Assembly (NCBI GenBank): GCA_965223325.1
Contig: CBDCWI010000001.1
Location: forward strand, 64,001 to 128,000
Length of the DNA stretch: 64,000 bases
From: Candidatus Multivoradales bacterium
GTDB lineage: Bacteria > Acidobacteriota > Thermoanaerobaculia > Multivoradales > Multivoraceae
Reading direction: 5' to 3'
Shown here: positions 1 to 64,000 of the stretch, one piece after another
Numbering within the stretch: the stretch's first letter is position 1
How the letters are laid out: each line of letters begins with the position of its first letter
Made by a program: the position numbers and the translations under genes
Notes under the pieces: model-generated
The model's database searches: none
Seen by the model: only the letters and a program-made list of their open reading frames with translations
Told to the model about the DNA's origin: nothing

Positions 1-1330
1 GCTTCTTCACCACATCACGGTCGAGCGACTCCGGAGCGCATTTGACGTGTTGCACCGAGACGCAGCGGCAGGAGTGGACGGAGTGTCATGGAGCGAGTAC
101 GCAGAATCTTTGCTGAGCAATCTCGAGGACCTGCACTCTCGTGTCCACCGTGGGAGCTACCGGGCGAGTGCGACTCGTCGCGTCTACATCGAGAAATCGG
201 ATGGGCGGTTCCGACCGCTTGGCATCGCCACGTTGGAGGACAAGATCCTTCAGCGCGCCGTCGTCTCGGTGTTGGATGCGATCTACGAGGAAGACTTTCT
301 CGGGTACTCATACGGATTCAGGCGAGGCCGCAGCCAGCACGATGCTTTGGATGCGCTATTCGTTGGAATCACAAAGCGGAAGGTGAACTGGGTGCTCGAC
401 GCAGACATTCGTGGGTTCTTCGATGCCCTGGACCACGAGTGGCTGGTGAAGTTTCTCGAGCACCGTATCGGAGACCGTAGGATCCTTCGCCTCATCCAGA
501 AATGGCTGAGGTCCGGAGTGATGGAAGACGGTAAGTGGCACGCGAGCACGCGGGGGACTCCTCAGGGGGCGACGATTTCGCCTCTCCTCGGGAACGTGTA
601 CCTGCACTACGTGCTCGATCTCTGGGTCCAGCAGTGGAGGAAACGCAACGCGCTTGGGGACATGATCTTCGTGCGCTACGCGGATGACTTCATCGTTGGA
701 TTTGAGAGGCAGGAGGAGGCAGAACGATTCCTCGAGGAACTGAACCTGCGACTCCGTGACTTCTCGTTGGAGATCCAACCCGAGAAGACGCGCCTGCTGG
801 AGTTTGGCCGCTTTGCGGCCTACAACCGACGCGCGCGAGGTCTCGGGCGGCCGGAGACCTTCGAGTTTCTAGGCTTTACGCACTGCTGTGCGCAGTCTAG
901 TCGAGGGAGGTTCTTGCTGAAGCGCATCACGAGCCGCCACCGAATCCGCAGGACACTGAAGGCTGTCGGTACGGCCCTTCTGGGACACCGACACTCGCCG
1001 CTACCAGAGCAAGGTCTCTGGCTGGGATCCGTGGTGCGAGGCTTCAATGCCTACTACGGCGTACCCGGCAACTCAGCGGCGTTGAACGCCTTTCGACAGG
1101 AGGTCATTCGGCACTGGATGCGCGCTCTGCGCCGACGCAGTGACAAAGACCGCACGTCCTGGAAACGGATGTGGGCCCTGGTGGCCCACTACCTACCCAA
1201 AGCCCGAGTCCAACATCCCTGGCCTGATGAGCGACTTGTCGTCAATACCTGAGGCAGGAGCCCAGTGCATTAGCAGTGCACGCTGGGATCTGTGCGGGGG
1301 GCGCCGGGCAACCGGCGCTCCTACCGCGAT
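1..1330 (+). mobile_element. Group II intron, 3' portion: IEP, domain V, domain VI, 3' splice site near 1330
   Basis: Domain V GAGCCCAGTGCATTAGCAGTGCACGCTGGGATC (1258-1290) has the AGC triad. Domain VI hairpin GCGGGGGGCGCCGGGCAACCGGCGCTCCTACCGC has a bulged A near 1323 and ends ...CGAT (AY terminus). The style resembles bacterial class E (inference). Confidence 0.9.
2..1252 (+). CDS. ltrA: Group II intron reverse transcriptase/maturase, 5'-truncated by the window edge, no endonuclease domain
   Basis: Frame is open from position 2 (LLHHITVERLRSAF). RT motifs RPLGIATLEDK, YGFR, DADIRGFFD, GTPQGATISPLLGN and YADD are present, followed by an X/thumb domain ending HPWP. No HNH domain follows. Confidence 0.95.
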   Translation, partial: LLHHITVERLRSAFDVLHRDAAAGVDGVSWSEYAESLLSNLEDLHSRVHRGSYRASATRRVYIEKSDGRFRPLGIATLEDKILQRAVVSVLDAIYEEDFLGYSYGFRRGRSQHDALDALFVGITKRKVNWVLDADIRGFFDALDHEWLVKFLEHRIGDRRILRLIQKWLRSGVMEDGKWHASTRGTPQGATISPLLGNVYLHYVLDLWVQQWRKRNALGDMIFVRYADDFIVGFERQEEAERFLEELNLRLRDFSLEIQPEKTRLLEFGRFAAYNRRARGLGRPETFEFLGFTHCCAQSSRGRFLLKRITSRHRIRRTLKAVGTALLGHRHSPLPEQGLWLGSVVRGFNAYYGVPGNSAALNAFRQEVIRHWMRALRRRSDKDRTSWKRMWALVAHYLPKARVQHPWPDERLVVNT

Positions 1331-1347
1331 CGCCGCAAGGGTGACGG

Positions 1348-1458
1348 TAGTTTGAGGTGTGGTAACCACCCGCCGACACCACCAGATCGCACCACAGCCG
1401 CAAACCGACCCACGAAGCGGCCCGCACTACAACAACGATAAGACCACGCCTCAAACTA
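1348..1458. repeat. 111-bp segment bounded by 16-bp inverted repeats (MITE-like or IS end)
   Basis: TAGTTTGAGGTGTGGT (1348-1363) and ACCACGCCTCAAACTA (1443-1458) are complementary at 15 of 16 positions. Confidence 0.65.
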
Positions 1459-4014
1459 GAAACTGGTCCCAATGCTGAAATCGAAACTCTCGAAGCGCTC
1501 ACGCTCGTTGAAGCCGATATCGCCAATCGGATCGAGATTCTGCGAGTAGATGAAGCGCAGCGGCGCACCGAAGAGCGGCACATTGATGCGCAGCTCGACA
1601 CCGGCTGTGGCCCGCACGTTGTCGACGTCGAAGTCCTGATCCTCGCCGTAGACATTGCCGGCGTCACCAAACAGCACGATGCGAAACGGCCCGCTCACCA
1701 GGAAGTGATGCTCGAGGTTGAGGTGGAAGAACTTGTTGCCGCCCTGGGGGAAGCCGTTCTCGTCGAGGATCGTACGCTTGGTTTCCGGGTCGCGGACCCA
1801 GATCGAACGGAACGCATAGCCACGTAGCGAGTTCTCACCGCCCAGGAAGTATCGGTTGAGGAAGAAGAGCTCCCGATTGAGGCCCTCGTCGTCGGTGCCG
1901 AACGGCTCGATGTAGCCGATGTTCAGGTTCACGCGGCCGACCGTGCGCAGACCACGGCGCATGAGGGGTCGGGTGTACGCCAGGTTGAGGGTCGGGCGAA
2001 TGAAGTAGTCCTCTCCACCCAGGGCACCGCCGGCGTACTCAACCCCACCGCGAATGCGCAGGCCGCGAGTGGGCTCGAGCCGACTGTCGTGACTGTCGTG
2101 GACGAAGCTCAGTGAAAGCGAAGACTTGTTGAAGACGAAGCTCTGCTCCTGCACCACCGGCTCGATCACACCGTCCCCGACGGGCAGGTTGAAGGTCTGA
2201 GATCGGAAGTCCTCAAAATCCGAATTGGTGTACGAGACGCTGAAACTGTTGAAGAGACCGAATGAGCGGCCGTAGGTCAGCACGACGCCCTCTTCGTTGC
2301 GCAGGAAGCGCTGGTCGGCGAAGAGATCGAAGTCGGTGTTGCGCTTGAAGATCTGGATGCCGACGCTTTGCGGTCGATCGTTGAGCCACGGAACGAAGTA
2401 GGAAAGGTCGAAGAGCTCGCGAAAACGCCCGGTCTGGAACGAAAAGCCGAGGGTCTCACCACGGCCCAGGAAGTTCCGCGTTCTGAGCGACGCCTGGGCG
2501 AAGAACCCGTCGAGCTCGCTATAGCCACCACCGAACTGAAGCTCGGTGCGCTCGGCCTCTTGCCCCTTGACGATCAGGTCGACCTGCTTCTCGTCTGGGT
2601 CGTAGTCGAGCTCGACCGGGTCGTCCTCGTTGAGCTTGAAGTACTCGAGCTGGTTGATCTTGAACAAGCTGTTGCGCAGGGCGCCGGAGTTGAAAACCAT
2701 GCCCTCGTGAATCCGCAGCTCGCGACGCAAGACCCGGTCCTGCGTGCGCGTGTTGCCGTCGAACTCGATGCGTCCTACGCGGTACTGGTCGTTCTCCTCG
2801 ATGCGCACCATGACGTCGGCGACCAGGTTCTCGCCTTCGGCCTCACGGACCTCGGGCTCGACGCGGGCGAAGATGTACCCGGTGTTGTTGTAGAACTCGC
2901 GGATCTTCTCCACCCCGTCGTCGATCACGTCCTGGCGCAACCAGCCACCTTTGGGCTCCTTGAACACGTTGCGCAGGATGTCGTCGTTGAGGACTTCGTT
3001 GCCGTCGATGAGGATGTCGCCCCAGCGCCAGCGCTGCCCCTCATCAATCGGCAGAACCAGAGCGAGCTGGCGCTTCCGCTTCTCGAGGTCGCTGGCGTTG
3101 GGTCGTTTGGCCACCACCTCGACTTCGGGCTCACCGATCTGGATGTCTTTGTAGCCGTACTCTTTGTAGAGCGCTCGAATCGCTTCGAGGTCCTCTTCGA
3201 CGGTCGCCGGGTTGTAGACGTCGCGCTTGCGAATGCGACTGATGAGACCGGACTCTTTGGTCTTTTTCATGCGCCGGCGAAGGCGACCGTTGTCGAAGAC
3301 GTCGTTACCCTCGAACGAGATCCGCCCGATCTTGACCTTGTTGCCTTCGTCGATCGTGACCACGACCCGTACCTCGCTGGCCGAGACGTCCTGCTCATCG
3401 ACGTCGACGACGGCAAAGCGATAGCCGCGCTCGGCGTAGAGGTCTTCGATCTCGCTCTTCATGCGCGCGAGGTCGCCGCGGTTGAGCGGCAGACCTTCGT
3501 AGAGCTCGATGCGCTCTTTGTCGAGGTGGTCACCGATGTCGTTGCGACTCACCTTCTTCGAACCCTGGTAGTCGAGCGAAACGAGTAGCGGGCGCTCGAC
3601 CAACGTCACGGTGACGGCGACTCCATCGCCAGCCGGTTTCGCGGTGATGGTGATGTCATCGATGAGCTCGCGGCGCCACAGCTCGCGAATCTTGCTGTTG
3701 ATGGCCGCCGGGTCCCAGGGCTTGCCGACCTCGAGGTCGAGGTAGAAGGAGACCGACTCTTCGGCGAGCGTCTGCAGGCCCTTGTACTCGACCGAAGCGA
3801 TCGGGCGACCCACCAGATTGGCCTGGGCTGCCAGCGGCTGAGCCTCGAGTACGACGGTCGGGAAGGCGAGCACCGCAAAGGAGGCGACCAGTGCCCAGAG
3901 GATCATCAGTGCCGGACGACCCAGATTGCCGATCGGCAGAAGGGCTATCGGCACAGCCGAATTCGGCAGAGAGCGCCGGCTCGCAGCGGCCATTGTTCGA
4001 ACCTGTCGCATCAT
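1456..4014 (-). CDS. bamA: Outer membrane protein assembly factor BamA
   Basis: Signal peptide, POTRA repeats (GRIEFDGNTRTQDRVLRRE), barrel motifs NFLGRG and LGGENSLRGY, and C-terminal F. Start placed at ATG 4014 behind GGAG; the ORF-track extension to 4776 overlaps clpC. Confidence 0.95.
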   Translation of the reverse strand: MMRQVRTMAAASRRSLPNSAVPIALLPIGNLGRPALMILWALVASFAVLAFPTVVLEAQPLAAQANLVGRPIASVEYKGLQTLAEESVSFYLDLEVGKPWDPAAINSKIRELWRRELIDDITITAKPAGDGVAVTVTLVERPLLVSLDYQGSKKVSRNDIGDHLDKERIELYEGLPLNRGDLARMKSEIEDLYAERGYRFAVVDVDEQDVSASEVRVVVTIDEGNKVKIGRISFEGNDVFDNGRLRRRMKKTKESGLISRIRKRDVYNPATVEEDLEAIRALYKEYGYKDIQIGEPEVEVVAKRPNASDLEKRKRQLALVLPIDEGQRWRWGDILIDGNEVLNDDILRNVFKEPKGGWLRQDVIDDGVEKIREFYNNTGYIFARVEPEVREAEGENLVADVMVRIEENDQYRVGRIEFDGNTRTQDRVLRRELRIHEGMVFNSGALRNSLFKINQLEYFKLNEDDPVELDYDPDEKQVDLIVKGQEAERTELQFGGGYSELDGFFAQASLRTRNFLGRGETLGFSFQTGRFRELFDLSYFVPWLNDRPQSVGIQIFKRNTDFDLFADQRFLRNEEGVVLTYGRSFGLFNSFSVSYTNSDFEDFRSQTFNLPVGDGVIEPVVQEQSFVFNKSSLSLSFVHDSHDSRLEPTRGLRIRGGVEYAGGALGGEDYFIRPTLNLAYTRPLMRRGLRTVGRVNLNIGYIEPFGTDDEGLNRELFFLNRYFLGGENSLRGYAFRSIWVRDPETKRTILDENGFPQGGNKFFHLNLEHHFLVSGPFRIVLFGDAGNVYGEDQDFDVDNVRATAGVELRINVPLFGAPLRFIYSQNLDPIGDIGFNERERFESFDFSIGTSF

Positions 4015-4051
4015 CGTGTCTCCGCTAAGTCTTGGATCCTGGGCACTTCGG

Positions 4052-4116
4052 GGATCTGCGCGCCGGTTCTGCGCGTCGGTTCTGGGCGTCGGTTCTGGGC
4101 GTCGGTTCTGGGCGTC
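4052..4116. repeat. 13-bp tandem repeat, 5 units, in the clpC-bamA spacer
   Basis: GGATCTGCGCGCC, then GGTTCTGCGCGTC, then GGTTCTGGGCGTC three times. Confidence 0.85.
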
Positions 4117-4253
4117 GGGCCGGTCGGCCTTTTCTCCGCAGCGACTGCATACACGACCACCGCCCGGCAACACGGCACAAAGCCCGGGCCCAGCGATGAA
4201 CTGCGGGGCGCCGTCGCCGCCACCCGGTGGCCGGAACGGAAAAGGTAAGAGAC

Positions 4254-6677
4254 CTACTCGGTGAGCGCGACCGTCTCGGCTGCCCATTCGAGAGACAACT
4301 CGCCTCCCTCTACGGTCACCTCGATCGACCCCGCCACGTCTGCTGGTCTGTGGATCAGGATATCGGAGATGGCGTCTTGGATGTGGCGTTGAATGGTTCT
4401 CCGCAGGGGTCGGGCGCCGGTCGAAGGGTCGATGCCGGCGCGATCGAGCAGCCACTCGCGGACTTCGTCGTCGATCGACACCTGCAGTTCCTTCTCGATG
4501 AGCGTCAAGTTGACGTCGTCGATCAGAAGGTCGACGATCTTGCGCAGTTCCTCGCGCCCCAGCGGGTTGAAGACGATCACGTCGTCGATGCGGTTGATGA
4601 ACTCCGGGCTGAAGGACTTCTTGAGCTGGCCGAGGATCTCCTCCTCGATGCCTCGGAAGCTCGCCTCGGCGGAATCGTCGCCGAAGCCCATACGGCCGCC
4701 GCGGAGCACGATCGTGCTGCCCAGGTTCGAAGTCATCAAGAGCAGGGTGTTGCGAAAGTCGACCCGGTTGCCCCATGAGTCCGTCAGCATCCCATCTTCG
4801 AGAATCTGCAGGAGTAGATTCGCGACGTCGTGATGTGCCTTCTCGATTTCGTCGAAAAGTACCAATGAATACGGCTGGCGCCGCACCCGCTCGGTGAGCT
4901 GCCCGCCCTCCTCGTGACCGACGTAGCCCGGAGGCGACCCGATCAGTTTGGAGATCGCGTGCTTCTCCATGTACTCACTCATATCGAAACGCACGAGAGC
5001 GTCCTGGGTTCCGAACAGGAACTCGGCGAGACGACGCGCGACCTCCGTTTTGCCGACACCGCTGGGGCCGAGGAAGATGAAGGATCCGGCGGGGCGCGCC
5101 GGGTCGGCGACGCCGAGGCGCGAGCGGCGGATGGCGCGACTGATGGCAGCGATCGCGCGCTCCTGACCAACCACCCGTTGGCGCAAGGTGTCTTCCATGC
5201 CCATCAAGCGCTTGGCCTCGTCGCCGTGAAGGGTGGCGATCGGGATTCCAGTCCAGGAGGCGACGACGTCCTCGATGTCGCGAACTCCGACATCGAGCCG
5301 ATCTTCGCCCTCGAACGCAACGCTCATGCGCTCGAGGTCCTCGCGCAGCTCGATCTCGCGTTCTCGCAGGTAGACCGCGCGCTCGAAGTCTTTATCTGAG
5401 ATCGCCGACTTCATGTCTTTGACGACCTGGCGGATCTCCTGCTCGAGCCGGCGCAGGTTCTGGGTGTCGCGCACCCGCCGCAGCTTGACCTTGGCACCGG
5501 CCTCGTCGATCACGTCGATGGCTTTGTCCGGCTGGTAACGGTCGGTGATGTAGCGGCTCGACTGGTAGATCGCCGCACGCAGCGCTTCGGGGCTGTACTG
5601 AACACGGTGGAATGACTCGTAGCGTTCCTTCAGCCCTTCGAGGATCTCGAGCGTCTCTTCATTCGACGGTGGATCGACCTGAATCGCCTGGAAGCGACGC
5701 AGGAGTGATCGGTCTTTCTCGATGTACTTGCGGTATTCCTTGAGGGTGGTGGCACCAATGCACGAAATCTCGCCGCGCGAAAGGGTCGGCTTCAGGATGT
5801 TTGCGGCATCAAGCGACCCCTCGGCCGAGCCGGCACCGATCAGCGAGTGAATCTCGTCGATGAAGACGATCAGCTCGCGGCTTTCTTTGAGTTCCTTGAG
5901 GATTCCCTTGAGGCGTTCCTCGAACTGGCCCCGGTACTTGGTACCCGCGACCACTAACGAGAGATCGAGCGCAATGACGCGTTTTTGGGACAGGAAGATC
6001 GGTACCCGCCCCTCAGCGATGCGTTGCGCTAGTCCCTCGACGATAGCGGTCTTGCCGACGCCCGGCTCACCAAGCAGAATCGGATTGTTCTTGGTGCGCC
6101 GCGAGAGAATCTGTGTAATGCGCTCGACCTCGGCTTCGCGGCCGATCAGCGGGTCGAAGACACCCTGGCCGGCGAGCGTCGTGAGGTCGCGACCGAATTC
6201 GGTGAGGAACGGGAGCTCCTTCTTCTGCTGGGAAGCTTCGCGTTCCTTGGCAATCGAGAGGACTTCCTCGCGCACCGTATAAACGTCGAAGCCGTACTGA
6301 GCCAGGATACGCATCGCCAGCGCTCCTTCGACCCGCAGAATGCCAATGAGCAGGTGTTCGGAACCTACCGAGGAGTGCAGCATGCTCTCGGCCTCGTGCG
6401 AGGCGTAGGCGAGGATCTTCTTCGACTCTTCCGAGAGCGGCAGCTCAGCAGTCGACGAAATCCGCTCGACGAACACCCGCTCGCCTTCGATCTCTCGGCG
6501 CACTTCGTCTGGCTTGACGTGAAAGTGCCGAAACAAGTCGGTTACTGTTTCTTCGCCTTCACGCAGAATGCCTAGCAGAACATGTTCCGACTCAATGACC
6601 CGACTGCCGAGTTTCGACGCCTCGTAGCGCGCGAAGAAGAGCGCCCGCCGTGCCTTTTCGTTGTATTTCTCGAACAT
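4254..6677 (-). CDS. clpC: ATP-dependent Clp protease ATP-binding subunit ClpC
   Basis: Two Clp_N repeats, Walker A GEPGVGKT and [15 protein letters not shown]-like coiled coil, GSPPGYVG and GARPLRR. Confidence 0.95.
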
Positions 6678-6770
6678 TTGTCGTCGTCACCCTTGTTCCA
6701 CGGCAAGCGGAGAACGGTCGTTTGCCCGAACCCTCTGCCGCTCCGGTCGCTCAGTCGCCACCTGCCCGGG

Positions 6771-7484
6771 TCACATCTCGAGAGCTGCAGAACCCTTGTT
6801 TTGTGGGCTCCAACGCTCGATCTGGCCCGCCCTGAGAGCGCGGATTTTAGCACAGCGGTTGGCAACGGCCGGGTTGTGTGTCACCAGAACCAGGGTCACG
6901 GCGAGGCGCTCGCGGAGCTCGAAGAGCAGGTCGAGCACGACTTCGCCGCTCTCCTTGTCCAGGTTGCCAGTCGGTTCGTCGGCGAGCAAGAGCGGCGGCT
7001 CGAGAAGCAGGGCGCGGCACAGCGCCACCCGTTGGCGTTCGCCGCCGGAGAGCTGATTCGGGAAGTGATCGAGGCGATCGCTGAGACCGACCTGAGAGAG
7101 GAGATCGCGGGAGCGCTCGGCAAGCGCCTCGAGATCACCGCCGCGGATCCGCCCCGGCATGAGAGTGTTCTCGAACGCCGTAAAGTCGGGCAGTAGCTGA
7201 TGAAACTGAAAAACGAAGCCGATCGTCTGGTTGCGGAAGTCGGCCAGCTCGCGGGTCGACAGCGGACCGAGATCGCGACCGGCGACCGAAACCTCGCCGG
7301 TGTCGGGGCGTTCCAGACCACCCAGAATGTGAAGCAACGTCGACTTGCCGGAACCCGACGGGCCAACGATCGCCAGCGCCTCACCGGCCGCGACGTCGAG
7401 GTCAATGCCCTCGAGAACCACCGTCGTGCGCTCGCCGTCACGAAACGACTTGCGCACTCCCCGCGCGCGAACGCTGGCACTCAT
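6771..7484 (-). CDS. lolD: LolD-family ABC transporter ATP-binding protein
   Basis: GPSGSGKST, GFVFQFHQLL, LSGGERQRV and ADEPTGNLD. The ATG at 7484 overlaps the permease stop (ATGA). Confidence 0.88.
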   Translation of the reverse strand: MSASVRARGVRKSFRDGERTTVVLEGIDLDVAAGEALAIVGPSGSGKSTLLHILGGLERPDTGEVSVAGRDLGPLSTRELADFRNQTIGFVFQFHQLLPDFTAFENTLMPGRIRGGDLEALAERSRDLLSQVGLSDRLDHFPNQLSGGERQRVALCRALLLEPPLLLADEPTGNLDKESGEVVLDLLFELRERLAVTLVLVTHNPAVANRCAKIRALRAGQIERWSPQNKGSAALEM

Positions 7485-8710
7485 GAGCGAATCGCTTCGA
7501 TCGGAGCCACTTGCGACGCGCGTCGTCCCACCCACACCGACGCCAACCCCGAGAGAACGAGAGTGACCACCATGACGATCAAGACGTCGACAGGCCGCAC
7601 AAGGAGCGGAAGCCGTTCGACGATGAAGACACCTGGCGGCAGGGAGATCACTTCGAAGCGATCGAGCAGATAGGAAATCGACGTTCCGAGCAGCGCGCCG
7701 CCAACCGTCCCGATCGCCGCCACCATCAGGCCAAGCCCGAGAAAGGTCGCACGGATGCTGGCCGGTCGGGCGCCCATCGCAGAGAGCGCACCGACCTCGC
7801 CACGTTTGCTCGCCAGAATGAGCGCCAGGGCCGCAACCAGGCCGAGCGAGGCGACCACCACAATCAGAAACACGGCGGTGAAAACCAACGTCTTCTCCAT
7901 GCGCAGAATGAACGACAGGCCGCTCTCGAGGTCTCGCCAGGTCATCACGCGGGCGACCAGGTCGTTTCCACCGGACTCGCGCAGCTCTTTCGCGAGCTCG
8001 AAAGGATCGGTTCCCGGCGCCACCTCGACATCGACACGCAACTCGCCGCCGGAGAGGAGCGATGCACCCAGCGATAGCGGCAGGCCGACACGCTCGACCT
8101 CTCCCTCGGCGCGCCCTTCCTGCCAGGTTCCGACAACCGTCAACTGACGATGGGTCGGGATGGCACGGCCAAGGGGGGTGAGGGTCGGTTTGGGGGTCAC
8201 CAGACGAAGCCGGCTGCCGACCGGCAGCGCCCAGGCACGCGCACGGCGTGTCCCGATCCAGACTCCCTCCTGGGGGTCCGGTGCTGGGGTCGTGCGGCCC
8301 GCTCGCTGCGGCGTGGAGGCCTCAGGAAACCAGCGCGGACGGTGCTCGGCCCAGGCGACCAGCTGGACGGGCAGATGCCCCGACCCGTCGACCAGCCAAC
8401 CGTGCCCGTAGCGCAAGACCTGGGCGTTCGCCACCCCGGGCCGCCCCCCGAGCCAGGCGGCGACCTTCGCCGGGTCGGCATCGGCTTGCGGCTCGACCTG
8501 GAGGGTGGGCGTGCGCGCCAACATGTCAGCCAGCAGACTGGCCTGGAAACCAGACAAAACTGCCATTGCGATCACCAGGGCGGCGACGCCGAGCGTCAAG
8601 CCAATGATTGCCATGCGCGACAGGCTGCTGATCATCGCGTCAGAGCGCGTCGACCGCAGGTAGCGCCGGGCAACCGTCGCCCACATCGGCAGGGCTCTCA
8701 ACGCGCGCAC
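7481..8710 (-). CDS. LolC/E-family (FtsX/MacB) lipoprotein-releasing permease
   Basis: ARRYLRS...GVAALVIAMAVLSGFQ N-terminal TM, periplasmic domain, three C-terminal TMs, adjacent to lolD. Start is GTG 8710 or ATG 8686. Confidence 0.85.
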   Translation of the reverse strand: MRALRALPMWATVARRYLRSTRSDAMISSLSRMAIIGLTLGVAALVIAMAVLSGFQASLLADMLARTPTLQVEPQADADPAKVAAWLGGRPGVANAQVLRYGHGWLVDGSGHLPVQLVAWAEHRPRWFPEASTPQRAGRTTPAPDPQEGVWIGTRRARAWALPVGSRLRLVTPKPTLTPLGRAIPTHRQLTVVGTWQEGRAEGEVERVGLPLSLGASLLSGGELRVDVEVAPGTDPFELAKELRESGGNDLVARVMTWRDLESGLSFILRMEKTLVFTAVFLIVVVASLGLVAALALILASKRGEVGALSAMGARPASIRATFLGLGLMVAAIGTVGGALLGTSISYLLDRFEVISLPPGVFIVERLPLLVRPVDVLIVMVVTLVLSGLASVWVGRRASQVAPIEAIRS

Positions 8711-8711
8711 C

Positions 8712-9614
8712 TCACCGCGGCGACAGCTCACTGGCCAGGAGCCCACCGAGCAGCGCCGCCACCTGGCCGGCGGCGCGCTTGCCGACCTCGAGGACGTCGG
8801 CATGCGCGAGGACCTCCGGGACCACACCGGCCGCGTGATTGGTGGCCAGAGAAACGCCGAGTACCGACATGCCGCGGTGGCGTGCTGCGATCGCTTCGAG
8901 CACCGTCGACATACCAACCAGGTCGGCCCCCATGGCGCGAAGCATGCGAATCTCGGCCGGGGTCTCATAGCTCGGCCCGAGGAGCCCGGCGTAGACCCCA
9001 TCGTGGAGCTCGACGCCGATCTCGGAGGCAACCTGGCGGGCGCGCGCACGAAGCGATTCGGGATACGTGCTCCCCATATCGGGGAACCGGGGTCCCCAGT
9101 GCGCGGGCGGTGACCCTGCGAGCGGATTGCGCCCGGTCAGGTTGAGGTGATCGCGCAGCAAGAAAAGGTCACCCGGCGAGGCGTCAGGGTCGATACAGCC
9201 CGAAGCGTTGGAGAGAATCAAGGTCCGCGCACCGAGTTCGGCCGCCAGGCGTACTGGAAAGACCACCTGCGGGGCACTGAACCCCTGGTAGGCGTGCAGG
9301 CGGCCGCGGTAGTAGAGGGTCACCGGTCCGTCGTCGACCTTGAGGAGCTCAGCGCTCAGCCGATGCCCCTCGATCGCCTCGGCTTTGAATGGCAAGAGAT
9401 CGGCAAATGGAATCGGGTCTGCCAGAGGGCGACCGAGCGCCACCGAAAGCCCCGAGCCCGCCACCACCGCCACCTGAGGCTCGGGAAGCCCGTCGGCCCG
9501 CCAGCGGTCTGCGACCACGCGAAGCGCGTCGCCGTAGTGTTCGGGGAACTGACCTTCGGGGACCTCGGGCTGCTCGAGGCCCGCGCCCAGAGTCGCACTG
9601 GTTTCTCTGTTCAT
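8712..9614 (-). CDS. punA: Purine-nucleoside phosphorylase (trimeric type)
   Basis: GSGL, GRLHAYQG, DHLNLTGRNPL, GPSYETPAE and GADLVGMSTVLE. Confidence 0.93.
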   Translation of the reverse strand: MNRETSATLGAGLEQPEVPEGQFPEHYGDALRVVADRWRADGLPEPQVAVVAGSGLSVALGRPLADPIPFADLLPFKAEAIEGHRLSAELLKVDDGPVTLYYRGRLHAYQGFSAPQVVFPVRLAAELGARTLILSNASGCIDPDASPGDLFLLRDHLNLTGRNPLAGSPPAHWGPRFPDMGSTYPESLRARARQVASEIGVELHDGVYAGLLGPSYETPAEIRMLRAMGADLVGMSTVLEAIAARHRGMSVLGVSLATNHAAGVVPEVLAHADVLEVGKRAAGQVAALLGGLLASELSPR

Positions 9615-9681
9615 GCGCAGACTCTACAGATTCGGCCTGGCTCCTGCCGCTTCAGAGCGCCGTCGTAGCCGCCCCGGCACC

Positions 9682-10115
9682 TCGCCAGGCCCCGTTTCCG
9701 CAGCCCCTGGCACCCCGGCAGCACCGCACATCGCCAGGCCCCGTTTCCGCAGTCCCTGGCACCCCGGCAGCACCTCGACGTCGTAGCCGCTGCCGCAAGC
9801 CAGCAGTCGCCACACCCGCGCTGCCGGGACGCTCCCTCAGCCCCCGCACAACGCCGTTTCCGCAGCCCCTGGCACCCGCTTCCGCAGTCCCTGGCACCGC
9901 TGCCGCGATCCAGTCCCTGGCACCCCGGCAGCACCTCGACGTCGTAGCCGCTGCCGCAAGCCAGCAGTCGCCACACCCGCGCTGCCGGGACGCTCCCTCA
10001 GCCCCCGCACAACGCCGTTTCCGCAGCCCCTGGCACCCGCTTCCGCAGTCCCTGGCACCGCTGCCGCGATCCAGAAGTCGCCACCCGCGCTGCGGACCGC
10101 TCCCTCAGCCCCTAG
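9682..10115 (+). repeat. Intergenic mosaic array with 7 head-to-tail REP-like copies, including an exact 161-bp tandem duplication and a repeat with 49-bp period
   Basis: CAG(T/C)CCCTGGCACC at 9701, 9750, 9863, 9885, 9911, 10024 and 10046. Segment 9750-9910 equals 9911-10071, and 9682-9725 recurs at 9731. Confidence 0.92.
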
Positions 10116-10129
10116 CCGAGCGCTGTTTC

Positions 10130-11956
10130 CTACCCGAAGGCAAGTAACCAGAGGCCAGAATGATCCCGAAGCAGCCGCATGCGGTGGTACTGGAGAGTCT
10201 GCGCTTCGCTGAACTCTGCATCTTCGAGTGCACTGCCGATGAAGTGAGAGAACCGATGCTGGAAGAGGTCTGCCAGGCGAACTGTCGCGCGGGCGCGCTC
10301 GAAAACCGATTGATCCAGGTGGACGCCCTGGTCGACCAGACCGACGATCTCCTCCGCCTCGGCACTGATGCGCATCCTGATCGCCGCCACTTCGAGCAGG
10401 AACTGCTCGAGATCGCCGCCCTGGAAGGCAGGATGGTGGAGGCGCCTGAAGGCCACCACGTCACGCGGCATCAGCCGCAGGCGACGTACCTCTGGCGTAG
10501 CGCATACGAGGCTCGGCGCTGAATCCCAGTCGGTGTCGTCGAGCAGCTGCAGAATGACCCGCAGGGAGTCGCCGAGCACCTCGGCATAGCGAGTTCGAAT
10601 ACGGAGCTTCTCGACCGGCCGATCCCCCCCGATATAGAGCGAGTCGGCGTGCCGGGCGATTTCCCCGGACGGAAGCGGAGACGAGGCACCGGTTGGGATG
10701 GCCGGCAATGAGCCCATGCCGGTGATCGACCGGCTGGCCGTCTCTTCGCGGCCCCTCGACGGCGCGGCATCGTCTTCGCCCCATGGTTCTTCGGGCGACT
10801 GGGTCGCGGGCGGTGCTGGGTCAGGCTGATGATCGAGGCCCTGGCTTTCCTGGAGTTCGAGGAACTCGTTCGCGGGATTGACCGGGTCCTTCGCGGTGCT
10901 GTCGAGGTTGAACCCCGGCACCCTGGTTGAGTCGACGGCCGTTTGCTCGCCTGTGACGGTCGCACCCGTGCGCCGCAGCCGCGGAATCAGGTCGCGCACG
11001 CGGTTGCGAATGAAGGCGAGTTCTTCGAGCCGGACGTTGTTGTTGCCCAGGTGATCCTCGAAACGCTCGATCTCGTCGCGGAAGCGCTGGAGGTCCTCGT
11101 CGAGAGCACGATCAAGTGAGGGCGCACCGCGCTCCAACTCGAACACTTCTTGATACTCGGCAGCGATCCTACGCTCTTCACTCTGGTAGAGCGTGGCGAC
11201 CTTCTCCCGGAAACGCAGGTTCGCCTCGATGACACGCTGGGCGACCTCGGGGACGAGCATGTTCGGCCCCAGGGCGCGTTTCAGGCTGCGGTACTCATCG
11301 ACCAACTGACACTCGTTAAGTTCGTCGAGAGTCTGGATCTCGCGAAGACGTCGGCTGATCGACTCGACCTGTTCGCGGTGCTCGAGAAGCGACTCTTCCG
11401 GTGGAAGCTCCCGCCCGGTCAAGGCCCAGAGGCCCCGCAGCGCATCGCGCAGCTGACTGGGATCGCGCTCGAGGAGCGCGACGCTCTCCTCGCGCATCTC
11501 TTCACCAAACTTGGTCAAAAGGAAGTCAACCTTGTCGAGGCGCTCCTGCCCTTCCTCGTTGCCTTCGGAGAGGACGTCGTGGTGCACATAGAAGCGGAGA
11601 ATCTGCACCAGAATCTTGCGATCGTAGTGCTGCACGCGACCAAAGAAGTTGCGCAAAAGGCCAGCACCTACTCTGCTATCTTCCTCGAGCAGAGCCTCAT
11701 CCCTGACATTCAGAGTGGTCTCGATTCGACTCAACTCACCCTCGACCTGGTCCGTGCTGGTGGTATCGAGGTTGCGCGACACGGCCTTGAGACCGTGGTA
11801 GAGCATCTTGAAGTCCAGTTCCTTCTGCCCCACCGGGGCCTGAGGAAAGACCTTGTGGATACCTTCGAGGAACTGGCGAAACGTCCAAGACGCCTTGAAT
11901 CGGTCTGAGAGCTGGATGTAGCGCCGATGCAGGCGACTGAGATCGTGAACCGTCAT
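10130..11956 (-). CDS. Hypothetical alpha-helical protein (~608 aa) with a central low-complexity linker
   Basis: Long ORF with host-like codon use. Likely start MTVHDLSRL at 11956. No motif recognised. Confidence 0.8.
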   Translation of the reverse strand: MTVHDLSRLHRRYIQLSDRFKASWTFRQFLEGIHKVFPQAPVGQKELDFKMLYHGLKAVSRNLDTTSTDQVEGELSRIETTLNVRDEALLEEDSRVGAGLLRNFFGRVQHYDRKILVQILRFYVHHDVLSEGNEEGQERLDKVDFLLTKFGEEMREESVALLERDPSQLRDALRGLWALTGRELPPEESLLEHREQVESISRRLREIQTLDELNECQLVDEYRSLKRALGPNMLVPEVAQRVIEANLRFREKVATLYQSEERRIAAEYQEVFELERGAPSLDRALDEDLQRFRDEIERFEDHLGNNNVRLEELAFIRNRVRDLIPRLRRTGATVTGEQTAVDSTRVPGFNLDSTAKDPVNPANEFLELQESQGLDHQPDPAPPATQSPEEPWGEDDAAPSRGREETASRSITGMGSLPAIPTGASSPLPSGEIARHADSLYIGGDRPVEKLRIRTRYAEVLGDSLRVILQLLDDTDWDSAPSLVCATPEVRRLRLMPRDVVAFRRLHHPAFQGGDLEQFLLEVAAIRMRISAEAEEIVGLVDQGVHLDQSVFERARATVRLADLFQHRFSHFIGSALEDAEFSEAQTLQYHRMRLLRDHSGLWLLAFG

Positions 11957-12015
11957 CGATCGATACCCGTGAAGTACCGGCAACCAGCAGAACGTAGGCA
12001 AATCGAGCAGCGAAC

Positions 12016-12558
12016 ATGACCACACCCACGGCCCAGGAACTCCCCGCCCAGCCGCCCGAACTCATCGGCGAGGTGGCGCTGCAGAAGCGCATCGCCGAAC
12101 TCGCCGGAGAGATAACCGCTGACTACCGGCATGCCGAAGAGTTCCTTTGCATCGGTATTCTCAAGGGTTCAGTGTTCTTCATGGTGGATCTTCTAAAGCA
12201 GGTCCCGCTCGACCTCGCTCTCGACTTCTTTCAGACCTCGAGCTACCGCTCGGGCAAGGTTCCCGGAGAGGTCCGGATTCGCAAAGATGTCGACTTCTCG
12301 GTCAGGGGTCGTGACGTTCTCCTGGTCGAGGACATCGTCGACACGGGCCACACCCTGAAGACCGTCATGGCGCTACTCGAGTTTCGCGGCGCCCGCTCGG
12401 TGAAGCTGTGTACGTTGTTGGACAAGACGGCTGCTCGGGAGGTAGAAGTGCCGATTCACTACACGGGGTTCGAAATCGAGAATCGGTTCGTGGTGGGGTA
12501 CGGGCTGGACTACGACGAGCGCTACCGGAACCTCCCCTACATCGGAGTTCTGGACTGA
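12016..12558 (+). CDS. hpt: Hypoxanthine phosphoribosyltransferase
   Basis: ILKGS, PRPP loop VLLVEDIVDTGHT, and FVVGYGLDYDERYRNLPYIG. Confidence 0.96.
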   Translation: MTTPTAQELPAQPPELIGEVALQKRIAELAGEITADYRHAEEFLCIGILKGSVFFMVDLLKQVPLDLALDFFQTSSYRSGKVPGEVRIRKDVDFSVRGRDVLLVEDIVDTGHTLKTVMALLEFRGARSVKLCTLLDKTAAREVEVPIHYTGFEIENRFVVGYGLDYDERYRNLPYIGVLD

Positions 12559-12780
12559 GGGATGCGCCAGACTCTTCGCCTCCGGCACGTTCAACCGAAG
12601 GCCAGACAGTCGAGAGAGGGCGAGAGCACGCCTTGGGCGAATGCCCGAGGGTGGGACCGGCTCTTCGCCGGTTTCTCGGAATTCTATGCAATAAAGTGAC
12701 TTGCGGTCCACCAGAGTCGTTTCGGCTGCGGTCTTACTCCCCAGGCGGTCCACCCCCGCCCGCCGCGCTCCCGCGGCGCG

Positions 12781-12821
12781 ACTACCGCGGTGCCGCTACT
12801 ACCGCGGTGCCAGGGACTCCG
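12781..12821 (-). repeat. REP-like copy within a 17-bp partial tandem duplication, between convergent genes
   Basis: ACTACCGCGGTGCC occurs at 12781 and 12798; the second continues as GGTGCCAGGGACTCC. Confidence 0.75.
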
Positions 12822-12849
12822 GCGAGCGCGTTGGACGGGTGCCGCCGCC

Positions 12850-13617
12850 TCAGCCGGGCGGCTCGGCGTCCTCCGGGGTAGCGGCGGGCGGCCGCTCCCA
12901 GACTGCGGGGAGAACCGGCCGTCCGGTCAGGTTCTCGACCAACATGAAGATCAGGTCGTCCTCGCCCGTTCCCAGTTGCCTGGTCAGCTCTGCGATGACT
13001 CCCTCGAGGCCTCGCACGAGGTCGGCGAACCCAAAGCGCCACGCTCCGTTTTCGTAACGGAAGCGATACTCCAGTCCTTCGACCGCTGCAGGCGCAGCCA
13101 CCGAGTCGTTGGGCGCCGTCGACCCCGTCATCGCTGGGGCGGAGGCGACCGTCCCCTCGACAGTGACCGCGCCCATCTCGAGCCGATCGACACTGGCCGC
13201 CGCAACCCATCCGGAGGCGATCGCCGTCTCAAGGAGGCCTGAGAGCTCCATCGATGAAATCTTCGCGGCGTCAATCTCGTGGCGAAGGCTCACCACCAGC
13301 AGCCGCTCTATGAAGGACCGCTCGCGGAGGGTCGCTGCGTCGGCCTCGAGCGCCAGCGTTCGTAGTTCGTGCCAGTAGTCGTGGGTCGCTTGGTCGACCA
13401 GAGCCGCCGCGGTGGTGGAATCCCCCTCCGACAAGGCGGTGCGATAGGCCTCGAACACCTGTCGGATCGCCTGCAAGCTCTCGGCGCCGGGCGTCCCAGG
13501 TTGGCCGGGAGTTGGCACAGACTCAGTCGCCTGCGCCTGGAGACACGGCCCTGCGGCGGCCGCCATCAGGGCGACCGCGCCCACGATTGTTGCCCGGACA
13601 GAACCAGTACGTCTCAC
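12850..13617 (-). CDS. Secreted hypothetical protein (possibly NTF2-like/DUF4878-like)
   Basis: Signal-peptide-like N-terminus; GTG start overlaps the upstream stop; AIRQVFEAYRTAL...GD and FRYENGAWRF pattern. Confidence 0.65.
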   Translation of the reverse strand: MRRTGSVRATIVGAVALMAAAAGPCLQAQATESVPTPGQPGTPGAESLQAIRQVFEAYRTALSEGDSTTAAALVDQATHDYWHELRTLALEADAATLRERSFIERLLVVSLRHEIDAAKISSMELSGLLETAIASGWVAAASVDRLEMGAVTVEGTVASAPAMTGSTAPNDSVAAPAAVEGLEYRFRYENGAWRFGFADLVRGLEGVIAELTRQLGTGEDDLIFMLVENLTGRPVLPAVWERPPAATPEDAEPPG

Positions 13618-14204
13618 GATAGCTGGCCGCCGCGCAGGATCTTGTTGACGCTCTTGAAGGCAGGGTGGTTCTTGTCCCGGGCCCATTCGAAGGCGGCCGA
13701 CTCGTGGTTCGTCATGATCGCACCAGCCGCCTGCATCCTTTCGAGAGCCCACCGGCGGTATTCAGCTCCACGACCGGAGACCGCTTCCCAGCAGACATGA
13801 GGCGTACAGCCGTGCTCGATAAGACCAAGAACTGTCTGAACGACACAGACATGCGCCTCGATTCCGGCGACCACAACCTGCTGCTCTGCCAAAGGGACCG
13901 CGGGACGGGCACGACGCAAGGCGTCGAGGAAAGCCGGTTCCTCGCAGCAGCTGAAACTGTCCTTTTCCAACTTGAAGACTGCCGTCTCGAGCGCATCGAC
14001 CTGCGCGAGCAAGCATTCACAAGTCGGACCCAGGCCGGCTGGGTACTGCTCGGTGAGCACGACCGGCACCGAAAAGGCGTCTGCGAACTGAAGCAGGCGC
14101 TGGATCGAACTCATGGTCAGTTGGGGACGCTCGACGAGGTCGACGAGCTTGCCCTGCATGTCAATGACGACGACGATCGAGCGATCGATATCGAGAACCG
14201 TCAT
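13614..14204 (-). CDS. Isochorismatase-family hydrolase
   Basis: VVIDMQGKL, TEQYPAGLGPT, KDSFSC and AGIEAHVCVVQT. Confidence 0.92.
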   Translation of the reverse strand: MTVLDIDRSIVVVIDMQGKLVDLVERPQLTMSSIQRLLQFADAFSVPVVLTEQYPAGLGPTCECLLAQVDALETAVFKLEKDSFSCCEEPAFLDALRRARPAVPLAEQQVVVAGIEAHVCVVQTVLGLIEHGCTPHVCWEAVSGRGAEYRRWALERMQAAGAIMTNHESAAFEWARDKNHPAFKSVNKILRGGQLS

Positions 14205-14249
14205 CTGGTGAACCTCCTTGGGTGGTGCAAGCCTAGGAATCTTGGCACC

Positions 14250-15779
14250 TCACGGCAGGGCCAGGGTCTTTCGCACCAGCTCCAGAGCTTCCTCGCCAGC
14301 CACCGGGGCACCCGCCATGCAGGCTTCACGGTCTTCGATCAAACCACACCGAACGGCAGCGGCGCAGGCGGTGGAGCTCGTCACTGCCCCGGTGCCAGGC
14401 ACGTCGGCAGAACAGGAACCGCGACCAAATCGCTGGTCCAGCCGCAGGAGACCGGCGAACAGGTGGCCGCGATTGGTCTTACGCTCCGGATCGAAGCGGT
14501 TGAGGGTCGAGTCCGTCAAGTCCATGAGACCCAGGTTCAGCACCTTGACGATCTCTCGGTTCCGTGGGTGGTCCAGAACGTCCGAGGCAATCCGCCCAGA
14601 TCCGGTGGCGGCGCTCCGTACGCTCGGGACCGTCCAGTAAAACAGCGTCGCCAGGTCACCACGCTCGAGTTCAGGTTTGGCGACCACATCCTGTACATAC
14701 TTAGGCAGGTTCTCGAGACGCCAACGAAAGGTCGCCGCTGCGAGTCGATCGGGGAGGTCCGGGTCCTCCGGGTACTGCCTGACCAACTGGCGATAGATAT
14801 CGAGGCCTAGATGAGCCTCCCCCACGGCGACCTCGAGCTCCGCGCGACGTTCCAAATCCCCGCGCTCCAGGGTCGTACGCTCCGCGAGCTGCCTGAGAAG
14901 CTCGAGCTCGCTCTGCCGATCGCCCGAAGACGAAGCGAGCAGGCGCTCTGCAGCGAGCGTCCGGTCTGAGCCCGGCCTCCACTCTCGCAGAAGCGCAAAC
15001 TGATCGAGGGCTCTCTCCCGCTCGTCGCGCGCCAAGGCGTCCTCGAAAGCCAATTCGACCTGAGTGAGCGCCGCTTCTTCCAGGCCTGCGGCTCGAGACT
15101 GGGCGTCGCTCGAGCGTTCGCCGGCGTTTCGAAAAGCACGGTAGGCCACGACCACGTCGTTCTCGAGGTCAGCTGCCCTTCCGAGCGCCAGCTGGCCGGC
15201 GAAGTAGTCGGGGACTCCTTCGAGATCGAGGCCTCGGAGCCGTTCCAGAGCGAGCTGACTCTGACCATGGACGAGATCGATCTGTGCGAGCAACACGGCC
15301 GCCGGGGTGAGGCCCTGGTTACGACGGAGTAGGGCTTCAGCAGAGCTACGTGCTACCTCGGGAAGACCGTCGTCCGAGAAGGCTCGCCAGGCACGCTGGA
15401 GCTCCAGGCGCTCATCGGTCGCCGTGGGTCCGAGCCAGCCTTCGAGGGGTGACCGGATCCAAGTGAGCGCAGCGGTTTCGAGACCTGGGTCTGGCCCGGC
15501 GCTACTCGACGCACATCCCACCAGAAACGCCAACGCCAGCGTGGCAGGCCCTGCGAGCCGCAGTGTGCTGAACAACAGCGTCGACAACGTGCCATGCACC
15601 ACCGACTGAGTGCCAGGCACTACGGCAGCACGGCGGCGAGCCGCGGTGCCAGGGACTCCGGAGACCCCTCCAGGGGACACTCCGCGAGTGCCCAGGACTT
15701 CGATCGACCCGTGGCGACGGCGTCGGGCGACCGGAGGGCGCCCGATTCTCTTCATGAACGCGTGCGCGTTCCCGGTCAC
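14250..15779 (-). CDS. TPR-like lipoprotein with a C-terminal SLH-like domain (start uncertain, may be near 15600)
   Basis: Lipobox FLVGC, helical TPR-like repeats, and SLH-like SDVLDHP...LNLGLM...FDPERKTNRG. Confidence 0.65.
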   Translation of the reverse strand: MTGNAHAFMKRIGRPPVARRRRHGSIEVLGTRGVSPGGVSGVPGTAARRRAAVVPGTQSVVHGTLSTLLFSTLRLAGPATLALAFLVGCASSSAGPDPGLETAALTWIRSPLEGWLGPTATDERLELQRAWRAFSDDGLPEVARSSAEALLRRNQGLTPAAVLLAQIDLVHGQSQLALERLRGLDLEGVPDYFAGQLALGRAADLENDVVVAYRAFRNAGERSSDAQSRAAGLEEAALTQVELAFEDALARDERERALDQFALLREWRPGSDRTLAAERLLASSSGDRQSELELLRQLAERTTLERGDLERRAELEVAVGEAHLGLDIYRQLVRQYPEDPDLPDRLAAATFRWRLENLPKYVQDVVAKPELERGDLATLFYWTVPSVRSAATGSGRIASDVLDHPRNREIVKVLNLGLMDLTDSTLNRFDPERKTNRGHLFAGLLRLDQRFGRGSCSADVPGTGAVTSSTACAAAVRCGLIEDREACMAGAPVAGEEALELVRKTLALP

Positions 15780-15802
15780 GTTTTTTGTTCCCTCGGCGAC
15801 GA

Positions 15803-16012
15803 TCAGGCGGTCAGATGAATCGTCGCAATGGCATGCTTGTAGATGAGCACTTCAGTCTGGTCGTCAAGCTCGAGGACGATGGCAAAACGATCGAAGCGCT
15901 TGATACGACCAGGGAGTTCCTTCCCTGTTGTCAGGTGGACTGAGAGCTTGTTGGCCTCCTTCAGATTCTGAAAGAGAAAGCCGTCCTGGATGTTGATGTT
16001 GTGCTTGCTCAT
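15803..16012 (-). CDS. hfq: RNA chaperone Hfq (69 aa, core only)
   Basis: NIQDGFL, GRIKRFDRF and LIYKHAIATI; directly after miaA with an ATGA overlap. Confidence 0.96.
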   Translation of the reverse strand: MSKHNINIQDGFLFQNLKEANKLSVHLTTGKELPGRIKRFDRFAIVLELDDQTEVLIYKHAIATIHLTA

Positions 16013-17058
16013 GAGCCCCCCCTAGCAAGGGATGAAAATAGATTAGCGATACGAAGTGCTGCCGAAGAGGCCGTGCGGGAATCGAACCAGGTGATGTCTC
16101 GCTCGCGACGAAACCACGTCTCCTGACGCTTTGCATACCTTCGAGTCGCCTTGACGGTTTCCGACACTGCCCGTGCGAGGTCGATTTCACCTCGTACGTG
16201 CATCGCCAGTTCGCGATACCCGATTGCCTGAAAGCTCACCGGCACCGCCTGCGCGTCGAGCATGGGGCCCGGCACGCCCAGCGAGGACGACGTCTGCGCG
16301 CCTCGCCCCCTGGCACCCCGGGGGTACCGGTCGAGCACGCGACGGACCTCGTCGAGCCAACCCTCAGAAAGCATTCGCTCTATCCGCAAGGAAATCGCAT
16401 CGTACAGGACCGCTCTCGGGAGGGTCAATCCAATCCGAAGCACCGGTAGCGGGGGGCCTGAAGGATGCCGGCGATGCCACTCGGAGATCGCGACTCCAGA
16501 TTGAGCCAACACTTCGGTCGCCCGAAGGATCCGCTGTGTGTCCCCCGCCTCGAGCCGCGACGCAGTCTCCGGGTCGTGCTCGATGAGCTCTCGATAGAGG
16601 ACAGCCAGCCCTTCCTGCTCGCAGCGTGCCGCCACCCTTTCCCGCACCCTCTGCTCCACCTTGGGGACCACGGTCAGCCCCTCGAAGAGTGCGCGGAGGT
16701 AGAGGCCGCTGCCACCGACGACGATCGGCACGCGACCGCGACCGGCGATTTCGCGCACCACTGGGCGAGCTCGCCGCGAGAACTCGCCCGCCGACCAGGC
16801 CTCATCGACATCGAGGAAGTCGAAGAGATGGTGCGGCACCATCGCTCGCTCGGCCGCACTGGGCTTGGCCGTTCCCACTTCCAGTTCACGGTAGACTTGT
16901 AGGGCATCACCGTTGACGATTTCTCCGCCGAGCCTTTTCGCCAAGATGACTCCAAGCGCGCTCTTGCCGGTTGCCGTCGGTCCCAGAATCGCCAGACAAG
17001 GAGGACCCGTCCACGGGTCGTCGGGAGGTGTCACGGTCTCGGGGTCGTTCATGGACAT
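16009..17058 (-). CDS. miaA: tRNA dimethylallyltransferase
   Basis: GPTATGKS, DALQVYR, GTAKPS, VGGSGLY, QAIGYRE and TRRYAKRQETWFR. Confidence 0.96.
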   Translation of the reverse strand: MSMNDPETVTPPDDPWTGPPCLAILGPTATGKSALGVILAKRLGGEIVNGDALQVYRELEVGTAKPSAAERAMVPHHLFDFLDVDEAWSAGEFSRRARPVVREIAGRGRVPIVVGGSGLYLRALFEGLTVVPKVEQRVRERVAARCEQEGLAVLYRELIEHDPETASRLEAGDTQRILRATEVLAQSGVAISEWHRRHPSGPPLPVLRIGLTLPRAVLYDAISLRIERMLSEGWLDEVRRVLDRYPRGARGRGAQTSSSLGVPGPMLDAQAVPVSFQAIGYRELAMHVRGEIDLARAVSETVKATRRYAKRQETWFRRERDITWFDSRTASSAALRIANLFSSLARGGS

Positions 17059-17178
17059 CGGCTTCGCTCGGTGCTGGCAGCGTTCTAGAAGTCAGGCTTC
17101 CAATGCTGCCCGACCGGGTCGGGCGGTGAAGTGGTCGCCGGCGGACGGGTCGCTGAGGGCAGACCCCAAGCCGGCGGC

Positions 17179-19590
17179 CTATCTCGAGGGTGGAAGATCG
17201 CACGTTACCTCGACCTGGAGCGGGTGACCGCGCCTCAGGTTGACCCTGACCTGTCCGTTCAGGTCGGTCCTGAAGACCTGGACGGGGAGTTCGCTCAGTC
17301 GCTCCAGGACCTCTTCGGCCGGGTGTCGGTAGCGATTGCGCCGGCCGACCGAGACCAACGCGACCTTGGGTCTGACGGCTGCGAGCCAGGGCACCCCGGT
17401 CGACGTCTTGCTCCCGTGGTGTGCGACTTTCAACACATCACACGCAATCGCGTCGCGACGAGAGAGTAGAGCTTCCTCTCCCTGTCGGTCGATGTCGCCG
17501 GTGAACAGAACGCAGTGCCCCTCGACCTCGGCGCGGACCACGAGGGAGTCGCGGTTGCGCGAGCGCCTGCCCTCGTCGCGCCTCGGAGATAGGACATCGA
17601 ACCGCCACTCCCCGAAGCGAAAGCGGTCACCCGCAGCGAGCTGCCGCGTCGCGGTCGCTCCGAACTCCGCGGCAAGTTTCGCCACGCAGCCCCCAGCGGC
17701 CTGGTCTTCGGCTGCGCGCACGGCCTTCTGGGCGACCCAGAGCTCACCGACCGGCACCCAATCGATCAGGTCGCGCACTCCCTCACAGTGATCGCTGTCG
17801 CCGTGGCTCACTAGAACTGCATCGAGCCTCGCAACGTTGAGGCGACTGAGGGCTGGCACGAGCACTGACGCCGCGAAGTCGCCGCGCCGAAACCCACCTC
17901 CGTCGACCAGCAGGCTGGTGTTTCCACGCCGTAGGAGGATCGAGTCTCCTTGGCCCACGTCGAGCATCACGAGAGTTGTCGACGGCTCACTCTGCCCGTT
18001 GCTCTCAATCACCCCGGCCGGATCGCTGCCACTGAGCGACAGCAGCGCTACGAGCAAGAGTAGCCACGAACGGCGGCGGAGAACGATCAGCAGAAGCACC
18101 ACGACAACGGCCATGAGCGCGCGGACTGGCGAGATCACGAGCGTCCACCAAACCGACGGACGAAGCGACTCCAGAGTCTCGACCGGCCAGGCAATCATGT
18201 CGCCGACGAGCGAAAAGGTGTCGAGTGCCGAGCCGGACAGTACGCTGAGCGAAACCATCGCGCTGCCCAGAATGAGGGCGAAGACCAACCACAGGCTCGC
18301 CAATGGCTCGAGAACGAAGGTCAGCGGTGTCATCACGCCGAACACCGGAACCGTCAGGGGCGCGGTGGAGATCTGTGCCGCCCACGGCACCTGGAACGGC
18401 CACGTGCCAGGGCGCTGCCACCACCGCGACGGAGTAGTGTCTCGACCCCAGAGCTGGCCCTCACGCGATCGCGCTCTGGGCGACCGAGAGAAGAGCGGCA
18501 GCAGGACCAGGATGCCGAACGTCGCGGCCACCGTCAGCTGGAAGGACAGCGACGCGACGCGACGCGGGTCTGCCAGGACGAGGGCGGACACCGCCACCGA
18601 CAGGACGTCGAGCGGGCGAAAGGCACGGCCCGAGCCGAGGAGCAGGAGGCCGATGGTGGCGGTCAGTCCCGCGCGAACGACCGGGGCGCCCCAGCCGGCG
18701 ATGGTACAGAAGGCAAAGAGAACCGCCACCAGGAAGACGTTTCGGACTGGAAGCGGCAACCTGAGCAGGCGCAAGACGCCACTCGCCATCAGCGCTACGA
18801 GACCGACGTGCAGCCCTGAAACCGCGACCAGGTGTGCGAAGCCGAAACGGCGAAAGGTACGGGTGCTCTCTTCAGGGAGATACCCCTTCTCTCCGAGAAG
18901 AGTGGCAAACACCAGAGCGCAGCCAAGACCGCAGGAGTCGCCAGCGAGTCGTTCGATGAATCTGTTGCGGGAGGCTCGGAGCAGCCGAGGTGAGGACCCT
19001 TCGGCGGCTCCTGCACACGCCTCCAGCAGACGGCGACTCGGGGTCGTCAAAGCCAACTGCACTGCCCTGTCCCGGCCTCCGTTGTAGTAGGTCCCCACGG
19101 GGCGAAGCCTGCCCTTTAGTCGCAGACAGCTCGAGGCGGGCGGTTCCCCTTCGCCCGGAAGCGACAACGTCGCCCGGAGTTGTGCAACCGAGACGTGGTT
19201 TCGGTAGCGGGCGGCAACGACGCGCACCTCGCTGCGCCAACCGAAGTCGGATCTTTCCCAAGGGGATTCGACCTCGACCCTGAACGCTCCTCTTATCCCG
19301 TCCGAATGCGAAGAATCGACGTGCAACGTGGGGGCGCGCTCGGGACCTCCGGGAAGCGTCGTGACGGCAGCAAGTGTGCCAAGTGCAAAGCCGATCACTG
19401 CGACGCCTCGTCCGCCCCGGGCGATACCGAGCAGCAGAAGGAGAACGAGCGGTCCCACCGGAGCCGTCGTGTGAAGGCCAAGGCTCGCACTCAGCCACAC
19501 GGAGAGGGCCACCTGGAGGGCCGTATGGGGCGCGGCCCGGCGCGTGAATCGCCGTGGCGAGGAGTCAAACGAGAGATTTCTTCCAGTCAC
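17179..19590 (-). CDS. comEC: ComEC/Rec2 DNA uptake channel with a metallo-beta-lactamase domain
   Basis: HLVAVSGLHV, SFQLT, LDVGQGDS, SHGDSDH, FTGD, KVAHHGS and NRYRHP. Confidence 0.92.
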   Translation of the reverse strand: MTGRNLSFDSSPRRFTRRAAPHTALQVALSVWLSASLGLHTTAPVGPLVLLLLLGIARGGRGVAVIGFALGTLAAVTTLPGGPERAPTLHVDSSHSDGIRGAFRVEVESPWERSDFGWRSEVRVVAARYRNHVSVAQLRATLSLPGEGEPPASSCLRLKGRLRPVGTYYNGGRDRAVQLALTTPSRRLLEACAGAAEGSSPRLLRASRNRFIERLAGDSCGLGCALVFATLLGEKGYLPEESTRTFRRFGFAHLVAVSGLHVGLVALMASGVLRLLRLPLPVRNVFLVAVLFAFCTIAGWGAPVVRAGLTATIGLLLLGSGRAFRPLDVLSVAVSALVLADPRRVASLSFQLTVAATFGILVLLPLFSRSPRARSREGQLWGRDTTPSRWWQRPGTWPFQVPWAAQISTAPLTVPVFGVMTPLTFVLEPLASLWLVFALILGSAMVSLSVLSGSALDTFSLVGDMIAWPVETLESLRPSVWWTLVISPVRALMAVVVVLLLIVLRRRSWLLLLVALLSLSGSDPAGVIESNGQSEPSTTLVMLDVGQGDSILLRRGNTSLLVDGGGFRRGDFAASVLVPALSRLNVARLDAVLVSHGDSDHCEGVRDLIDWVPVGELWVAQKAVRAAEDQAAGGCVAKLAAEFGATATRQLAAGDRFRFGEWRFDVLSPRRDEGRRSRNRDSLVVRAEVEGHCVLFTGDIDRQGEEALLSRRDAIACDVLKVAHHGSKTSTGVPWLAAVRPKVALVSVGRRNRYRHPAEEVLERLSELPVQVFRTDLNGQVRVNLRRGHPLQVEVTCDLPPSR

Positions 19591-19698
19591 GTCCTTTTAG
19601 GACGTCGATTGGCTGCGAGCTTTGACTGTTTTCGAAAGCGCGCCGGCCGGCGGCAGCACCCGAAGCGAAGGCCAGAGTGCTAACGAAAGCCACGGGAG

Positions 19699-20397
19699 CT
19701 AAGAAAAGACCGAAAAGCGGGGCAAGCCCAGATGCGCGCGCAGAGTCTGATCGAACAGGCGAGAGCGGGCCTTTCCAAGCTCGTCGGATGACAGGCGTGT
19801 GGCCACTCGCTCGAGCGCCCTTTCGACGCTCGCCTCGATGGCGGCGCGCTCGGCGAGTTCGAGCCGCTTCTCGGCGTCACGCAGAATGTCCCTGCCGACC
19901 TGCTGTAACGCCTGTTCGACCTCCTCGGGCGACGGGAGTTGTTCGAGGGCGAGGATCTTGTCGTACCAGGTGGCGCGGTGCCAAAGTTCACTGGGCAGTA
20001 GGGAGGCAATCCTGGCGAGGGTGTTGGCCAAATCCATCCGGGGAACTGCAACCGGCGGGCGCGTATTGGCTGCACCCAATTCGCGCATTTCGGCCCAGGC
20101 CTTGCGAACCGCCCCATCGACGTATTGCAACGACGACACAGAAGCCGTCGCACCGCGCTCGGCGCGGCGCTCGAAGACGTCACGCAAGGTCGATTCGATC
20201 AGCTCGAGGTCGATTCCGTCGGCATGCCAGGCTTCTGCGACAACCCAATCTCGCGGCGACAGCAGCATGGGCTTGCCGCGGAGTGCCAGAAAACACTCCT
20301 CGATCCGTTGAAAGAACCACATCGACTCGTCTTCGGACGATCGTTTCTGCATGAAGGCGTTGGACTTCTTGGGCGTGTCGGTCTTGCGTTGGGTCAA
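19699..20397 (-). CDS. Hypothetical protein with a DnaD/DnaB_2-like N-terminal helical domain
   Basis: TTG start overlaps the birA stop. Pattern LLSPRDW...W...GIDLELI...SLQYVDGAVRKAW. Confidence 0.7.
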   Translation of the reverse strand: MTQRKTDTPKKSNAFMQKRSSEDESMWFFQRIEECFLALRGKPMLLSPRDWVVAEAWHADGIDLELIESTLRDVFERRAERGATASVSSLQYVDGAVRKAWAEMRELGAANTRPPVAVPRMDLANTLARIASLLPSELWHRATWYDKILALEQLPSPEEVEQALQQVGRDILRDAEKRLELAERAAIEASVERALERVATRLSSDELGKARSRLFDQTLRAHLGLPRFSVFS

Positions 20398-21242
20398 GGG
20401 CTCTTCCGGTCGTCGCTGCTGATCTCTGGCGGCGGAAACTCCAGCGATTCACCGGAACTGATCACACGATCGCGCCCGGCCTCGAGTAGGAGGAGGTGAC
20501 CCTCGTCGGTCACGCCTTGAAAGGTACCCTCGACCACTTCGTCTGGGAGTCGAATGCGCATGGGTTCTCCTGGTTCGTGGGTTACCAGCTGGCGATAGCG
20601 CGCCACGCCGCTGGGTCCGAGGTCATCGGTCGCCTCAAGCACCGCGGTGGCGAGGCTTTCAAGAAGACGAACCCGGGCCTGCGCTCCGCGGACAGATGTC
20701 GCACCCAGGAGCCTGAGCGAGATCGCCGAGGGTAGCGGAAGCTGAGTCGCCTGGTGGGCAACGTTAATGCCAAAACCGATCACGAGCCCGGTCTTGTCAG
20801 ATGCAGCCAGGGCCTCGATGAGGATTCCGCCGAGTTTTCGGCCGCGGCACATCAGGTCGTTGGGCCACTTGAGGCGCACGTCATCGTCGGGCGCGACCTT
20901 CGAGAGCTCGTCAGCCAACGCCACCGCTACCCGAACCGGCAAACCCGCAAGCCCCCGGCGTGCCAGGGACCGCGTCATAACAATCGATGCGTATATGCCC
21001 AGACCCGCATCGCTACACCAGCTGTTGCCCCTACGACCGCGTGCACCGGTCTGTTCGTGGGCAACCAGAAGAGACGGCTGCGCTGGTGCCTCGTCACGAA
21101 ACGCCTGTGCCAGGACGAATCGCCCCAGGTCGTTCGTCGAACCAATCGTTTCGAGCCCTACCAGGTTGAAGTCCATCGACGACTCGTAGAGCGCGTCGCA
21201 AAGCCCACTCCAGGGTGGCGCCCAGGCCTGGGGGTCATCCAT
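20394..21242 (-). CDS. birA: Biotin--protein ligase (no N-terminal HTH)
   Basis: STN, QTGARGRRGNSW, LKWPNDL, KLGGILIE and GFGINV. Confidence 0.93.
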   Translation of the reverse strand: MDDPQAWAPPWSGLCDALYESSMDFNLVGLETIGSTNDLGRFVLAQAFRDEAPAQPSLLVAHEQTGARGRRGNSWCSDAGLGIYASIVMTRSLARRGLAGLPVRVAVALADELSKVAPDDDVRLKWPNDLMCRGRKLGGILIEALAASDKTGLVIGFGINVAHQATQLPLPSAISLRLLGATSVRGAQARVRLLESLATAVLEATDDLGPSGVARYRQLVTHEPGEPMRIRLPDEVVEGTFQGVTDEGHLLLLEAGRDRVISSGESLEFPPPEISSDDRKSP

Positions 21243-21275
21243 ACATCCAGCTTACCGGCCCACCGTCCACTGCCA

Positions 21276-21292
21276 CCGCGGTACCTGGCACC
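21276..21292 (+). repeat. REP-like copy upstream of the RAYT-like gene
   Basis: CCGCGGTACCTGGCACC. Confidence 0.7.
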
Positions 21293-21423
21293 ACGGGAAA
21301 CCACCTCGCGGACACTCCGGTCCCCTTCGGTCCCTCCCTGGGCCAGCACGATCTTTGCCAGCAAGGGTTCGCCACCGATCTGCGTCTCCAAGTAGGAGAG
21401 AACAACGACACAAGGGGAGCACC

Positions 21424-22431
21424 TTGCCTAGACAACCTCGAATCGTTCACCCCGGCCACCTGGTCGAGGCCACTAGTCGTACCGTTCAGTCCCGATTCCT
21501 GCTTACCCCAAGCAGGGAGTTCAACGAGCTCGCGACGGGCTCGGTGATCCACGCCGCTGAACTGACCGGTATGCCAGTATGCGCAGTCGTCTTCATGTCC
21601 AACCACTTCCACGCCCTCACCCGGCCCGAGAACGAAGATCAGCTGGCCGACTTCTACGGCTGCTTGAAGAGCCGTATTGCGAGGCTTGTTCAGGTACGAA
21701 CCGGCTGGGAGGGCAGCGTGTTCGCGAGGCGCTACGACGACATCACGGTCACCCTGGAGCCGGAAGCCGAGCTCGAACGCCTGTACTACCTGCTAAGCCA
21801 CGGCGTGAAAGAAGGCCTGGTTCGCAAGGCTGGCGAGTGGCCGGGCATCAACACTGTCAAGGCTCTGTGCTCGGGATCGAACCTGTTAAAAGGCAAGATC
21901 GTCGATCGACGCGCGTTCTACGAGGCCATGCGGAAATGGAACAGATCCAAGGATAGACTCAAGAAAGACCGACCCAGCGTCTCCGACTTCACCATTCCCA
22001 AGTCGCTCGAGCTCGCGCCTCTCCCATCGCAGGATCACCTGACCCACGAACAGAGGTCGGCGCAAGCGCGGGCCATTCTCGATCGAATCCACGAACGCTG
22101 GGCTGAGACGCGCAAGGGGGTCAGCGCATCGTCCCGACGACGAATCCTCCTCCAGAGCCACCTGTCTTCCCCGAGCAAAGAAAGCGCTAAGAAGAGGAAG
22201 AGGAAAAAGAAGCCTCGGGTTCACGCCGCGAGTCGCTCGGCCCGCGTTCAGTTCTGCGAAAGCATGGACGCCCTTCTCTCGGCGTACCGTCGATCATCGG
22301 CGCTCTGGAGGAACGGGGATCTGGAAGGTGTGCGCCTTTGCCCGGCGGGGATGTTCCTCCCCGGATGGCGGTCACTAACGACGGAAAGGCGCGCCGCGGT
22401 CCTGCTTCAGGTGGCGGCCAATCCGGGCTAG
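21424..22431 (+). mobile_element. Y1 HUH transposase, REP-associated tyrosine transposase (RAYT)/IS200-like, with a long basic C-terminal extension
   Basis: TTG start after the RBS AAGGGGAG gives MPRQPR. HUH motif MSNHFH, GSVFARRY, and a putative catalytic Tyr in YYLLSHGVKEGLV...EWPG. It lies on the opposite strand to valS and birA and is flanked by repeat copies. Confidence 0.85.
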
Positions 22432-22695
22432 TTTTGGCACGGCCACCGACACCGACCTCGAGCACCAGTCCCCACAGAGCCAGCTTTGCCCTAAGGCTGG
22501 CTGGTTGCCAAGCCTCAGTGCTCGAACGACAGGATCCCCCGGTTCCCAGGGACCCGTGTGTCCAGGTGTCGTGCTCGCCGGCGGTTTCCGGTCGTACTTG
22601 GCACCTTCGCCCTAGCGGAGCCGCCGTAACCTGACCTGAACGTGGTCAAGGGGCTCCTGCCTTTGGCGACGCCGACTCGGAAGCCACCGGGAAAG

Positions 22696-22763
22696 CCGCG
22701 ATGCCTGGCACTATCGGTGGTGGTGGTGGTGGTGGCACGATCGGTGGTGGTGGTGGTGGTGGT
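22696..22763 (+). repeat. REP-like copy downstream of the RAYT-like gene, fused to a 27-bp duplication containing (GGT)n
   Basis: CCGCGATGCCTGGCAC at 22696-22711. TGGCAC(T/G)ATC(GGT)5GG at 22706-22732 and 22733-22759. Confidence 0.75.
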
Positions 22764-22769
22764 CGAGAG

Positions 22770-25415
22770 TTAGGTCGCTAGGTCGGCGGCGAGCCGGGAA
22801 CGTCGCTCTTCTAACTCGGCGAGGCGCGCGCGGTTGCCTTCGACCACCTTGGCCGGCGCTTGTTCGACGAACTTGGGGTTCGCCAAGCGCTTTCTCGCAC
22901 CCGCAATCTCGCCATCGATCTTCGCCAACTCCTTCTCGAGCCGCTCGCGATCGACTTGAGACTGTTCGGGAGCCTCGAACACGGCCGCTAGCTCGACGCC
23001 GGCCACCAGGTCGCGACTTGCGTCGGGCGGCGCCGTTCCCGAGTTGACACTGCGAGTTCGTGCCAGAAAGCCGACCAGGGTTCGATGGTCGAGGACAGCC
23101 TTTGTGGCCACGATGTCACCGCCTTCCAGGACCACATCGATAGGCACGGACGACTTGAGACCGCGTTCCTTGCGAAGAGTGCGGAGGTGGCTGATGACTC
23201 CGATGAGCGCCACGATCTCGGCCTCGGCCTCGGGATCGTGCCAGCGGTCGCCGTCGGTGGGCCATTGGGCGAGTGCCAGGGACTCCGGCGCGATGGACTC
23301 GATGCCGGGCAGGCGATGCCACACCTCCTCGGTCAAGTGCGGCATGACGGGATGCAACAACCGAAGGCTTCGATCGAGCACCAGCAGGAGCGTCTCGCCA
23401 ACCAGTGGTCGCGGCGACCCACCACCGAGGGCAGGCTTGGTCAGCTCGATGTACCAATCGCATAGCTCATGCCAGAAGAAGTGGTAGAGCCGGTTACACG
23501 CTTCATCGAATCGAAACGCCTCCAGCTGCTCGGTGACCTCGACTTCGGTACGCCCAAGTCGCGACAAGATCCAACGCTCGGGCGCCGCCAGCCCAGCGGC
23601 GTCGATCTCTTCGTGCACCGTTGCATCGATGCGAGACAGGGCAAAACGGGTCGCATTCCAGATCTTGTTGCCAAACGCCCTGTATCCCGCGACGCGTTCG
23701 GGGTCGAGCGGAATGTCGCGCCCCGGTACGTCGAGAATGGCAAGGGTAAAACGCACCGCGTCGGCGCCGTACTCGTCGATCAGGTCGCGCGGGTCGACAA
23801 CGTTGCCCTTCGTTTTCGACATCTTTTCGCCGTTCTCATCGCGCACCAGGCCCGTGAGATGCACCTTCGAGAACGGCACCTCGTCCTTGAAATGAAGGCT
23901 CATCATCACCATCCGCGCGACCCAGAAGAACAGAATGTCGAAACCGGTGACGAGAACGTCGGTCGGAAAGAAGGTGCGAAGATCATCGCTCTCCTCGGGC
24001 CATCCGAGGGTCGACATCGGCCACAGGCCAGACGAGAACCAGGTATCGAGAACATCTGGATCTTGTTCGAGGTCGGTGGTACCGGCTGCCGCTTCGGCCT
24101 CCCCCCGGCTCCGTGCCACGAAGCAGTTCCCGTCCCGGTCGTACCAGGCTGGAATTCGGTGACCCCACCACAGCTGCCTCGAAACCACCCACGGGCGGAT
24201 GTTCTCGAGCCAATGAGCCCAGGTCTTGTTCCAGCTGGCGGGAATGAGCTCGAGCTCGCCACTGTCGACGACCTCGAGCGACCGTTTCGCCATTTCAGAC
24301 ACATCGACAAACCATTGCATCGACACCATGGGCTCGACGGGTTCACCGCCCCGTTGGCTGTGGCCTACGGCGTGGCTGTGCCCCTCCACCTTCACCAGAA
24401 GATCGGCGGCCTCTAGCCGCTCGAGAACCTTGGTGCGCGCCTCGAAGCGGTCGAGACCTTCGAAGTCAGCGCCCGCCTCAGCGGTCATGCAACCATCGAA
24501 CCCGATGACTCGGATCCCCTCGAGGTCGTGACGGCCGGCCATCTCGAAGTCGTTCGGGTCATGCCACGGTGTGATCTTGACCAGGCCAGTTCCGAACTCC
24601 GGGTCGACGTAGGAGTCTTCAATGATCGGGATCAAGCGGCCCACGATGGGCAGCCGAACAGTCTTGCCGCGCAGGTGCTGATAGCGCTCGTCTTCAGGAT
24701 GCATCGCCACGGCCATGTCGCCAAGCATCGTTTCTGGACGCGTTGTTGCGACCACCAGGCGCTCATCACTGTCTTCGACCGGGTATGCGAGGTGATAGAG
24801 CTGCCCCTCCACCGTGCGCGCCTCGACCTCGAGGTCTGAAATCGCCGTCTGCAAAACCGGCGACCAATTGACCATGTATTCGCCGCGCGTCACCAACCCC
24901 TCTTCCCACAACCGCACAAACGCCTCACGCACCGCCTTCGACATGCCTTCATCAAGGGTGAAGCGTTCGCGCGACCAGTCGCAGCTGGCTCCCATGATCT
25001 CGAGCTGATCCCGAATGTTCGATTGGTACAGCTCTTTCCACTCCCACACGCGACGCTCGAATTCCTCGCGCCCCAGGGCCTGCCGACTCGTACCCTCGGT
25101 CGCCAACTGCCGCTCAACCATCAGCTGGGTCGCGATCCCGGCGTGATCCGTACCGGGGAGCCACAGCGCGTTGCGCCCCTGCATCCGCCGCCATCGAACC
25201 AGCAGGTCTTGCAGCGTGCTTTGAAGCGCATGACCCATGTGCAGTTTCCCGGTCACGTTGGGCGGCGGAATCATGATCGACCACGGTTCGCTTTCGCCGA
25301 CCCGTTCACCGCTCGTTGCCTCGAAGAGATCACGCTTGCGCCAGAACTCTTGCCATCGCGACTCGAAGGACGATGGGTCGAACTGTTTTTCCATCTCGAT
25401 CTTGCGGTCACTCAT
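22770..25415 (-). CDS. valS: Valine--tRNA ligase
   Basis: PPPNVTGKLHMGH (HIGH-type), DHAGIATQ, SRQLWWGHRIP, KMSKTKGN and a C-terminal coiled coil. Confidence 0.97.
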   Translation of the reverse strand: MSDRKIEMEKQFDPSSFESRWQEFWRKRDLFEATSGERVGESEPWSIMIPPPNVTGKLHMGHALQSTLQDLLVRWRRMQGRNALWLPGTDHAGIATQLMVERQLATEGTSRQALGREEFERRVWEWKELYQSNIRDQLEIMGASCDWSRERFTLDEGMSKAVREAFVRLWEEGLVTRGEYMVNWSPVLQTAISDLEVEARTVEGQLYHLAYPVEDSDERLVVATTRPETMLGDMAVAMHPEDERYQHLRGKTVRLPIVGRLIPIIEDSYVDPEFGTGLVKITPWHDPNDFEMAGRHDLEGIRVIGFDGCMTAEAGADFEGLDRFEARTKVLERLEAADLLVKVEGHSHAVGHSQRGGEPVEPMVSMQWFVDVSEMAKRSLEVVDSGELELIPASWNKTWAHWLENIRPWVVSRQLWWGHRIPAWYDRDGNCFVARSRGEAEAAAGTTDLEQDPDVLDTWFSSGLWPMSTLGWPEESDDLRTFFPTDVLVTGFDILFFWVARMVMMSLHFKDEVPFSKVHLTGLVRDENGEKMSKTKGNVVDPRDLIDEYGADAVRFTLAILDVPGRDIPLDPERVAGYRAFGNKIWNATRFALSRIDATVHEEIDAAGLAAPERWILSRLGRTEVEVTEQLEAFRFDEACNRLYHFFWHELCDWYIELTKPALGGGSPRPLVGETLLLVLDRSLRLLHPVMPHLTEEVWHRLPGIESIAPESLALAQWPTDGDRWHDPEAEAEIVALIGVISHLRTLRKERGLKSSVPIDVVLEGGDIVATKAVLDHRTLVGFLARTRSVNSGTAPPDASRDLVAGVELAAVFEAPEQSQVDRERLEKELAKIDGEIAGARKRLANPKFVEQAPAKVVEGNRARLAELEERRSRLAADLAT

Positions 25416-25564
25416 GCCTTCATCACTCCTGAACCTTCGACTCTCCACAGTTGCCGCCCCGATCGCCCTGGAAGGTCACGCTCAGGTCCTTCTACTCGTC
25501 CAACTGTCCGGTCCAGACCGGTGCAGGCCTGCGGCAGTGGCACGATCGTCAGCACAGGCCGACT

Positions 25565-26311
25565 TCAGTTGGCGGGCTCCCCCGAGTCTTCACGGACGAC
25601 GGGTTGCGGAATCTCGGCCTCTTCTTCCTCTACGAAACGCTCGAGTTCAGCCAGGCGTGCGCGGACGAGTACTTCCGCCACGTCGGGCACAACTTCCCAG
25701 GCAACATCCGCCACTGTGCGATCCGCCATGAGCTCGACAACCCGCCGCGCGATCCGGTCGATGTCAGCGTCCGAAAGGACGCCCTCTACTGCCCGCGCCA
25801 AGCCCCGTCGAGCGTCGGCCCCTTCCAGCGCGACCGCGAGCGGAGTCAGCAATGGTGCCACGCTTCCCCCACCACCCTCGGCTTCGACTTCGCCCAGAAA
25901 GCTCGCGCTCGGGGCTGCTTCCTCGGCGACGGCTCCTCGAGCCGACTCCTCAGGGGCCCCGATCAGATCACGCACCCGCTCCACAAGAGCTGCTGACTTG
26001 AACGGCTTCTCCAGGACTCCTTGTGCGCCGCAGGCATCGAACGCCTGGTCATCGAAGGCCTCATACGAACCCACCAGAAGCAGCACCGGCAGACCGGGGG
26101 TGATCGCCCGCGCCTGTCGGCAAAGCTCATAGCCATCAATCCCCGGCATATGGACGTCTGCCACCAGCGCCGCGGGCCTGAGCTCCGGTAGAGCCTCGAG
26201 AGCGTGGTCGCCCGAGTCCATCAGGCGCACGTCCCAACCGGTTTCTCTGAAGGCCAGTTCGGCCACGCGGCGGACGGCCGCACTGTCGTCTGCAAGGAGG
26301 ATCGTTGTCAT
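25565..26311 (-). CDS. RomR-like response regulator: receiver, linker, WEVVP helical domain, acidic tail
   Basis: ILLADDS...DVHMPGIDG...KPF receiver, C-terminal VAWEVVPDVAEVLVR, immediately upstream of valS. Confidence 0.8.
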   Translation of the reverse strand: MTTILLADDSAAVRRVAELAFRETGWDVRLMDSGDHALEALPELRPAALVADVHMPGIDGYELCRQARAITPGLPVLLLVGSYEAFDDQAFDACGAQGVLEKPFKSAALVERVRDLIGAPEESARGAVAEEAAPSASFLGEVEAEGGGGSVAPLLTPLAVALEGADARRGLARAVEGVLSDADIDRIARRVVELMADRTVADVAWEVVPDVAEVLVRARLAELERFVEEEEAEIPQPVVREDSGEPAN

Positions 26312-26377
26312 CAGGGCCCTGACGCTAGCGCCCACCCTGCCGGGCGTCAACGCTGGCGCCGGTGGTGCTGGGCCAGG

Positions 26378-27304
26378 TCAGTCCCGCCGCCGATCCAGAA
26401 ACCGACGCAGCCATCGCCTGGGCTCGCCAGTCTGATAGCTCTCTCCGAAGGCGCTGATACCTGCCTGGACGGCCGCCGGCGACGGTTCGTCTTCCCAGGT
26501 GGCACAGAGGGCCTTCTGCCTTCTCAGAGCGCCGGGCGCGGACTCGAGAAGACCCAGAATGCGCCTTTCGACCTCTTCGTCGAGCTCGCGGGCGGGGACC
26601 ACGTAGTCCACCACAGACCAGCTCAGTGCTTCCCGGCCGTCCAGAATGCGGCCGGTCAGCACCAGATCACGCGCCCTCCCCGTTCCTACCAGTGCTGGCA
26701 GGCGGGCCGCCTCGATCACCGAAGGCACCCCCACCTTGACCTCTGGCATACCAAACCGTGCGTCCTCGCTCGCCAGTCGCAGGTCACAGCACGCGGCAAC
26801 CTCGAGACCGGCCCCGTAGCAGTGGCTTTCGATCTTCGCGAGGACGACCGCCGGGAGCTGGCGAAGCGCCTCACAGAGGCGATGAAGCCGAGTGATGAAC
26901 GCCACCGCTCCCGGCGCGTCGAGTTCCGCCAGTTCGTAGAGATCAGCGCCACCAATCCAGCTGCGCTCGCTGCCTTCGAGCACCAGGGCCCTGGCAGCCT
27001 CGTCGCGGGCAACGTGCTCGAGCGCAAAGAGCAATCCGTCAACCGTGTGGCTGTCGAGCGCGTTGAGGCGTTCCTCCCGCCGAATCTGCAGGTAGTAGAC
27101 GTGGGCTGGGTCGCCGAGTGCGTCTGCCCTGGGCTCGCAACGCAGATCGATCTCATCGGGAGTCCCGGGTACGACGCCGCCTGCCGCGGTGCCAGGGACT
27201 GCGGAGGTGGGTGAGACGGGGGCTGCGGATGCTCCTCCGGCGGGGCGTTCCGAGGTGCCAGGGACTGCGGCAGGGCGCTCTGGGGGGTCGTCGGCGGGGG
27301 TCAT
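26378..27304 (-). CDS. Enoyl-CoA hydratase/isomerase with a repeat-derived N-terminal extension
   Basis: LNAL, GGADL, GAGLEVAACCDLRLAS and FGMPEVKVG. The ATG overlaps the ybjQ-family stop (ATGA 27301-27304). Confidence 0.92.
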   Translation of the reverse strand: MTPADDPPERPAAVPGTSERPAGGASAAPVSPTSAVPGTAAGGVVPGTPDEIDLRCEPRADALGDPAHVYYLQIRREERLNALDSHTVDGLLFALEHVARDEAARALVLEGSERSWIGGADLYELAELDAPGAVAFITRLHRLCEALRQLPAVVLAKIESHCYGAGLEVAACCDLRLASEDARFGMPEVKVGVPSVIEAARLPALVGTGRARDLVLTGRILDGREALSWSVVDYVVPARELDEEVERRILGLLESAPGALRRQKALCATWEDEPSPAAVQAGISAFGESYQTGEPRRWLRRFLDRRRD

Positions 27305-27633
27305 TGCCGCTCGCGTGGAGGCTCGAGCTCGACGGCGGTACCGTAGGCGAGGAGCTCGGCTGCCGTGCTCATCACCATCGAGGTGGTGAACGAGACCGCG
27401 ATGACCGCGTCGGCACCGAGCTCTCGCGCCTCTTGCACCATGCGGTCGAGCGCCTGTTCGCGCGCCTCCGCAAACAGCTTCGTGTACTCGGGGATCTCTC
27501 CGCCGACCAGACCGCGCAGGGCCGCCGAAATGTCTTTGCCGACGCCGCGGGTTCGAATGGCGTTGCCACGCACCAGTCCCAGGGTGCGACTGACCTGGCG
27601 ACCGTCGATGCTCGGGGTTGTGGTCACGATCAT
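27301..27633 (-). CDS. YbjQ/UPF0145 family protein
   Basis: MIVTTT...GLVRGN...GGEIPEYT...AREQALDRM...GADAV...YGTAV. Confidence 0.9.
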   Translation of the reverse strand: MIVTTTPSIDGRQVSRTLGLVRGNAIRTRGVGKDISAALRGLVGGEIPEYTKLFAEAREQALDRMVQEARELGADAVIAVSFTTSMVMSTAAELLAYGTAVELEPPRERQ

Positions 27634-27718
27634 GTGCTCTGGTCCCTCCTCGGAGTCATCGGGTCGGTTGTTGTTTGACGCGGTGGCCGTGCACTCTTTC
27701 GAGCGGGTCGATGAATTG

Positions 27719-28180
27719 CTACTTGCGCACGCCGCGATAACGGTCTCGACCGGCAACTCGCCAGCGATCCAGCACGACAGACACCAGGACCATCGCGCTG
27801 CCTGCCAGCACACCTGGACCGATAGCGAAGACGACCCAGTTCGACAGCTTCGCTTCGCCCTCTGACGGGTCCACTGTCATCCAACTACCCTTGAAAGCCA
27901 GGCCGGCGGCGACGACCGCACCAACCAGCAGCAGCAACAGGCCGAGGTCGCGCAAGACCCGGCTCACCGGCCCGCGCGGGCGCTCATCCCACTGGTCATC
28001 GGCGGGGAACTCGGTCGCCAGGCTGGCCTCACGCACCGAACGCAGTTCCGCCATCAGCTCACGTGCGGCTTCGTTCTCCTCGAGGTGCAGCCGGACCTTC
28101 TGCGCTTCGCCCTGGGTCAGGGCACCGTCAATGAAGCCAGATAGGAGCTTTTCGTCGAATTCTGCGTTGCCGTCAGTCAT
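27719..28180 (-). CDS. Membrane anti-sigma factor (zf-HC2-like N-terminus, two TMs)
   Basis: LLSGFIDGALT..E..V..HL, downstream of an ECF sigma gene, two hydrophobic segments. Confidence 0.8.
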   Translation of the reverse strand: MTDGNAEFDEKLLSGFIDGALTQGEAQKVRLHLEENEAARELMAELRSVREASLATEFPADDQWDERPRGPVSRVLRDLGLLLLLVGAVVAAGLAFKGSWMTVDPSEGEAKLSNWVVFAIGPGVLAGSAMVLVSVVLDRWRVAGRDRYRGVRK

Positions 28181-28209
28181 AGGACTTCCTCTGCGCCGAG
28201 CCTCGCGGC

Positions 28210-28887
28210 TCAGATCCGATCTTCTTCCCTGACCACCTGGGCCAGATCCACCCCGCCATCCAGGAGCACACCTCGCAGCCGTTTGCGGGCCGCATGCAGG
28301 CGAGACATCACCGTTCCCATGGGAATGTCGAGGGTCTCGGCAATCTCGCGGTAGGCGAGGTCTTGATAGTCACGCAGCACGAGGATCTCGCGGTGCTCGC
28401 GACTGACCTTCGCGAGCGCCGACCAGATCCGCCGCTTGAGTTCAGCGTTCTGTGCCAGATGATGAGGCCCGGGGCGGGTCGTTGGAACATCGATCGCATC
28501 TCCTTCGACCCCGCCGGTGTCCAGCGAATCGGCGCGGCGTACCTTGGCACGGCGGATGCGATCGATCGCGGCATTACGCACGATGCGCCGCAGCCATGGC
28601 AACACGGGACGTTTGGCGTCGAAGGTATCGACACTGGCGAGAAACTTCATCAATGCGTCCTGAGTCACATCGCGTGCGTCTTCCTGGTTACCCAACAGCT
28701 GAAAGGCGAGTCGAAAGGCGCTCGGGCCATACGTGCTGGCGAACTGATTCGCGGCATCACGGTCGCCGGCCTGGATTCGAGCAACCAATCGAGAGTCGGC
28801 CGATTCCGGGCGGCTGCTCTCGGCAGCGATCTCGATCGGCCGGCTCTTCTTGTCGCTCTCGTATCTCATTGCCATCGCGGTAGCCAT
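28210..28887 (-). CDS. ECF sigma-70 factor
   Basis: Region 2 DARDVTQD...WLRRIVRN and region 4 YREIAETLDIPMGTVMSRLHAARKRL. Start approximate. Confidence 0.93.
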   Translation of the reverse strand: MATAMAMRYESDKKSRPIEIAAESSRPESADSRLVARIQAGDRDAANQFASTYGPSAFRLAFQLLGNQEDARDVTQDALMKFLASVDTFDAKRPVLPWLRRIVRNAAIDRIRRAKVRRADSLDTGGVEGDAIDVPTTRPGPHHLAQNAELKRRIWSALAKVSREHREILVLRDYQDLAYREIAETLDIPMGTVMSRLHAARKRLRGVLLDGGVDLAQVVREEDRI

Positions 28888-29044
28888 ATCATCACCAAGT
28901 ACGCTTCCGGCCAACCCTTCATTCGAGAAACTCCCGCGCGGTGCTCGCGCCGAACCCACAGACCGTCCGACCTCGAGCCCAGAAAACCAGCGCCGACACG
29001 CCCCTGAGGCCCATCCAACCTCCAACACCCGCCGCTACAGACCC

Positions 29045-29950
29045 TTGCACGACTCTCTCGATCCCAGCCTCGCCGGACGTCGCGTCCTCATCACTGGTGC
29101 CAGCGGCGGGATCGGCAGCACCACCGCGCGCCTCCTCTCACAGAGCGGCTGCCGACTTCTCCTCCACTTCAGGAGCGGCGCCGATCACGCTCGAGCCCTG
29201 CTAGCCGAGCTCGCGACCAACCGGATCGCCGGAGAAGGGCACCCACTCGAGCACCCGGGGCCGCAAGAGTTCGCCACCGGTGCCGATCTGCGCTCCGAAA
29301 CCGAAGTCGAAGCCCTCTTCGCAGCCGCTAGCTCCCAACTCGGCGGCCTCGACTCTCTGGTTGCCAACGCCGGGGTCTGGCCGCAGGCTGACGTGCCCGT
29401 CAGCACGATGACCCTCGAGCGCTGGCAGGAAACTCTGGCCACCAACCTCACCGCCGTCTTTCTCTCCTGTCGCGGCTTTCTGCGCTCGATCTCGTCGGCT
29501 ACGAGGGAACCTGTGGACCCGACGGCCCCATCGCGTGTCCCGTCGATCGTCGTCATCGGCTCGACGGCAGGGCTGTTCGGCGAAGAGAACCACGCGGACT
29601 ACGCTGCCGCCAAATCCGCCCTGCACGGCCTGGTGCGCTCGCTCAAGAACGAGATCGTGCGAGTACACCCTGAGGCGCGCGTCAACCTCGTCGCTCCGGG
29701 CTGGGTGGCGACACCGATGGCGCGTCCCGCACTCGAAGACCGCCGCAACGTCGCCCGCGCCACTTCGACCATCGCCACCGGACGCGTCGCCCGACCCGAA
29801 GACGTCGCCCACGCGGTGCGCTTTCTCCTGTCACCCCTCACGGCACGGCACGTCACCGGCACGATCCTGCCAGTCCACGGTGGCATGGAGGGTCGGCTTC
29901 TCCATCCTGCGAAGCTCGACTTCGAACCCGAGCGAGGAGAACCAGCGTGA
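29045..29950 (+). CDS. Short-chain dehydrogenase/reductase
   Basis: TGASGGIG, VANAG, YAAAK and VNLVAPG. Start approximate (TTG 29045). Confidence 0.9.
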   Translation: MHDSLDPSLAGRRVLITGASGGIGSTTARLLSQSGCRLLLHFRSGADHARALLAELATNRIAGEGHPLEHPGPQEFATGADLRSETEVEALFAAASSQLGGLDSLVANAGVWPQADVPVSTMTLERWQETLATNLTAVFLSCRGFLRSISSATREPVDPTAPSRVPSIVVIGSTAGLFGEENHADYAAAKSALHGLVRSLKNEIVRVHPEARVNLVAPGWVATPMARPALEDRRNVARATSTIATGRVARPEDVAHAVRFLLSPLTARHVTGTILPVHGGMEGRLLHPAKLDFEPERGEPA

Positions 29951-31866
29951 GTCGCTACCGAGAAGTCCATCGAGCCTGGCAAGACGATCCCCAAGCCTTT
30001 TGGTCAAAGGCCGCTCAGGCGATCGACTGGTTCGAACCCTTCGACTCCGTCCTCGACGACAGTCGAGCGCCCTTCTACCGGTGGTTTCCTGGAGGTTCGG
30101 TCAACACCTGTTGGAACGCTGTCGACCGTCACGTCGCGGCCGGCCACGGCGGTCGTCTTGCGGTGGTCTGGGACAGCGCCATGGAGAACCGCCACCAGAC
30201 CTTCACCTACAAAGAGCTACAGCACGAGGTGTCGGTCCTCGCCGGTGCCCTCGCACGACTCGAGGTAAGCGCCGGCGACCGTGTGTTGATCTATATGCCC
30301 ATGATCCCGCAGGCGCTGTTTGCCATGTTGGCGTGCGCCCGCCTGGGCGCCATCCACTCCGTCGTGTTCGGGGGGTTCGCACCCCAGGAACTGGCCAAGC
30401 GAATCAATGACGCCCGACCCAGGGTCGTGTTGTCGGCCTCTTGCGGCCTCGAGCCGCATCGCGTCGTGGAGTACAAACCACTGCTCGACGAAGGCATTCG
30501 GCTGGCCACACCGGAGGCTCGCCCCGAGCATGTCGTCGTGCTCGAGCGGGCGGCCTGTGAGGCACCGCTAGATACCAGTGGTCGCGATCTCGATTGGGGG
30601 GAGTTCATCGATGGCGCCAAAGGGGCTCCGTGCGTGCGCGTCGCATCGAGCGATCCGCTCTACATCCTCTACACCTCGGGTACGACAGGCATTCCCAAAG
30701 GCGTCGTACGCGACAACGGCGGCCATATGGTCGCTTTGGCCTGGAGCATGGAGAACGTCTATGGCGTGCGCCCCGGCGAGGTGTACTGGGCAGCCTCGGA
30801 CATCGGATGGGTGGTAGGGCACTCCTACATCGTCTATGCGCCGCTCCTCCATGGCTGCACCACGATCCTCTTCGAGGGCAAACCCGTCGGCACCCCCGAC
30901 GCAGGCACCTTCTGGCGAGTTCTCGAGCAGTGGAAGGTCAGTACGATGTTCACCGCACCCACCGCGTTTCGCGCCATCAAGCGCGACGACCCGAGCGCTC
31001 GCCTGCTCAGAGGGCGCGATCTGTCGGCGTTCCGAGCGCTCTTCCTGGCCGGCGAGCGGGCCGATCCCGACACCCTGCGCTGGGCTGAGAAGCACCTCGA
31101 AGTCCCGGTCATCGACCACTGGTGGCAGACCGAGACCGGCTGGCCCATCGTCGCCAACTGCCTGGGGCTGGGAGCTCTGCCGGTCAAACATGGTTCGCCG
31201 ACGGTTGCGGTACCCGGCTACAGCGTGCGGGTCGAGGACGAAGAGGGACGGGACGTGCCCGCCGACGCCATCGGCTCGATCGTCATCGACCTTCCGCTAC
31301 CCCCCGGCTGCCTGACCACTTTGTGGAACAACGATCGCGGCTATCTCGACAGCTACCTCGACGACCAGCACCGGGTCTATCGAACCGGCGACGCGGGAAC
31401 CATCGATGAGGACGGCTACCTGTACATCCTGAGCCGCACCGACGACCTGATCAACGTAGCGGGCCACCGCCTTTCGACCGGCGGCATGGAAGAGGTCCTT
31501 GCCGACCATCCAGACGTTGCCGAGTGCGCCGTGCTCGGCGTTTCGGATCCCTTGAAGGGCCAGGTTCCCCTCGGCCTGGTGGTCCTCAACGCGGAAACCG
31601 ATCGAGATCAGGGAGTGGTCGTGCGCGAACTGATCGCGGCAGTTCGTGAGCGCATCGGACCGGTGGCCGCCTTCAAGTTGGCGGCGGTTGTGGAGCGGCT
31701 CCCCAAAACGCGTTCGGGCAAGGTGCTGCGCGGCACGATGCGCATGATTGCCGACGGCGAGGACTGGACGTTGCCTGCAACGATCGACGAGCCAGCAATC
31801 CTGGGTGAGATCGAACAGGCCCTCGCCGAACTCGGTTTCCCTCGTTCTCCGGGTGGTCCCAGGTGA
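29947..31866 (+). CDS. prpE: Propionyl-CoA synthetase (acetate/propionate--CoA ligase family)
   Basis: YTSGTTGIPKGVVRDNGGH, DHWWQTETGW, INVAGHRLSTG and PKTRSGK. Confidence 0.9.
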   Translation: MSRYREVHRAWQDDPQAFWSKAAQAIDWFEPFDSVLDDSRAPFYRWFPGGSVNTCWNAVDRHVAAGHGGRLAVVWDSAMENRHQTFTYKELQHEVSVLAGALARLEVSAGDRVLIYMPMIPQALFAMLACARLGAIHSVVFGGFAPQELAKRINDARPRVVLSASCGLEPHRVVEYKPLLDEGIRLATPEARPEHVVVLERAACEAPLDTSGRDLDWGEFIDGAKGAPCVRVASSDPLYILYTSGTTGIPKGVVRDNGGHMVALAWSMENVYGVRPGEVYWAASDIGWVVGHSYIVYAPLLHGCTTILFEGKPVGTPDAGTFWRVLEQWKVSTMFTAPTAFRAIKRDDPSARLLRGRDLSAFRALFLAGERADPDTLRWAEKHLEVPVIDHWWQTETGWPIVANCLGLGALPVKHGSPTVAVPGYSVRVEDEEGRDVPADAIGSIVIDLPLPPGCLTTLWNNDRGYLDSYLDDQHRVYRTGDAGTIDEDGYLYILSRTDDLINVAGHRLSTGGMEEVLADHPDVAECAVLGVSDPLKGQVPLGLVVLNAETDRDQGVVVRELIAAVRERIGPVAAFKLAAVVERLPKTRSGKVLRGTMRMIADGEDWTLPATIDEPAILGEIEQALAELGFPRSPGGPR

Positions 31867-32297
31867 GGGGTCGGCGGGGCTGGCAGCCGGTTGCGGGCGT
31901 CGTTGTGGCGCTCCTTCTCCTCACGGCCTGTCAGAAGTCGCCTCATCGCGGCAGCTGGTCGGGCACCTTCACGGGCGACGTGACGGGCGTCGTTGACTTC
32001 GAGATCAACGGCGCCGGCACCGAGATCGAGGGCAGTATGGACGGTGAAACCCGGGAGGGCCAACCCTTTGTCGCCGAGATCGAAGGAATCCTGAGAACCG
32101 GCTACATCGACGCGACCTTCCAGGGCAGGGCGACCAGCAACGGACTACCGGTCCCCTTCGAGGGGCGCATGACCGGCGATCTCGAGGGGTCCGAGCCGGG
32201 TGATGGAAGAGGCGGCGGCGAGTGGGAGGCAACCCTTTCCTTTCCCGAAGTCAGACTGCGCGGCACCTTCGACGTCGAACAAGTCGCCGACGAGTAG
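31863..32297 (+). CDS. Small beta-rich lipoprotein
   Basis: Lipobox LLTAC, Gly-rich beta strands, GTGA overlap with prpE. Confidence 0.75.
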   Translation: MRGRRGWQPVAGVVVALLLLTACQKSPHRGSWSGTFTGDVTGVVDFEINGAGTEIEGSMDGETREGQPFVAEIEGILRTGYIDATFQGRATSNGLPVPFEGRMTGDLEGSEPGDGRGGGEWEATLSFPEVRLRGTFDVEQVADE

Positions 32298-32328
32298 GTC
32301 TCCTCGAGCTCGAACAGTCTCGAGAGGA

Positions 32329-32826
32329 CTAGAGCTTCGCCGACGGCACACGCAGGTCGTGGCGAACGATCCCCAACACCACATTCACCGGGTGATCGCG
32401 GCGTAGGAACGGAACCACCGGGCGCCGCCGCTGCGGCATTTCGCGTCGTACCGCCTTGAGTTGGCGATTGCGCGGGTCGAGAGTCAGACCGCGTGAAAGG
32501 CTCTGGTAGGCCTTCCCCACCTCCCCGCGGCAGAGGTCCACGCGGGCCAGGTTGGCGTAGTTCTCGGGATCGAAGAAGTCGCGCGTCAGAGCAACCTGGC
32601 ACAGACGCAGCCCTTCGTCGTAGCGCCCCTCAACCTCAGCGCGGGCAGCCCCGATGTAGGAGTAGTAGTGCGACGGCACGCCGGTTGGCTGGACGACTTC
32701 GTACAGTGGTGCCGCGGCCACCAGGACCTCGAGACCCTGTTGCCATTGCCCTAGACGGCAAAGTCGGATGCCCTCCTCGACCAGGAACGGGTCGACGGGG
32801 CTTGCCGTGTCGGTCGATCCAATCAT
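32329..32826 (-). CDS. TPR-containing protein
   Basis: TPR-like helices (FFDPENYANLARV...GLTLDPRN) and a C-terminal RRRPVVPFLRRDHPVN. Confidence 0.75.
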   Translation of the reverse strand: MIGSTDTASPVDPFLVEEGIRLCRLGQWQQGLEVLVAAAPLYEVVQPTGVPSHYYSYIGAARAEVEGRYDEGLRLCQVALTRDFFDPENYANLARVDLCRGEVGKAYQSLSRGLTLDPRNRQLKAVRREMPQRRRPVVPFLRRDHPVNVVLGIVRHDLRVPSAKL

Positions 32827-32898
32827 GTCGTAGATTCCAGAGTGAGTTTGGTGGACCACCGGCGGCCCGCGGCAAGATCAGCGTCGGCCCGAGCCGGC

Positions 32899-32937
32899 AA
32901 CTAACTATTATATCGAAATAATTAACTATTTCTACTC
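32899..32937. promoter_or_regulatory. AT-rich divergent promoter region with a TAACTATT direct repeat (21-bp period)
   Basis: TAACTATT at 32902 and 32923, between the divergent TPR and kinase genes. Confidence 0.55.
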
Positions 32938-32979
32938 CTTGAGCCGTCCGGCTCCCGATGCAGGAGGCACAGGCCTGAA

Positions 32980-34827
32980 ATGAAAGACCTCACCAGCACT
33001 ACGGTCGAGCGCTATCAGATCGTCGAACAACTCGGCGGTGGCGGAATGGCCAACGTCTACAAGGCTTTCCATCCGGACCTCGAGGTCCACCATGCCCTCA
33101 AGGTGATCCGCCCCGAGCTCGTCGAAGTCACCGGCTTCAAGGAGCGGTTCCAGCGCGAGGCGCGGGCGATCGCCGGCCTGCGGCACCCGAACATTGTCGG
33201 AATCCACCACTCCGGCCAGCACAACGACCTCTTCTTCATGGCGATGGAGTTTGTCGAGGGCGAAGACCTCAAGGCGTTGATCGAGCGTGAAGGGCCGGTG
33301 CGGCCCTTCACGCGGGCGGTCGATCTCATCGACCAGATCGGCGACGCCCTCGACTACGCCCATCAGAAGGGGGTCGTGCACCGTGACATCAAGCCCGCCA
33401 ACATCCTCCTGACCCACGACGGGCAGCCCATCGTCACCGACTTCGGCATCGCGCGCATGGTGGAAAGCGACGAGAAACTCACCCAGACCGGCGTCGGCAT
33501 TGGCACCCCTGCGTACATGGCACCCGAGCAGGCGATGGGCGAGGTCACACCGGGACCGTCCGTCGACCTCTACTCCCTGGGCGTCCTCCTCTACGTCATG
33601 TTGACTGGTGAAGCACCGTTCAAAGCGGATACGCCCCTGGCGGTCCTTTACCGCGTCATCAACGATCCGATCCCGGCACCCCAGTCGTTCTCGCCAGACA
33701 TTCCACAGGCTCTGCAAGACGTCGTCATGAAGGCAATGTCGAAGGACCCCGCTCTGCGCTACCCCACCGGCAAGGCGTTCGCCGAGGCCGCCCGCCGCAG
33801 CCTCGGCGCCGACTCCACGGCGACAGCCGAAACCACGGTCGCCGCGCCTGCGACCGTCCAGGTCGCCGGTGGCCGAGCGGCGAGCACAACGACTGCCGCG
33901 GCGGCGCCCCTGCCGCCGGTACCCCCGCCATCGACGGCTCCTGGAACCAACCCGCCGTTTCCCGACCGCGGTGCCACGAGTCCATCGGCCGAGGCCAGGG
34001 GTTCGAAAGCACCATGGATCGTGCTCGGCCTGATGGCGCTCCTCGTCCTCGGCGGCCTGGCGACCGCAGTCGGCCTGGCCGCATGGTGGCTGCGCAGCAA
34101 CGATCGGGCGCCCTCGGCAGCGGAAACCGAGTCGATCGCCGCCACCGAGACCCCAGGCCGGCCCGCCTCGGAACCTCCCGCTCGTTCGGCAGACGTCTCG
34201 ACCGATACGGCGGAGCTGTCTGCCGGAGTATCTGCCGAAGTACCTGGCACCGGGTCAGACCCCCGGGCGGGCGGGCCTTCTACCGCCTCCGCAGATCCCC
34301 GCGGAGTGCCCTCGGGAGAATCTTCCGCAGTCCCTGGCACCCCGGCGACTGGAGAATCTTCCGCAGTCCCTGGCACCCCGGCGACTGGCAACGAGGCGAC
34401 CGGAACAGCGGCGCGGCCACTGGCTGCACCCGCCGAGGCCATGGCCGGAGCGCAGCCTCCTCCCGCAGCGACCGGTTCCGCAGTACCTGGCACCGTGGTT
34501 GAGGGTGCGCCGGGGGAGTTGAACGAGCGGCTGATCGACGGTGGCTCGCTGGGATGGGGTCAATCGGTGTCGGACCGACTCGAACCCGACGAGGAGATCG
34601 CCTATGACCTGGACGTCCGCCGTCGAACGGTCGGCTATTTCGATATAGAAACAGCCAATCGACGCGCGCGCTACACACTGTACTCCCCGAGTGGCGAGCA
34701 GGTCTTCGACCAGTTGGGGGCTGATTTCGGACCGATGACGCTCGAGCCCGGCGTCTACCGTCTCGTCGTCTCGCCACAGGACAACCTGCCGCTGACCTTC
34801 CAGTTCCAGTTCCGCCCGATTGGTTGA
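32980..34827 (+). CDS. Membrane Hanks-type Ser/Thr kinase with a low-complexity linker and a C-terminal beta domain
   Basis: GGGGMANVY, HRDIKPAN, DFG, GTPAYMAPE and one TM. RBS AGGAGG upstream. Confidence 0.93.
   Translation: MKDLTSTTVERYQIVEQLGGGGMANVYKAFHPDLEVHHALKVIRPELVEVTGFKERFQREARAIAGLRHPNIVGIHHSGQHNDLFFMAMEFVEGEDLKALIEREGPVRPFTRAVDLIDQIGDALDYAHQKGVVHRDIKPANILLTHDGQPIVTDFGIARMVESDEKLTQTGVGIGTPAYMAPEQAMGEVTPGPSVDLYSLGVLLYVMLTGEAPFKADTPLAVLYRVINDPIPAPQSFSPDIPQALQDVVMKAMSKDPALRYPTGKAFAEAARRSLGADSTATAETTVAAPATVQVAGGRAASTTTAAAAPLPPVPPPSTAPGTNPPFPDRGATSPSAEARGSKAPWIVLGLMALLVLGGLATAVGLAAWWLRSNDRAPSAAETESIAATETPGRPASEPPARSADVSTDTAELSAGVSAEVPGTGSDPRAGGPSTASADPRGVPSGESSAVPGTPATGESSAVPGTPATGNEATGTAARPLAAPAEAMAGAQPPPAATGSAVPGTVVEGAPGELNERLIDGGSLGWGQSVSDRLEPDEEIAYDLDVRRRTVGYFDIETANRRARYTLYSPSGEQVFDQLGADFGPMTLEPGVYRLVVSPQDNLPLTFQFQFRPIG
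34235..34494 (+). repeat. Four in-frame REP-like copies inside the kinase, including a 36-bp tandem duplication
   Basis: Copies at 34235, 34323, 34359 and 34476. Segment 34315-34350 equals 34351-34386 (GESSAVPGTPAT twice). Confidence 0.9.
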
Positions 34828-34853
34828 TCACTCGCAGGGGCCGGGAAACCCTC

Positions 34854-36254
34854 TCACTCTTCGCGCTCGATTCCGTACTGGTCGAGCTTCTTGTAGAGGT
34901 TGCTGCGCGGAGTCTCGATGTTCTGCGCGGTCTGGGTGATGTTCCAACCGTTCTGTTCGAGCTTGTGTAGAAGAAAGAGTCTCTCCGACGACTCCCGAAA
35001 CCCCTTTAGGGTAGGAATCGCCAGCAGCGCTTCGGGCAGGGCACTCGAGCCGTCGTTGGCCAGGCTGAGCAGGAGTTCACGGTCGATGGTCTCCTCAGGA
35101 GCCAGAATGAGCAGTCGCTCGACCAGGTTCTTGAGCTCGCGAACATTGCCCCGCCAGGGCATCTGCTGAAGGTGCTCCATCGCGCCGCGGGTGAAGCGGC
35201 GCGCCGGGTAGTTCGCGTCGCGCGTGAAGCGTTGGACGAAGTAGTCGACCAGGAGCGGAATGTCTTCGAGGCGCTCCCGGAGGGGCGGAGTCGCAACCGG
35301 GATCACGTTCAGGCGATAGAACAGATCTTCGCGAAACCTTCCCTCCTCGATCTCCTGGGCCAGGTCGCGATGGGTAGCAGCAACCACCCGCACATCGACC
35401 CGGGTCGGCAGCTGGGCGCCGACCGGCTCGACCTGCCCGTCCTGTAGGACCCGCAGAACCTTGGCCTGCGTACGCGCCGACATGTCCCCGATCTCATCGA
35501 GGAAGATGGTCCCGCCGTCTGCCGCCACGAACTTGCCAATCTGGCGACGCACCGCTCCCGTGAAGCTACCCTTCTCGTGACCGAAGAGCTCGGACTCGAT
35601 CAGTTCGTCGGGAATCGCCGCACAGTTGACCTGCACCAGTGCGCGCTCGTGACGTGGGCTGTTGGCGTGAATGGCGCGCGCCACCAGCTCTTTGCCGGTT
35701 CCGCTTTCGCCAGTGATCAAAACGGTGGCCGGGGTCGGTGCGGCCTTCTCGACCGTCTCGCGCAGGCGCTTCATGACTGGGGTCTCGCCGACCAACTGCC
35801 AGGCATCCTCGCCGCGGAGAATCCTGTTCTCCGACTCGAGACGAAAACCGCGTGCCGCGTTGCGCAGCGCCAGGAGCACCCGGTCGCTCTGCAGCGGCTT
35901 CTCGAGAAAGTCGAACGCTCCCAGTCGCGTTGCTTCGAGGGCAGTGGGGATGTCGGCGTGGCCACTGATGACGATCACTGGCACCTCGTGCCCTCGGTCG
36001 CGCAACGCCTGCAGGGTCGCAATGCCGTCCATCTCGGGCATCTTGACGTCGAGCAAGACCACCTCGGGTGAGCGTTCGGCAACGCGGACCAGGGCCTCAG
36101 GGCCGCTCGCGGCTTCCTCGACCGTATGCCCTTCGTACTCCAGCACCATGCGCAGGCTGTCGCGGATCGACTTTTCGTCGTCGACCACCAAGACCCGAAC
36201 CGGCGGCGACGACTCCGCGGCAATCGGCTGCTCTATAGTCGGAGAATCGGACAT
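34854..36254 (-). CDS. Sigma-54-dependent response regulator (NtrC/NtrX family)
   Basis: Receiver, GESGTGKE, ELFGHEKGSFTGA, FLDEIGDM, GNVREL and a Fis HTH. Confidence 0.95.
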   Translation of the reverse strand: MSDSPTIEQPIAAESSPPVRVLVVDDEKSIRDSLRMVLEYEGHTVEEAASGPEALVRVAERSPEVVLLDVKMPEMDGIATLQALRDRGHEVPVIVISGHADIPTALEATRLGAFDFLEKPLQSDRVLLALRNAARGFRLESENRILRGEDAWQLVGETPVMKRLRETVEKAAPTPATVLITGESGTGKELVARAIHANSPRHERALVQVNCAAIPDELIESELFGHEKGSFTGAVRRQIGKFVAADGGTIFLDEIGDMSARTQAKVLRVLQDGQVEPVGAQLPTRVDVRVVAATHRDLAQEIEEGRFREDLFYRLNVIPVATPPLRERLEDIPLLVDYFVQRFTRDANYPARRFTRGAMEHLQQMPWRGNVRELKNLVERLLILAPEETIDRELLLSLANDGSSALPEALLAIPTLKGFRESSERLFLLHKLEQNGWNITQTAQNIETPRSNLYKKLDQYGIEREE

Positions 36255-36311
36255 CGCGGCGAGTGTACAGAAGGAGGCTCCTCTGTTCGCCTCCTTCAGG
36301 CTGCTTTGACC

Positions 36312-37943
36312 CTAAGGCGCTTTTACGACCGAGAAGAAGTGGCGCGCCTGGCCTCCCTGACCGTAGTTCGATACGTAAAGACGCACAAAGCCACCCGACT
36401 CGACCTCGGCAACCGCTGCCTCGAAGTCGTCGGCATCGTCGATCGGCGTGCCGTTGACTTCCGAGATCACCATGCCCGGTTGCACTCGCTCTTCCCACAG
36501 CGGGCTACGGGCGGTCACATCGGTCACCACCACTCCCCGCGCGTCGCGCGGCAGACGGAACATCTGGCGGGTGTCGCCGCCGACGGTCTCATAGTCGACG
36601 CCAAGCCACTCCAACGAGCTGTCTTCCTCTTCCTCGTCCTCGGGAAGCTGGGCGATCTGGTTGGGATCTGGACGCTCTTCCAACTTGACCTTGCGCTCGA
36701 TCTGCTCGCCGTTGCGGAAGAGATCGAGCGTCACCGTCGTCCCGACCGGCTTTCGGGACACGTACTGAATCAAGTCACGCGTTTCATCGACCTCTCGACC
36801 GTCCACGGCAACGATGATGTCTCCATGTTCGAGGCCGGCCTTGGCGGCCGGCGTGTCGGGCGACACGTTGGTCACGATGGCACCACTCGTGCCGCTGTCC
36901 AGGCCAAACGCCTCGGCGTCATCCTCATCGAGGTTCTCGATGAAGACACCCAGGTAGCCCCGCCGCACTCGACCGTCTTCCTTGAGCTGCGGAAGGATGT
37001 CCTTGAGGGTATCGACCGGAACGGCAAAGCCGATGTTTTCGGCTCCGAAGTTCATGGCCGTAGCGATGCCAATGACCTCACCGCGAACGTTCACCAAAGG
37101 CCCGCCGGAGTTCCCTCGGTTGATCGCCGCATCGGTTTGGATGAAGTTCTCGAAGGAGGCATCGGTGATGCCGATCGTGCGACCCTTGCCGCTGACGATG
37201 CCAACGGTGACCGACGAAATCTGCCGGAGCGGATTGCCCGCCGCCATCACCCACTCGCCAACCCGCAACTCTTCGCTGTTTCCGAGGCGCAGAAAGGGCA
37301 GCTCTCGGTCGAGATCGACTTTCAAGACGGCGAGGTCGGTCGACGGATCGACACCTCGTACCTCGGCTTCGTACTCTTCTTCCTGCAGCGTCACCACCAC
37401 TTCCGAGGCGCCGTCGATGACGTGATTGTTGGTCACGATCCACCCGTCGGCCGACACCACGAAGCCGCTGCCTGCACCGTCTGAACGGTCTTCACGCGGA
37501 TCTTCCCCCGGTTCACGCCCTGGGCGCCTGAACGGCAGATCGAACGGCAAACCGCGACGCGGGCTCTCGGTCTCGAACGTCGTCGCCTGCACCAGCACGA
37601 CGGAAGGCAGAATCGCGTCTGCAAGATCAGCGAACGTTGTAATCGAGGCCTGCGCGTCGAGGGCACCACGCGCGCCATCAACCGCCGGAACCATCTCGTT
37701 CGACCCCTCGGTTTGCGGGCTACCAAGAGCCAGGGGCGACAGGTTCAACCCCCCGGCCAGGACCATGCCAAACACCGTCGCACCGAAGGCGACGGCCAGA
37801 ACCAGGGGCATCACCGCGAGCGAACTCCTCGATGCCTCGAGGTTCTTCGCCGGCTCCGACGGCTCGTCGAACTGCGAAGGATCCTGTGAGGGACCGTGCA
37901 GTGGAGCGTTCAGGGGTTCGTGGTTCGAAGAGCGATGTTCCAT
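36312..37943 (-). CDS. HtrA/DegP-family serine protease with two PDZ domains
   Basis: GSGFVV, TNNHV, DLAVLK, QTDAAINRGNSGGPL, two PDZ domains and an N-terminal TM. Confidence 0.94.
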   Translation of the reverse strand: MEHRSSNHEPLNAPLHGPSQDPSQFDEPSEPAKNLEASRSSLAVMPLVLAVAFGATVFGMVLAGGLNLSPLALGSPQTEGSNEMVPAVDGARGALDAQASITTFADLADAILPSVVLVQATTFETESPRRGLPFDLPFRRPGREPGEDPREDRSDGAGSGFVVSADGWIVTNNHVIDGASEVVVTLQEEEYEAEVRGVDPSTDLAVLKVDLDRELPFLRLGNSEELRVGEWVMAAGNPLRQISSVTVGIVSGKGRTIGITDASFENFIQTDAAINRGNSGGPLVNVRGEVIGIATAMNFGAENIGFAVPVDTLKDILPQLKEDGRVRRGYLGVFIENLDEDDAEAFGLDSGTSGAIVTNVSPDTPAAKAGLEHGDIIVAVDGREVDETRDLIQYVSRKPVGTTVTLDLFRNGEQIERKVKLEERPDPNQIAQLPEDEEEEDSSLEWLGVDYETVGGDTRQMFRLPRDARGVVVTDVTARSPLWEERVQPGMVISEVNGTPIDDADDFEAAVAEVESGGFVRLYVSNYGQGGQARHFFSVVKAP

Positions 37944-38269
37944 GGCGATGGGTTCTCCGGCAGGGCTAGGAAGCCTCGGGCGCGCGAGTGGGCCCGATGG
38001 TGAGTTGTTTCAAGGGTCGGTAGACGAGAGATCTGTCTGAGGAGGGTCCAACTGGCGCACCAGGTCGAGCCGTCGCTCTTGGACACCTACCAGCCAACGT
38101 ACCGGCACCGCTGTTTGTTCCGGCAAGATGCTCGCTGAAGACAGGTGCTCCTCGAGGTCACGACCCCGCCGCTCGACGGCGACGGCGGGGTTCCTGCCCG
38201 AGGACCTCCTCGGTTCCCGATGGTATCCGAGGAATGTGCTCCTCGACCGGCAAGCTCGGGTCGTCCGGC

Positions 38270-38351
38270 CAGACATCTGCCGCAGTCCCTGGCACCCCGT
38301 CAAGCAGCACCAGACGTCTGCCGCAGTCCCTGGCACCCCGTCAAGCAGCAC
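38270..38351 (+). repeat. 41-bp tandem duplication, each unit carrying a REP-like copy
   Basis: CAGAC(A/G)TCTGCCGCAGTCCCTGGCACCCCGTCAAGCAGCAC twice. Confidence 0.9.
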
Positions 38352-38409
38352 TCCAGCGTGTTTCCGGCCATCGAAGGCCGACCCATTGCGGCCTCGGGCC
38401 GAGCACCCT

Positions 38410-38415
38410 TATACT
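38410..38415 (+). promoter_or_regulatory. Candidate -10 element for the rimP-nusA-infB operon
   Basis: TATACT in an AT-rich patch about 460 bp upstream of rimP. Confidence 0.4.
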
Positions 38416-38873
38416 TTCTCTCTGAGTCTGCAATGTGTGTGGACGGCCTGCATCGCAGGTCTTGAGCCCTCTGCCTGGCGCGGCGGGTGCTGGGCCTGTA
38501 TCCGTGATCGCCGTCGTTTGAATCGTTCTCCGGTCCAAGCGGCAACTCGGGCGCCCTCGGCGCCGGAGGTCGGCAGGCACCTCCCCGTTCTGGCGGCAAC
38601 CGACGCCCCCGGCGTCAGCCACCGCTGAACACCGTCTCTCCTCCTCCGCTTCCATCTGCTTCGGACAGCATCCGAGCTCTGGACCCGAAGGATCGACAGG
38701 ACGGATGGGGACCGGTCGGAGGAGAGCCTTCGATCGGGAAGGTGATCTGTTTGTCCGCCGACCGCGCGCACACTGATTCGCAACCTCACCAGCAGACCAG
38801 ACGACGAGCAACAGCACAACAAGCATCACCAGCAAGAAGCGCCCTCGGGCCAGGCATCACACCACCGCCCCTC

Positions 38874-39353
38874 ATGACGACTACCCAACTCGCCAACCCG
38901 CCACTGCCGCAGGACACCCTCAGCGAAATCGCTGCTGCGGCTTCTGCCATCGGCTGTGAACTGATCCACGTCGAGCAGCGCGGCGATACCCTGCGCCTGG
39001 TCCTCGACCGGGAAGAGGGTGGGGTGACGGTCGACGACTGCCAGCAGGTCTCTCGCGATGCCTCAGCCATTCTCGACCTCGCCGACTTCGGCACCCGGCG
39101 CTACACCCTGGAGGTCAGCTCGCCCGGCCTCGATCGGCCGCTCTACAGAGCCCGCGACTGGGAACGCTTCGCGGGTCGGTTGATCAAGCTGAAGTACCGC
39201 GACGACGAAGGTCGCAAGTACACGGTCAGAGCGAACATCGAGTCGTTCGACCGCGCGGCAGCCCAAGCCGTGGTCTCGGTTCCTGAAAGCGGCGCCACCA
39301 TCGAACTCTCTCTATCCCAGGTGGAATCCGCCAGACTCGAGATCGAGCTCTAG
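38874..39353 (+). CDS. rimP: Ribosome maturation factor RimP
   Basis: GVTVDDCQQVSR and YTLEVSSPGLDRPL; upstream of nusA. Confidence 0.93.
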   Translation: MTTTQLANPPLPQDTLSEIAAAASAIGCELIHVEQRGDTLRLVLDREEGGVTVDDCQQVSRDASAILDLADFGTRRYTLEVSSPGLDRPLYRARDWERFAGRLIKLKYRDDEGRKYTVRANIESFDRAAAQAVVSVPESGATIELSLSQVESARLEIEL

Positions 39354-39378
39354 ACCCCGAGGGCCACGCGGCCCCACT

Positions 39379-39419
39379 CCCCGACAAGGTTGCCCCGACA
39401 AGGTTGCCCCGACAAGCTT
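39379..39419. repeat. 14-bp tandem repeat, about 3 units, in the rimP-nusA spacer
   Basis: CCCCGACAAGGTTG twice, then CCCCGACAAGCTT. Confidence 0.8.
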
Positions 39420-39485
39420 CTCTCAAGATCTTCCTGAATCTCCCCAGAACCACCTCAAGCCCCTCCATCAAAGGAAAAGACGGCC

Positions 39486-41072
39486 ATGGCGCAAGCAGAA
39501 GCACAGCCCAACATCTACGAAGTCCTCAAGCAAGTCGCACCTGAGAAAGAGATCGAGCTTGATCACTGGGTCGCGGCACTCGAGGACGCGGTCGCATCGG
39601 CAGCCAAGAAGCAGCACCGCATCAAAGAGCCGGTGCGCGCAACCCTTGACCCCGCGACTGGCCAGTTCGCCGCCTTCGTCGTGCGTCAGGTCGTCGAGGA
39701 GGTCGAGGACCCGGTCGCCGAATGGACCCTCGAGGAGGCGCGCGAACATCAAGCCGATGCCGAAATCGGCACCGAGATTCTGACTCCCCTATCGACCGAA
39801 GGCCTGGGACGTATCGCAGCCCAGTCGGCGAAGCAGGTGCTTTACCAGCGCATTCGCGAGGCCGAGCGCGAAAAGATCCACAACGAGTACTTCCCGCGTC
39901 TCGGTGAGGTCGTCAACGGAACCGTGCGACGTTTCGAGCGCGGCGACATCATTGTCGACCTCGGGCGCGCCGAGGCCGCCGTACCGCGCCGCGAGCAGTC
40001 ACGCCACGAACGCTACAGCCAGGGTGAGCGCATCCGAGCGGTCATCGTCGACGTGCACACCCAACCCAAGGGACCCCAGATCATCCTCTCGCGCACCGAC
40101 CCGCGCCTCCTGGTGCGGTTGTTCGAGATGGAGGTTCCCGAGATCTACGACGGCACGGTGATCATCAAGCAGGCCGTTCGCGCGCCCGGCGAGCGCGCCA
40201 AGGTCGCGGTCATAAGCCGCGAGCGCGACGTCGACCCAGTCGGCGCCTGCGTCGGCATGAAGGGCTCGCGTGTCCAGTCCATCATCCGCGAACTGCGCGG
40301 CGAGAAGATCGACATCATCGAGCATCACGACGACCTGGTGACCTTCGCCCAGAGCGCCCTCGCGCCAGCCAAGATCACTCGCGTCTCGGTCACCCACCAG
40401 GGCGAGCGCCCACACCTCGACGTGATCGTCGAAGACGAGCAGCTATCCCTGGCGATCGGCAAGCGCGGTCAGAACGTGCGCCTCGCGTCGCAGCTGATTG
40501 GTGCCGAGATCGATATCAAGAGTGAAACCGACGTCAAGGACGAGGTCGCCGACGCCCTCGCCAGGATGCTGCAGGTCGAGATGACACCCGAGGATGGAGG
40601 CACCGCCATCGACCTGACCTCGGCGCCCGGCATCGGTGAAGGCACCGCGCAGGCGCTCGAAGCGGCGGGCTTCGGAGACCTCGAGAAGATCAAGGCTGCC
40701 TCACGCGAGGAGCTCGAAGCCGTCGAGGGCATCGGCCCGAAGACCGCCGAGGGTCTCCTGGCCTGGGCAGGCGAGCAGCAGCCAGCGCCCGCGGAGGCGG
40801 GCGCCGGCGGGCTCCTTGGCGCTCTCGGAGACGCCATTGACGCCGCCGAACAGGAAGCGGCCGCCACCGCCGGAAGCGGCGGCGACGACTTCCTCGACGC
40901 CTTGACCAAGGCGTTTGCAGACGACGACGGCGAAGCGGCCAGCGCCGAAGCGGCGGCTGAGGAGGCCGAACCGGCGGGGGCCGACAAACTGGCCGCCGCC
41001 CTCGCGGAGCTCCAGAACGAGAGTGACGAGAGTGACGCCGCCGGCGATGCGGGCGGCGGCGAAGAAGAGTGA
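39486..41072 (+). CDS. nusA: Transcription factor NusA with an HhH domain and an acidic tail
   Basis: GRIAAQSAKQ, S1, KH motifs DPVGACVGMKGSRV and LAIGKRGQNVRLA, HhH GIGPKTA. Confidence 0.97.
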   Translation: MAQAEAQPNIYEVLKQVAPEKEIELDHWVAALEDAVASAAKKQHRIKEPVRATLDPATGQFAAFVVRQVVEEVEDPVAEWTLEEAREHQADAEIGTEILTPLSTEGLGRIAAQSAKQVLYQRIREAEREKIHNEYFPRLGEVVNGTVRRFERGDIIVDLGRAEAAVPRREQSRHERYSQGERIRAVIVDVHTQPKGPQIILSRTDPRLLVRLFEMEVPEIYDGTVIIKQAVRAPGERAKVAVISRERDVDPVGACVGMKGSRVQSIIRELRGEKIDIIEHHDDLVTFAQSALAPAKITRVSVTHQGERPHLDVIVEDEQLSLAIGKRGQNVRLASQLIGAEIDIKSETDVKDEVADALARMLQVEMTPEDGGTAIDLTSAPGIGEGTAQALEAAGFGDLEKIKAASREELEAVEGIGPKTAEGLLAWAGEQQPAPAEAGAGGLLGALGDAIDAAEQEAAATAGSGGDDFLDALTKAFADDDGEAASAEAAAEEAEPAGADKLAAALAELQNESDESDAAGDAGGGEEE

Positions 41073-41148
41073 TGAACCGCAACGCGAAAACCGAATTCCA
41101 GAGACGAACCAGCCAGAGACGTACTAGAGAGAGATCCGAGGAAACAGT

Positions 41149-43602
41149 ATGGCGAAGATCCGTGTAGCCGACATCGCCGGCAAGATGGGGGTCCCCGAAC
41201 AGGACCTCCTGTTCAAACTCCAGTCGATTGGTGTGCGCGTCGAAGGCGACGGGATGGTCGACACTGAGGTCATCAAGGCCTTGCTAACCGGCAAGTCCCT
41301 CCCTCAGGCTCCGTCACGCGAAGTGATCGTGCGCGACGAGAAGGCGGCGGCGGCCAAGCCCACCACCCCGCGGCGGCCACCCGGCCGGCGGCCGCCAGCC
41401 GGGCCCCAGCTGCGTCCTCAGGGGCGGCGGCGCGCGGTGGTCAACAAAGCCGACACCCAGATCAAAACGATCCCGACGACCCAGCGGCCCGAGCCGCCGC
41501 GCCCGGCCAGAACGCAGCCGGCGGCACAGGCGCGCACCAAGGCTCCCGAGCGCAAGCCCGAACCCCGGCGCCCAGACCGCAAGAAGACGCAGCATGAGAA
41601 GGCTGCGCGGTTGGCCGAGATCGAGGAGCAGGAGGCCCTGCACGAGTTTCGTGGCGACGTGCGCGAGCTCGAACAGGCCGAAGCGGCCGCGGGTGCGCCG
41701 GCACCGCCGCCCGTCCAGCGCGATGACGGCGAGTCGGAGCGCCCGACCAGCCGGCAGAGCCGGCGCGCTGAACGCAAGCAGCGCGACGCCGCCGCGGCCA
41801 AGTCCGGCGAGGTGGTTTCCTCGATCGATCCTGCCACCGTCGGGCCGATCACCGTCTCTGAGGGCATGAAGGTTCGTGAACTGGCCGAGAAGCTGGGGAT
41901 CAAGTCCAAGGAGCTCATCAAGGCCCTCATGAGCCGCGGCATCATGGCCACCGTCAACCACGTTCTCGAGACCGAGACCGCGGTCGAGGTCGCCGAGTCG
42001 CTGGGCTTCGAGGCGATGGCCGTGACCTTCGAGGAGCAGGTCCAGCTACGCCAGGACGAGGCCGGCCCGTCGAAGAGCGAAGGCAAGGAACCGCGGGCAC
42101 CCGTCGTAACCGTGATGGGTCACGTCGATCACGGCAAGACGACGCTCCTCGACACCATTCGATCCTCCAACGTCACCGAGGGTGAGCACGGCGGCATCAC
42201 CCAGCACATCGCCGCCTACCGCGTCGATGCTGGCGACGGGCGCCCGATCGTCTTCCTCGACACCCCGGGTCATGAGGCGTTCACCAAGCTGCGTGCACGC
42301 GGAGCGCAGGTCACCGACGTCGTCGTTTTGGTCGTTGCCTCCGATGACGGCGTCATGCCGCAGACCAAAGAGGCAATCGACCACGCCAAGGCCGCCAACG
42401 TGCCGATCATCGTAGCGATCAACAAGATGGACCGGCCCGATGCCAACCCGGACCGGGTCAAGAAGGACCTCGCCGACAACGAGTTGCTGGTCGAAGACTG
42501 GGGCGGTGACGTCGTCTCGGTTCCGATCTCGGCGCTCAACGGCGACGGCGTCGACGACCTCAAGGAGATGATCCTCCTGAACTCCGAGATGCTCGAGCTC
42601 AAGGCCGACCCCGAACTGCCCGCCCAGGGCGTCGTGATCGAGGCCGAGAAGGTCAAAGGCCGGGGCACTGTGGCAACCATTCTCGTTCAAGACGGAACCC
42701 TGCGCGTCGGCGACTCGTTCGTCGCCGGGGCGACATTCGGTCGAGTGCGCTCGATGAGTGACAGTTCGGGCTCGCGGGTCAAAGAGGCCGGCCCCTCCAC
42801 GCCGGTGCAGGTCGACGGCTTCGACGACCTTCCGGCCGCCGGCGACACCATTCAGGTTGTCGAAAAAGAGTCGGAAGCCCGCGACATCGCTGAGTACCGT
42901 GCCTCCGAGCAGCGCCAGCGCGAGCTGGCACCGGTCGCGGGCCGCATGACTCTCGAGTCGCTGTTCGCTTCGATCGAAGAAGGTGAGGCCAAGGAGCTCC
43001 CGGTGGTCGTCAAGGCCGACGTGCAAGGCTCGGTCGAGGTACTCAAAGACACCCTTGCCCGCACCTCCACCGACGCGGTCAAGGTCAAGATCATCCACAG
43101 CGGCGTAGGAGCCGTCAGTACCAACGACGTGCTCCTGGCTTCGGCTTCGGGCGGCATCATCTATGGCTTCAACGTTCGCCCAGAGCGCCAGGCCACCGAA
43201 CTCGCCGCCAAAGAAGAAGTCGAGATTCGCACCCACACGGTGATCTACGAGCTCGTCGACGAGCTCAAGAGGGCCATGGCCGGGCTGCTCGATCCAGAGT
43301 GGCATGAGGTCGATCTCGGTCGAGCCGAGGTCCGCGACACCTTCAAAGTGCCCAAGATGGGTACCGTCGCTGGCTGCCACGTGGTCGAGGGCGTCATTCG
43401 CAGGAATGCCTCGGTGAGACTGCTACGCGACAACGTGGTGGTCTACGACGGCAAGGTGGGCTCGCTGCGTCGCTTCAAGGACGACGCCACCGAAGTGCGC
43501 AGCGGTTTCGACTGCGGCATCGGGCTCGAGGCCTACCAGGACGTCAAACCTGGCGACATGATCGAGGCCTACACTCAGGAGGCCGTCCAGCCCACGCTGT
43601 AG
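41149..43602 (+). CDS. infB: Translation initiation factor IF-2
   Basis: GHVDHGKTT, GGITQHI, DTPGHEAF, NKMD and KADVQGS. Confidence 0.98.
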   Translation: MAKIRVADIAGKMGVPEQDLLFKLQSIGVRVEGDGMVDTEVIKALLTGKSLPQAPSREVIVRDEKAAAAKPTTPRRPPGRRPPAGPQLRPQGRRRAVVNKADTQIKTIPTTQRPEPPRPARTQPAAQARTKAPERKPEPRRPDRKKTQHEKAARLAEIEEQEALHEFRGDVRELEQAEAAAGAPAPPPVQRDDGESERPTSRQSRRAERKQRDAAAAKSGEVVSSIDPATVGPITVSEGMKVRELAEKLGIKSKELIKALMSRGIMATVNHVLETETAVEVAESLGFEAMAVTFEEQVQLRQDEAGPSKSEGKEPRAPVVTVMGHVDHGKTTLLDTIRSSNVTEGEHGGITQHIAAYRVDAGDGRPIVFLDTPGHEAFTKLRARGAQVTDVVVLVVASDDGVMPQTKEAIDHAKAANVPIIVAINKMDRPDANPDRVKKDLADNELLVEDWGGDVVSVPISALNGDGVDDLKEMILLNSEMLELKADPELPAQGVVIEAEKVKGRGTVATILVQDGTLRVGDSFVAGATFGRVRSMSDSSGSRVKEAGPSTPVQVDGFDDLPAAGDTIQVVEKESEARDIAEYRASEQRQRELAPVAGRMTLESLFASIEEGEAKELPVVVKADVQGSVEVLKDTLARTSTDAVKVKIIHSGVGAVSTNDVLLASASGGIIYGFNVRPERQATELAAKEEVEIRTHTVIYELVDELKRAMAGLLDPEWHEVDLGRAEVRDTFKVPKMGTVAGCHVVEGVIRRNASVRLLRDNVVVYDGKVGSLRRFKDDATEVRSGFDCGIGLEAYQDVKPGDMIEAYTQEAVQPTL

Positions 43603-43645
43603 CTTGCACCGTGTTCTGAGACGTCTCAATCGGCGGATGCAACCC

Positions 43646-43936
43646 ATGATCGTCGGCCTGTCGCAGTTCGAGATCCATATTCCGGGGGCACGCAGCCTCA
43701 AAGACAAACGGCGAGTCGTCAGGAGCCTGATGGAGCGCCTACACAACCGCTATCGCATCTCGATCGCCGAAACGGACTTTCATGACTTGCATCAACGGGC
43801 CGAGATCGGGCTGGCGGTGGTCGGCAGAAGCAACAGCGAAGTCGACCGTCTGCTCGAGGACCTGCACCGTGCCATCGAAGGCAACCTCGATCTCGTCATC
43901 ACTCACTGGGCTCCAGAGATTCTCGAAGGCCAGTAG
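43646..43936 (+). CDS. ylxP: DUF503 (YlxP) family protein
   Basis: SLKDKRRVV...D.HQRAEIG, between infB and rbfA. Confidence 0.88.
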   Translation: MIVGLSQFEIHIPGARSLKDKRRVVRSLMERLHNRYRISIAETDFHDLHQRAEIGLAVVGRSNSEVDRLLEDLHRAIEGNLDLVITHWAPEILEGQ

Positions 43937-44007
43937 CTGCTTTTTCCCAAACCAGGCGTCTCAGAACCCGGCTCGCCGGGCGCGCCAGACCCCAGGCCAC
44001 CTCGAAC

Positions 44008-44415
44008 ATGAATCATGATCGCCGCATGCAACGCGTTCACGACCTCCTGCGAGCCGAGCTCTCAGTGCTCCTGTCGCGCGAGATCAAAGACCCCCGTGTT
44101 GCCTTGACCTCCGTCTCCGAGCTCGACGTCGCCGGAGACCTTTCTCATGCCACCGTGCGCGTTTCGGTCCTCGGAGATGACGAGGAGCGCCGCCTCGACG
44201 CGCTCGCCGGCCTCGAGAGCGCGGCCGGCTGGATTCGTCGTCAGCTGGCGCAGCGCCTCGACCTGCGACGGGTCCCGGAGCTCCACTTCGAGCTCTACCG
44301 CGGCGCCGAGCACAGCCAGCGAATCGGCGAGCTCCTCGAAGAGAACCTGCCCGACCAACCCGGCGACGAGCACCCCGCTGCGTTGGCGTCTGAGCTGGAA
44401 GGAGAGGACCCATGA
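44008..44415 (+). CDS. rbfA: Ribosome-binding factor A
   Basis: IKDPRV, DLSHATV, GWIRRQL and RRVPELHF. Confidence 0.95.
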   Translation: MNHDRRMQRVHDLLRAELSVLLSREIKDPRVALTSVSELDVAGDLSHATVRVSVLGDDEERRLDALAGLESAAGWIRRQLAQRLDLRRVPELHFELYRGAEHSQRIGELLEENLPDQPGDEHPAALASELEGEDP

Positions 44416-45440
44416 GTCCACCGGTTCCCACTCCGCAGGCACTGGTCGAAGCGCTCTCCTCGAGCTCGGCCGTTCTCTTGACCAGCCACACCAACCCCGA
44501 CGGTGACGCCATCGGTTCAGAGATTGCCCTGGCGCGCATTCTTCTGCGCCTCGGGAAACAGGTTACGATCTGGAATCGCGACCCCACCCCCACCGTCTAC
44601 GCGAACCTCCCAGGCGCCGAAGCGATCTTCGTCGGCGAGGAACCACCCGCCGGTTTCCCGAGCGCCTTCGATCAGACGCTGCTGCTCGAATGCCCGGGCA
44701 TCGAGCGCTCCGGCCACGAGGCGTTTCTCACCGGTCGCGACCTGCTCAACGTCGACCATCACCTGGGCAACGACATGTACGGCACGGTCGACTGGGTTGA
44801 CACCGAGGCGCCGTCGGTTGGCGAGATGGTCCTTCGTCTCGCCGACTCCCTGAAGGTAGAGCTCGACGTCGAAACTGCAACCGCGCTCTACCTCACTCTG
44901 GTCACCGATACCGGGAACTTCCGTTTCTCGAACGCCACCCCGCGAGCCTTCGAGGCAGCGGGAAGACTGGTGACACTCGGCGCTTCGCCAGAACGAGTTT
45001 CGGGCTGGCTCTACGAGAGCCAACCCGTCGGCGCAGTGCGACTGCTCGGTGCCCTCCTACGGAGCCTCGAGCTCGACGCCGATGGCCGCATCGCGACCGT
45101 CTGCCTGAGCCAGGAGATGTACCGCGAAGCCGGTGCCAGCCGCGAGGACTCAGAGGGCCTGATCGACTACCCCCGTTCCATCGGCGGCGTCGACGTCGTG
45201 GCCTTGATCCGCGAACTCCCCGGTAGCGAGAGCGTCAAGGTCTCCCTGCGCAGCCGCGGCACGATCAGTGTCGAGGAGGTGGCGGTGCGCCACGGTGGTG
45301 GTGGCCACCGAAACGCTGCCGGTTGTCGGCTCGATGGAGTCGACCTGGAAGCCGCCCGCAAGCTGCTCGTGCCGCAACTGACGGCCCAGCTCACTGCAGG
45401 AAGTGACCCCTCGGCGCGGTCGGCGGGAGGAACCTCCTGA
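44412..45440 (+). CDS. nrnA: DHH/DHHA1 oligoribonuclease/pAp phosphatase
   Basis: HTNPDGDAIGS, DHH, TDTGNF, KVSLRS and GGGGHRNAAG. Confidence 0.92.
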   Translation: MSPPVPTPQALVEALSSSSAVLLTSHTNPDGDAIGSEIALARILLRLGKQVTIWNRDPTPTVYANLPGAEAIFVGEEPPAGFPSAFDQTLLLECPGIERSGHEAFLTGRDLLNVDHHLGNDMYGTVDWVDTEAPSVGEMVLRLADSLKVELDVETATALYLTLVTDTGNFRFSNATPRAFEAAGRLVTLGASPERVSGWLYESQPVGAVRLLGALLRSLELDADGRIATVCLSQEMYREAGASREDSEGLIDYPRSIGGVDVVALIRELPGSESVKVSLRSRGTISVEEVAVRHGGGGHRNAAGCRLDGVDLEAARKLLVPQLTAQLTAGSDPSARSAGGTS

Positions 45441-46417
45441 TGGGTCGCAAACCACGGTCGAGCGGCCTCGACGGCCTGTTGCTGGTCGACAAGCCGCGCG
45501 GTCACACCTCGCATGACGTCGTGCAGCAGGCGCGACGGGCTCTCGGCCAGCGTAAGATCGGCCACTGCGGCACCCTCGACCCGGAAGCCACCGGCCTCCT
45601 CTTGTTGACCCTCGGAAGGGGCACCCGCCTGACCCGGTTCCTGATCAAGGCCCCCAAGGTCTACCAGGGCACCATCCGCCTCGGTGCTGCCACCGACACC
45701 TACGACGCCGCCGGTGAGATGACCGCCGAAGCGCCGGTCGATGGCATTACGCTGGACGATGTCGATGCCAAGATGGCCGAATTCGTTGGCCTGTACCCGC
45801 AAGTGCCACCGCCCTACAGCGCCAAGAAGATCGACGGGCAGAAGTTCTACGAGCTCGCGCGCCGCGGCGATGCCGTCCCTCAGGACGCCGCCGAGGTTCG
45901 GATCTACGACTTCGCGCGCCATCCGGGAGCACTCGGTGACCCCGCGCTCCCGGGCACCCCGGACCCGGACGACTCGCTTCCCATCGTCCCCTTCCGCCTG
46001 GCGAGCGCCTCGGGAACCTACGCGCGTTCGCTGGCCCACGACCTCGGCAAGAAGCTCGGTTGCCACGCCCACCTGGCTTCGCTACGCCGCATCCAAATCG
46101 GCGGCTTCGAGCTCGCGAATGCCACCGAACTCGAGCCACTCCGTCAGGCCGAGGGCGACACCGCTCGGCTGGGAGGAGCCTGGATCCCATTCGACGACAT
46201 CCCGCTCCCCTTCCAAGGGGTCGCCACCGACACGCGTCAGGAGCGCCGCATCAAGCACGGCCAGACCGTCCTGGTACCGGCTCTCGAAGGTGAAGAGGGC
46301 GACTGGGTGCGGCTCTCCGGCCCGCGCGGCGAGTTTCTCGCCGTCGGCACCATTTCCGAGCGCCTGGGCGGCGCCGGAACGGCGGTGGTCCAGCCCCGTA
46401 TTGTCTTCAAACAGTGA
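45440..46417 (+). CDS. truB: tRNA pseudouridine(55) synthase
   Basis: DKPRGHTSHDVV, GHCGTLDP, PPPYSAKK and SGTYARSL. Confidence 0.96.
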   Translation: MGRKPRSSGLDGLLLVDKPRGHTSHDVVQQARRALGQRKIGHCGTLDPEATGLLLLTLGRGTRLTRFLIKAPKVYQGTIRLGAATDTYDAAGEMTAEAPVDGITLDDVDAKMAEFVGLYPQVPPPYSAKKIDGQKFYELARRGDAVPQDAAEVRIYDFARHPGALGDPALPGTPDPDDSLPIVPFRLASASGTYARSLAHDLGKKLGCHAHLASLRRIQIGGFELANATELEPLRQAEGDTARLGGAWIPFDDIPLPFQGVATDTRQERRIKHGQTVLVPALEGEEGDWVRLSGPRGEFLAVGTISERLGGAGTAVVQPRIVFKQ

Positions 46418-46731
46418 TGTTTGACCGACTCTTTGTGTTAATGTCCGTCGCGATAGATAAGAAAGAGAAATCAATAGACAAACTGTGACCTCGAACGAGA
46501 CCTCAGCTGGTTTCGAGAGGTCGCCACGATCTGAACGAGCCAACAGTTCAGGGCCAAATCACCGGGCCAGCCCATCGGGCCAACCCCTGAGGACGACCAG
46601 GGCCGGGCGAAGAGACGCGCCGCCTCCGCCGAACGGCGCAAGGGTCTTCCCCAGGGCCGGGCCGGACTCAGACCAGCGCATCGACGTGCGCCGCTTCTGA
46701 CCTCGGAAAGATCGCAGCAGGAGTAGAAAAG

Positions 46732-47001
46732 TTGCCGCAGAACAAGGAAATCAAGCAGGGAATCATCGAGGACTACCGCCTTCACGGAACCGATACCGGT
46801 TCCCCTGAGGTGCAGGTCGCCCTCCTCACCGGCCGCATCAACGAGCTCACGGAGCACTTCAAGGCCCACAAGAAGGACCACCACAGCCGCCGTGGTCTAC
46901 TCAAGATGGTTGGCCGGCGCCGCCGGCTCCTCGACTACATGCGCCGCCAGGACTTCGATCGTTACCGCTCGACCATCGAGCGGCTCGGCCTGCGCAAGTA
47001 G
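46732..47001 (+). CDS. rpsO: 30S ribosomal protein S15
   Basis: [13 protein letters not shown] and [14 protein letters not shown] start after AGGAG. Confidence 0.97.
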
Positions 47002-47357
47002 ACCCACGGTCTCTGATCCTCGGGTTGTGAAAAGGCTCGGCCTCAGGGGGTCCGTGATGGCGCCCGCCGGACCGCTGCCGACGGAAAAATGGCACCCGAA
47101 CAGCGGGCCCTCGAGCTAGCGGCGCCCCTGAACGAGACCGCTTGAACGCCCGGCCGGGCCCGAGCCCAGGTCTCGAGCCCAGGTACTGTCGCTTCGAGCG
47201 CAGGCTGAACGAATCCAGGCCCTTTTCGCCCTCATTCAGGGCACTCCCCTCCCACCGCGCTCAGCAACGCCAGGCGCACCCGCTCACCAGTCCCACGAGG
47301 TGCACCGACATGCGTGCACTCCCCAAACGAAAGAAAACGAGAGAAAGAAGTCAGTTC

Positions 47358-49655
<2,298 letters not shown>

Positions 49656-49738
49656 GCTTCCGGCGTTTCCGGCCCGTCAGTCCCGTGGAGAGACTAAGGA
49701 CTCATCAATCTCCTTGGAACTCTTGACAAACACGGGAC

Positions 49739-49804
49739 TTGACAGGTACAAACCACAATATCTAGTATAACTCTCCGGAACGTCCCCGCTCGCACGGTGG
49801 ATAA
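49739..49804 (+). promoter_or_regulatory. Sigma-70 promoter overlapped by an NrdR-box-like site, with a DnaA-box-like site downstream
   Basis: -35 TTGACA (49739-49744), 18-bp spacer, -10 TAGTAT (49763-49768). CCACAATATCTAGTA at 49753-49767. TTATCCACC on the minus strand at 49796-49804. Confidence 0.6.
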
Positions 49805-49846
49805 CTACCCCACGTATTTCCTCAACCACTCGGGGGCTTCAAGGTC

Positions 49847-50434
49847 ATGAGTGATCGCCTGTACACAACAAACCAGCTCGCCAAGCTTTTCGGCGTCGTA
49901 CCCACAACGGTCATCGACTGGATCGAAGCGGGCAAACTCGAAGCGTTCAAAACGTTGGGCGGCCATCGCCGCATCACGCACGTCGCGGTGCTCGAGTTCC
50001 TTCGCAAACACGGGCTACCGAGCCCACCCGCCTTCGCCGAACTGAACCGTAAGGTCGTGGTTCTCGACGACGAACCGGAAGTGTTGAACCTGTTCGGTGG
50101 GATCCTTCGCAAGGGTCTTCCTGAGACCGAGGCCATCTTGGTCGACCATCCGGTCGAAGCCTTGATGCGCATCGGCGCCGAGCGCCCCCAACTGGTCGTC
50201 TTCGACATCTACATGCCGGACATGGACGGGTTCGAGTTCTGCCGCCGCCTGCGCGAAAGCCTGACGCATCACCTTCGTCTGCTGGCGATCTCGGGCGATT
50301 CATCGCAGGAGACGGTGCGCCGTATCCTCGCCGCGGGAGCGGACCGCTTCCTGGCCAAGACCGAGGCCCCCAAGGAGCTGGTCAGAGCCTGTGAAGAGCT
50401 CCTCGAAGAGCAGAAGGCGCAGGCTACGAAGTAG
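49847..50434 (+). CDS. Excisionase/MerR-type HTH fused to a C-terminal receiver domain
   Basis: YTTNQLAKLFGV...WIEAGKL..FKTLGGHRRI, then VLDDE...DIYMPDMDG...K. Confidence 0.9.
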   Translation: MSDRLYTTNQLAKLFGVVPTTVIDWIEAGKLEAFKTLGGHRRITHVAVLEFLRKHGLPSPPAFAELNRKVVVLDDEPEVLNLFGGILRKGLPETEAILVDHPVEALMRIGAERPQLVVFDIYMPDMDGFEFCRRLRESLTHHLRLLAISGDSSQETVRRILAAGADRFLAKTEAPKELVRACEELLEEQKAQATK

Positions 50435-50530
50435 GCTCAGAGAGTCAGCCTCAGAGGGATGAGCGGCCGTCGTTTCCCTTTCGGGAGCGACGGCCTTTCT
50501 CGTTCCTGAGGCCCGCGCCGAAGCGAGCGA

Positions 50531-51490
50531 TCAGTGAACCGCGATCGGGTCGCCACCATCGTCACCCGGCGGCTCACCCTCGCCGGGTTCGGTCTCATCG
50601 GGCTCGATCTCGGTGCGCTGAAAGCGGTACGTCTCGCCGCAGTAGGAGCACTCCGCGTCGAGCGTGCCATCGGCCGACGTCAGCCACTCGCGGTCGTCGG
50701 CCGACAGCGCCTGCAGCTTGCGGCGCAGACCCTCGCGTTGACAGGAGCAGGCGTAGCGCAGTTCGCGGTGCTCGATTTCGGTCACCTCGAGGCCGTTGAA
50801 GATCGCCCGCATCAACGCACCCGCGCCACCTTCTTCCAGCAAGCGACTGACCGAGCTGAGGGCGAAGACCCGGCGCTCGACTTCAGTGATGACCGAGGAG
50901 TCCGTTCCCGGCATGGCCTCGACGATCAGCCCGCCGGCTGCCGCAATGCCCTCCGGGCGTACCAGGACTCCGAGCAGGACCGCCGCGTGACGCTGTTCGC
51001 TCTGGTCGAGGAAATGCGCCACGTCGGTGCCGATCTCGCCGTTGGTGAGCTCGACCCGGCTGACCCAGCTCCGGCCATCGGCCTGTTCGCGGCGCACCTC
51101 GAGCATGCCCTTCCCGAGCGCCGGGCCGACCCTGAGCTCGGCGCCGGCGCCTTCCCCACTCTCGGCGTGAGGCGCCCCGACCAGTCCTCGCAAAGCACCA
51201 CTGTCGTCGCACTCGGCAAAGACCCTCGCCAGTTCACCATCGCCTCGCGCGTCGAGTGAGAGGCGGCTGACCCGCTTCATCGACAAGCGCTGCAACAGCG
51301 CGGCGGCGGCCAGTGCACGCCCCAGCGCCACCGCAGCGACCGGGCCGAGATCGCGCCGCAGGCGTACTTCCTCGACGATCGCCGTGAGCTCGACGACTGC
51401 CCAGCGCAGGCTGCCGTCTGCAGCGAGTCCTACATTGAGTCGCCCCATACCGCCGGGCGAGAAGCCGCCGGTGACGGTTGCGCTGGTCAT
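50531..51490 (-). CDS. hslO: Hsp33 redox-regulated chaperone
   Basis: QSEQ, AAAGGLIVEAMPG, and zinc centre CSC...CSYC. The ATG overlaps the larC stop. Confidence 0.92.
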   Translation of the reverse strand: MTSATVTGGFSPGGMGRLNVGLAADGSLRWAVVELTAIVEEVRLRRDLGPVAAVALGRALAAAALLQRLSMKRVSRLSLDARGDGELARVFAECDDSGALRGLVGAPHAESGEGAGAELRVGPALGKGMLEVRREQADGRSWVSRVELTNGEIGTDVAHFLDQSEQRHAAVLLGVLVRPEGIAAAGGLIVEAMPGTDSSVITEVERRVFALSSVSRLLEEGGAGALMRAIFNGLEVTEIEHRELRYACSCQREGLRRKLQALSADDREWLTSADGTLDAECSYCGETYRFQRTEIEPDETEPGEGEPPGDDGGDPIAVH

Positions 51491-52863
51491 GGCGTACCGA
51501 CCCCCTTCTCGGACGCTGCTACCACCGCTGCACGGTAGACCTCGCGCCAGGGCACCTCGGCAGCACGGGCCAGACGACGGCAGTCTTCGAATTCGGGAGC
51601 ACGGGCGATTTCCCGCCCGCCGAGCACTGCCAGCTTGATGGTCACTGGCCCGTAGGAGGTCTCGACCGTCTGGGTGCTGCGTTCGGCCTCGAGCCGATCG
51701 GCCATCGTCCAACGACAGCCGAGACTGCCACTTTCGAGCAGCAGGAGGTGCGCGAGGTGCTCGCGGTCATCGGGCCGGGCGAGCACGCTCACGAGCACTC
51801 CGGGACGCCCCTTCTTCATCTGCACCGGGGTATAGAACACATCGAGCGCCCCGGCGTCTGCAAGGCGCTCGAAGAGAAACCCGAAGCCCTCGCCACTCAG
51901 ATCGTCGATCTGCGCTTCGAGCACCGCCACGCGCGCCGTTGCCGCTGCGCTTGCATGACCGAGGGCGAGCCGCAGGACGTTGGGCTGCGAAGCCAGGTCC
52001 CAGCGGCCGAGGCCGTACCCCAGGTTGTCGATCACCATCTCCGGACCAGGAACGTAGCGATCGACCAGGGCGTCGAGGATCAAGGCACCCGTCGGGGTCA
52101 CCAGTTCGCCCGGCGGCCCCGGCGCGATCGGGACACCACAGAGGAGCGCCGCAGTGGCGGGAGCCGGCACGGGTACGACCCCGTGCTCGGTGCGCACCCG
52201 ACCACTTCCCACCACGACGGTCCCGCAGGTCACCAGCTTAGGCTGCAGAAACTGCTCGATCGCCAGGGCAGCACCGACAATGTCGACGATCGAGTCGAGG
52301 GCACCGACCTCGTGGAAGTGAACTTCATGGATCGAAACGCCGTGGATTAGGGCCTCGACCTCGCCGAGTCGTTCGAACATCGCCACCGCCCGGTCGCGCA
52401 CCCCCGAAGCGAGACCGCTGGCCTGGATCAGGCTTCTGATCGTGTCGAGGCCGCGGTGTTCATGGTGTTGATGCTCGCTTCGTTCGCTGCTGTGGCGGTG
52501 ACCATGGTGCCCATGAGCATGACGGCCCCCATGATCGTGATCATGATCACGGGTGGACGCACCGGTGATGACCGTCGCCGCATGATCACCCTGCCAGGAG
52601 GGGCCAGAGCTCTCCCGATCGTCGCTTGTTGCCTCCTCGGGGTCGGGACCTTCGAGGGCGCGACCCTTCTCGAGAGCCCGCAGGCGCACTCCCGACACGC
52701 CGCCGCGCAGCGCCCGCCGCGCCTCGATCGACAGCTCGGGTATGCCCAGTGAACCCACCGCTTCGGCGAGCAGCTCGGGGGGCATTCCGAGGTCGATGCA
52801 GGCGCCCAGGAACATGTCGCCGGCGATTCCAGATGGGCAGTCGATATGAAGAACACGGCTCAT
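51487..52863 (-). CDS. larC: Nickel pincer cofactor nickel-insertion protein LarC
   Basis: SGIAGDMFLGA, His-rich tract, VHFHEVGALDSIVDIVG, HGVVPVPAPAT, ELVTPTGA, MKKGRPG and PEFEDC. Confidence 0.93.
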   Translation of the reverse strand: MSRVLHIDCPSGIAGDMFLGACIDLGMPPELLAEAVGSLGIPELSIEARRALRGGVSGVRLRALEKGRALEGPDPEEATSDDRESSGPSWQGDHAATVITGASTRDHDHDHGGRHAHGHHGHRHSSERSEHQHHEHRGLDTIRSLIQASGLASGVRDRAVAMFERLGEVEALIHGVSIHEVHFHEVGALDSIVDIVGAALAIEQFLQPKLVTCGTVVVGSGRVRTEHGVVPVPAPATAALLCGVPIAPGPPGELVTPTGALILDALVDRYVPGPEMVIDNLGYGLGRWDLASQPNVLRLALGHASAAATARVAVLEAQIDDLSGEGFGFLFERLADAGALDVFYTPVQMKKGRPGVLVSVLARPDDREHLAHLLLLESGSLGCRWTMADRLEAERSTQTVETSYGPVTIKLAVLGGREIARAPEFEDCRRLARAAEVPWREVYRAAVVAASEKGVGTP

Positions 52864-52895
52864 GGAACTTGAGACGGTATAACACCCGATCGCCT

Positions 52896-53729
52896 CTACC
52901 AGCCGCCTCGTTCCCGCAGCGACACGTACTGCCCTCCAACTCCCAGGACCAGATGATCGAGGAGCTCTAGACCGACGATCTCGCAGGCCTCGTGAAGGCG
53001 ACGGGTGAACACCAGGTCCTCGGCGCTAGGCGACGGGTCACCGCTCGGGTGGGTATGAAATAGAACCAGCCCAGCGGCCCCGGCGACGATGCCCTGCGCC
53101 AGGATCGCACGCGGTTCCACCGACGTCCGCGTGAGCGTGCCACGGAAGAGCTCACGCTCTCGCAGCAGTCGGTGACGGCTGTCGGTGTAGAGGGCGCCCA
53201 TCACTTCCTGGTCGCGGCGGCCGTAGCGCAGCAGGAGATAGCGCGCCGCCGCCCCCGCGCGACGGAGATCGGGCCGCGCCAGAAAATCCTCGCGGGCCAG
53301 GCGGCGTCCCAGTTCGAGAGCCGCAAGGATGGAGGCGCCCTTGGCAGGCCCGACGCCCGGCCGACAGAGCTCATCGAACCCGGCGTGCTGCAGACCATCG
53401 AGCCCATCGACTGCGTCGAGCAACTCGCGCGCCACCGCCTTGGCGGACGCACCCCGATGACCGGTACGGAGGAGAAGCGCTACCAACTCGTCCTCTCCCA
53501 GGCGACCTGCGCCATGACGCAGCAAACGCTCACGCGGCCGCTCCTGCTCCGACCAGCTGCTGGAGGCGGGGCTCAGTGTATCGACTCCTCCATGGCCTGC
53601 ACGGCGCAGAGGAGCCTTGCCGGTCTGGGTGGCTCTCTGGGCCTCGCCCACCCGGCCTTTCTCGACCCTCTGCGCCTCAAGCGCCGACGCCCTCACCGGG
53701 CCATGACCTAAGGTTCTCTTCTCGTTCAT
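52896..53729 (-). CDS. radC: RadC/UPF0758 JAB-domain protein
   Basis: ERPRERLL, HhH GVGPAKG, HTHPSGDPSPSAED and LLDHLV. Confidence 0.92.
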   Translation of the reverse strand: MNEKRTLGHGPVRASALEAQRVEKGRVGEAQRATQTGKAPLRRAGHGGVDTLSPASSSWSEQERPRERLLRHGAGRLGEDELVALLLRTGHRGASAKAVARELLDAVDGLDGLQHAGFDELCRPGVGPAKGASILAALELGRRLAREDFLARPDLRRAGAAARYLLLRYGRRDQEVMGALYTDSRHRLLRERELFRGTLTRTSVEPRAILAQGIVAGAAGLVLFHTHPSGDPSPSAEDLVFTRRLHEACEIVGLELLDHLVLGVGGQYVSLRERGGW

Positions 53730-53974
53730 CTTCGACTCCCTGGTGCGAACTGTCGAGATCGGCTTCGTTGCACCGCACCAACAACGAACCGAAGCCCGAG
53801 GGGTCTCCTGTGACCTCTCTCAGCTCCTGAGACGCAAAACACCGGCAAGACCTTGCACGACGGTCCCATGCGTCTGTCACTCCCACCCGACCACCGGCCG
53901 AAGGGGGCGTATGCTGTCTGCTCAGCGCGCTGGACGTTTCGGCGCCCCAACCACCTAGGAAACAGAGTCCTCCC

Positions 53975-54922
53975 ATGTCGCGACCGAACCACTCTCTTCT
54001 GCCAGATCGATCGGAGATCAGCTTTCTCGGCGACGACCTGAGACGAGTCGCGCGTTGCGACTGCCGTTACGCCCTGGTTCCGGTGCCATGGGAGGCGACC
54101 GTTTCGTGGGGAACCGGAACCGCGGACGGACCGCGGGCGCTCCTCGATGCGTCCCAGTACGTCGAGCTCTGGGACGAGGAACTGCGCACAGAGGCCTGGA
54201 CCGCTGGGATCTACACCTATTCGCCCATCGCCCTTCCACCGATCGAGGAGGAGCTTCCCGCGCACCACGAAGTCGTGTGGGCTGCGGTCGAAGCGATCCA
54301 TCGGACGGCTGCCCACATCCTGGCAGAGGGGCACCGAACCCTCTTTCTCGGTGGTGAGCATGGCATCACGCCGCCGCTGGTTCGCGCCGCCCTCGAGCAC
54401 TTCGGTGATCTGGCAGTGGTGCAGTTCGATGCCCACGCCGACCTGCGTCAGACCTACCACGGTACGCCCTGGAGTCACGCCTGCGCCATGGCCAGGGTGC
54501 GTGATCTCGGGGTCGAACACCTCGCGGTCGGCATTCGGTCACTGACTCCTGAAGGCGCCCGGCGTATCGACGATGAGGGCTTTCCTGTCCTTTGGGCCGA
54601 TCCACTTCTGCTGCCTCCCAACGAGCTCGAAGAGCGCTTCCGCGAGGCCCTCAAAGCGCTTCCCGAGTCGATCTACCTGACCTTCGATGTCGACTGGTTC
54701 GATCCGAGCGAGCTCCCAGCCACCGGCACTCCCGAGCCCGGCGGAGGCGACTGGTTTGGCGCCCTGCGCCTGCTGCGCATTCTGTTCGAAGAGAAGCGCG
54801 TGGTCGCCGGCGATGTGGTCGAGCTGGCACCCCACCCGGAGCACGCCGCCAGCGACTTCCTGGTCGCCAAACTGGTCTACAAGATGATTGGCTACTGGCA
54901 GAAAACCCGGCCCTCTGTGTAG
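53975..54922 (+). CDS. speB: Agmatinase (ureohydrolase family)
   Basis: GGEH, DAHADLR, SHAC, TFDVD and TGTPEPGG. Confidence 0.9.
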   Translation: MSRPNHSLLPDRSEISFLGDDLRRVARCDCRYALVPVPWEATVSWGTGTADGPRALLDASQYVELWDEELRTEAWTAGIYTYSPIALPPIEEELPAHHEVVWAAVEAIHRTAAHILAEGHRTLFLGGEHGITPPLVRAALEHFGDLAVVQFDAHADLRQTYHGTPWSHACAMARVRDLGVEHLAVGIRSLTPEGARRIDDEGFPVLWADPLLLPPNELEERFREALKALPESIYLTFDVDWFDPSELPATGTPEPGGGDWFGALRLLRILFEEKRVVAGDVVELAPHPEHAASDFLVAKLVYKMIGYWQKTRPSV

Positions 54923-54953
54923 GGACAGCGGCGCTGCTAGACTCCCGCGCGCC

Positions 54954-55823
54954 ATGACTTCCGAAGAGCCGCCAGAGGATTCCGTCACCGACGCCCCCAC
55001 CGAAGGTCCGCAGACAGAAGGCCCACAGACTGGCGGCCCGCGGACTGGCAAGCCCTTCGAGGACGCGACCCTCTCAGGGACTCTCGACCTCCGGCAGCCG
55101 ATGACCGAGGAGTGGCCGCTCCTTCGCGGCCCGGGCAGTCGTACCGAGGAGTTCTTCCGCGCCTGCCGCATCTTCGCCGAGTTCATTCGCGGCTTCCGCG
55201 CCCTGCACTTCATCGGTCCTTGCGTCACCGTCTTCGGCTCGGCCCGCTTTGAACAGGACCATCCCTACTCCCTCCTCGCCGAGCGCACCGCGCAACGCGC
55301 CGCCGAAGCCGGCTACGCAGTAATGACCGGCGGCGGTCCCGGCATCATGGAGGCGGCCAACCGTGGCGCCAAGCTGGGTGACGGTGTCTCGATCGGCTGT
55401 GGGATCCAACTGCCCTTCGAAGAGGCACAGAACGAACACATCGACATCTGGGTCAAGTTCAACTACTTCTTCGTGCGCAAAGTCATGCTGGTGAAGTACT
55501 CGCAGGCATTCATCGTCATGCCGGGTGGCTTCGGCACCATGGATGAGATCTTCGAGACAGCGACCCTCATTCAAACGCGCAAGATCAAGGAGTTCCCCCT
55601 GATCCTGATGGGCTCGGAGTATTGGAAGCCTCTGCTCGATTTCCAGCGCAACGTGATGGTCAAGGACCTGACCATCAGTCCCGACGACCCCGATCGTTTC
55701 TTCGTCACCGACTCGCCGGAGGAGGCTCTCGAGGCCATTCGTCGCGGCAGTCGCTGGTACGGCAAGGAGTTTCGCAAGCAGGCTCGCCAGCTCGAGCTGT
55801 TCCGCAAGAAGCAGAAGCGCTGA
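54954..55823 (+). CDS. LOG/TIGR00730 Rossmann-fold nucleotide phosphoribohydrolase
   Basis: FGSAR, TGGGPGIMEAAN, YFFVRKVML and PGGFGTMDE. The N-terminus has 15-bp repeats (55002-55046). Confidence 0.92.
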   Translation: MTSEEPPEDSVTDAPTEGPQTEGPQTGGPRTGKPFEDATLSGTLDLRQPMTEEWPLLRGPGSRTEEFFRACRIFAEFIRGFRALHFIGPCVTVFGSARFEQDHPYSLLAERTAQRAAEAGYAVMTGGGPGIMEAANRGAKLGDGVSIGCGIQLPFEEAQNEHIDIWVKFNYFFVRKVMLVKYSQAFIVMPGGFGTMDEIFETATLIQTRKIKEFPLILMGSEYWKPLLDFQRNVMVKDLTISPDDPDRFFVTDSPEEALEAIRRGSRWYGKEFRKQARQLELFRKKQKR

Positions 55824-55880
55824 CACCACCTCCCAGCCCATGCCCTGCCATCGGCGACGGGCGCTTCTGGGCGCCGACGA

Positions 55881-57440
55881 TCACCAGAGGCCGACCCACG
55901 GTCCGATCAGCGCGGAAAGCACCACAACCGCGACCAGTGCCGCGAGGTTGAGCCACAGACCGGCACGTACCATCTGCGGAATGGTGATCTCGCCTGATCC
56001 AAAGACGATCGCGTTCGGCGGCGTCGCCACGGGCATCATGAAGGCGCAACTCGCCGCTAGCACCATCGGCACGAGCAGCCGCATGGGCTCGATTCCCACA
56101 CCCTCGGCGACCGCCGCGACGATGGGCATGAACGTCGCGGTGGTGGCGGTGTTCGAGGTCATCTCGGTCAGACCCATCACCGCCGCTGCCACCGCCATCA
56201 CGAAGATCATCGGTGGCGCCTCACCGAGCCCGGCGAGACCACGGCCGACAAAGCGATCGACGCCGGTCAGAGAGACCAGCGCGGCGAGACTGAGGCCGCC
56301 GCCGAACAGCAGCAGAATCCCCCACGGCAGGTGGCGAGCGTCGCGCCACCGCAAGACGAAGTCGCCGCGTTTGAGGTCGAGCGGCCAGGCGAAGAGAACC
56401 AGGGCAGCCAGCATGGCGATTCCAGAGTCCGAGACGCCGGCAAACAGCCGCTCTCCTCCGATCTCGACAGCGGCGAGGCGCGAGCGCGCCATCCACAGGA
56501 ACGCGGTGGCCACAAAGACCGCCAGCACGATGCGCTCGGGACCACCGATCGGCCCGAGGCGGTCCAACTCGCGGCGCACCAACTGGCGTCCACCAGGAAT
56601 CCGCTCGACCTCGGGCCGGTACAGACGGCAGACCAACCACCAGGTGAGCGGCAACATGGCTACAGCGATCGCCAGGCCGAGCGGCAACCAGGCACCGAAC
56701 GCCAGGTCGATGCGGTACCGGTCGGCGGCGAAGCTCGCCAAGAGCGTGTTCGGCGGCGTACCGATCAGGGTGGCGGTCCCCCCGATCGACGCCGCATAGG
56801 CCATGCCGAGCAGGAGCGCAATCGCGAACCGGAAGGGCTCACCCTCGACCGGAGCCGCGCCCTCCTCCTCGAGCCGTTGGCGCACCAGCGCGATCACCGA
56901 GAGGGCGATCGGCAGCATCATGACGACCGTCGCCGTGTTAGAGATCCACATGCTCAAGAACCCGCTCGCGAGCATGAAGCCGAGGACCATGAAGCGTGAC
57001 CGTTCGCCCACCATCGCCACCGTGGCGAGGGCAAGCCGACGATGGAGACCATGACGCTGCATCGCCAGCGCCAACATGAAGCCACCCATGTAGAGAAAGA
57101 TCAGGTGGTTGGCGTAGGGACTGGCCGCCTCTTGAATCGACACCTCCCCAGCGGAGAGAAGCGGCACGGCCGCAAGCGGCAAGAGAGCCGTGGCGGGAAC
57201 CGGCAGCGCTTCGGACAGCCACCAGACGGCCATCCACACCCCCACCGCAGCCACCACCCGACCCTGGTGTTCGAGCCCCGAGACGATCTCCCCAGAGGGC
57301 GCGAACTGCGCCTCCGGAATCAGCACATAGACCAAAAGGGCCAGGAGTGGGCCGGCCGCCAGTCCGGCGTGGTTCAACCAGCGCGTCCGATCAGACGCCG
57401 GCCCCTCGTGGCTCAGCTCTGCCCCGGCTGCTGGAGCCAC
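55881..57440 (-). CDS. DASS/SLC13 sodium:dicarboxylate or sulfate symporter
   Basis: Two SNTAT motifs, IGTPPN, ATPPNA and many TMs. Confidence 0.93.
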   Translation of the reverse strand: MAPAAGAELSHEGPASDRTRWLNHAGLAAGPLLALLVYVLIPEAQFAPSGEIVSGLEHQGRVVAAVGVWMAVWWLSEALPVPATALLPLAAVPLLSAGEVSIQEAASPYANHLIFLYMGGFMLALAMQRHGLHRRLALATVAMVGERSRFMVLGFMLASGFLSMWISNTATVVMMLPIALSVIALVRQRLEEEGAAPVEGEPFRFAIALLLGMAYAASIGGTATLIGTPPNTLLASFAADRYRIDLAFGAWLPLGLAIAVAMLPLTWWLVCRLYRPEVERIPGGRQLVRRELDRLGPIGGPERIVLAVFVATAFLWMARSRLAAVEIGGERLFAGVSDSGIAMLAALVLFAWPLDLKRGDFVLRWRDARHLPWGILLLFGGGLSLAALVSLTGVDRFVGRGLAGLGEAPPMIFVMAVAAAVMGLTEMTSNTATTATFMPIVAAVAEGVGIEPMRLLVPMVLAASCAFMMPVATPPNAIVFGSGEITIPQMVRAGLWLNLAALVAVVVLSALIGPWVGLW

Positions 57441-59110
57441 GGCTTACGCTCGAAGTAGCTGTGGGTGAGCTTGGCCACCACCCCGGAGAGCATCAGCACG
57501 GCAAGCAGGTTGGGGAACGTCACGATCCCCAGAGCGACATCGCCGAGTGTCCAGATGAACGCCAGACTGATGATCGAGCCCAGGAAGTGCATGACGATGT
57601 AGATCACCTTGTAGGGCAGGATGGCCTTCTTGCCGAACAGGTAGTTGGCGCAGCGGTCGCCGTAGTAGCTCCACGAAATCGCCGTTGAAATGCCAAACAA
57701 GATGACCGAGAGGATCACCACATAGTGGCCCCAATCTCCCAGCGGGCTCAACCCACGACGGAACGCCGCCTGGGTGAGGGGGGCGCCGGTCTCGACCGCC
57801 AGACCGTGCACCGCCGGATAGACCGAACCGTCGGTGTGAACGGCCTCTCCGCTGTCGATCTTGATGGTGCCATCGAAGGGCACCATCATGGCGGCGTCGA
57901 CGAAGACCTTCTCGACCATCACTTCGTGCCAGGCCAACGCGACGTCCCCGACCACCTCGCCGCCCTCGAAACGCATCTCGGTCGGCTGGTCGACGTCTGT
58001 CCACTCGCCGCCCGCGAGGCTGACGTAGGAGGCGTCGCCGCTGCCGATCGGCATCTCGGTCGGAAAGCGGTCATCCCAGACCCCAGTGGTGAGGATGACG
58101 AAACCGGTCAGGCTGCAGATGACGATGGTGTCGATGAACGGCTCGAGCAGAGCGACGACACCTTCTGAGACCGGTTCGTCGGTCTTGGCGGCCGCGTGCG
58201 CGATGGGCGCCGAACCCTGGCCCGCTTCGTTCGAGAACAGACCGCGACGTACGCCCCACATCATGGTCATCAAGAAGGCGCCAGCGCCGGTCCCGGCAAC
58301 GCCGGCACTCGGGTTGAAAGCCTCGCGAAGGATGAGCGCGAAGGTCCCCGGCAGCTCGGCGAAGTTGAGCAGCAGAATGATCAGCGCAGCCACCGTGTAG
58401 ATCGCCGCCATCACCGGCGCCAGAATGCTGGTCACCCGCCCGATGCGGGAAATGCCGCCGAGAATGACCGCCGAGACGATGCTGGCCGTGATCAGGCCGC
58501 AGATCCACACCGGAACGCCAAATTCGGTGTTGACCGCATCGGCAACGGTGTTCGACTGCACCCCGTTGCCGGTCAGGAACGAGGTGACGATCAGCGCGCC
58601 GGCAAAGAACATCGCCAGGGGTTTCCAGCCCAGGCCTTTCTCCATGTAGTACATCGGCCCGCCCGAGACGGTGCCTTCCCACCTGGTGGGGTCCTTGTCT
58701 GGACCCTCGACGACGCGGTAGTGCTGCGCCAGGGTGACCTCGGAGTATTTGAGCCCCATGCCGATGAAGGCCGTCACCCACATCCAGAAGAGTGCACCGG
58801 GCCCGCCAAAGTGAATCGCGATCGCGACGCCAGCGATATTGCCGATGCCAACAGTTGCCGAGAGCGCCGTCGTCAGCGCCTGAAAGTGCGAGACGTCGCC
58901 AGGCTCGTTGGGGTCGTCGTAGCGACCGGTGGTGACCCCGAAACCGTGTGCCAGGCGGCGCACCTGCGGAAAGCCGAGGCGAAACATCAAGAAGATGCCG
59001 GTACCCAGGAGGGCAATCACCAGGAGGGGAATCGACTGGTCGCCAACCGGGATCCCGAAGTTCCAGACGTAGTGTTCGAGGGTTCCGACGATCGACTCGA
59101 AGGTCTGCAT
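57413..59110 (-). CDS. AGCS-family alanine/glycine:cation symporter
   Basis: ATVGIGNIAGVA, GGPGALFWMW, GGPMYY, RGLFSNEAGQGSAP and PFIDT. Start MQTFES at 59110. Confidence 0.94.
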   Translation of the reverse strand: MQTFESIVGTLEHYVWNFGIPVGDQSIPLLVIALLGTGIFLMFRLGFPQVRRLAHGFGVTTGRYDDPNEPGDVSHFQALTTALSATVGIGNIAGVAIAIHFGGPGALFWMWVTAFIGMGLKYSEVTLAQHYRVVEGPDKDPTRWEGTVSGGPMYYMEKGLGWKPLAMFFAGALIVTSFLTGNGVQSNTVADAVNTEFGVPVWICGLITASIVSAVILGGISRIGRVTSILAPVMAAIYTVAALIILLLNFAELPGTFALILREAFNPSAGVAGTGAGAFLMTMMWGVRRGLFSNEAGQGSAPIAHAAAKTDEPVSEGVVALLEPFIDTIVICSLTGFVILTTGVWDDRFPTEMPIGSGDASYVSLAGGEWTDVDQPTEMRFEGGEVVGDVALAWHEVMVEKVFVDAAMMVPFDGTIKIDSGEAVHTDGSVYPAVHGLAVETGAPLTQAAFRRGLSPLGDWGHYVVILSVILFGISTAISWSYYGDRCANYLFGKKAILPYKVIYIVMHFLGSIISLAFIWTLGDVALGIVTFPNLLAVLMLSGVVAKLTHSYFERKPWLQQPGQS

Positions 59111-59220
59111 ACTCGCTTCCTTCCCGCGCTGCCTCAAACGAAGAGCGCGCACTGGAACCGGCGCGACGACGGTCGCCGGGTCCCGCTCTTGGGTTGTGAA
59201 ATGGTGTGAAGTTGCGGGAT

Positions 59221-60282
59221 TTATAGCACGCCGAGCGCGCCCAGGACGTGGCGGTAGAAACGACGGCGCCAGCCGTGAAGCGGCGCTTCTGACGACTCGC
59301 GGTAGCCCAGGAGAACGACGGTCACCCTCGGCCCGGGGTCGTGCCACACACTGCCGCCCACAAAGCCCGTATGGCCGAACGACCCCGCCCTGAAGGGGCT
59401 GGCCTCGCCGCGGGTCCGCCGACGCTCCCAACCCAGCGCGTAACGTCCTGGAGGTCCTCGAAGCGCCCGGTCGACGGTCGCGGGCCTGAGCGCGCCGTTC
59501 GCGCCGCCGGTCGCCGGCGCCTCTGTCCAACAGCCGACCAGGCCGGCGACGTCGGTGACCGTGCCGAAGAGCCCGGCGTGGCCGGCGGGCCCGAGAAAGC
59601 GCGCGTTTCCGTCTTGAACCTGACCCGAACGCGGCGGCCCGAGCGGTTCGATCTCGAGGCCGAGGCCGGCGGCCAGGCGAACCTCCTGATCGGTATCGAT
59701 CGGACTCGCGAGACTCGGCGCCCCAGGGGTGGCACGCGTGCGGAAGTGGGCCCCGGTCGCCGCCAGCGGATCCTGGCTTTCGGCAGCGAAGATCTCACCC
59801 AGGGCACGGCCGGTTGTGTGCTCCAGGAGCACTCCTGCCAGGATGTACGACAGGTCGCTGTAGGTCCCACGGCGTCCTCCCAGCCACTCGCCACCCAGAA
59901 GTCGAGCAACAGCCTGCCTGGGCCCCTCTGTGAGGGCGTAGAGGGGTACCCAGGGCAACAGCCCTGCCCGATGGCGCAGGAGCTCTCCCACCGTGCGTCG
60001 ACCCAGCGCGGCAGAGAGCGCCAGCGGAGCATCGGTCTCTTTTCCAGGAACCTCAGCCAACGGCTGGTCGAGTTCGAGGTCGCCGGCCTCGACGACGCGC
60101 AGGAGGGCAGTCGCCACGAAGGGTTTGGTGATCGACGCCAGATCGAAGACCTGGTCGGGACCTTGCGCCGCGCCGGCGGCACCCTGCCAGACCAAGCGCC
60201 CGCTTTGTTCGACCCGCAGAGCGACCGATGTCCACGGGCCAGCGGCGGTGAGCTCCGCGAGCGCCCTGGCCCAGGGGGTCAC
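59221..60282 (-). CDS. Beta-lactamase/AmpC-like serine hydrolase
   Basis: FDLASITK (SxxK), LLRHRAGL, YSD, GHAGLFG and GHTGF. Confidence 0.9.
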   Translation of the reverse strand: MTPWARALAELTAAGPWTSVALRVEQSGRLVWQGAAGAAQGPDQVFDLASITKPFVATALLRVVEAGDLELDQPLAEVPGKETDAPLALSAALGRRTVGELLRHRAGLLPWVPLYALTEGPRQAVARLLGGEWLGGRRGTYSDLSYILAGVLLEHTTGRALGEIFAAESQDPLAATGAHFRTRATPGAPSLASPIDTDQEVRLAAGLGLEIEPLGPPRSGQVQDGNARFLGPAGHAGLFGTVTDVAGLVGCWTEAPATGGANGALRPATVDRALRGPPGRYALGWERRRTRGEASPFRAGSFGHTGFVGGSVWHDPGPRVTVVLLGYRESSEAPLHGWRRRFYRHVLGALGVL

Positions 60283-60390
60283 CGTGGCCCTCCGGTGGGG
60301 ATCTGGCGGCTGACGATCCTGAGATTGTCTCGGCCGATCGCCAAAAGGCTAACCCTCCCAAGGCCACCCTTGCTAAGCTGGGGCTTCATC

Positions 60391-62340
60391 ATGGAGCGAT
60401 TCGGGAAATACGAGATCCTGGAGAAAATCGGCGAAGGCGGATTTGGGATTATCTACAAAGGCTATGACCCGCTCATCAAGCGGACGGTAGCCATCAAGAC
60501 CTGTACCTCCGATGATCCGGAGATCCGTGACCGCTTCTTCCGCGAAGCGCAGATCTCGGGCAACCTGCAGCACCGCAACATCACGATCGTCTACGACTTC
60601 GGGATGGAGCGCAACATCCCGTACCTGATTCAGGAGTACCTGGGCGGTGAAGACTTGCATCGCAAGATCCGCCGCGGCGAGCAGATTCCCTTCGGAACGC
60701 AGCTCCTGCTCCTGATCCAGGCAGCGCGCGGTCTCCAGCACGCCCACCAGAACGGCGTCGTCCACCGCGACATCAAGCCCAGCAACGTTCGCATCCTCGA
60801 CGACGGGGTGGTCAAGATCATGGACTTCGGCATCGCCAAGGTGATGTCGAGCGAGGCCCTCACCCAGACCGGCGAGACCATTGGCACCGCCGCGTACCTC
60901 TCACCGGAACAGATCCGCGGTGAAGACATCGACCATCGGGCCGACATTTTTGCCTTCGGCACCCTCGCCTACGAGCTGATCTCCGGCCAGCGGGCGTTCG
61001 TCGGCGAGAACCCGTCGACGGTGCTCTACCAGGTCCTGTCGGCCGAGCCGCCAGCGCTCTCGAGCGTCGCGCCGCTCTGCCCGCCGGCGATGGAAGCGAT
61101 CGTCTCGCGCTGCCTCGAGAAGAACCCTGAGCGTCGCTATCCCGATTGCGGTCAACTCCTCGCCGATCTCGGAGCGCTGCTCGATCTCGGCGATGCGCCC
61201 CCCGCCGGGGTCACGGTCACCGGGTCGATCATCGCCCCGCCCTCGGCTCGTCCGTTGTCGGGCTCGATCCACACCGGCGCCACCATGCCTTTGACCCCGC
61301 GTTCGGCGACCGCGCTCGATGAGATACCCCTGGAAGGCTTCGGTTCTGCGCCCGACACCGATGTCCATCCCAGCCGCTCACGCACCCTTGGCGTTCTGAT
61401 GATGTTCCTGGTCGTCGCTGGCCTCGGTGCCGGTTCGTGGTGGTACTCGAAGGGCTATCGCCCCTCCTGGATACCCGCCACCGGCGCCAGTGCTGCCGCG
61501 ACCGTTGACGCCGCTGACGGGCTGGCGCCGGCTAGCGAGGCGCCGCCCCCAGCCATCCGCGGGACCCAGCTCGCCGACGGCCTTCCTGGAGACGACGCCG
61601 ACCCTCATGGCCAGCTCGGCCAGGACGACCGCGCCGACCTTGCTGCGCGCGCACCCGAAGGCCAGGTCTCGGAAGGCCAGGTCTCGGAAGGCCAGATCTC
61701 GGAGGGCCAGGTCTCGGAGGGCCAGATCACCGAAGATGAGCGGCTCGCGCGGTCCACCGAGCAGCCCGAAGGCAGTCACACCGAGGCCGACGTTTCTGGG
61801 ACCGACAGCGGTCAGGGCTCGTTTCGGCTCGTCGCGGCCTCCGACGCCGCCAGCACGAGAAGCGCCGCCGGCAGCGATCAGCAGCCGTTCGAGACGGTGG
61901 CCCTCGAACCGCTTTCCGAGGCGCCGCCCCCGGCCCGGCCGGCGACAACTCCTACGATTCGCGAGACCCAGGCGTCGTTCCGGGGCTTCCGCGAAACATC
62001 GAAACCAGGCGAGACGGCCAGCCAGCTGGAATTTGTGGCCACCCTTCCTGCCTTGTTGACCGTGCGGCAGAGCCCCGGGTCGAGGCCGGTCTGGGTCGTC
62101 GCCAATGGTCAGGCAATCGGCTGGACCCCGCTCCAGGACACCCAACTCGAGCCCGGAAACTACGACGTCGGGCTCTACGCCAGTCCCGATGATTCACAAT
62201 CTCTATACCGTGAACCCGTGCTTCTTCGGCCCGGATATGTCAAGGTTCTCACCTTCGACACCGGACGCCAGCTTCTGGCGGTGTCGGAGCGAGCGTGGGA
62301 TGGCACCCCGGGCACCGGTCCGGGGGCATCCGAGCCCTGA
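60391..62340 (+). CDS. Membrane Hanks-type Ser/Thr kinase with a C-terminal PEGA-like domain
   Basis: Start MERFGKYE. GEGGFG, HRDIKPSN, DFG, GTAAYLSPE, one TM, and GWTPL...LEPGNY. Confidence 0.92.
   Translation: MERFGKYEILEKIGEGGFGIIYKGYDPLIKRTVAIKTCTSDDPEIRDRFFREAQISGNLQHRNITIVYDFGMERNIPYLIQEYLGGEDLHRKIRRGEQIPFGTQLLLLIQAARGLQHAHQNGVVHRDIKPSNVRILDDGVVKIMDFGIAKVMSSEALTQTGETIGTAAYLSPEQIRGEDIDHRADIFAFGTLAYELISGQRAFVGENPSTVLYQVLSAEPPALSSVAPLCPPAMEAIVSRCLEKNPERRYPDCGQLLADLGALLDLGDAPPAGVTVTGSIIAPPSARPLSGSIHTGATMPLTPRSATALDEIPLEGFGSAPDTDVHPSRSRTLGVLMMFLVVAGLGAGSWWYSKGYRPSWIPATGASAAATVDAADGLAPASEAPPPAIRGTQLADGLPGDDADPHGQLGQDDRADLAARAPEGQVSEGQVSEGQISEGQVSEGQITEDERLARSTEQPEGSHTEADVSGTDSGQGSFRLVAASDAASTRSAAGSDQQPFETVALEPLSEAPPPARPATTPTIRETQASFRGFRETSKPGETASQLEFVATLPALLTVRQSPGSRPVWVVANGQAIGWTPLQDTQLEPGNYDVGLYASPDDSQSLYREPVLLRPGYVKVLTFDTGRQLLAVSERAWDGTPGTGPGASEP
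61657..61731 (+). repeat. In-frame 15-bp tandem repeat, 5 units, encoding EGQ(V/I)(S/T)
   Basis: GA(A/G)GGCCAG(G/A)TCTCG units. Confidence 0.85.
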
Positions 62341-62481
62341 GAGGGCTCTGTTCGATACCTCCTCCCACGTTCGTCCCGCAGGATCGACGAGTCCTTCGTC
62401 TTCTGCGCCCCGGCAGTCCGCCGCTCTCTACCCGCCCCGTCCCCTCCTCGCCCTTTCATCCCCTCCCTATCCCCCTTCCCC

Positions 62482-64000
62482 ATGATCGAGCTCACCTTCA
62501 AAAGGCGCCATCGCAGAGCGCCCCCAACACTCGTCGCCGGCCTGCTCCTCGCCTTTCTCATGACCGAGGCACCAGTCCTCGGCCAGGCTCCGACCACCGG
62601 CGCTGGCAACGAATCCCCCGCACAGCTCGCTCGGCGCGCCGCCGAGCGCTTCGCCGAAGATGACCTGCCCGGGGCGGTCGACTTCTACCGGCGCGCCGCG
62701 GCTGCCACCCGCGATATGAACGAACGCGCCAGCCTGCTGATCAACGCGGCCTGGCTCGAGCACCTGCAAAAGAAGAGCGAGAGCGCCTCGATCCTGCTTC
62801 GTCAGGCGCGCTCGGCCGCTCCCGACTTCCCGTTCGAACGATCGCTCTACGGCGCCGACTTCGTCGCGATGTGGGAGCAGGGCGCCGTACGGCGCGTTGA
62901 CCAGCGGCGCCGAGACGTTCTGCTCCTCATTCAGCAGGCGGTCCAGGCGATGACCAACGACCAAAACACCACCGCCCGCGACCTGCTCGATCGCGCGCTG
63001 CAGATCGATCCCAACGACTCCACAGCGCTCTACAACCGGGCACTGGTCGACGTACGCCTGGGTGAGTCAGAACTGGCGATCGCCAGGCTGCAGCAGATCA
63101 TTACCGCCGCCAACGCCTCGCGCATCGAGATCTCGAGTGTGCTGCTCGGTCGGACTCTCAACGAGCTCGGCGCCCTGCAGCTCGAAGCCGAGCTGCCCAG
63201 CGAAGCGATCGTCCAGCTCGAACGCTCCGTCGACCTGGCACCCGAGAACGGTGCGGCCTGGAACAACCTGGGCCTGGCACGCGAGCAGCTCGGGCAACCC
63301 GATCGCGCCGTCGTCGCCTACCGCGCCGCCATCGAAAGGCTCGGCGACCAGGCGACGTTGATCGCCAACCTGGGCCGCGCCCTGCGTTTGACCGGCGACC
63401 TGACCGGCGCCATCGACCGCCTGGTGCGCGCCACCGAGACCGACCCGCGAGCGGCGAGCGCCTACTACGAACTCGGCCAGGCGCGTCTCGACAAGAAACA
63501 ACCCGACCTGGCAGTGGCCGCCTTCGACCGCGCTCTCGACCTCGGCCTCGTTGACTCACAGAAGGTCCTCGCCCTCAAGTACCTGGCGCGCGCGCGCTAC
63601 GAAACGAAGAGCTGGGATCTGGCTGCCAAGGCTGCTCGCGAGGCGACCGAGATCGAGGCATCAGACCCGGCCGTCTGGAACTACCTCGGGATGGCCGAGC
63701 GCCAGCTCGGCAACTTCGACGAAGCGGTCAACGCCTTGACCCGTGCCACCAGCCTCGCCCCCGATCGCGCCGACCTGGCGAACAACCTCGGCGACGCCTA
63801 CTTCGCCGATCGGCGCTACCGCGAAGCGCAGAGCTCCTTTCAGCGCGCGCTCGACCTCGACCCAGGTTTTGGCGCTGCCGAGCGCAACCTGGCCCTGGTG
63901 CAGGCCCGCCTGGCGGCGGCGCCGCCGACCGACCGGGTCGCCAAGGCCAACCGCCGGCGGGCGGGTGAAGTGGTCGAAGACAACAGTCGTCGCGGACGGC
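62482..64000 (+). CDS. Secreted multi-TPR protein, 3'-truncated by the window edge
   Basis: Read manually; it is missing from the ORF track because no stop falls inside the window. Signal-like MIELTFKRRHRR...AGLLLAFL, then TPRs such as LQIDPNDSTALYNRA and LAPENGAAWNNLG. Confidence 0.85.
   Translation, partial: MIELTFKRRHRRAPPTLVAGLLLAFLMTEAPVLGQAPTTGAGNESPAQLARRAAERFAEDDLPGAVDFYRRAAAATRDMNERASLLINAAWLEHLQKKSESASILLRQARSAAPDFPFERSLYGADFVAMWEQGAVRRVDQRRRDVLLLIQQAVQAMTNDQNTTARDLLDRALQIDPNDSTALYNRALVDVRLGESELAIARLQQIITAANASRIEISSVLLGRTLNELGALQLEAELPSEAIVQLERSVDLAPENGAAWNNLGLAREQLGQPDRAVVAYRAAIERLGDQATLIANLGRALRLTGDLTGAIDRLVRATETDPRAASAYYELGQARLDKKQPDLAVAAFDRALDLGLVDSQKVLALKYLARARYETKSWDLAAKAAREATEIEASDPAVWNYLGMAERQLGNFDEAVNALTRATSLAPDRADLANNLGDAYFADRRYREAQSSFQRALDLDPGFGAAERNLALVQARLAAAPPTDRVAKANRRRAGEVVEDNSRRGR

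Follow-up and report, generated by a model that had tools for sequence, protein, structure and literature searches.

A short repeat gathered around a RAYT-like Y1-HUH transposase gene, and its probable origin as the terminal sequence of the enzyme's family

The genome of a Candidatus Multivoradales bacterium contains a short repeat that is real, species-specific and concentrated around an intact Y1-HUH transposase gene. The repeat is probably the approximately 25-nt end of a family of TIR-flanked Y1-HUH elements (TIRYT-type and RAYT-like), and the 22 copies found within 29 kb are likely to have been made in cis by the gene at 21424-22431. The partnership between such a gene and such a repeat has been described already, and the locus is a clear new example of it and no new system: the preliminary description had spoken of something distinct, and that idea gives way to a kind that already bears a name, TIRYT/TIRtron (PMC3733652).

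The repeat and its copies

The consensus of the motif is cTTCCGCAGTCCCTGGCACCsCGG (reverse complement, GGTGCCAGGGACTGCGG), and it reads through all six frames without a stop codon. The exact 14-mer CAGTCCCTGGCACC occurs ten times in the window (the whole 64,000-nt stretch of DNA that was analysed), exactly as had been reported, and in none of 100 shuffles, which agrees with the earlier estimate that chance would supply far fewer than one. Its core, GTSCCWGGSAC, is present 16 times in the window against an expectation of 0.20 and a maximum of 2 in any shuffle; the 19-mer with up to three mismatches is also found there 16 times, with 0.04 expected. The core has dyad symmetry without hairpin stability. 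No stable stem-loop was found when six copies were folded as single-stranded DNA (-2.4 to -3.2 kcal/mol; z-scores against shuffles from -0.35 to +0.85), and the consensus carries neither a GTAG nor a CGTC tag, the former absence having been noticed before.

A weight matrix was built from 26 genome-wide copies, with a site threshold of 14 bits. About 39 distinct sites in the genome exceed that threshold and 22 of these are inside the 28.7 kb around the Y1 gene; among sites above 20 bits, 20 of 27 are no more than 20 kb from the gene, where a uniform distribution would place 0.17. The preliminary description had listed 25 positions as dispersed copies. Twenty-two of them score above 14 bits, 16305 is retained for a shared 15-mer and 22696 for a 14/16 match, but 22594 is no more than a degenerate core; and the copies, repeated as they are, prove to be concentrated, with 10 of the genome's 15 exact 14-mers in the window. 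The strong copies are all on the terminus side (C1 73-296 kb, C2 130-159 kb). Seven of them, which count against copying in cis, are 45-210 kb or more from the Y1 gene, and no relics of family genes were found near these seven.

The copies around the gene, and the gene itself, are as follows.

9677..10074, plus strand: array of seven copies (26-nt sites starting at 9695, 9744, 9857, 9879, 9905, 10018 and 10040) between two co-oriented minus-strand genes, holding 49-nt x2 and 161-nt x2 tandem duplications
12800..12825, minus strand: single copy of 30.7 bits between convergent genes
14385..14410, minus strand: single copy of 23.6 bits within a gene that has no Pfam match, reading VPGT; no indel relative to the same-genus genome G001
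15603..15664, minus strand: pair of copies, one 36 nt from the other, in the spacer that follows hfq
16305..16320, plus strand: partial copy, antisense in miaA, within an 18-aa insertion absent from G001
20953..20978, minus strand: single copy of 20.4 bits within birA; no insertion relative to G001
21273..21305, plus strand: left-flank copy CCGCGGTACCTGGCAC with a score of 18.6 bits, some 130 nt ahead of the Y1 gene
21424..22431, plus strand: Y1-HUH gene (RAYT-like, TIRYT-type), 335 aa, TTG start, open frame
22696..22762, plus strand: right-flank copy CCGCGATGCCTGGCAC, 265 nt past the Y1 stop codon
23266..23291, minus strand: single copy of 20.6 bits within valS; no indel
27182..27273, minus strand: two copies at a 66-nt spacing, either in the first 44 codons (unconserved) of an enoyl-CoA hydratase gene or in the spacer before it
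34232..34500, plus strand: four copies in the reading frame of a Ser/Thr kinase, within its low-complexity extracellular linker
38269..38351, plus strand: two copies at a 41-nt spacing, ahead of rimP-nusA-infB in a spacer between divergent genes

The clusters are direct, as first described, and consist of tandem units with periods of 22 to 161 nt (49 nt x2; 161 nt x2.0, 100% identical; 22 nt x2.5; 36 nt x2.1, 100%; 41 nt x2.0, 97%). Identical 14- to 19-mers together with tandem units that match at 100% argue for recent copying rather than convergent selection. The 14-mer is absent from 38 of 40 relatives, G001 among them, and none of the 40 has more than one; the species-representative genomes that we scanned for the motif gave only 10 single matches, in unrelated taxa.

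Several copies coincide with DNA that G001 does not have. The intergenic space at the seven-copy array is longer than its G001 counterpart by about 450 bp, the spacer downstream of hfq by about 65 bp, the stretch at 27182-27273 by about 110 bp and the spacer upstream of rimP-nusA-infB by about 560 bp. Intragenic copies had been reported, and they are real: four are in frame in the kinase linker, each reading (A/E)VPGT, in a stretch that includes the 36-nt repeat, and one is in the miaA insertion, where it shares a 15-mer with the 9701 copy. No insertion relative to G001 accompanies the copies in valS, birA or the 14.4-kb gene; simple pasting fails to explain them and they, too, weigh against copying in cis. 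At valS the corresponding codons of G001 already spell 11 of the 13 core letters, so the copy there may be a coding coincidence.

The enzyme and the ends of its family

The gene at 21424-22431 is open as reported, and its HUH motif (H61, H63) and Tyr122 are invariant among 32 aligned homologs. Among solved structures the best match to the AF2 model (pLDDT 91) is E. coli TnpA-REP, 4ER8 (Z 13.3, rmsd 2.8 over 156 residues, VIA-align), followed by IS608 TnpA at Z 7.7; Foldseek also ranks 4ER8 at the top, and a profile match to ISDra2 TnpA has an E value of 1.2e-6. The profile check that had been proposed for the reading frame was negative in that neither NCBIfam NF047646 REP_Tyr_transpos (41.4 bits, cut-off 80) nor Pfam Y1_Tnp (15 bits, cut-off 23) was passed. 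The C-terminal half is extra in comparison with RAYTs, the protein being about twice their length, and the Y motif of the protein and its homologs is Y-(L/I)-L-x-(H/Q)-G-x-K-E. These data support an intact Y1-HUH protein with a predicted fold closest to that of a RAYT.

The family to which it belongs, of about 315 aa, has some 30 paralogs in the genome, the majority of which belong to multi-copy IS-like units. The Y1 gene has no second copy at 85% nucleotide identity or above and its 29 paralogs are at 26-40% protein identity. In the birA-valS spacer of G001 the gene is absent and the spacer is about 1.39 kb shorter, a difference that corresponds to one paralogous IS-like unit (about 1.35-1.4 kb); the single-copy state and the shorter spacer indicate that the gene was inserted as a unit. 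The protein's branch is very long (1.45, where the median is 0.098) and its identity to any homolog is at most 40%, so its placement among the clades with known end types is weak.

Clear terminal inverted repeats, with an inverted pair score of at least 35, were found in 24 of the 29 paralogs. The inverted repeats of the family are 20-60 bp long and, in the multi-copy paralogs, lie inside the repeated unit at fixed distances from the gene. The inverted repeats of homologs elsewhere in the order have GGTGCCAGG(C/T)GA as their core, the reverse complement of the motif, and at 15 of 26 homolog loci of other genomes the inverted repeat contains (G)GTGCCA, nine of the 15 reading GTGCCAGG. In a quick tree the type of end goes with the broad clade of the protein. 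That homologs in other genomes bear its reverse complement as a terminal inverted repeat supports the motif as the cognate end of the clade of the Y1 protein.

At the Y1 gene itself the picture is different from that in the family. The gene is bracketed by copies, as had been described (21276-21291 and 22696-22711), and these are diverged variants in direct orientation that match each other at 14/16; the right-hand one runs on into a 27-nt x2.1 repeat in which the TGGCAC end is reused. That the flanking copies are diverged and direct, and not inverted, is an observation that stands against copying in cis. The best inverted flank pair (26 nt, 73%) falls short of an exact inverted pair of 11 nt, which is itself equalled or beaten in 53 of 300 shuffles. 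The flanks contain no abundant 16-mer, the commonest having 4 occurrences genome-wide. The gene is adjoined by a variant other than the abundant CAGTCCCTGGCACC, for which a lost sister element could therefore be the source.

Relatives that carry the core show a similar arrangement. One genome (G032) has 66 copies of GGTGCCAGGYGAYT and 12 family genes, and another (G392) has 41 copies and 8 genes; a control pattern was found in neither. The copies form direct arrays with a spacing of 26-60 nt, and 45 of the 66 in G032 (8.1 expected) and 18 of the 41 in G392 (2.2 expected) are no more than 20 kb from a family gene. Halos of end copies near genes are seen in three genomes, which come from three families. 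Across 80 relatives, at least ten copies of the core were present in 27 of the 56 genomes with the family and in 0 of the 24 without it (control maximum, 9). The anticipated relationship between motif abundance and presence of the enzyme clade was therefore observed.

Comparison with described systems

The locus matches the little-studied TIRYT/TIRtron kind, in which a RAYT-like Y1-HUH gene has terminal inverted repeats, not GTAG hairpins, and the repeats form moderately abundant families that occur singly, as dimers or in clusters (PMC3733652; Di Nocera, De Gregorio, Rocco 2013, BMC Genomics 14:522). An acidobacterial enzyme group is named there among the TIRYTs, with a repeat family accompanying some genes only. 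Here too we find a RAYT-like tyrosine transposase gene whose end sequence is also a repeat family, as it is in G032 and G392. The terminal inverted repeats are present in the family (24/29 paralogs, and GTGCCA-type at 15/26 foreign loci), whereas the copies at the Y1 gene are direct. The GGGGWSAS of many TIRYT ends is absent from the motif, and the portions of the TIRYT description on which we draw do not mention concentration around a gene over tens of kb, head-to-tail arrays of 22-31 nt or in-frame copies of the ends (PMC3733652).

With REP/RAYT systems (REPtron, REPIN; PMC3479197 for 4ER8; Nunvar 2010, PMC2817692; Bertels 2017, PMC5581495) the locus shares the nearest fold, the HUH motif with its catalytic Tyr, and a gene flanked by a short species-specific repeat that is far more numerous than the gene. 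It departs from them in lacking a stable hairpin and a GTAG/CGTC tag, in having about 39 sites, mostly within 20 kb and several intragenic, instead of hundreds that are spread and extragenic, and in having direct arrays instead of inverted doublets. The Y motif is Y-L-L-x-(H/Q)-G and not the Y-x-x-x-N-P given for RAYTs, class 2 (Quentin 2018, Table 1, PMC6006769). In the account of Bertels 2017, flanking 16-mers number about 5 at housekeeping genes and reach 57-140 in the REP-associated groups, a range that lies above the 4 occurrences here. A classical REP/RAYT system is ruled out by the hairpin, the tag, the copy number, the flanking 16-mer and the NF047646 score. Of the distinct REP family first suggested, what stands is a cognate end sequence whose abundance tracks the enzyme family; the REP character does not, given the missing hairpin, the few and mostly local sites and the lack of an abundant flanking 16-mer.

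IS200/IS605 elements (IS608, ISDra2; PDB 2VHG, 2XM3) share the Y1-HUH core fold, and the paralogs here behave, like them, as multi-copy insertion sequences. Their subterminal hairpins, lack of terminal inverted repeats, proteins of about 130-150 aa and Y-x-x-x-Q motif (PMC6006769, Table 1) set them apart, and membership is ruled out by the 20-60 bp inverted repeats, the absence of a hairpin, the different Y motif and the length of 335 aa.

Origin and meaning of the local copies

How might the enzyme have produced the halo? We infer that it is the maker or maintainer of the repeats. It would bind the end sequence and nick one strand by means of Tyr122; rejoining or copying between neighbouring copies would then give head-to-tail amplification with periods of 22 to 161 nt, and short single strands that carry an end would be pasted into DNA in the vicinity, with a preference for the neighbourhood of the site at which the protein is synthesised. 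A directly oriented pair of end copies on one strand is the substrate geometry of IS200/IS605 enzymes. Copies with a length divisible by three would persist in tolerant coding regions because the motif is free of stop codons.

The halo could instead record past positions of a whole 1.4-kb element that moved by short-range cut-and-paste and left one end copy at each former site. The single-copy gene in a spacer that is shorter in G001 and the centring of the halo on that gene, as on the genes of G032 and G392, are in keeping with such hops; we consider them unlikely, since one-orientation arrays of up to seven copies would need many same-orientation visits to one spot and since the solved Y1 relatives IS608 and ISDra2 are not known to leave footprints on excision. 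Somewhat more doubtful still is a reversal of cause, in which the repeats are an independent host family and Y1 elements insert in or beside them, the gene being a visitor and not the maker. Elements that insert into REPs are described, ISPpu9 being one, and the direct, diverged flanking copies with their non-significant inverted pairing would suit a visitor. The paralogs, however, carry their inverted repeats as part of the repeated unit, end type goes with protein clade, genomes without the family do not reach ten core copies and the motif is missing from the same-genus genome.

The dyad symmetry without hairpin stability would also fit a dimer site, at which some DNA-binding protein of the host might act to organise or regulate the terminus side of the chromosome, much as at matS or parS clusters, and the terminus-side position of all strong copies, the GC skew switch near C2 340 kb, a second ParB-like gene at C2 362 kb and the three intragenic copies without an indel can be read in the same way. 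We regard this as very improbable: such systems are conserved whereas the motif is absent from G001 and most other relatives, the identical units speak of recent copying, the core, which tracks a transposase family, is that family's terminal repeat, and no comparable palindrome was found beside the second ParB gene.

Our preferred reading, copying of the family's end in cis, leads to a more tentative proposal. A RAYT-like Y1 enzyme may seed 22-26 nt copies of its end, for the most part no further than about 20 kb from its gene, in head-to-tail arrays and as insertions that keep the frame of host genes. Short repeats would then be born locally, in a way that has not been described; what is possibly new here is the halo of end-repeats close to the gene. 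The origin and spread of REP-type repeats are still unsettled and the TIR-associated relatives of RAYTs have been little studied. The present repeat family is small, young, as its identical units indicate, and gathered round one intact gene, making it a tractable case for asking whether an enzyme of this type duplicates its end, and whether it does so mostly in the vicinity of its gene. Relative to G001, the extra DNA at the copies amounts to 18 residues in miaA, a 12-residue repeat in the kinase linker, the added DNA upstream of rimP-nusA-infB and possibly an N-terminal extension of the enoyl-CoA hydratase, and is visibly a source of variation in the proteins and spacers of the species. If the proposal is true, the halo in cis would be a natural snapshot of a REP-type family at its start, before genome-wide spread.

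Sequence and distribution of the motif

The motif with the core GTSCCWGGSAC is present in the window as the preliminary description had it, and far above chance. The 14-mer CAGTCCCTGGCACC occurs in 10 exact copies versus 0 in any shuffle, the core 16 times against 0.20 expected, and a 19-mer with up to 3 mismatches 16 times against 0.04 expected. When the copies are aligned, a repeat unit of roughly 25 nt emerges, cTTCCGCAGTCCCTGGCACCsCGGca, whose dyad symmetry is weak. Of the 25 positions originally listed, 22 score above 14 bits by weight matrix, the remaining three being weaker or incomplete copies. Tandem direct repeats contain many of the copies, together with their spacers.

Tandem periods containing motif copies
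49 nt, x2
161 nt, x2.0 at 100%
22 nt, x2.5
36 nt, x2.1 at 100%
41 nt, x2.0

The 161-nt duplication starts exactly at the CAG of one motif copy and ends at another CAG, bounds that are compatible with a cut at CAG but also with plain microhomology. The stretch is present in four public runs of a single study, all as contigs and none listed as RNA; their contigs match it without differences and break at repeats, and one X4 contig skips one 161-nt unit, which may be an assembly collapse of a perfect repeat. At 22706-22762, a 27-nt repeat (x2.1) consisting of the motif's TGGCAC end and (GGT)n abuts the valS stop codon. More tandem repeats lie within genes at 49492-49639 and 61657-61735, comprising a GC-rich array with periods of 9-57 nt and a 15-nt repeat (x4.6).

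The distribution of the motif across the 6.69-Mb genome, assembled as two contigs (C1 and C2) with the window at C1:64001-128000, is local. The exact 14-mer occurs 15 times, with 10 of those copies in the window, and the weight matrix detects 39 separate sites scoring over 14 bits, 22 of them within 28.7 kb. Sites above 20 bits number 27; within 20 kb of the Y1 gene (21424-22431, + strand) there are 20, where 0.17 would be expected under uniformity. The seven others are remote.

Remote sites above 20 bits
C1 285-296 kb, four sites
C1 1.49 Mb, one site
C2 130-159 kb, two sites

The six terminus-side remote copies are all intergenic according to our own gene caller, and tblastn with 30 family proteins found no family-gene relic below E 0.1 around them (C1 280-300 kb and C2 125-165 kb). 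The origin maps to C2 3.5 Mb by GC skew and dnaA, and the skew switches near C2 340 kb; if the skew correctly indicates how the two contigs join, the window is therefore some 400-470 kb away from the terminus. Of the 27 strong copies, 26 lie on the chromosome's terminus side (C1:73000-296000, C2:130000-159000). A second ParB-like gene is found at C2 362 kb. The most frequent 14-mers genome-wide come from two other repeats: GTTTCAATGGTACGGGGTACTAG, about 23 nt long and present some 55-67 times, and GCGGCGCAAGCGGTCCGT, present some 50-69 times. These may represent a CRISPR array and a further repeat family.

Motif-bearing spacers exceed in length their counterparts in G001, a genome of the same genus, by about 450 bp (9.6-10.1 kb), 65 bp (15.6 kb), 110 bp (27.2 kb) and 560 bp (38 kb). 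The two genomes share about 70% DNA identity, so the comparison can show length differences and protein indels, not exact boundaries or target duplications. An 18-aa insertion in miaA relative to G001 holds a partial copy. The extracellular linker of a Ser/Thr kinase contains four in-frame copies, each reading (A/E)VPGT, and their reading frame continues without a stop into a C-terminal domain that has a positive coding score. No indel relative to G001 accompanies the valS and birA copies or the one in the 14.4-kb gene. Since 11 of 13 core letters of the valS copy are already at the same codons in G001, that copy may be a coding coincidence. Other genes observed in the window include a reverse transcriptase and four conserved genes with homologs in G001 and no Pfam family at E 0.001.

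Further genes in the window
74-1252, + strand, reverse transcriptase gene (RVT_1, E 4.7e-39) at the window start
10130-11956, - strand, no Pfam family, homolog in G001
12850-13584, - strand, no Pfam family, homolog in G001
14250-15602, - strand, no Pfam family, homolog in G001
19699-20397, - strand, no Pfam family, homolog in G001

The Y1 enzyme and its family

The Y1 gene has a TTG start with AAGGGGAG just before it and encodes 335 aa. Its scores against curated models fall short of the cut-offs, with NCBIfam REP_Tyr_transpos at 41.4 bits (cut-off 80) and Pfam Y1_Tnp at 15 bits (cut-off 23). The closest proteins in a collection of 5.8 billion sequences are at most 39% identical; PF01797 is found in most of them, and those with a name are annotated as RayT or transposase. 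All 32 aligned homologs share residues H61, H63 and Y122, and the profile of their alignment matches two solved structures, ISDra2 TnpA at E 1.2e-6 and TnpA-REP of E. coli at E 0.009. The best solved match to the fold of an AlphaFold model (pLDDT 91.1) is TnpA-REP 4ER8 (Foldseek; VIA-align Z 13.3, rmsd 2.8, 156/165 residues), the VIA-align runner-up reaching Z 7.7. On the predicted structure, the product is an intact Y1-HUH enzyme with a fold nearest to that of RAYT, plus an extra C-terminal half. That half has no match of its own in Pfam or in two fold searches on the whole model, a result that is not evidence of a new fold.

The genome contains 29 paralogs of the protein at 26-40% identity. 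Most belong to units measuring about 1.35-1.4 kb, present 2-12 times, and thus behave as insertion sequences; inverted repeats of 20-60 bp clearly mark the termini of 24 of the 29. The Y1 gene itself is single-copy. In G001 the birA-valS spacer is without it and about 1.39 kb shorter, the size of one paralog unit. Motif copies do bracket the gene, at 21276-21291 and 22696-22711, but as direct repeats (14/16); the best inverted pair in its flanks is no better than in shuffles. Its flanks hold five TGGCAC cores versus 0-1 for the others among the 30 family genes, making it the only one with several. In a quick tree used for the broad split only, the gene falls in a broad clade with ends GT(G/T/A)CC(A/G)GG, apart from the CAGTCGGGGG-end clade, but its branch is very long and its placement weakly supported.

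Other features of the family were also seen. At least 16 copies crowd the end of each contig (C1:2125000-2144090 and C2:4455000-4487600), a nest that probably bridges the gap in the assembly and favours a junction between these two ends. A different Y1 element group has an end repeat (GTCGGGGGGACTT...) whose solo copies gather in small local clusters at C2:2019323-2025633 and C2:1745304-1745586, away from that repeat's listed copies at element ends, so local clustering of solo end repeats is not limited to the motif. Many full-length family genes of five further genomes (G433, G460, G476, G444 and G468) contain a single in-frame stop codon, which is TAG or TGA depending on the genome and could be decay or read-through/recoding at a fixed place.

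End sequences in relatives and comparison with known systems

The motif is homologous to the end sequences of related elements. Among 26 homolog loci elsewhere in the order, 15 have (G)GTGCCA within the best inverted repeat around the gene; in nine of the 15 it reads GTGCCAGG, mostly followed by (C/T)GA(T/C)T; the reverse complement of the motif is GGTGCCAGGGACTGCGG. The 14-mer GGTGCCAGGYGAYT is present in 66 copies for 12 genes in genome G032 and 41 copies for 8 genes in G392, with 0 copies of a reversed control pattern in either. Within 20 kb of a gene lie 45 of the 66 (8.1 expected) and 18 of the 41 (2.2 expected), so a local halo is also present in two further families of the order, and many copies form head-to-tail arrays with a spacing of 26-60 nt. 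The expectation that repeat abundance tracks the gene family was borne out in 80 further genomes of the order: AGGTGCCASSYGA reaches at least 10 copies in 27 of 56 genomes with the family (maximum 103) versus 0 of 24 without (maximum 7), the control maximum being 9, figures that are counts only, as relatives are not independent.

The locus is no classical REP/RAYT system. The folding energy of the motif, -2.4 to -3.2 kcal/mol, does not improve on that of shuffles, whereas REPs form hairpins; it contains neither GTAG nor CGTC as a tag; it is neither numerous nor spread through the genome; and its copies pair head to tail while REP doublets are inverted. The 16-mers flanking the Y1 gene have at most 4 copies, against 57-140 for REP-associated RAYT groups in Bertels 2017. 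The Y motif is Y-L-L-x-(H/Q)-G rather than the Y-x-x-x-N-P of Table 1 in Quentin 2018 (PMC6006769).

Proposed local copying of end sequences and its alternatives

We propose that the motif is the end sequence of an element of the TIRYT type, a RAYT-like gene with terminal inverted repeats, copied locally by the Y1 gene product. The enzyme would recognise the end sequence and nick with Tyr122, and head-to-tail amplification of units would follow when adjacent copies are rejoined or copying takes place between them. Single strands that carry an end may be pasted nearby because the protein would act close to its site of synthesis.

It is unlikely that the copies are footprints left by hops of the whole element. 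Slightly less probable still is insertion of the element into repeats already present. The motif is species-specific: the 14-mer is absent from 38 of 40 relatives, occurs once in each of the other two and is not found in G001, and a 19-mer scan of species-representative genomes gave 10 single matches in unrelated taxa. We consider it very improbable that the copies are binding sites for a host protein.

TGGCAC is the -24 element of sigma-54 promoters, in which GC is expected ten bases on. Such promoters were rejected: that GC is present only in the 9.7-kb copies and absent from the 34.3-kb and 38.3-kb copies, and the largest array is oriented against the flanking genes. The window has no Rfam match at gathering thresholds, tRNA or tmRNA. 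Centromere-like or terminus-domain sites, prompted by the strong copies on the terminus side, were rejected as the main reading; there is no comparable palindrome at the second ParB locus.

RAYT-like genes flanked by terminal inverted repeats were named TIRYTs, and their loci TIRtrons, by Di Nocera et al. 2013 (PMC3733652), who describe their repeat families as moderately abundant and single, dimeric or clustered, and single out an acidobacterial group. Most TIRYTs fall in subclass 2.1, according to Quentin et al. 2018 (PMC6006769). A concentration of repeats around the gene is not described in the available portions of these two papers. The locus is a genuine, clear-cut case of a kind that has been described but little studied, and one feature worth pursuing is the local halo of end-repeats around the Y1 gene.
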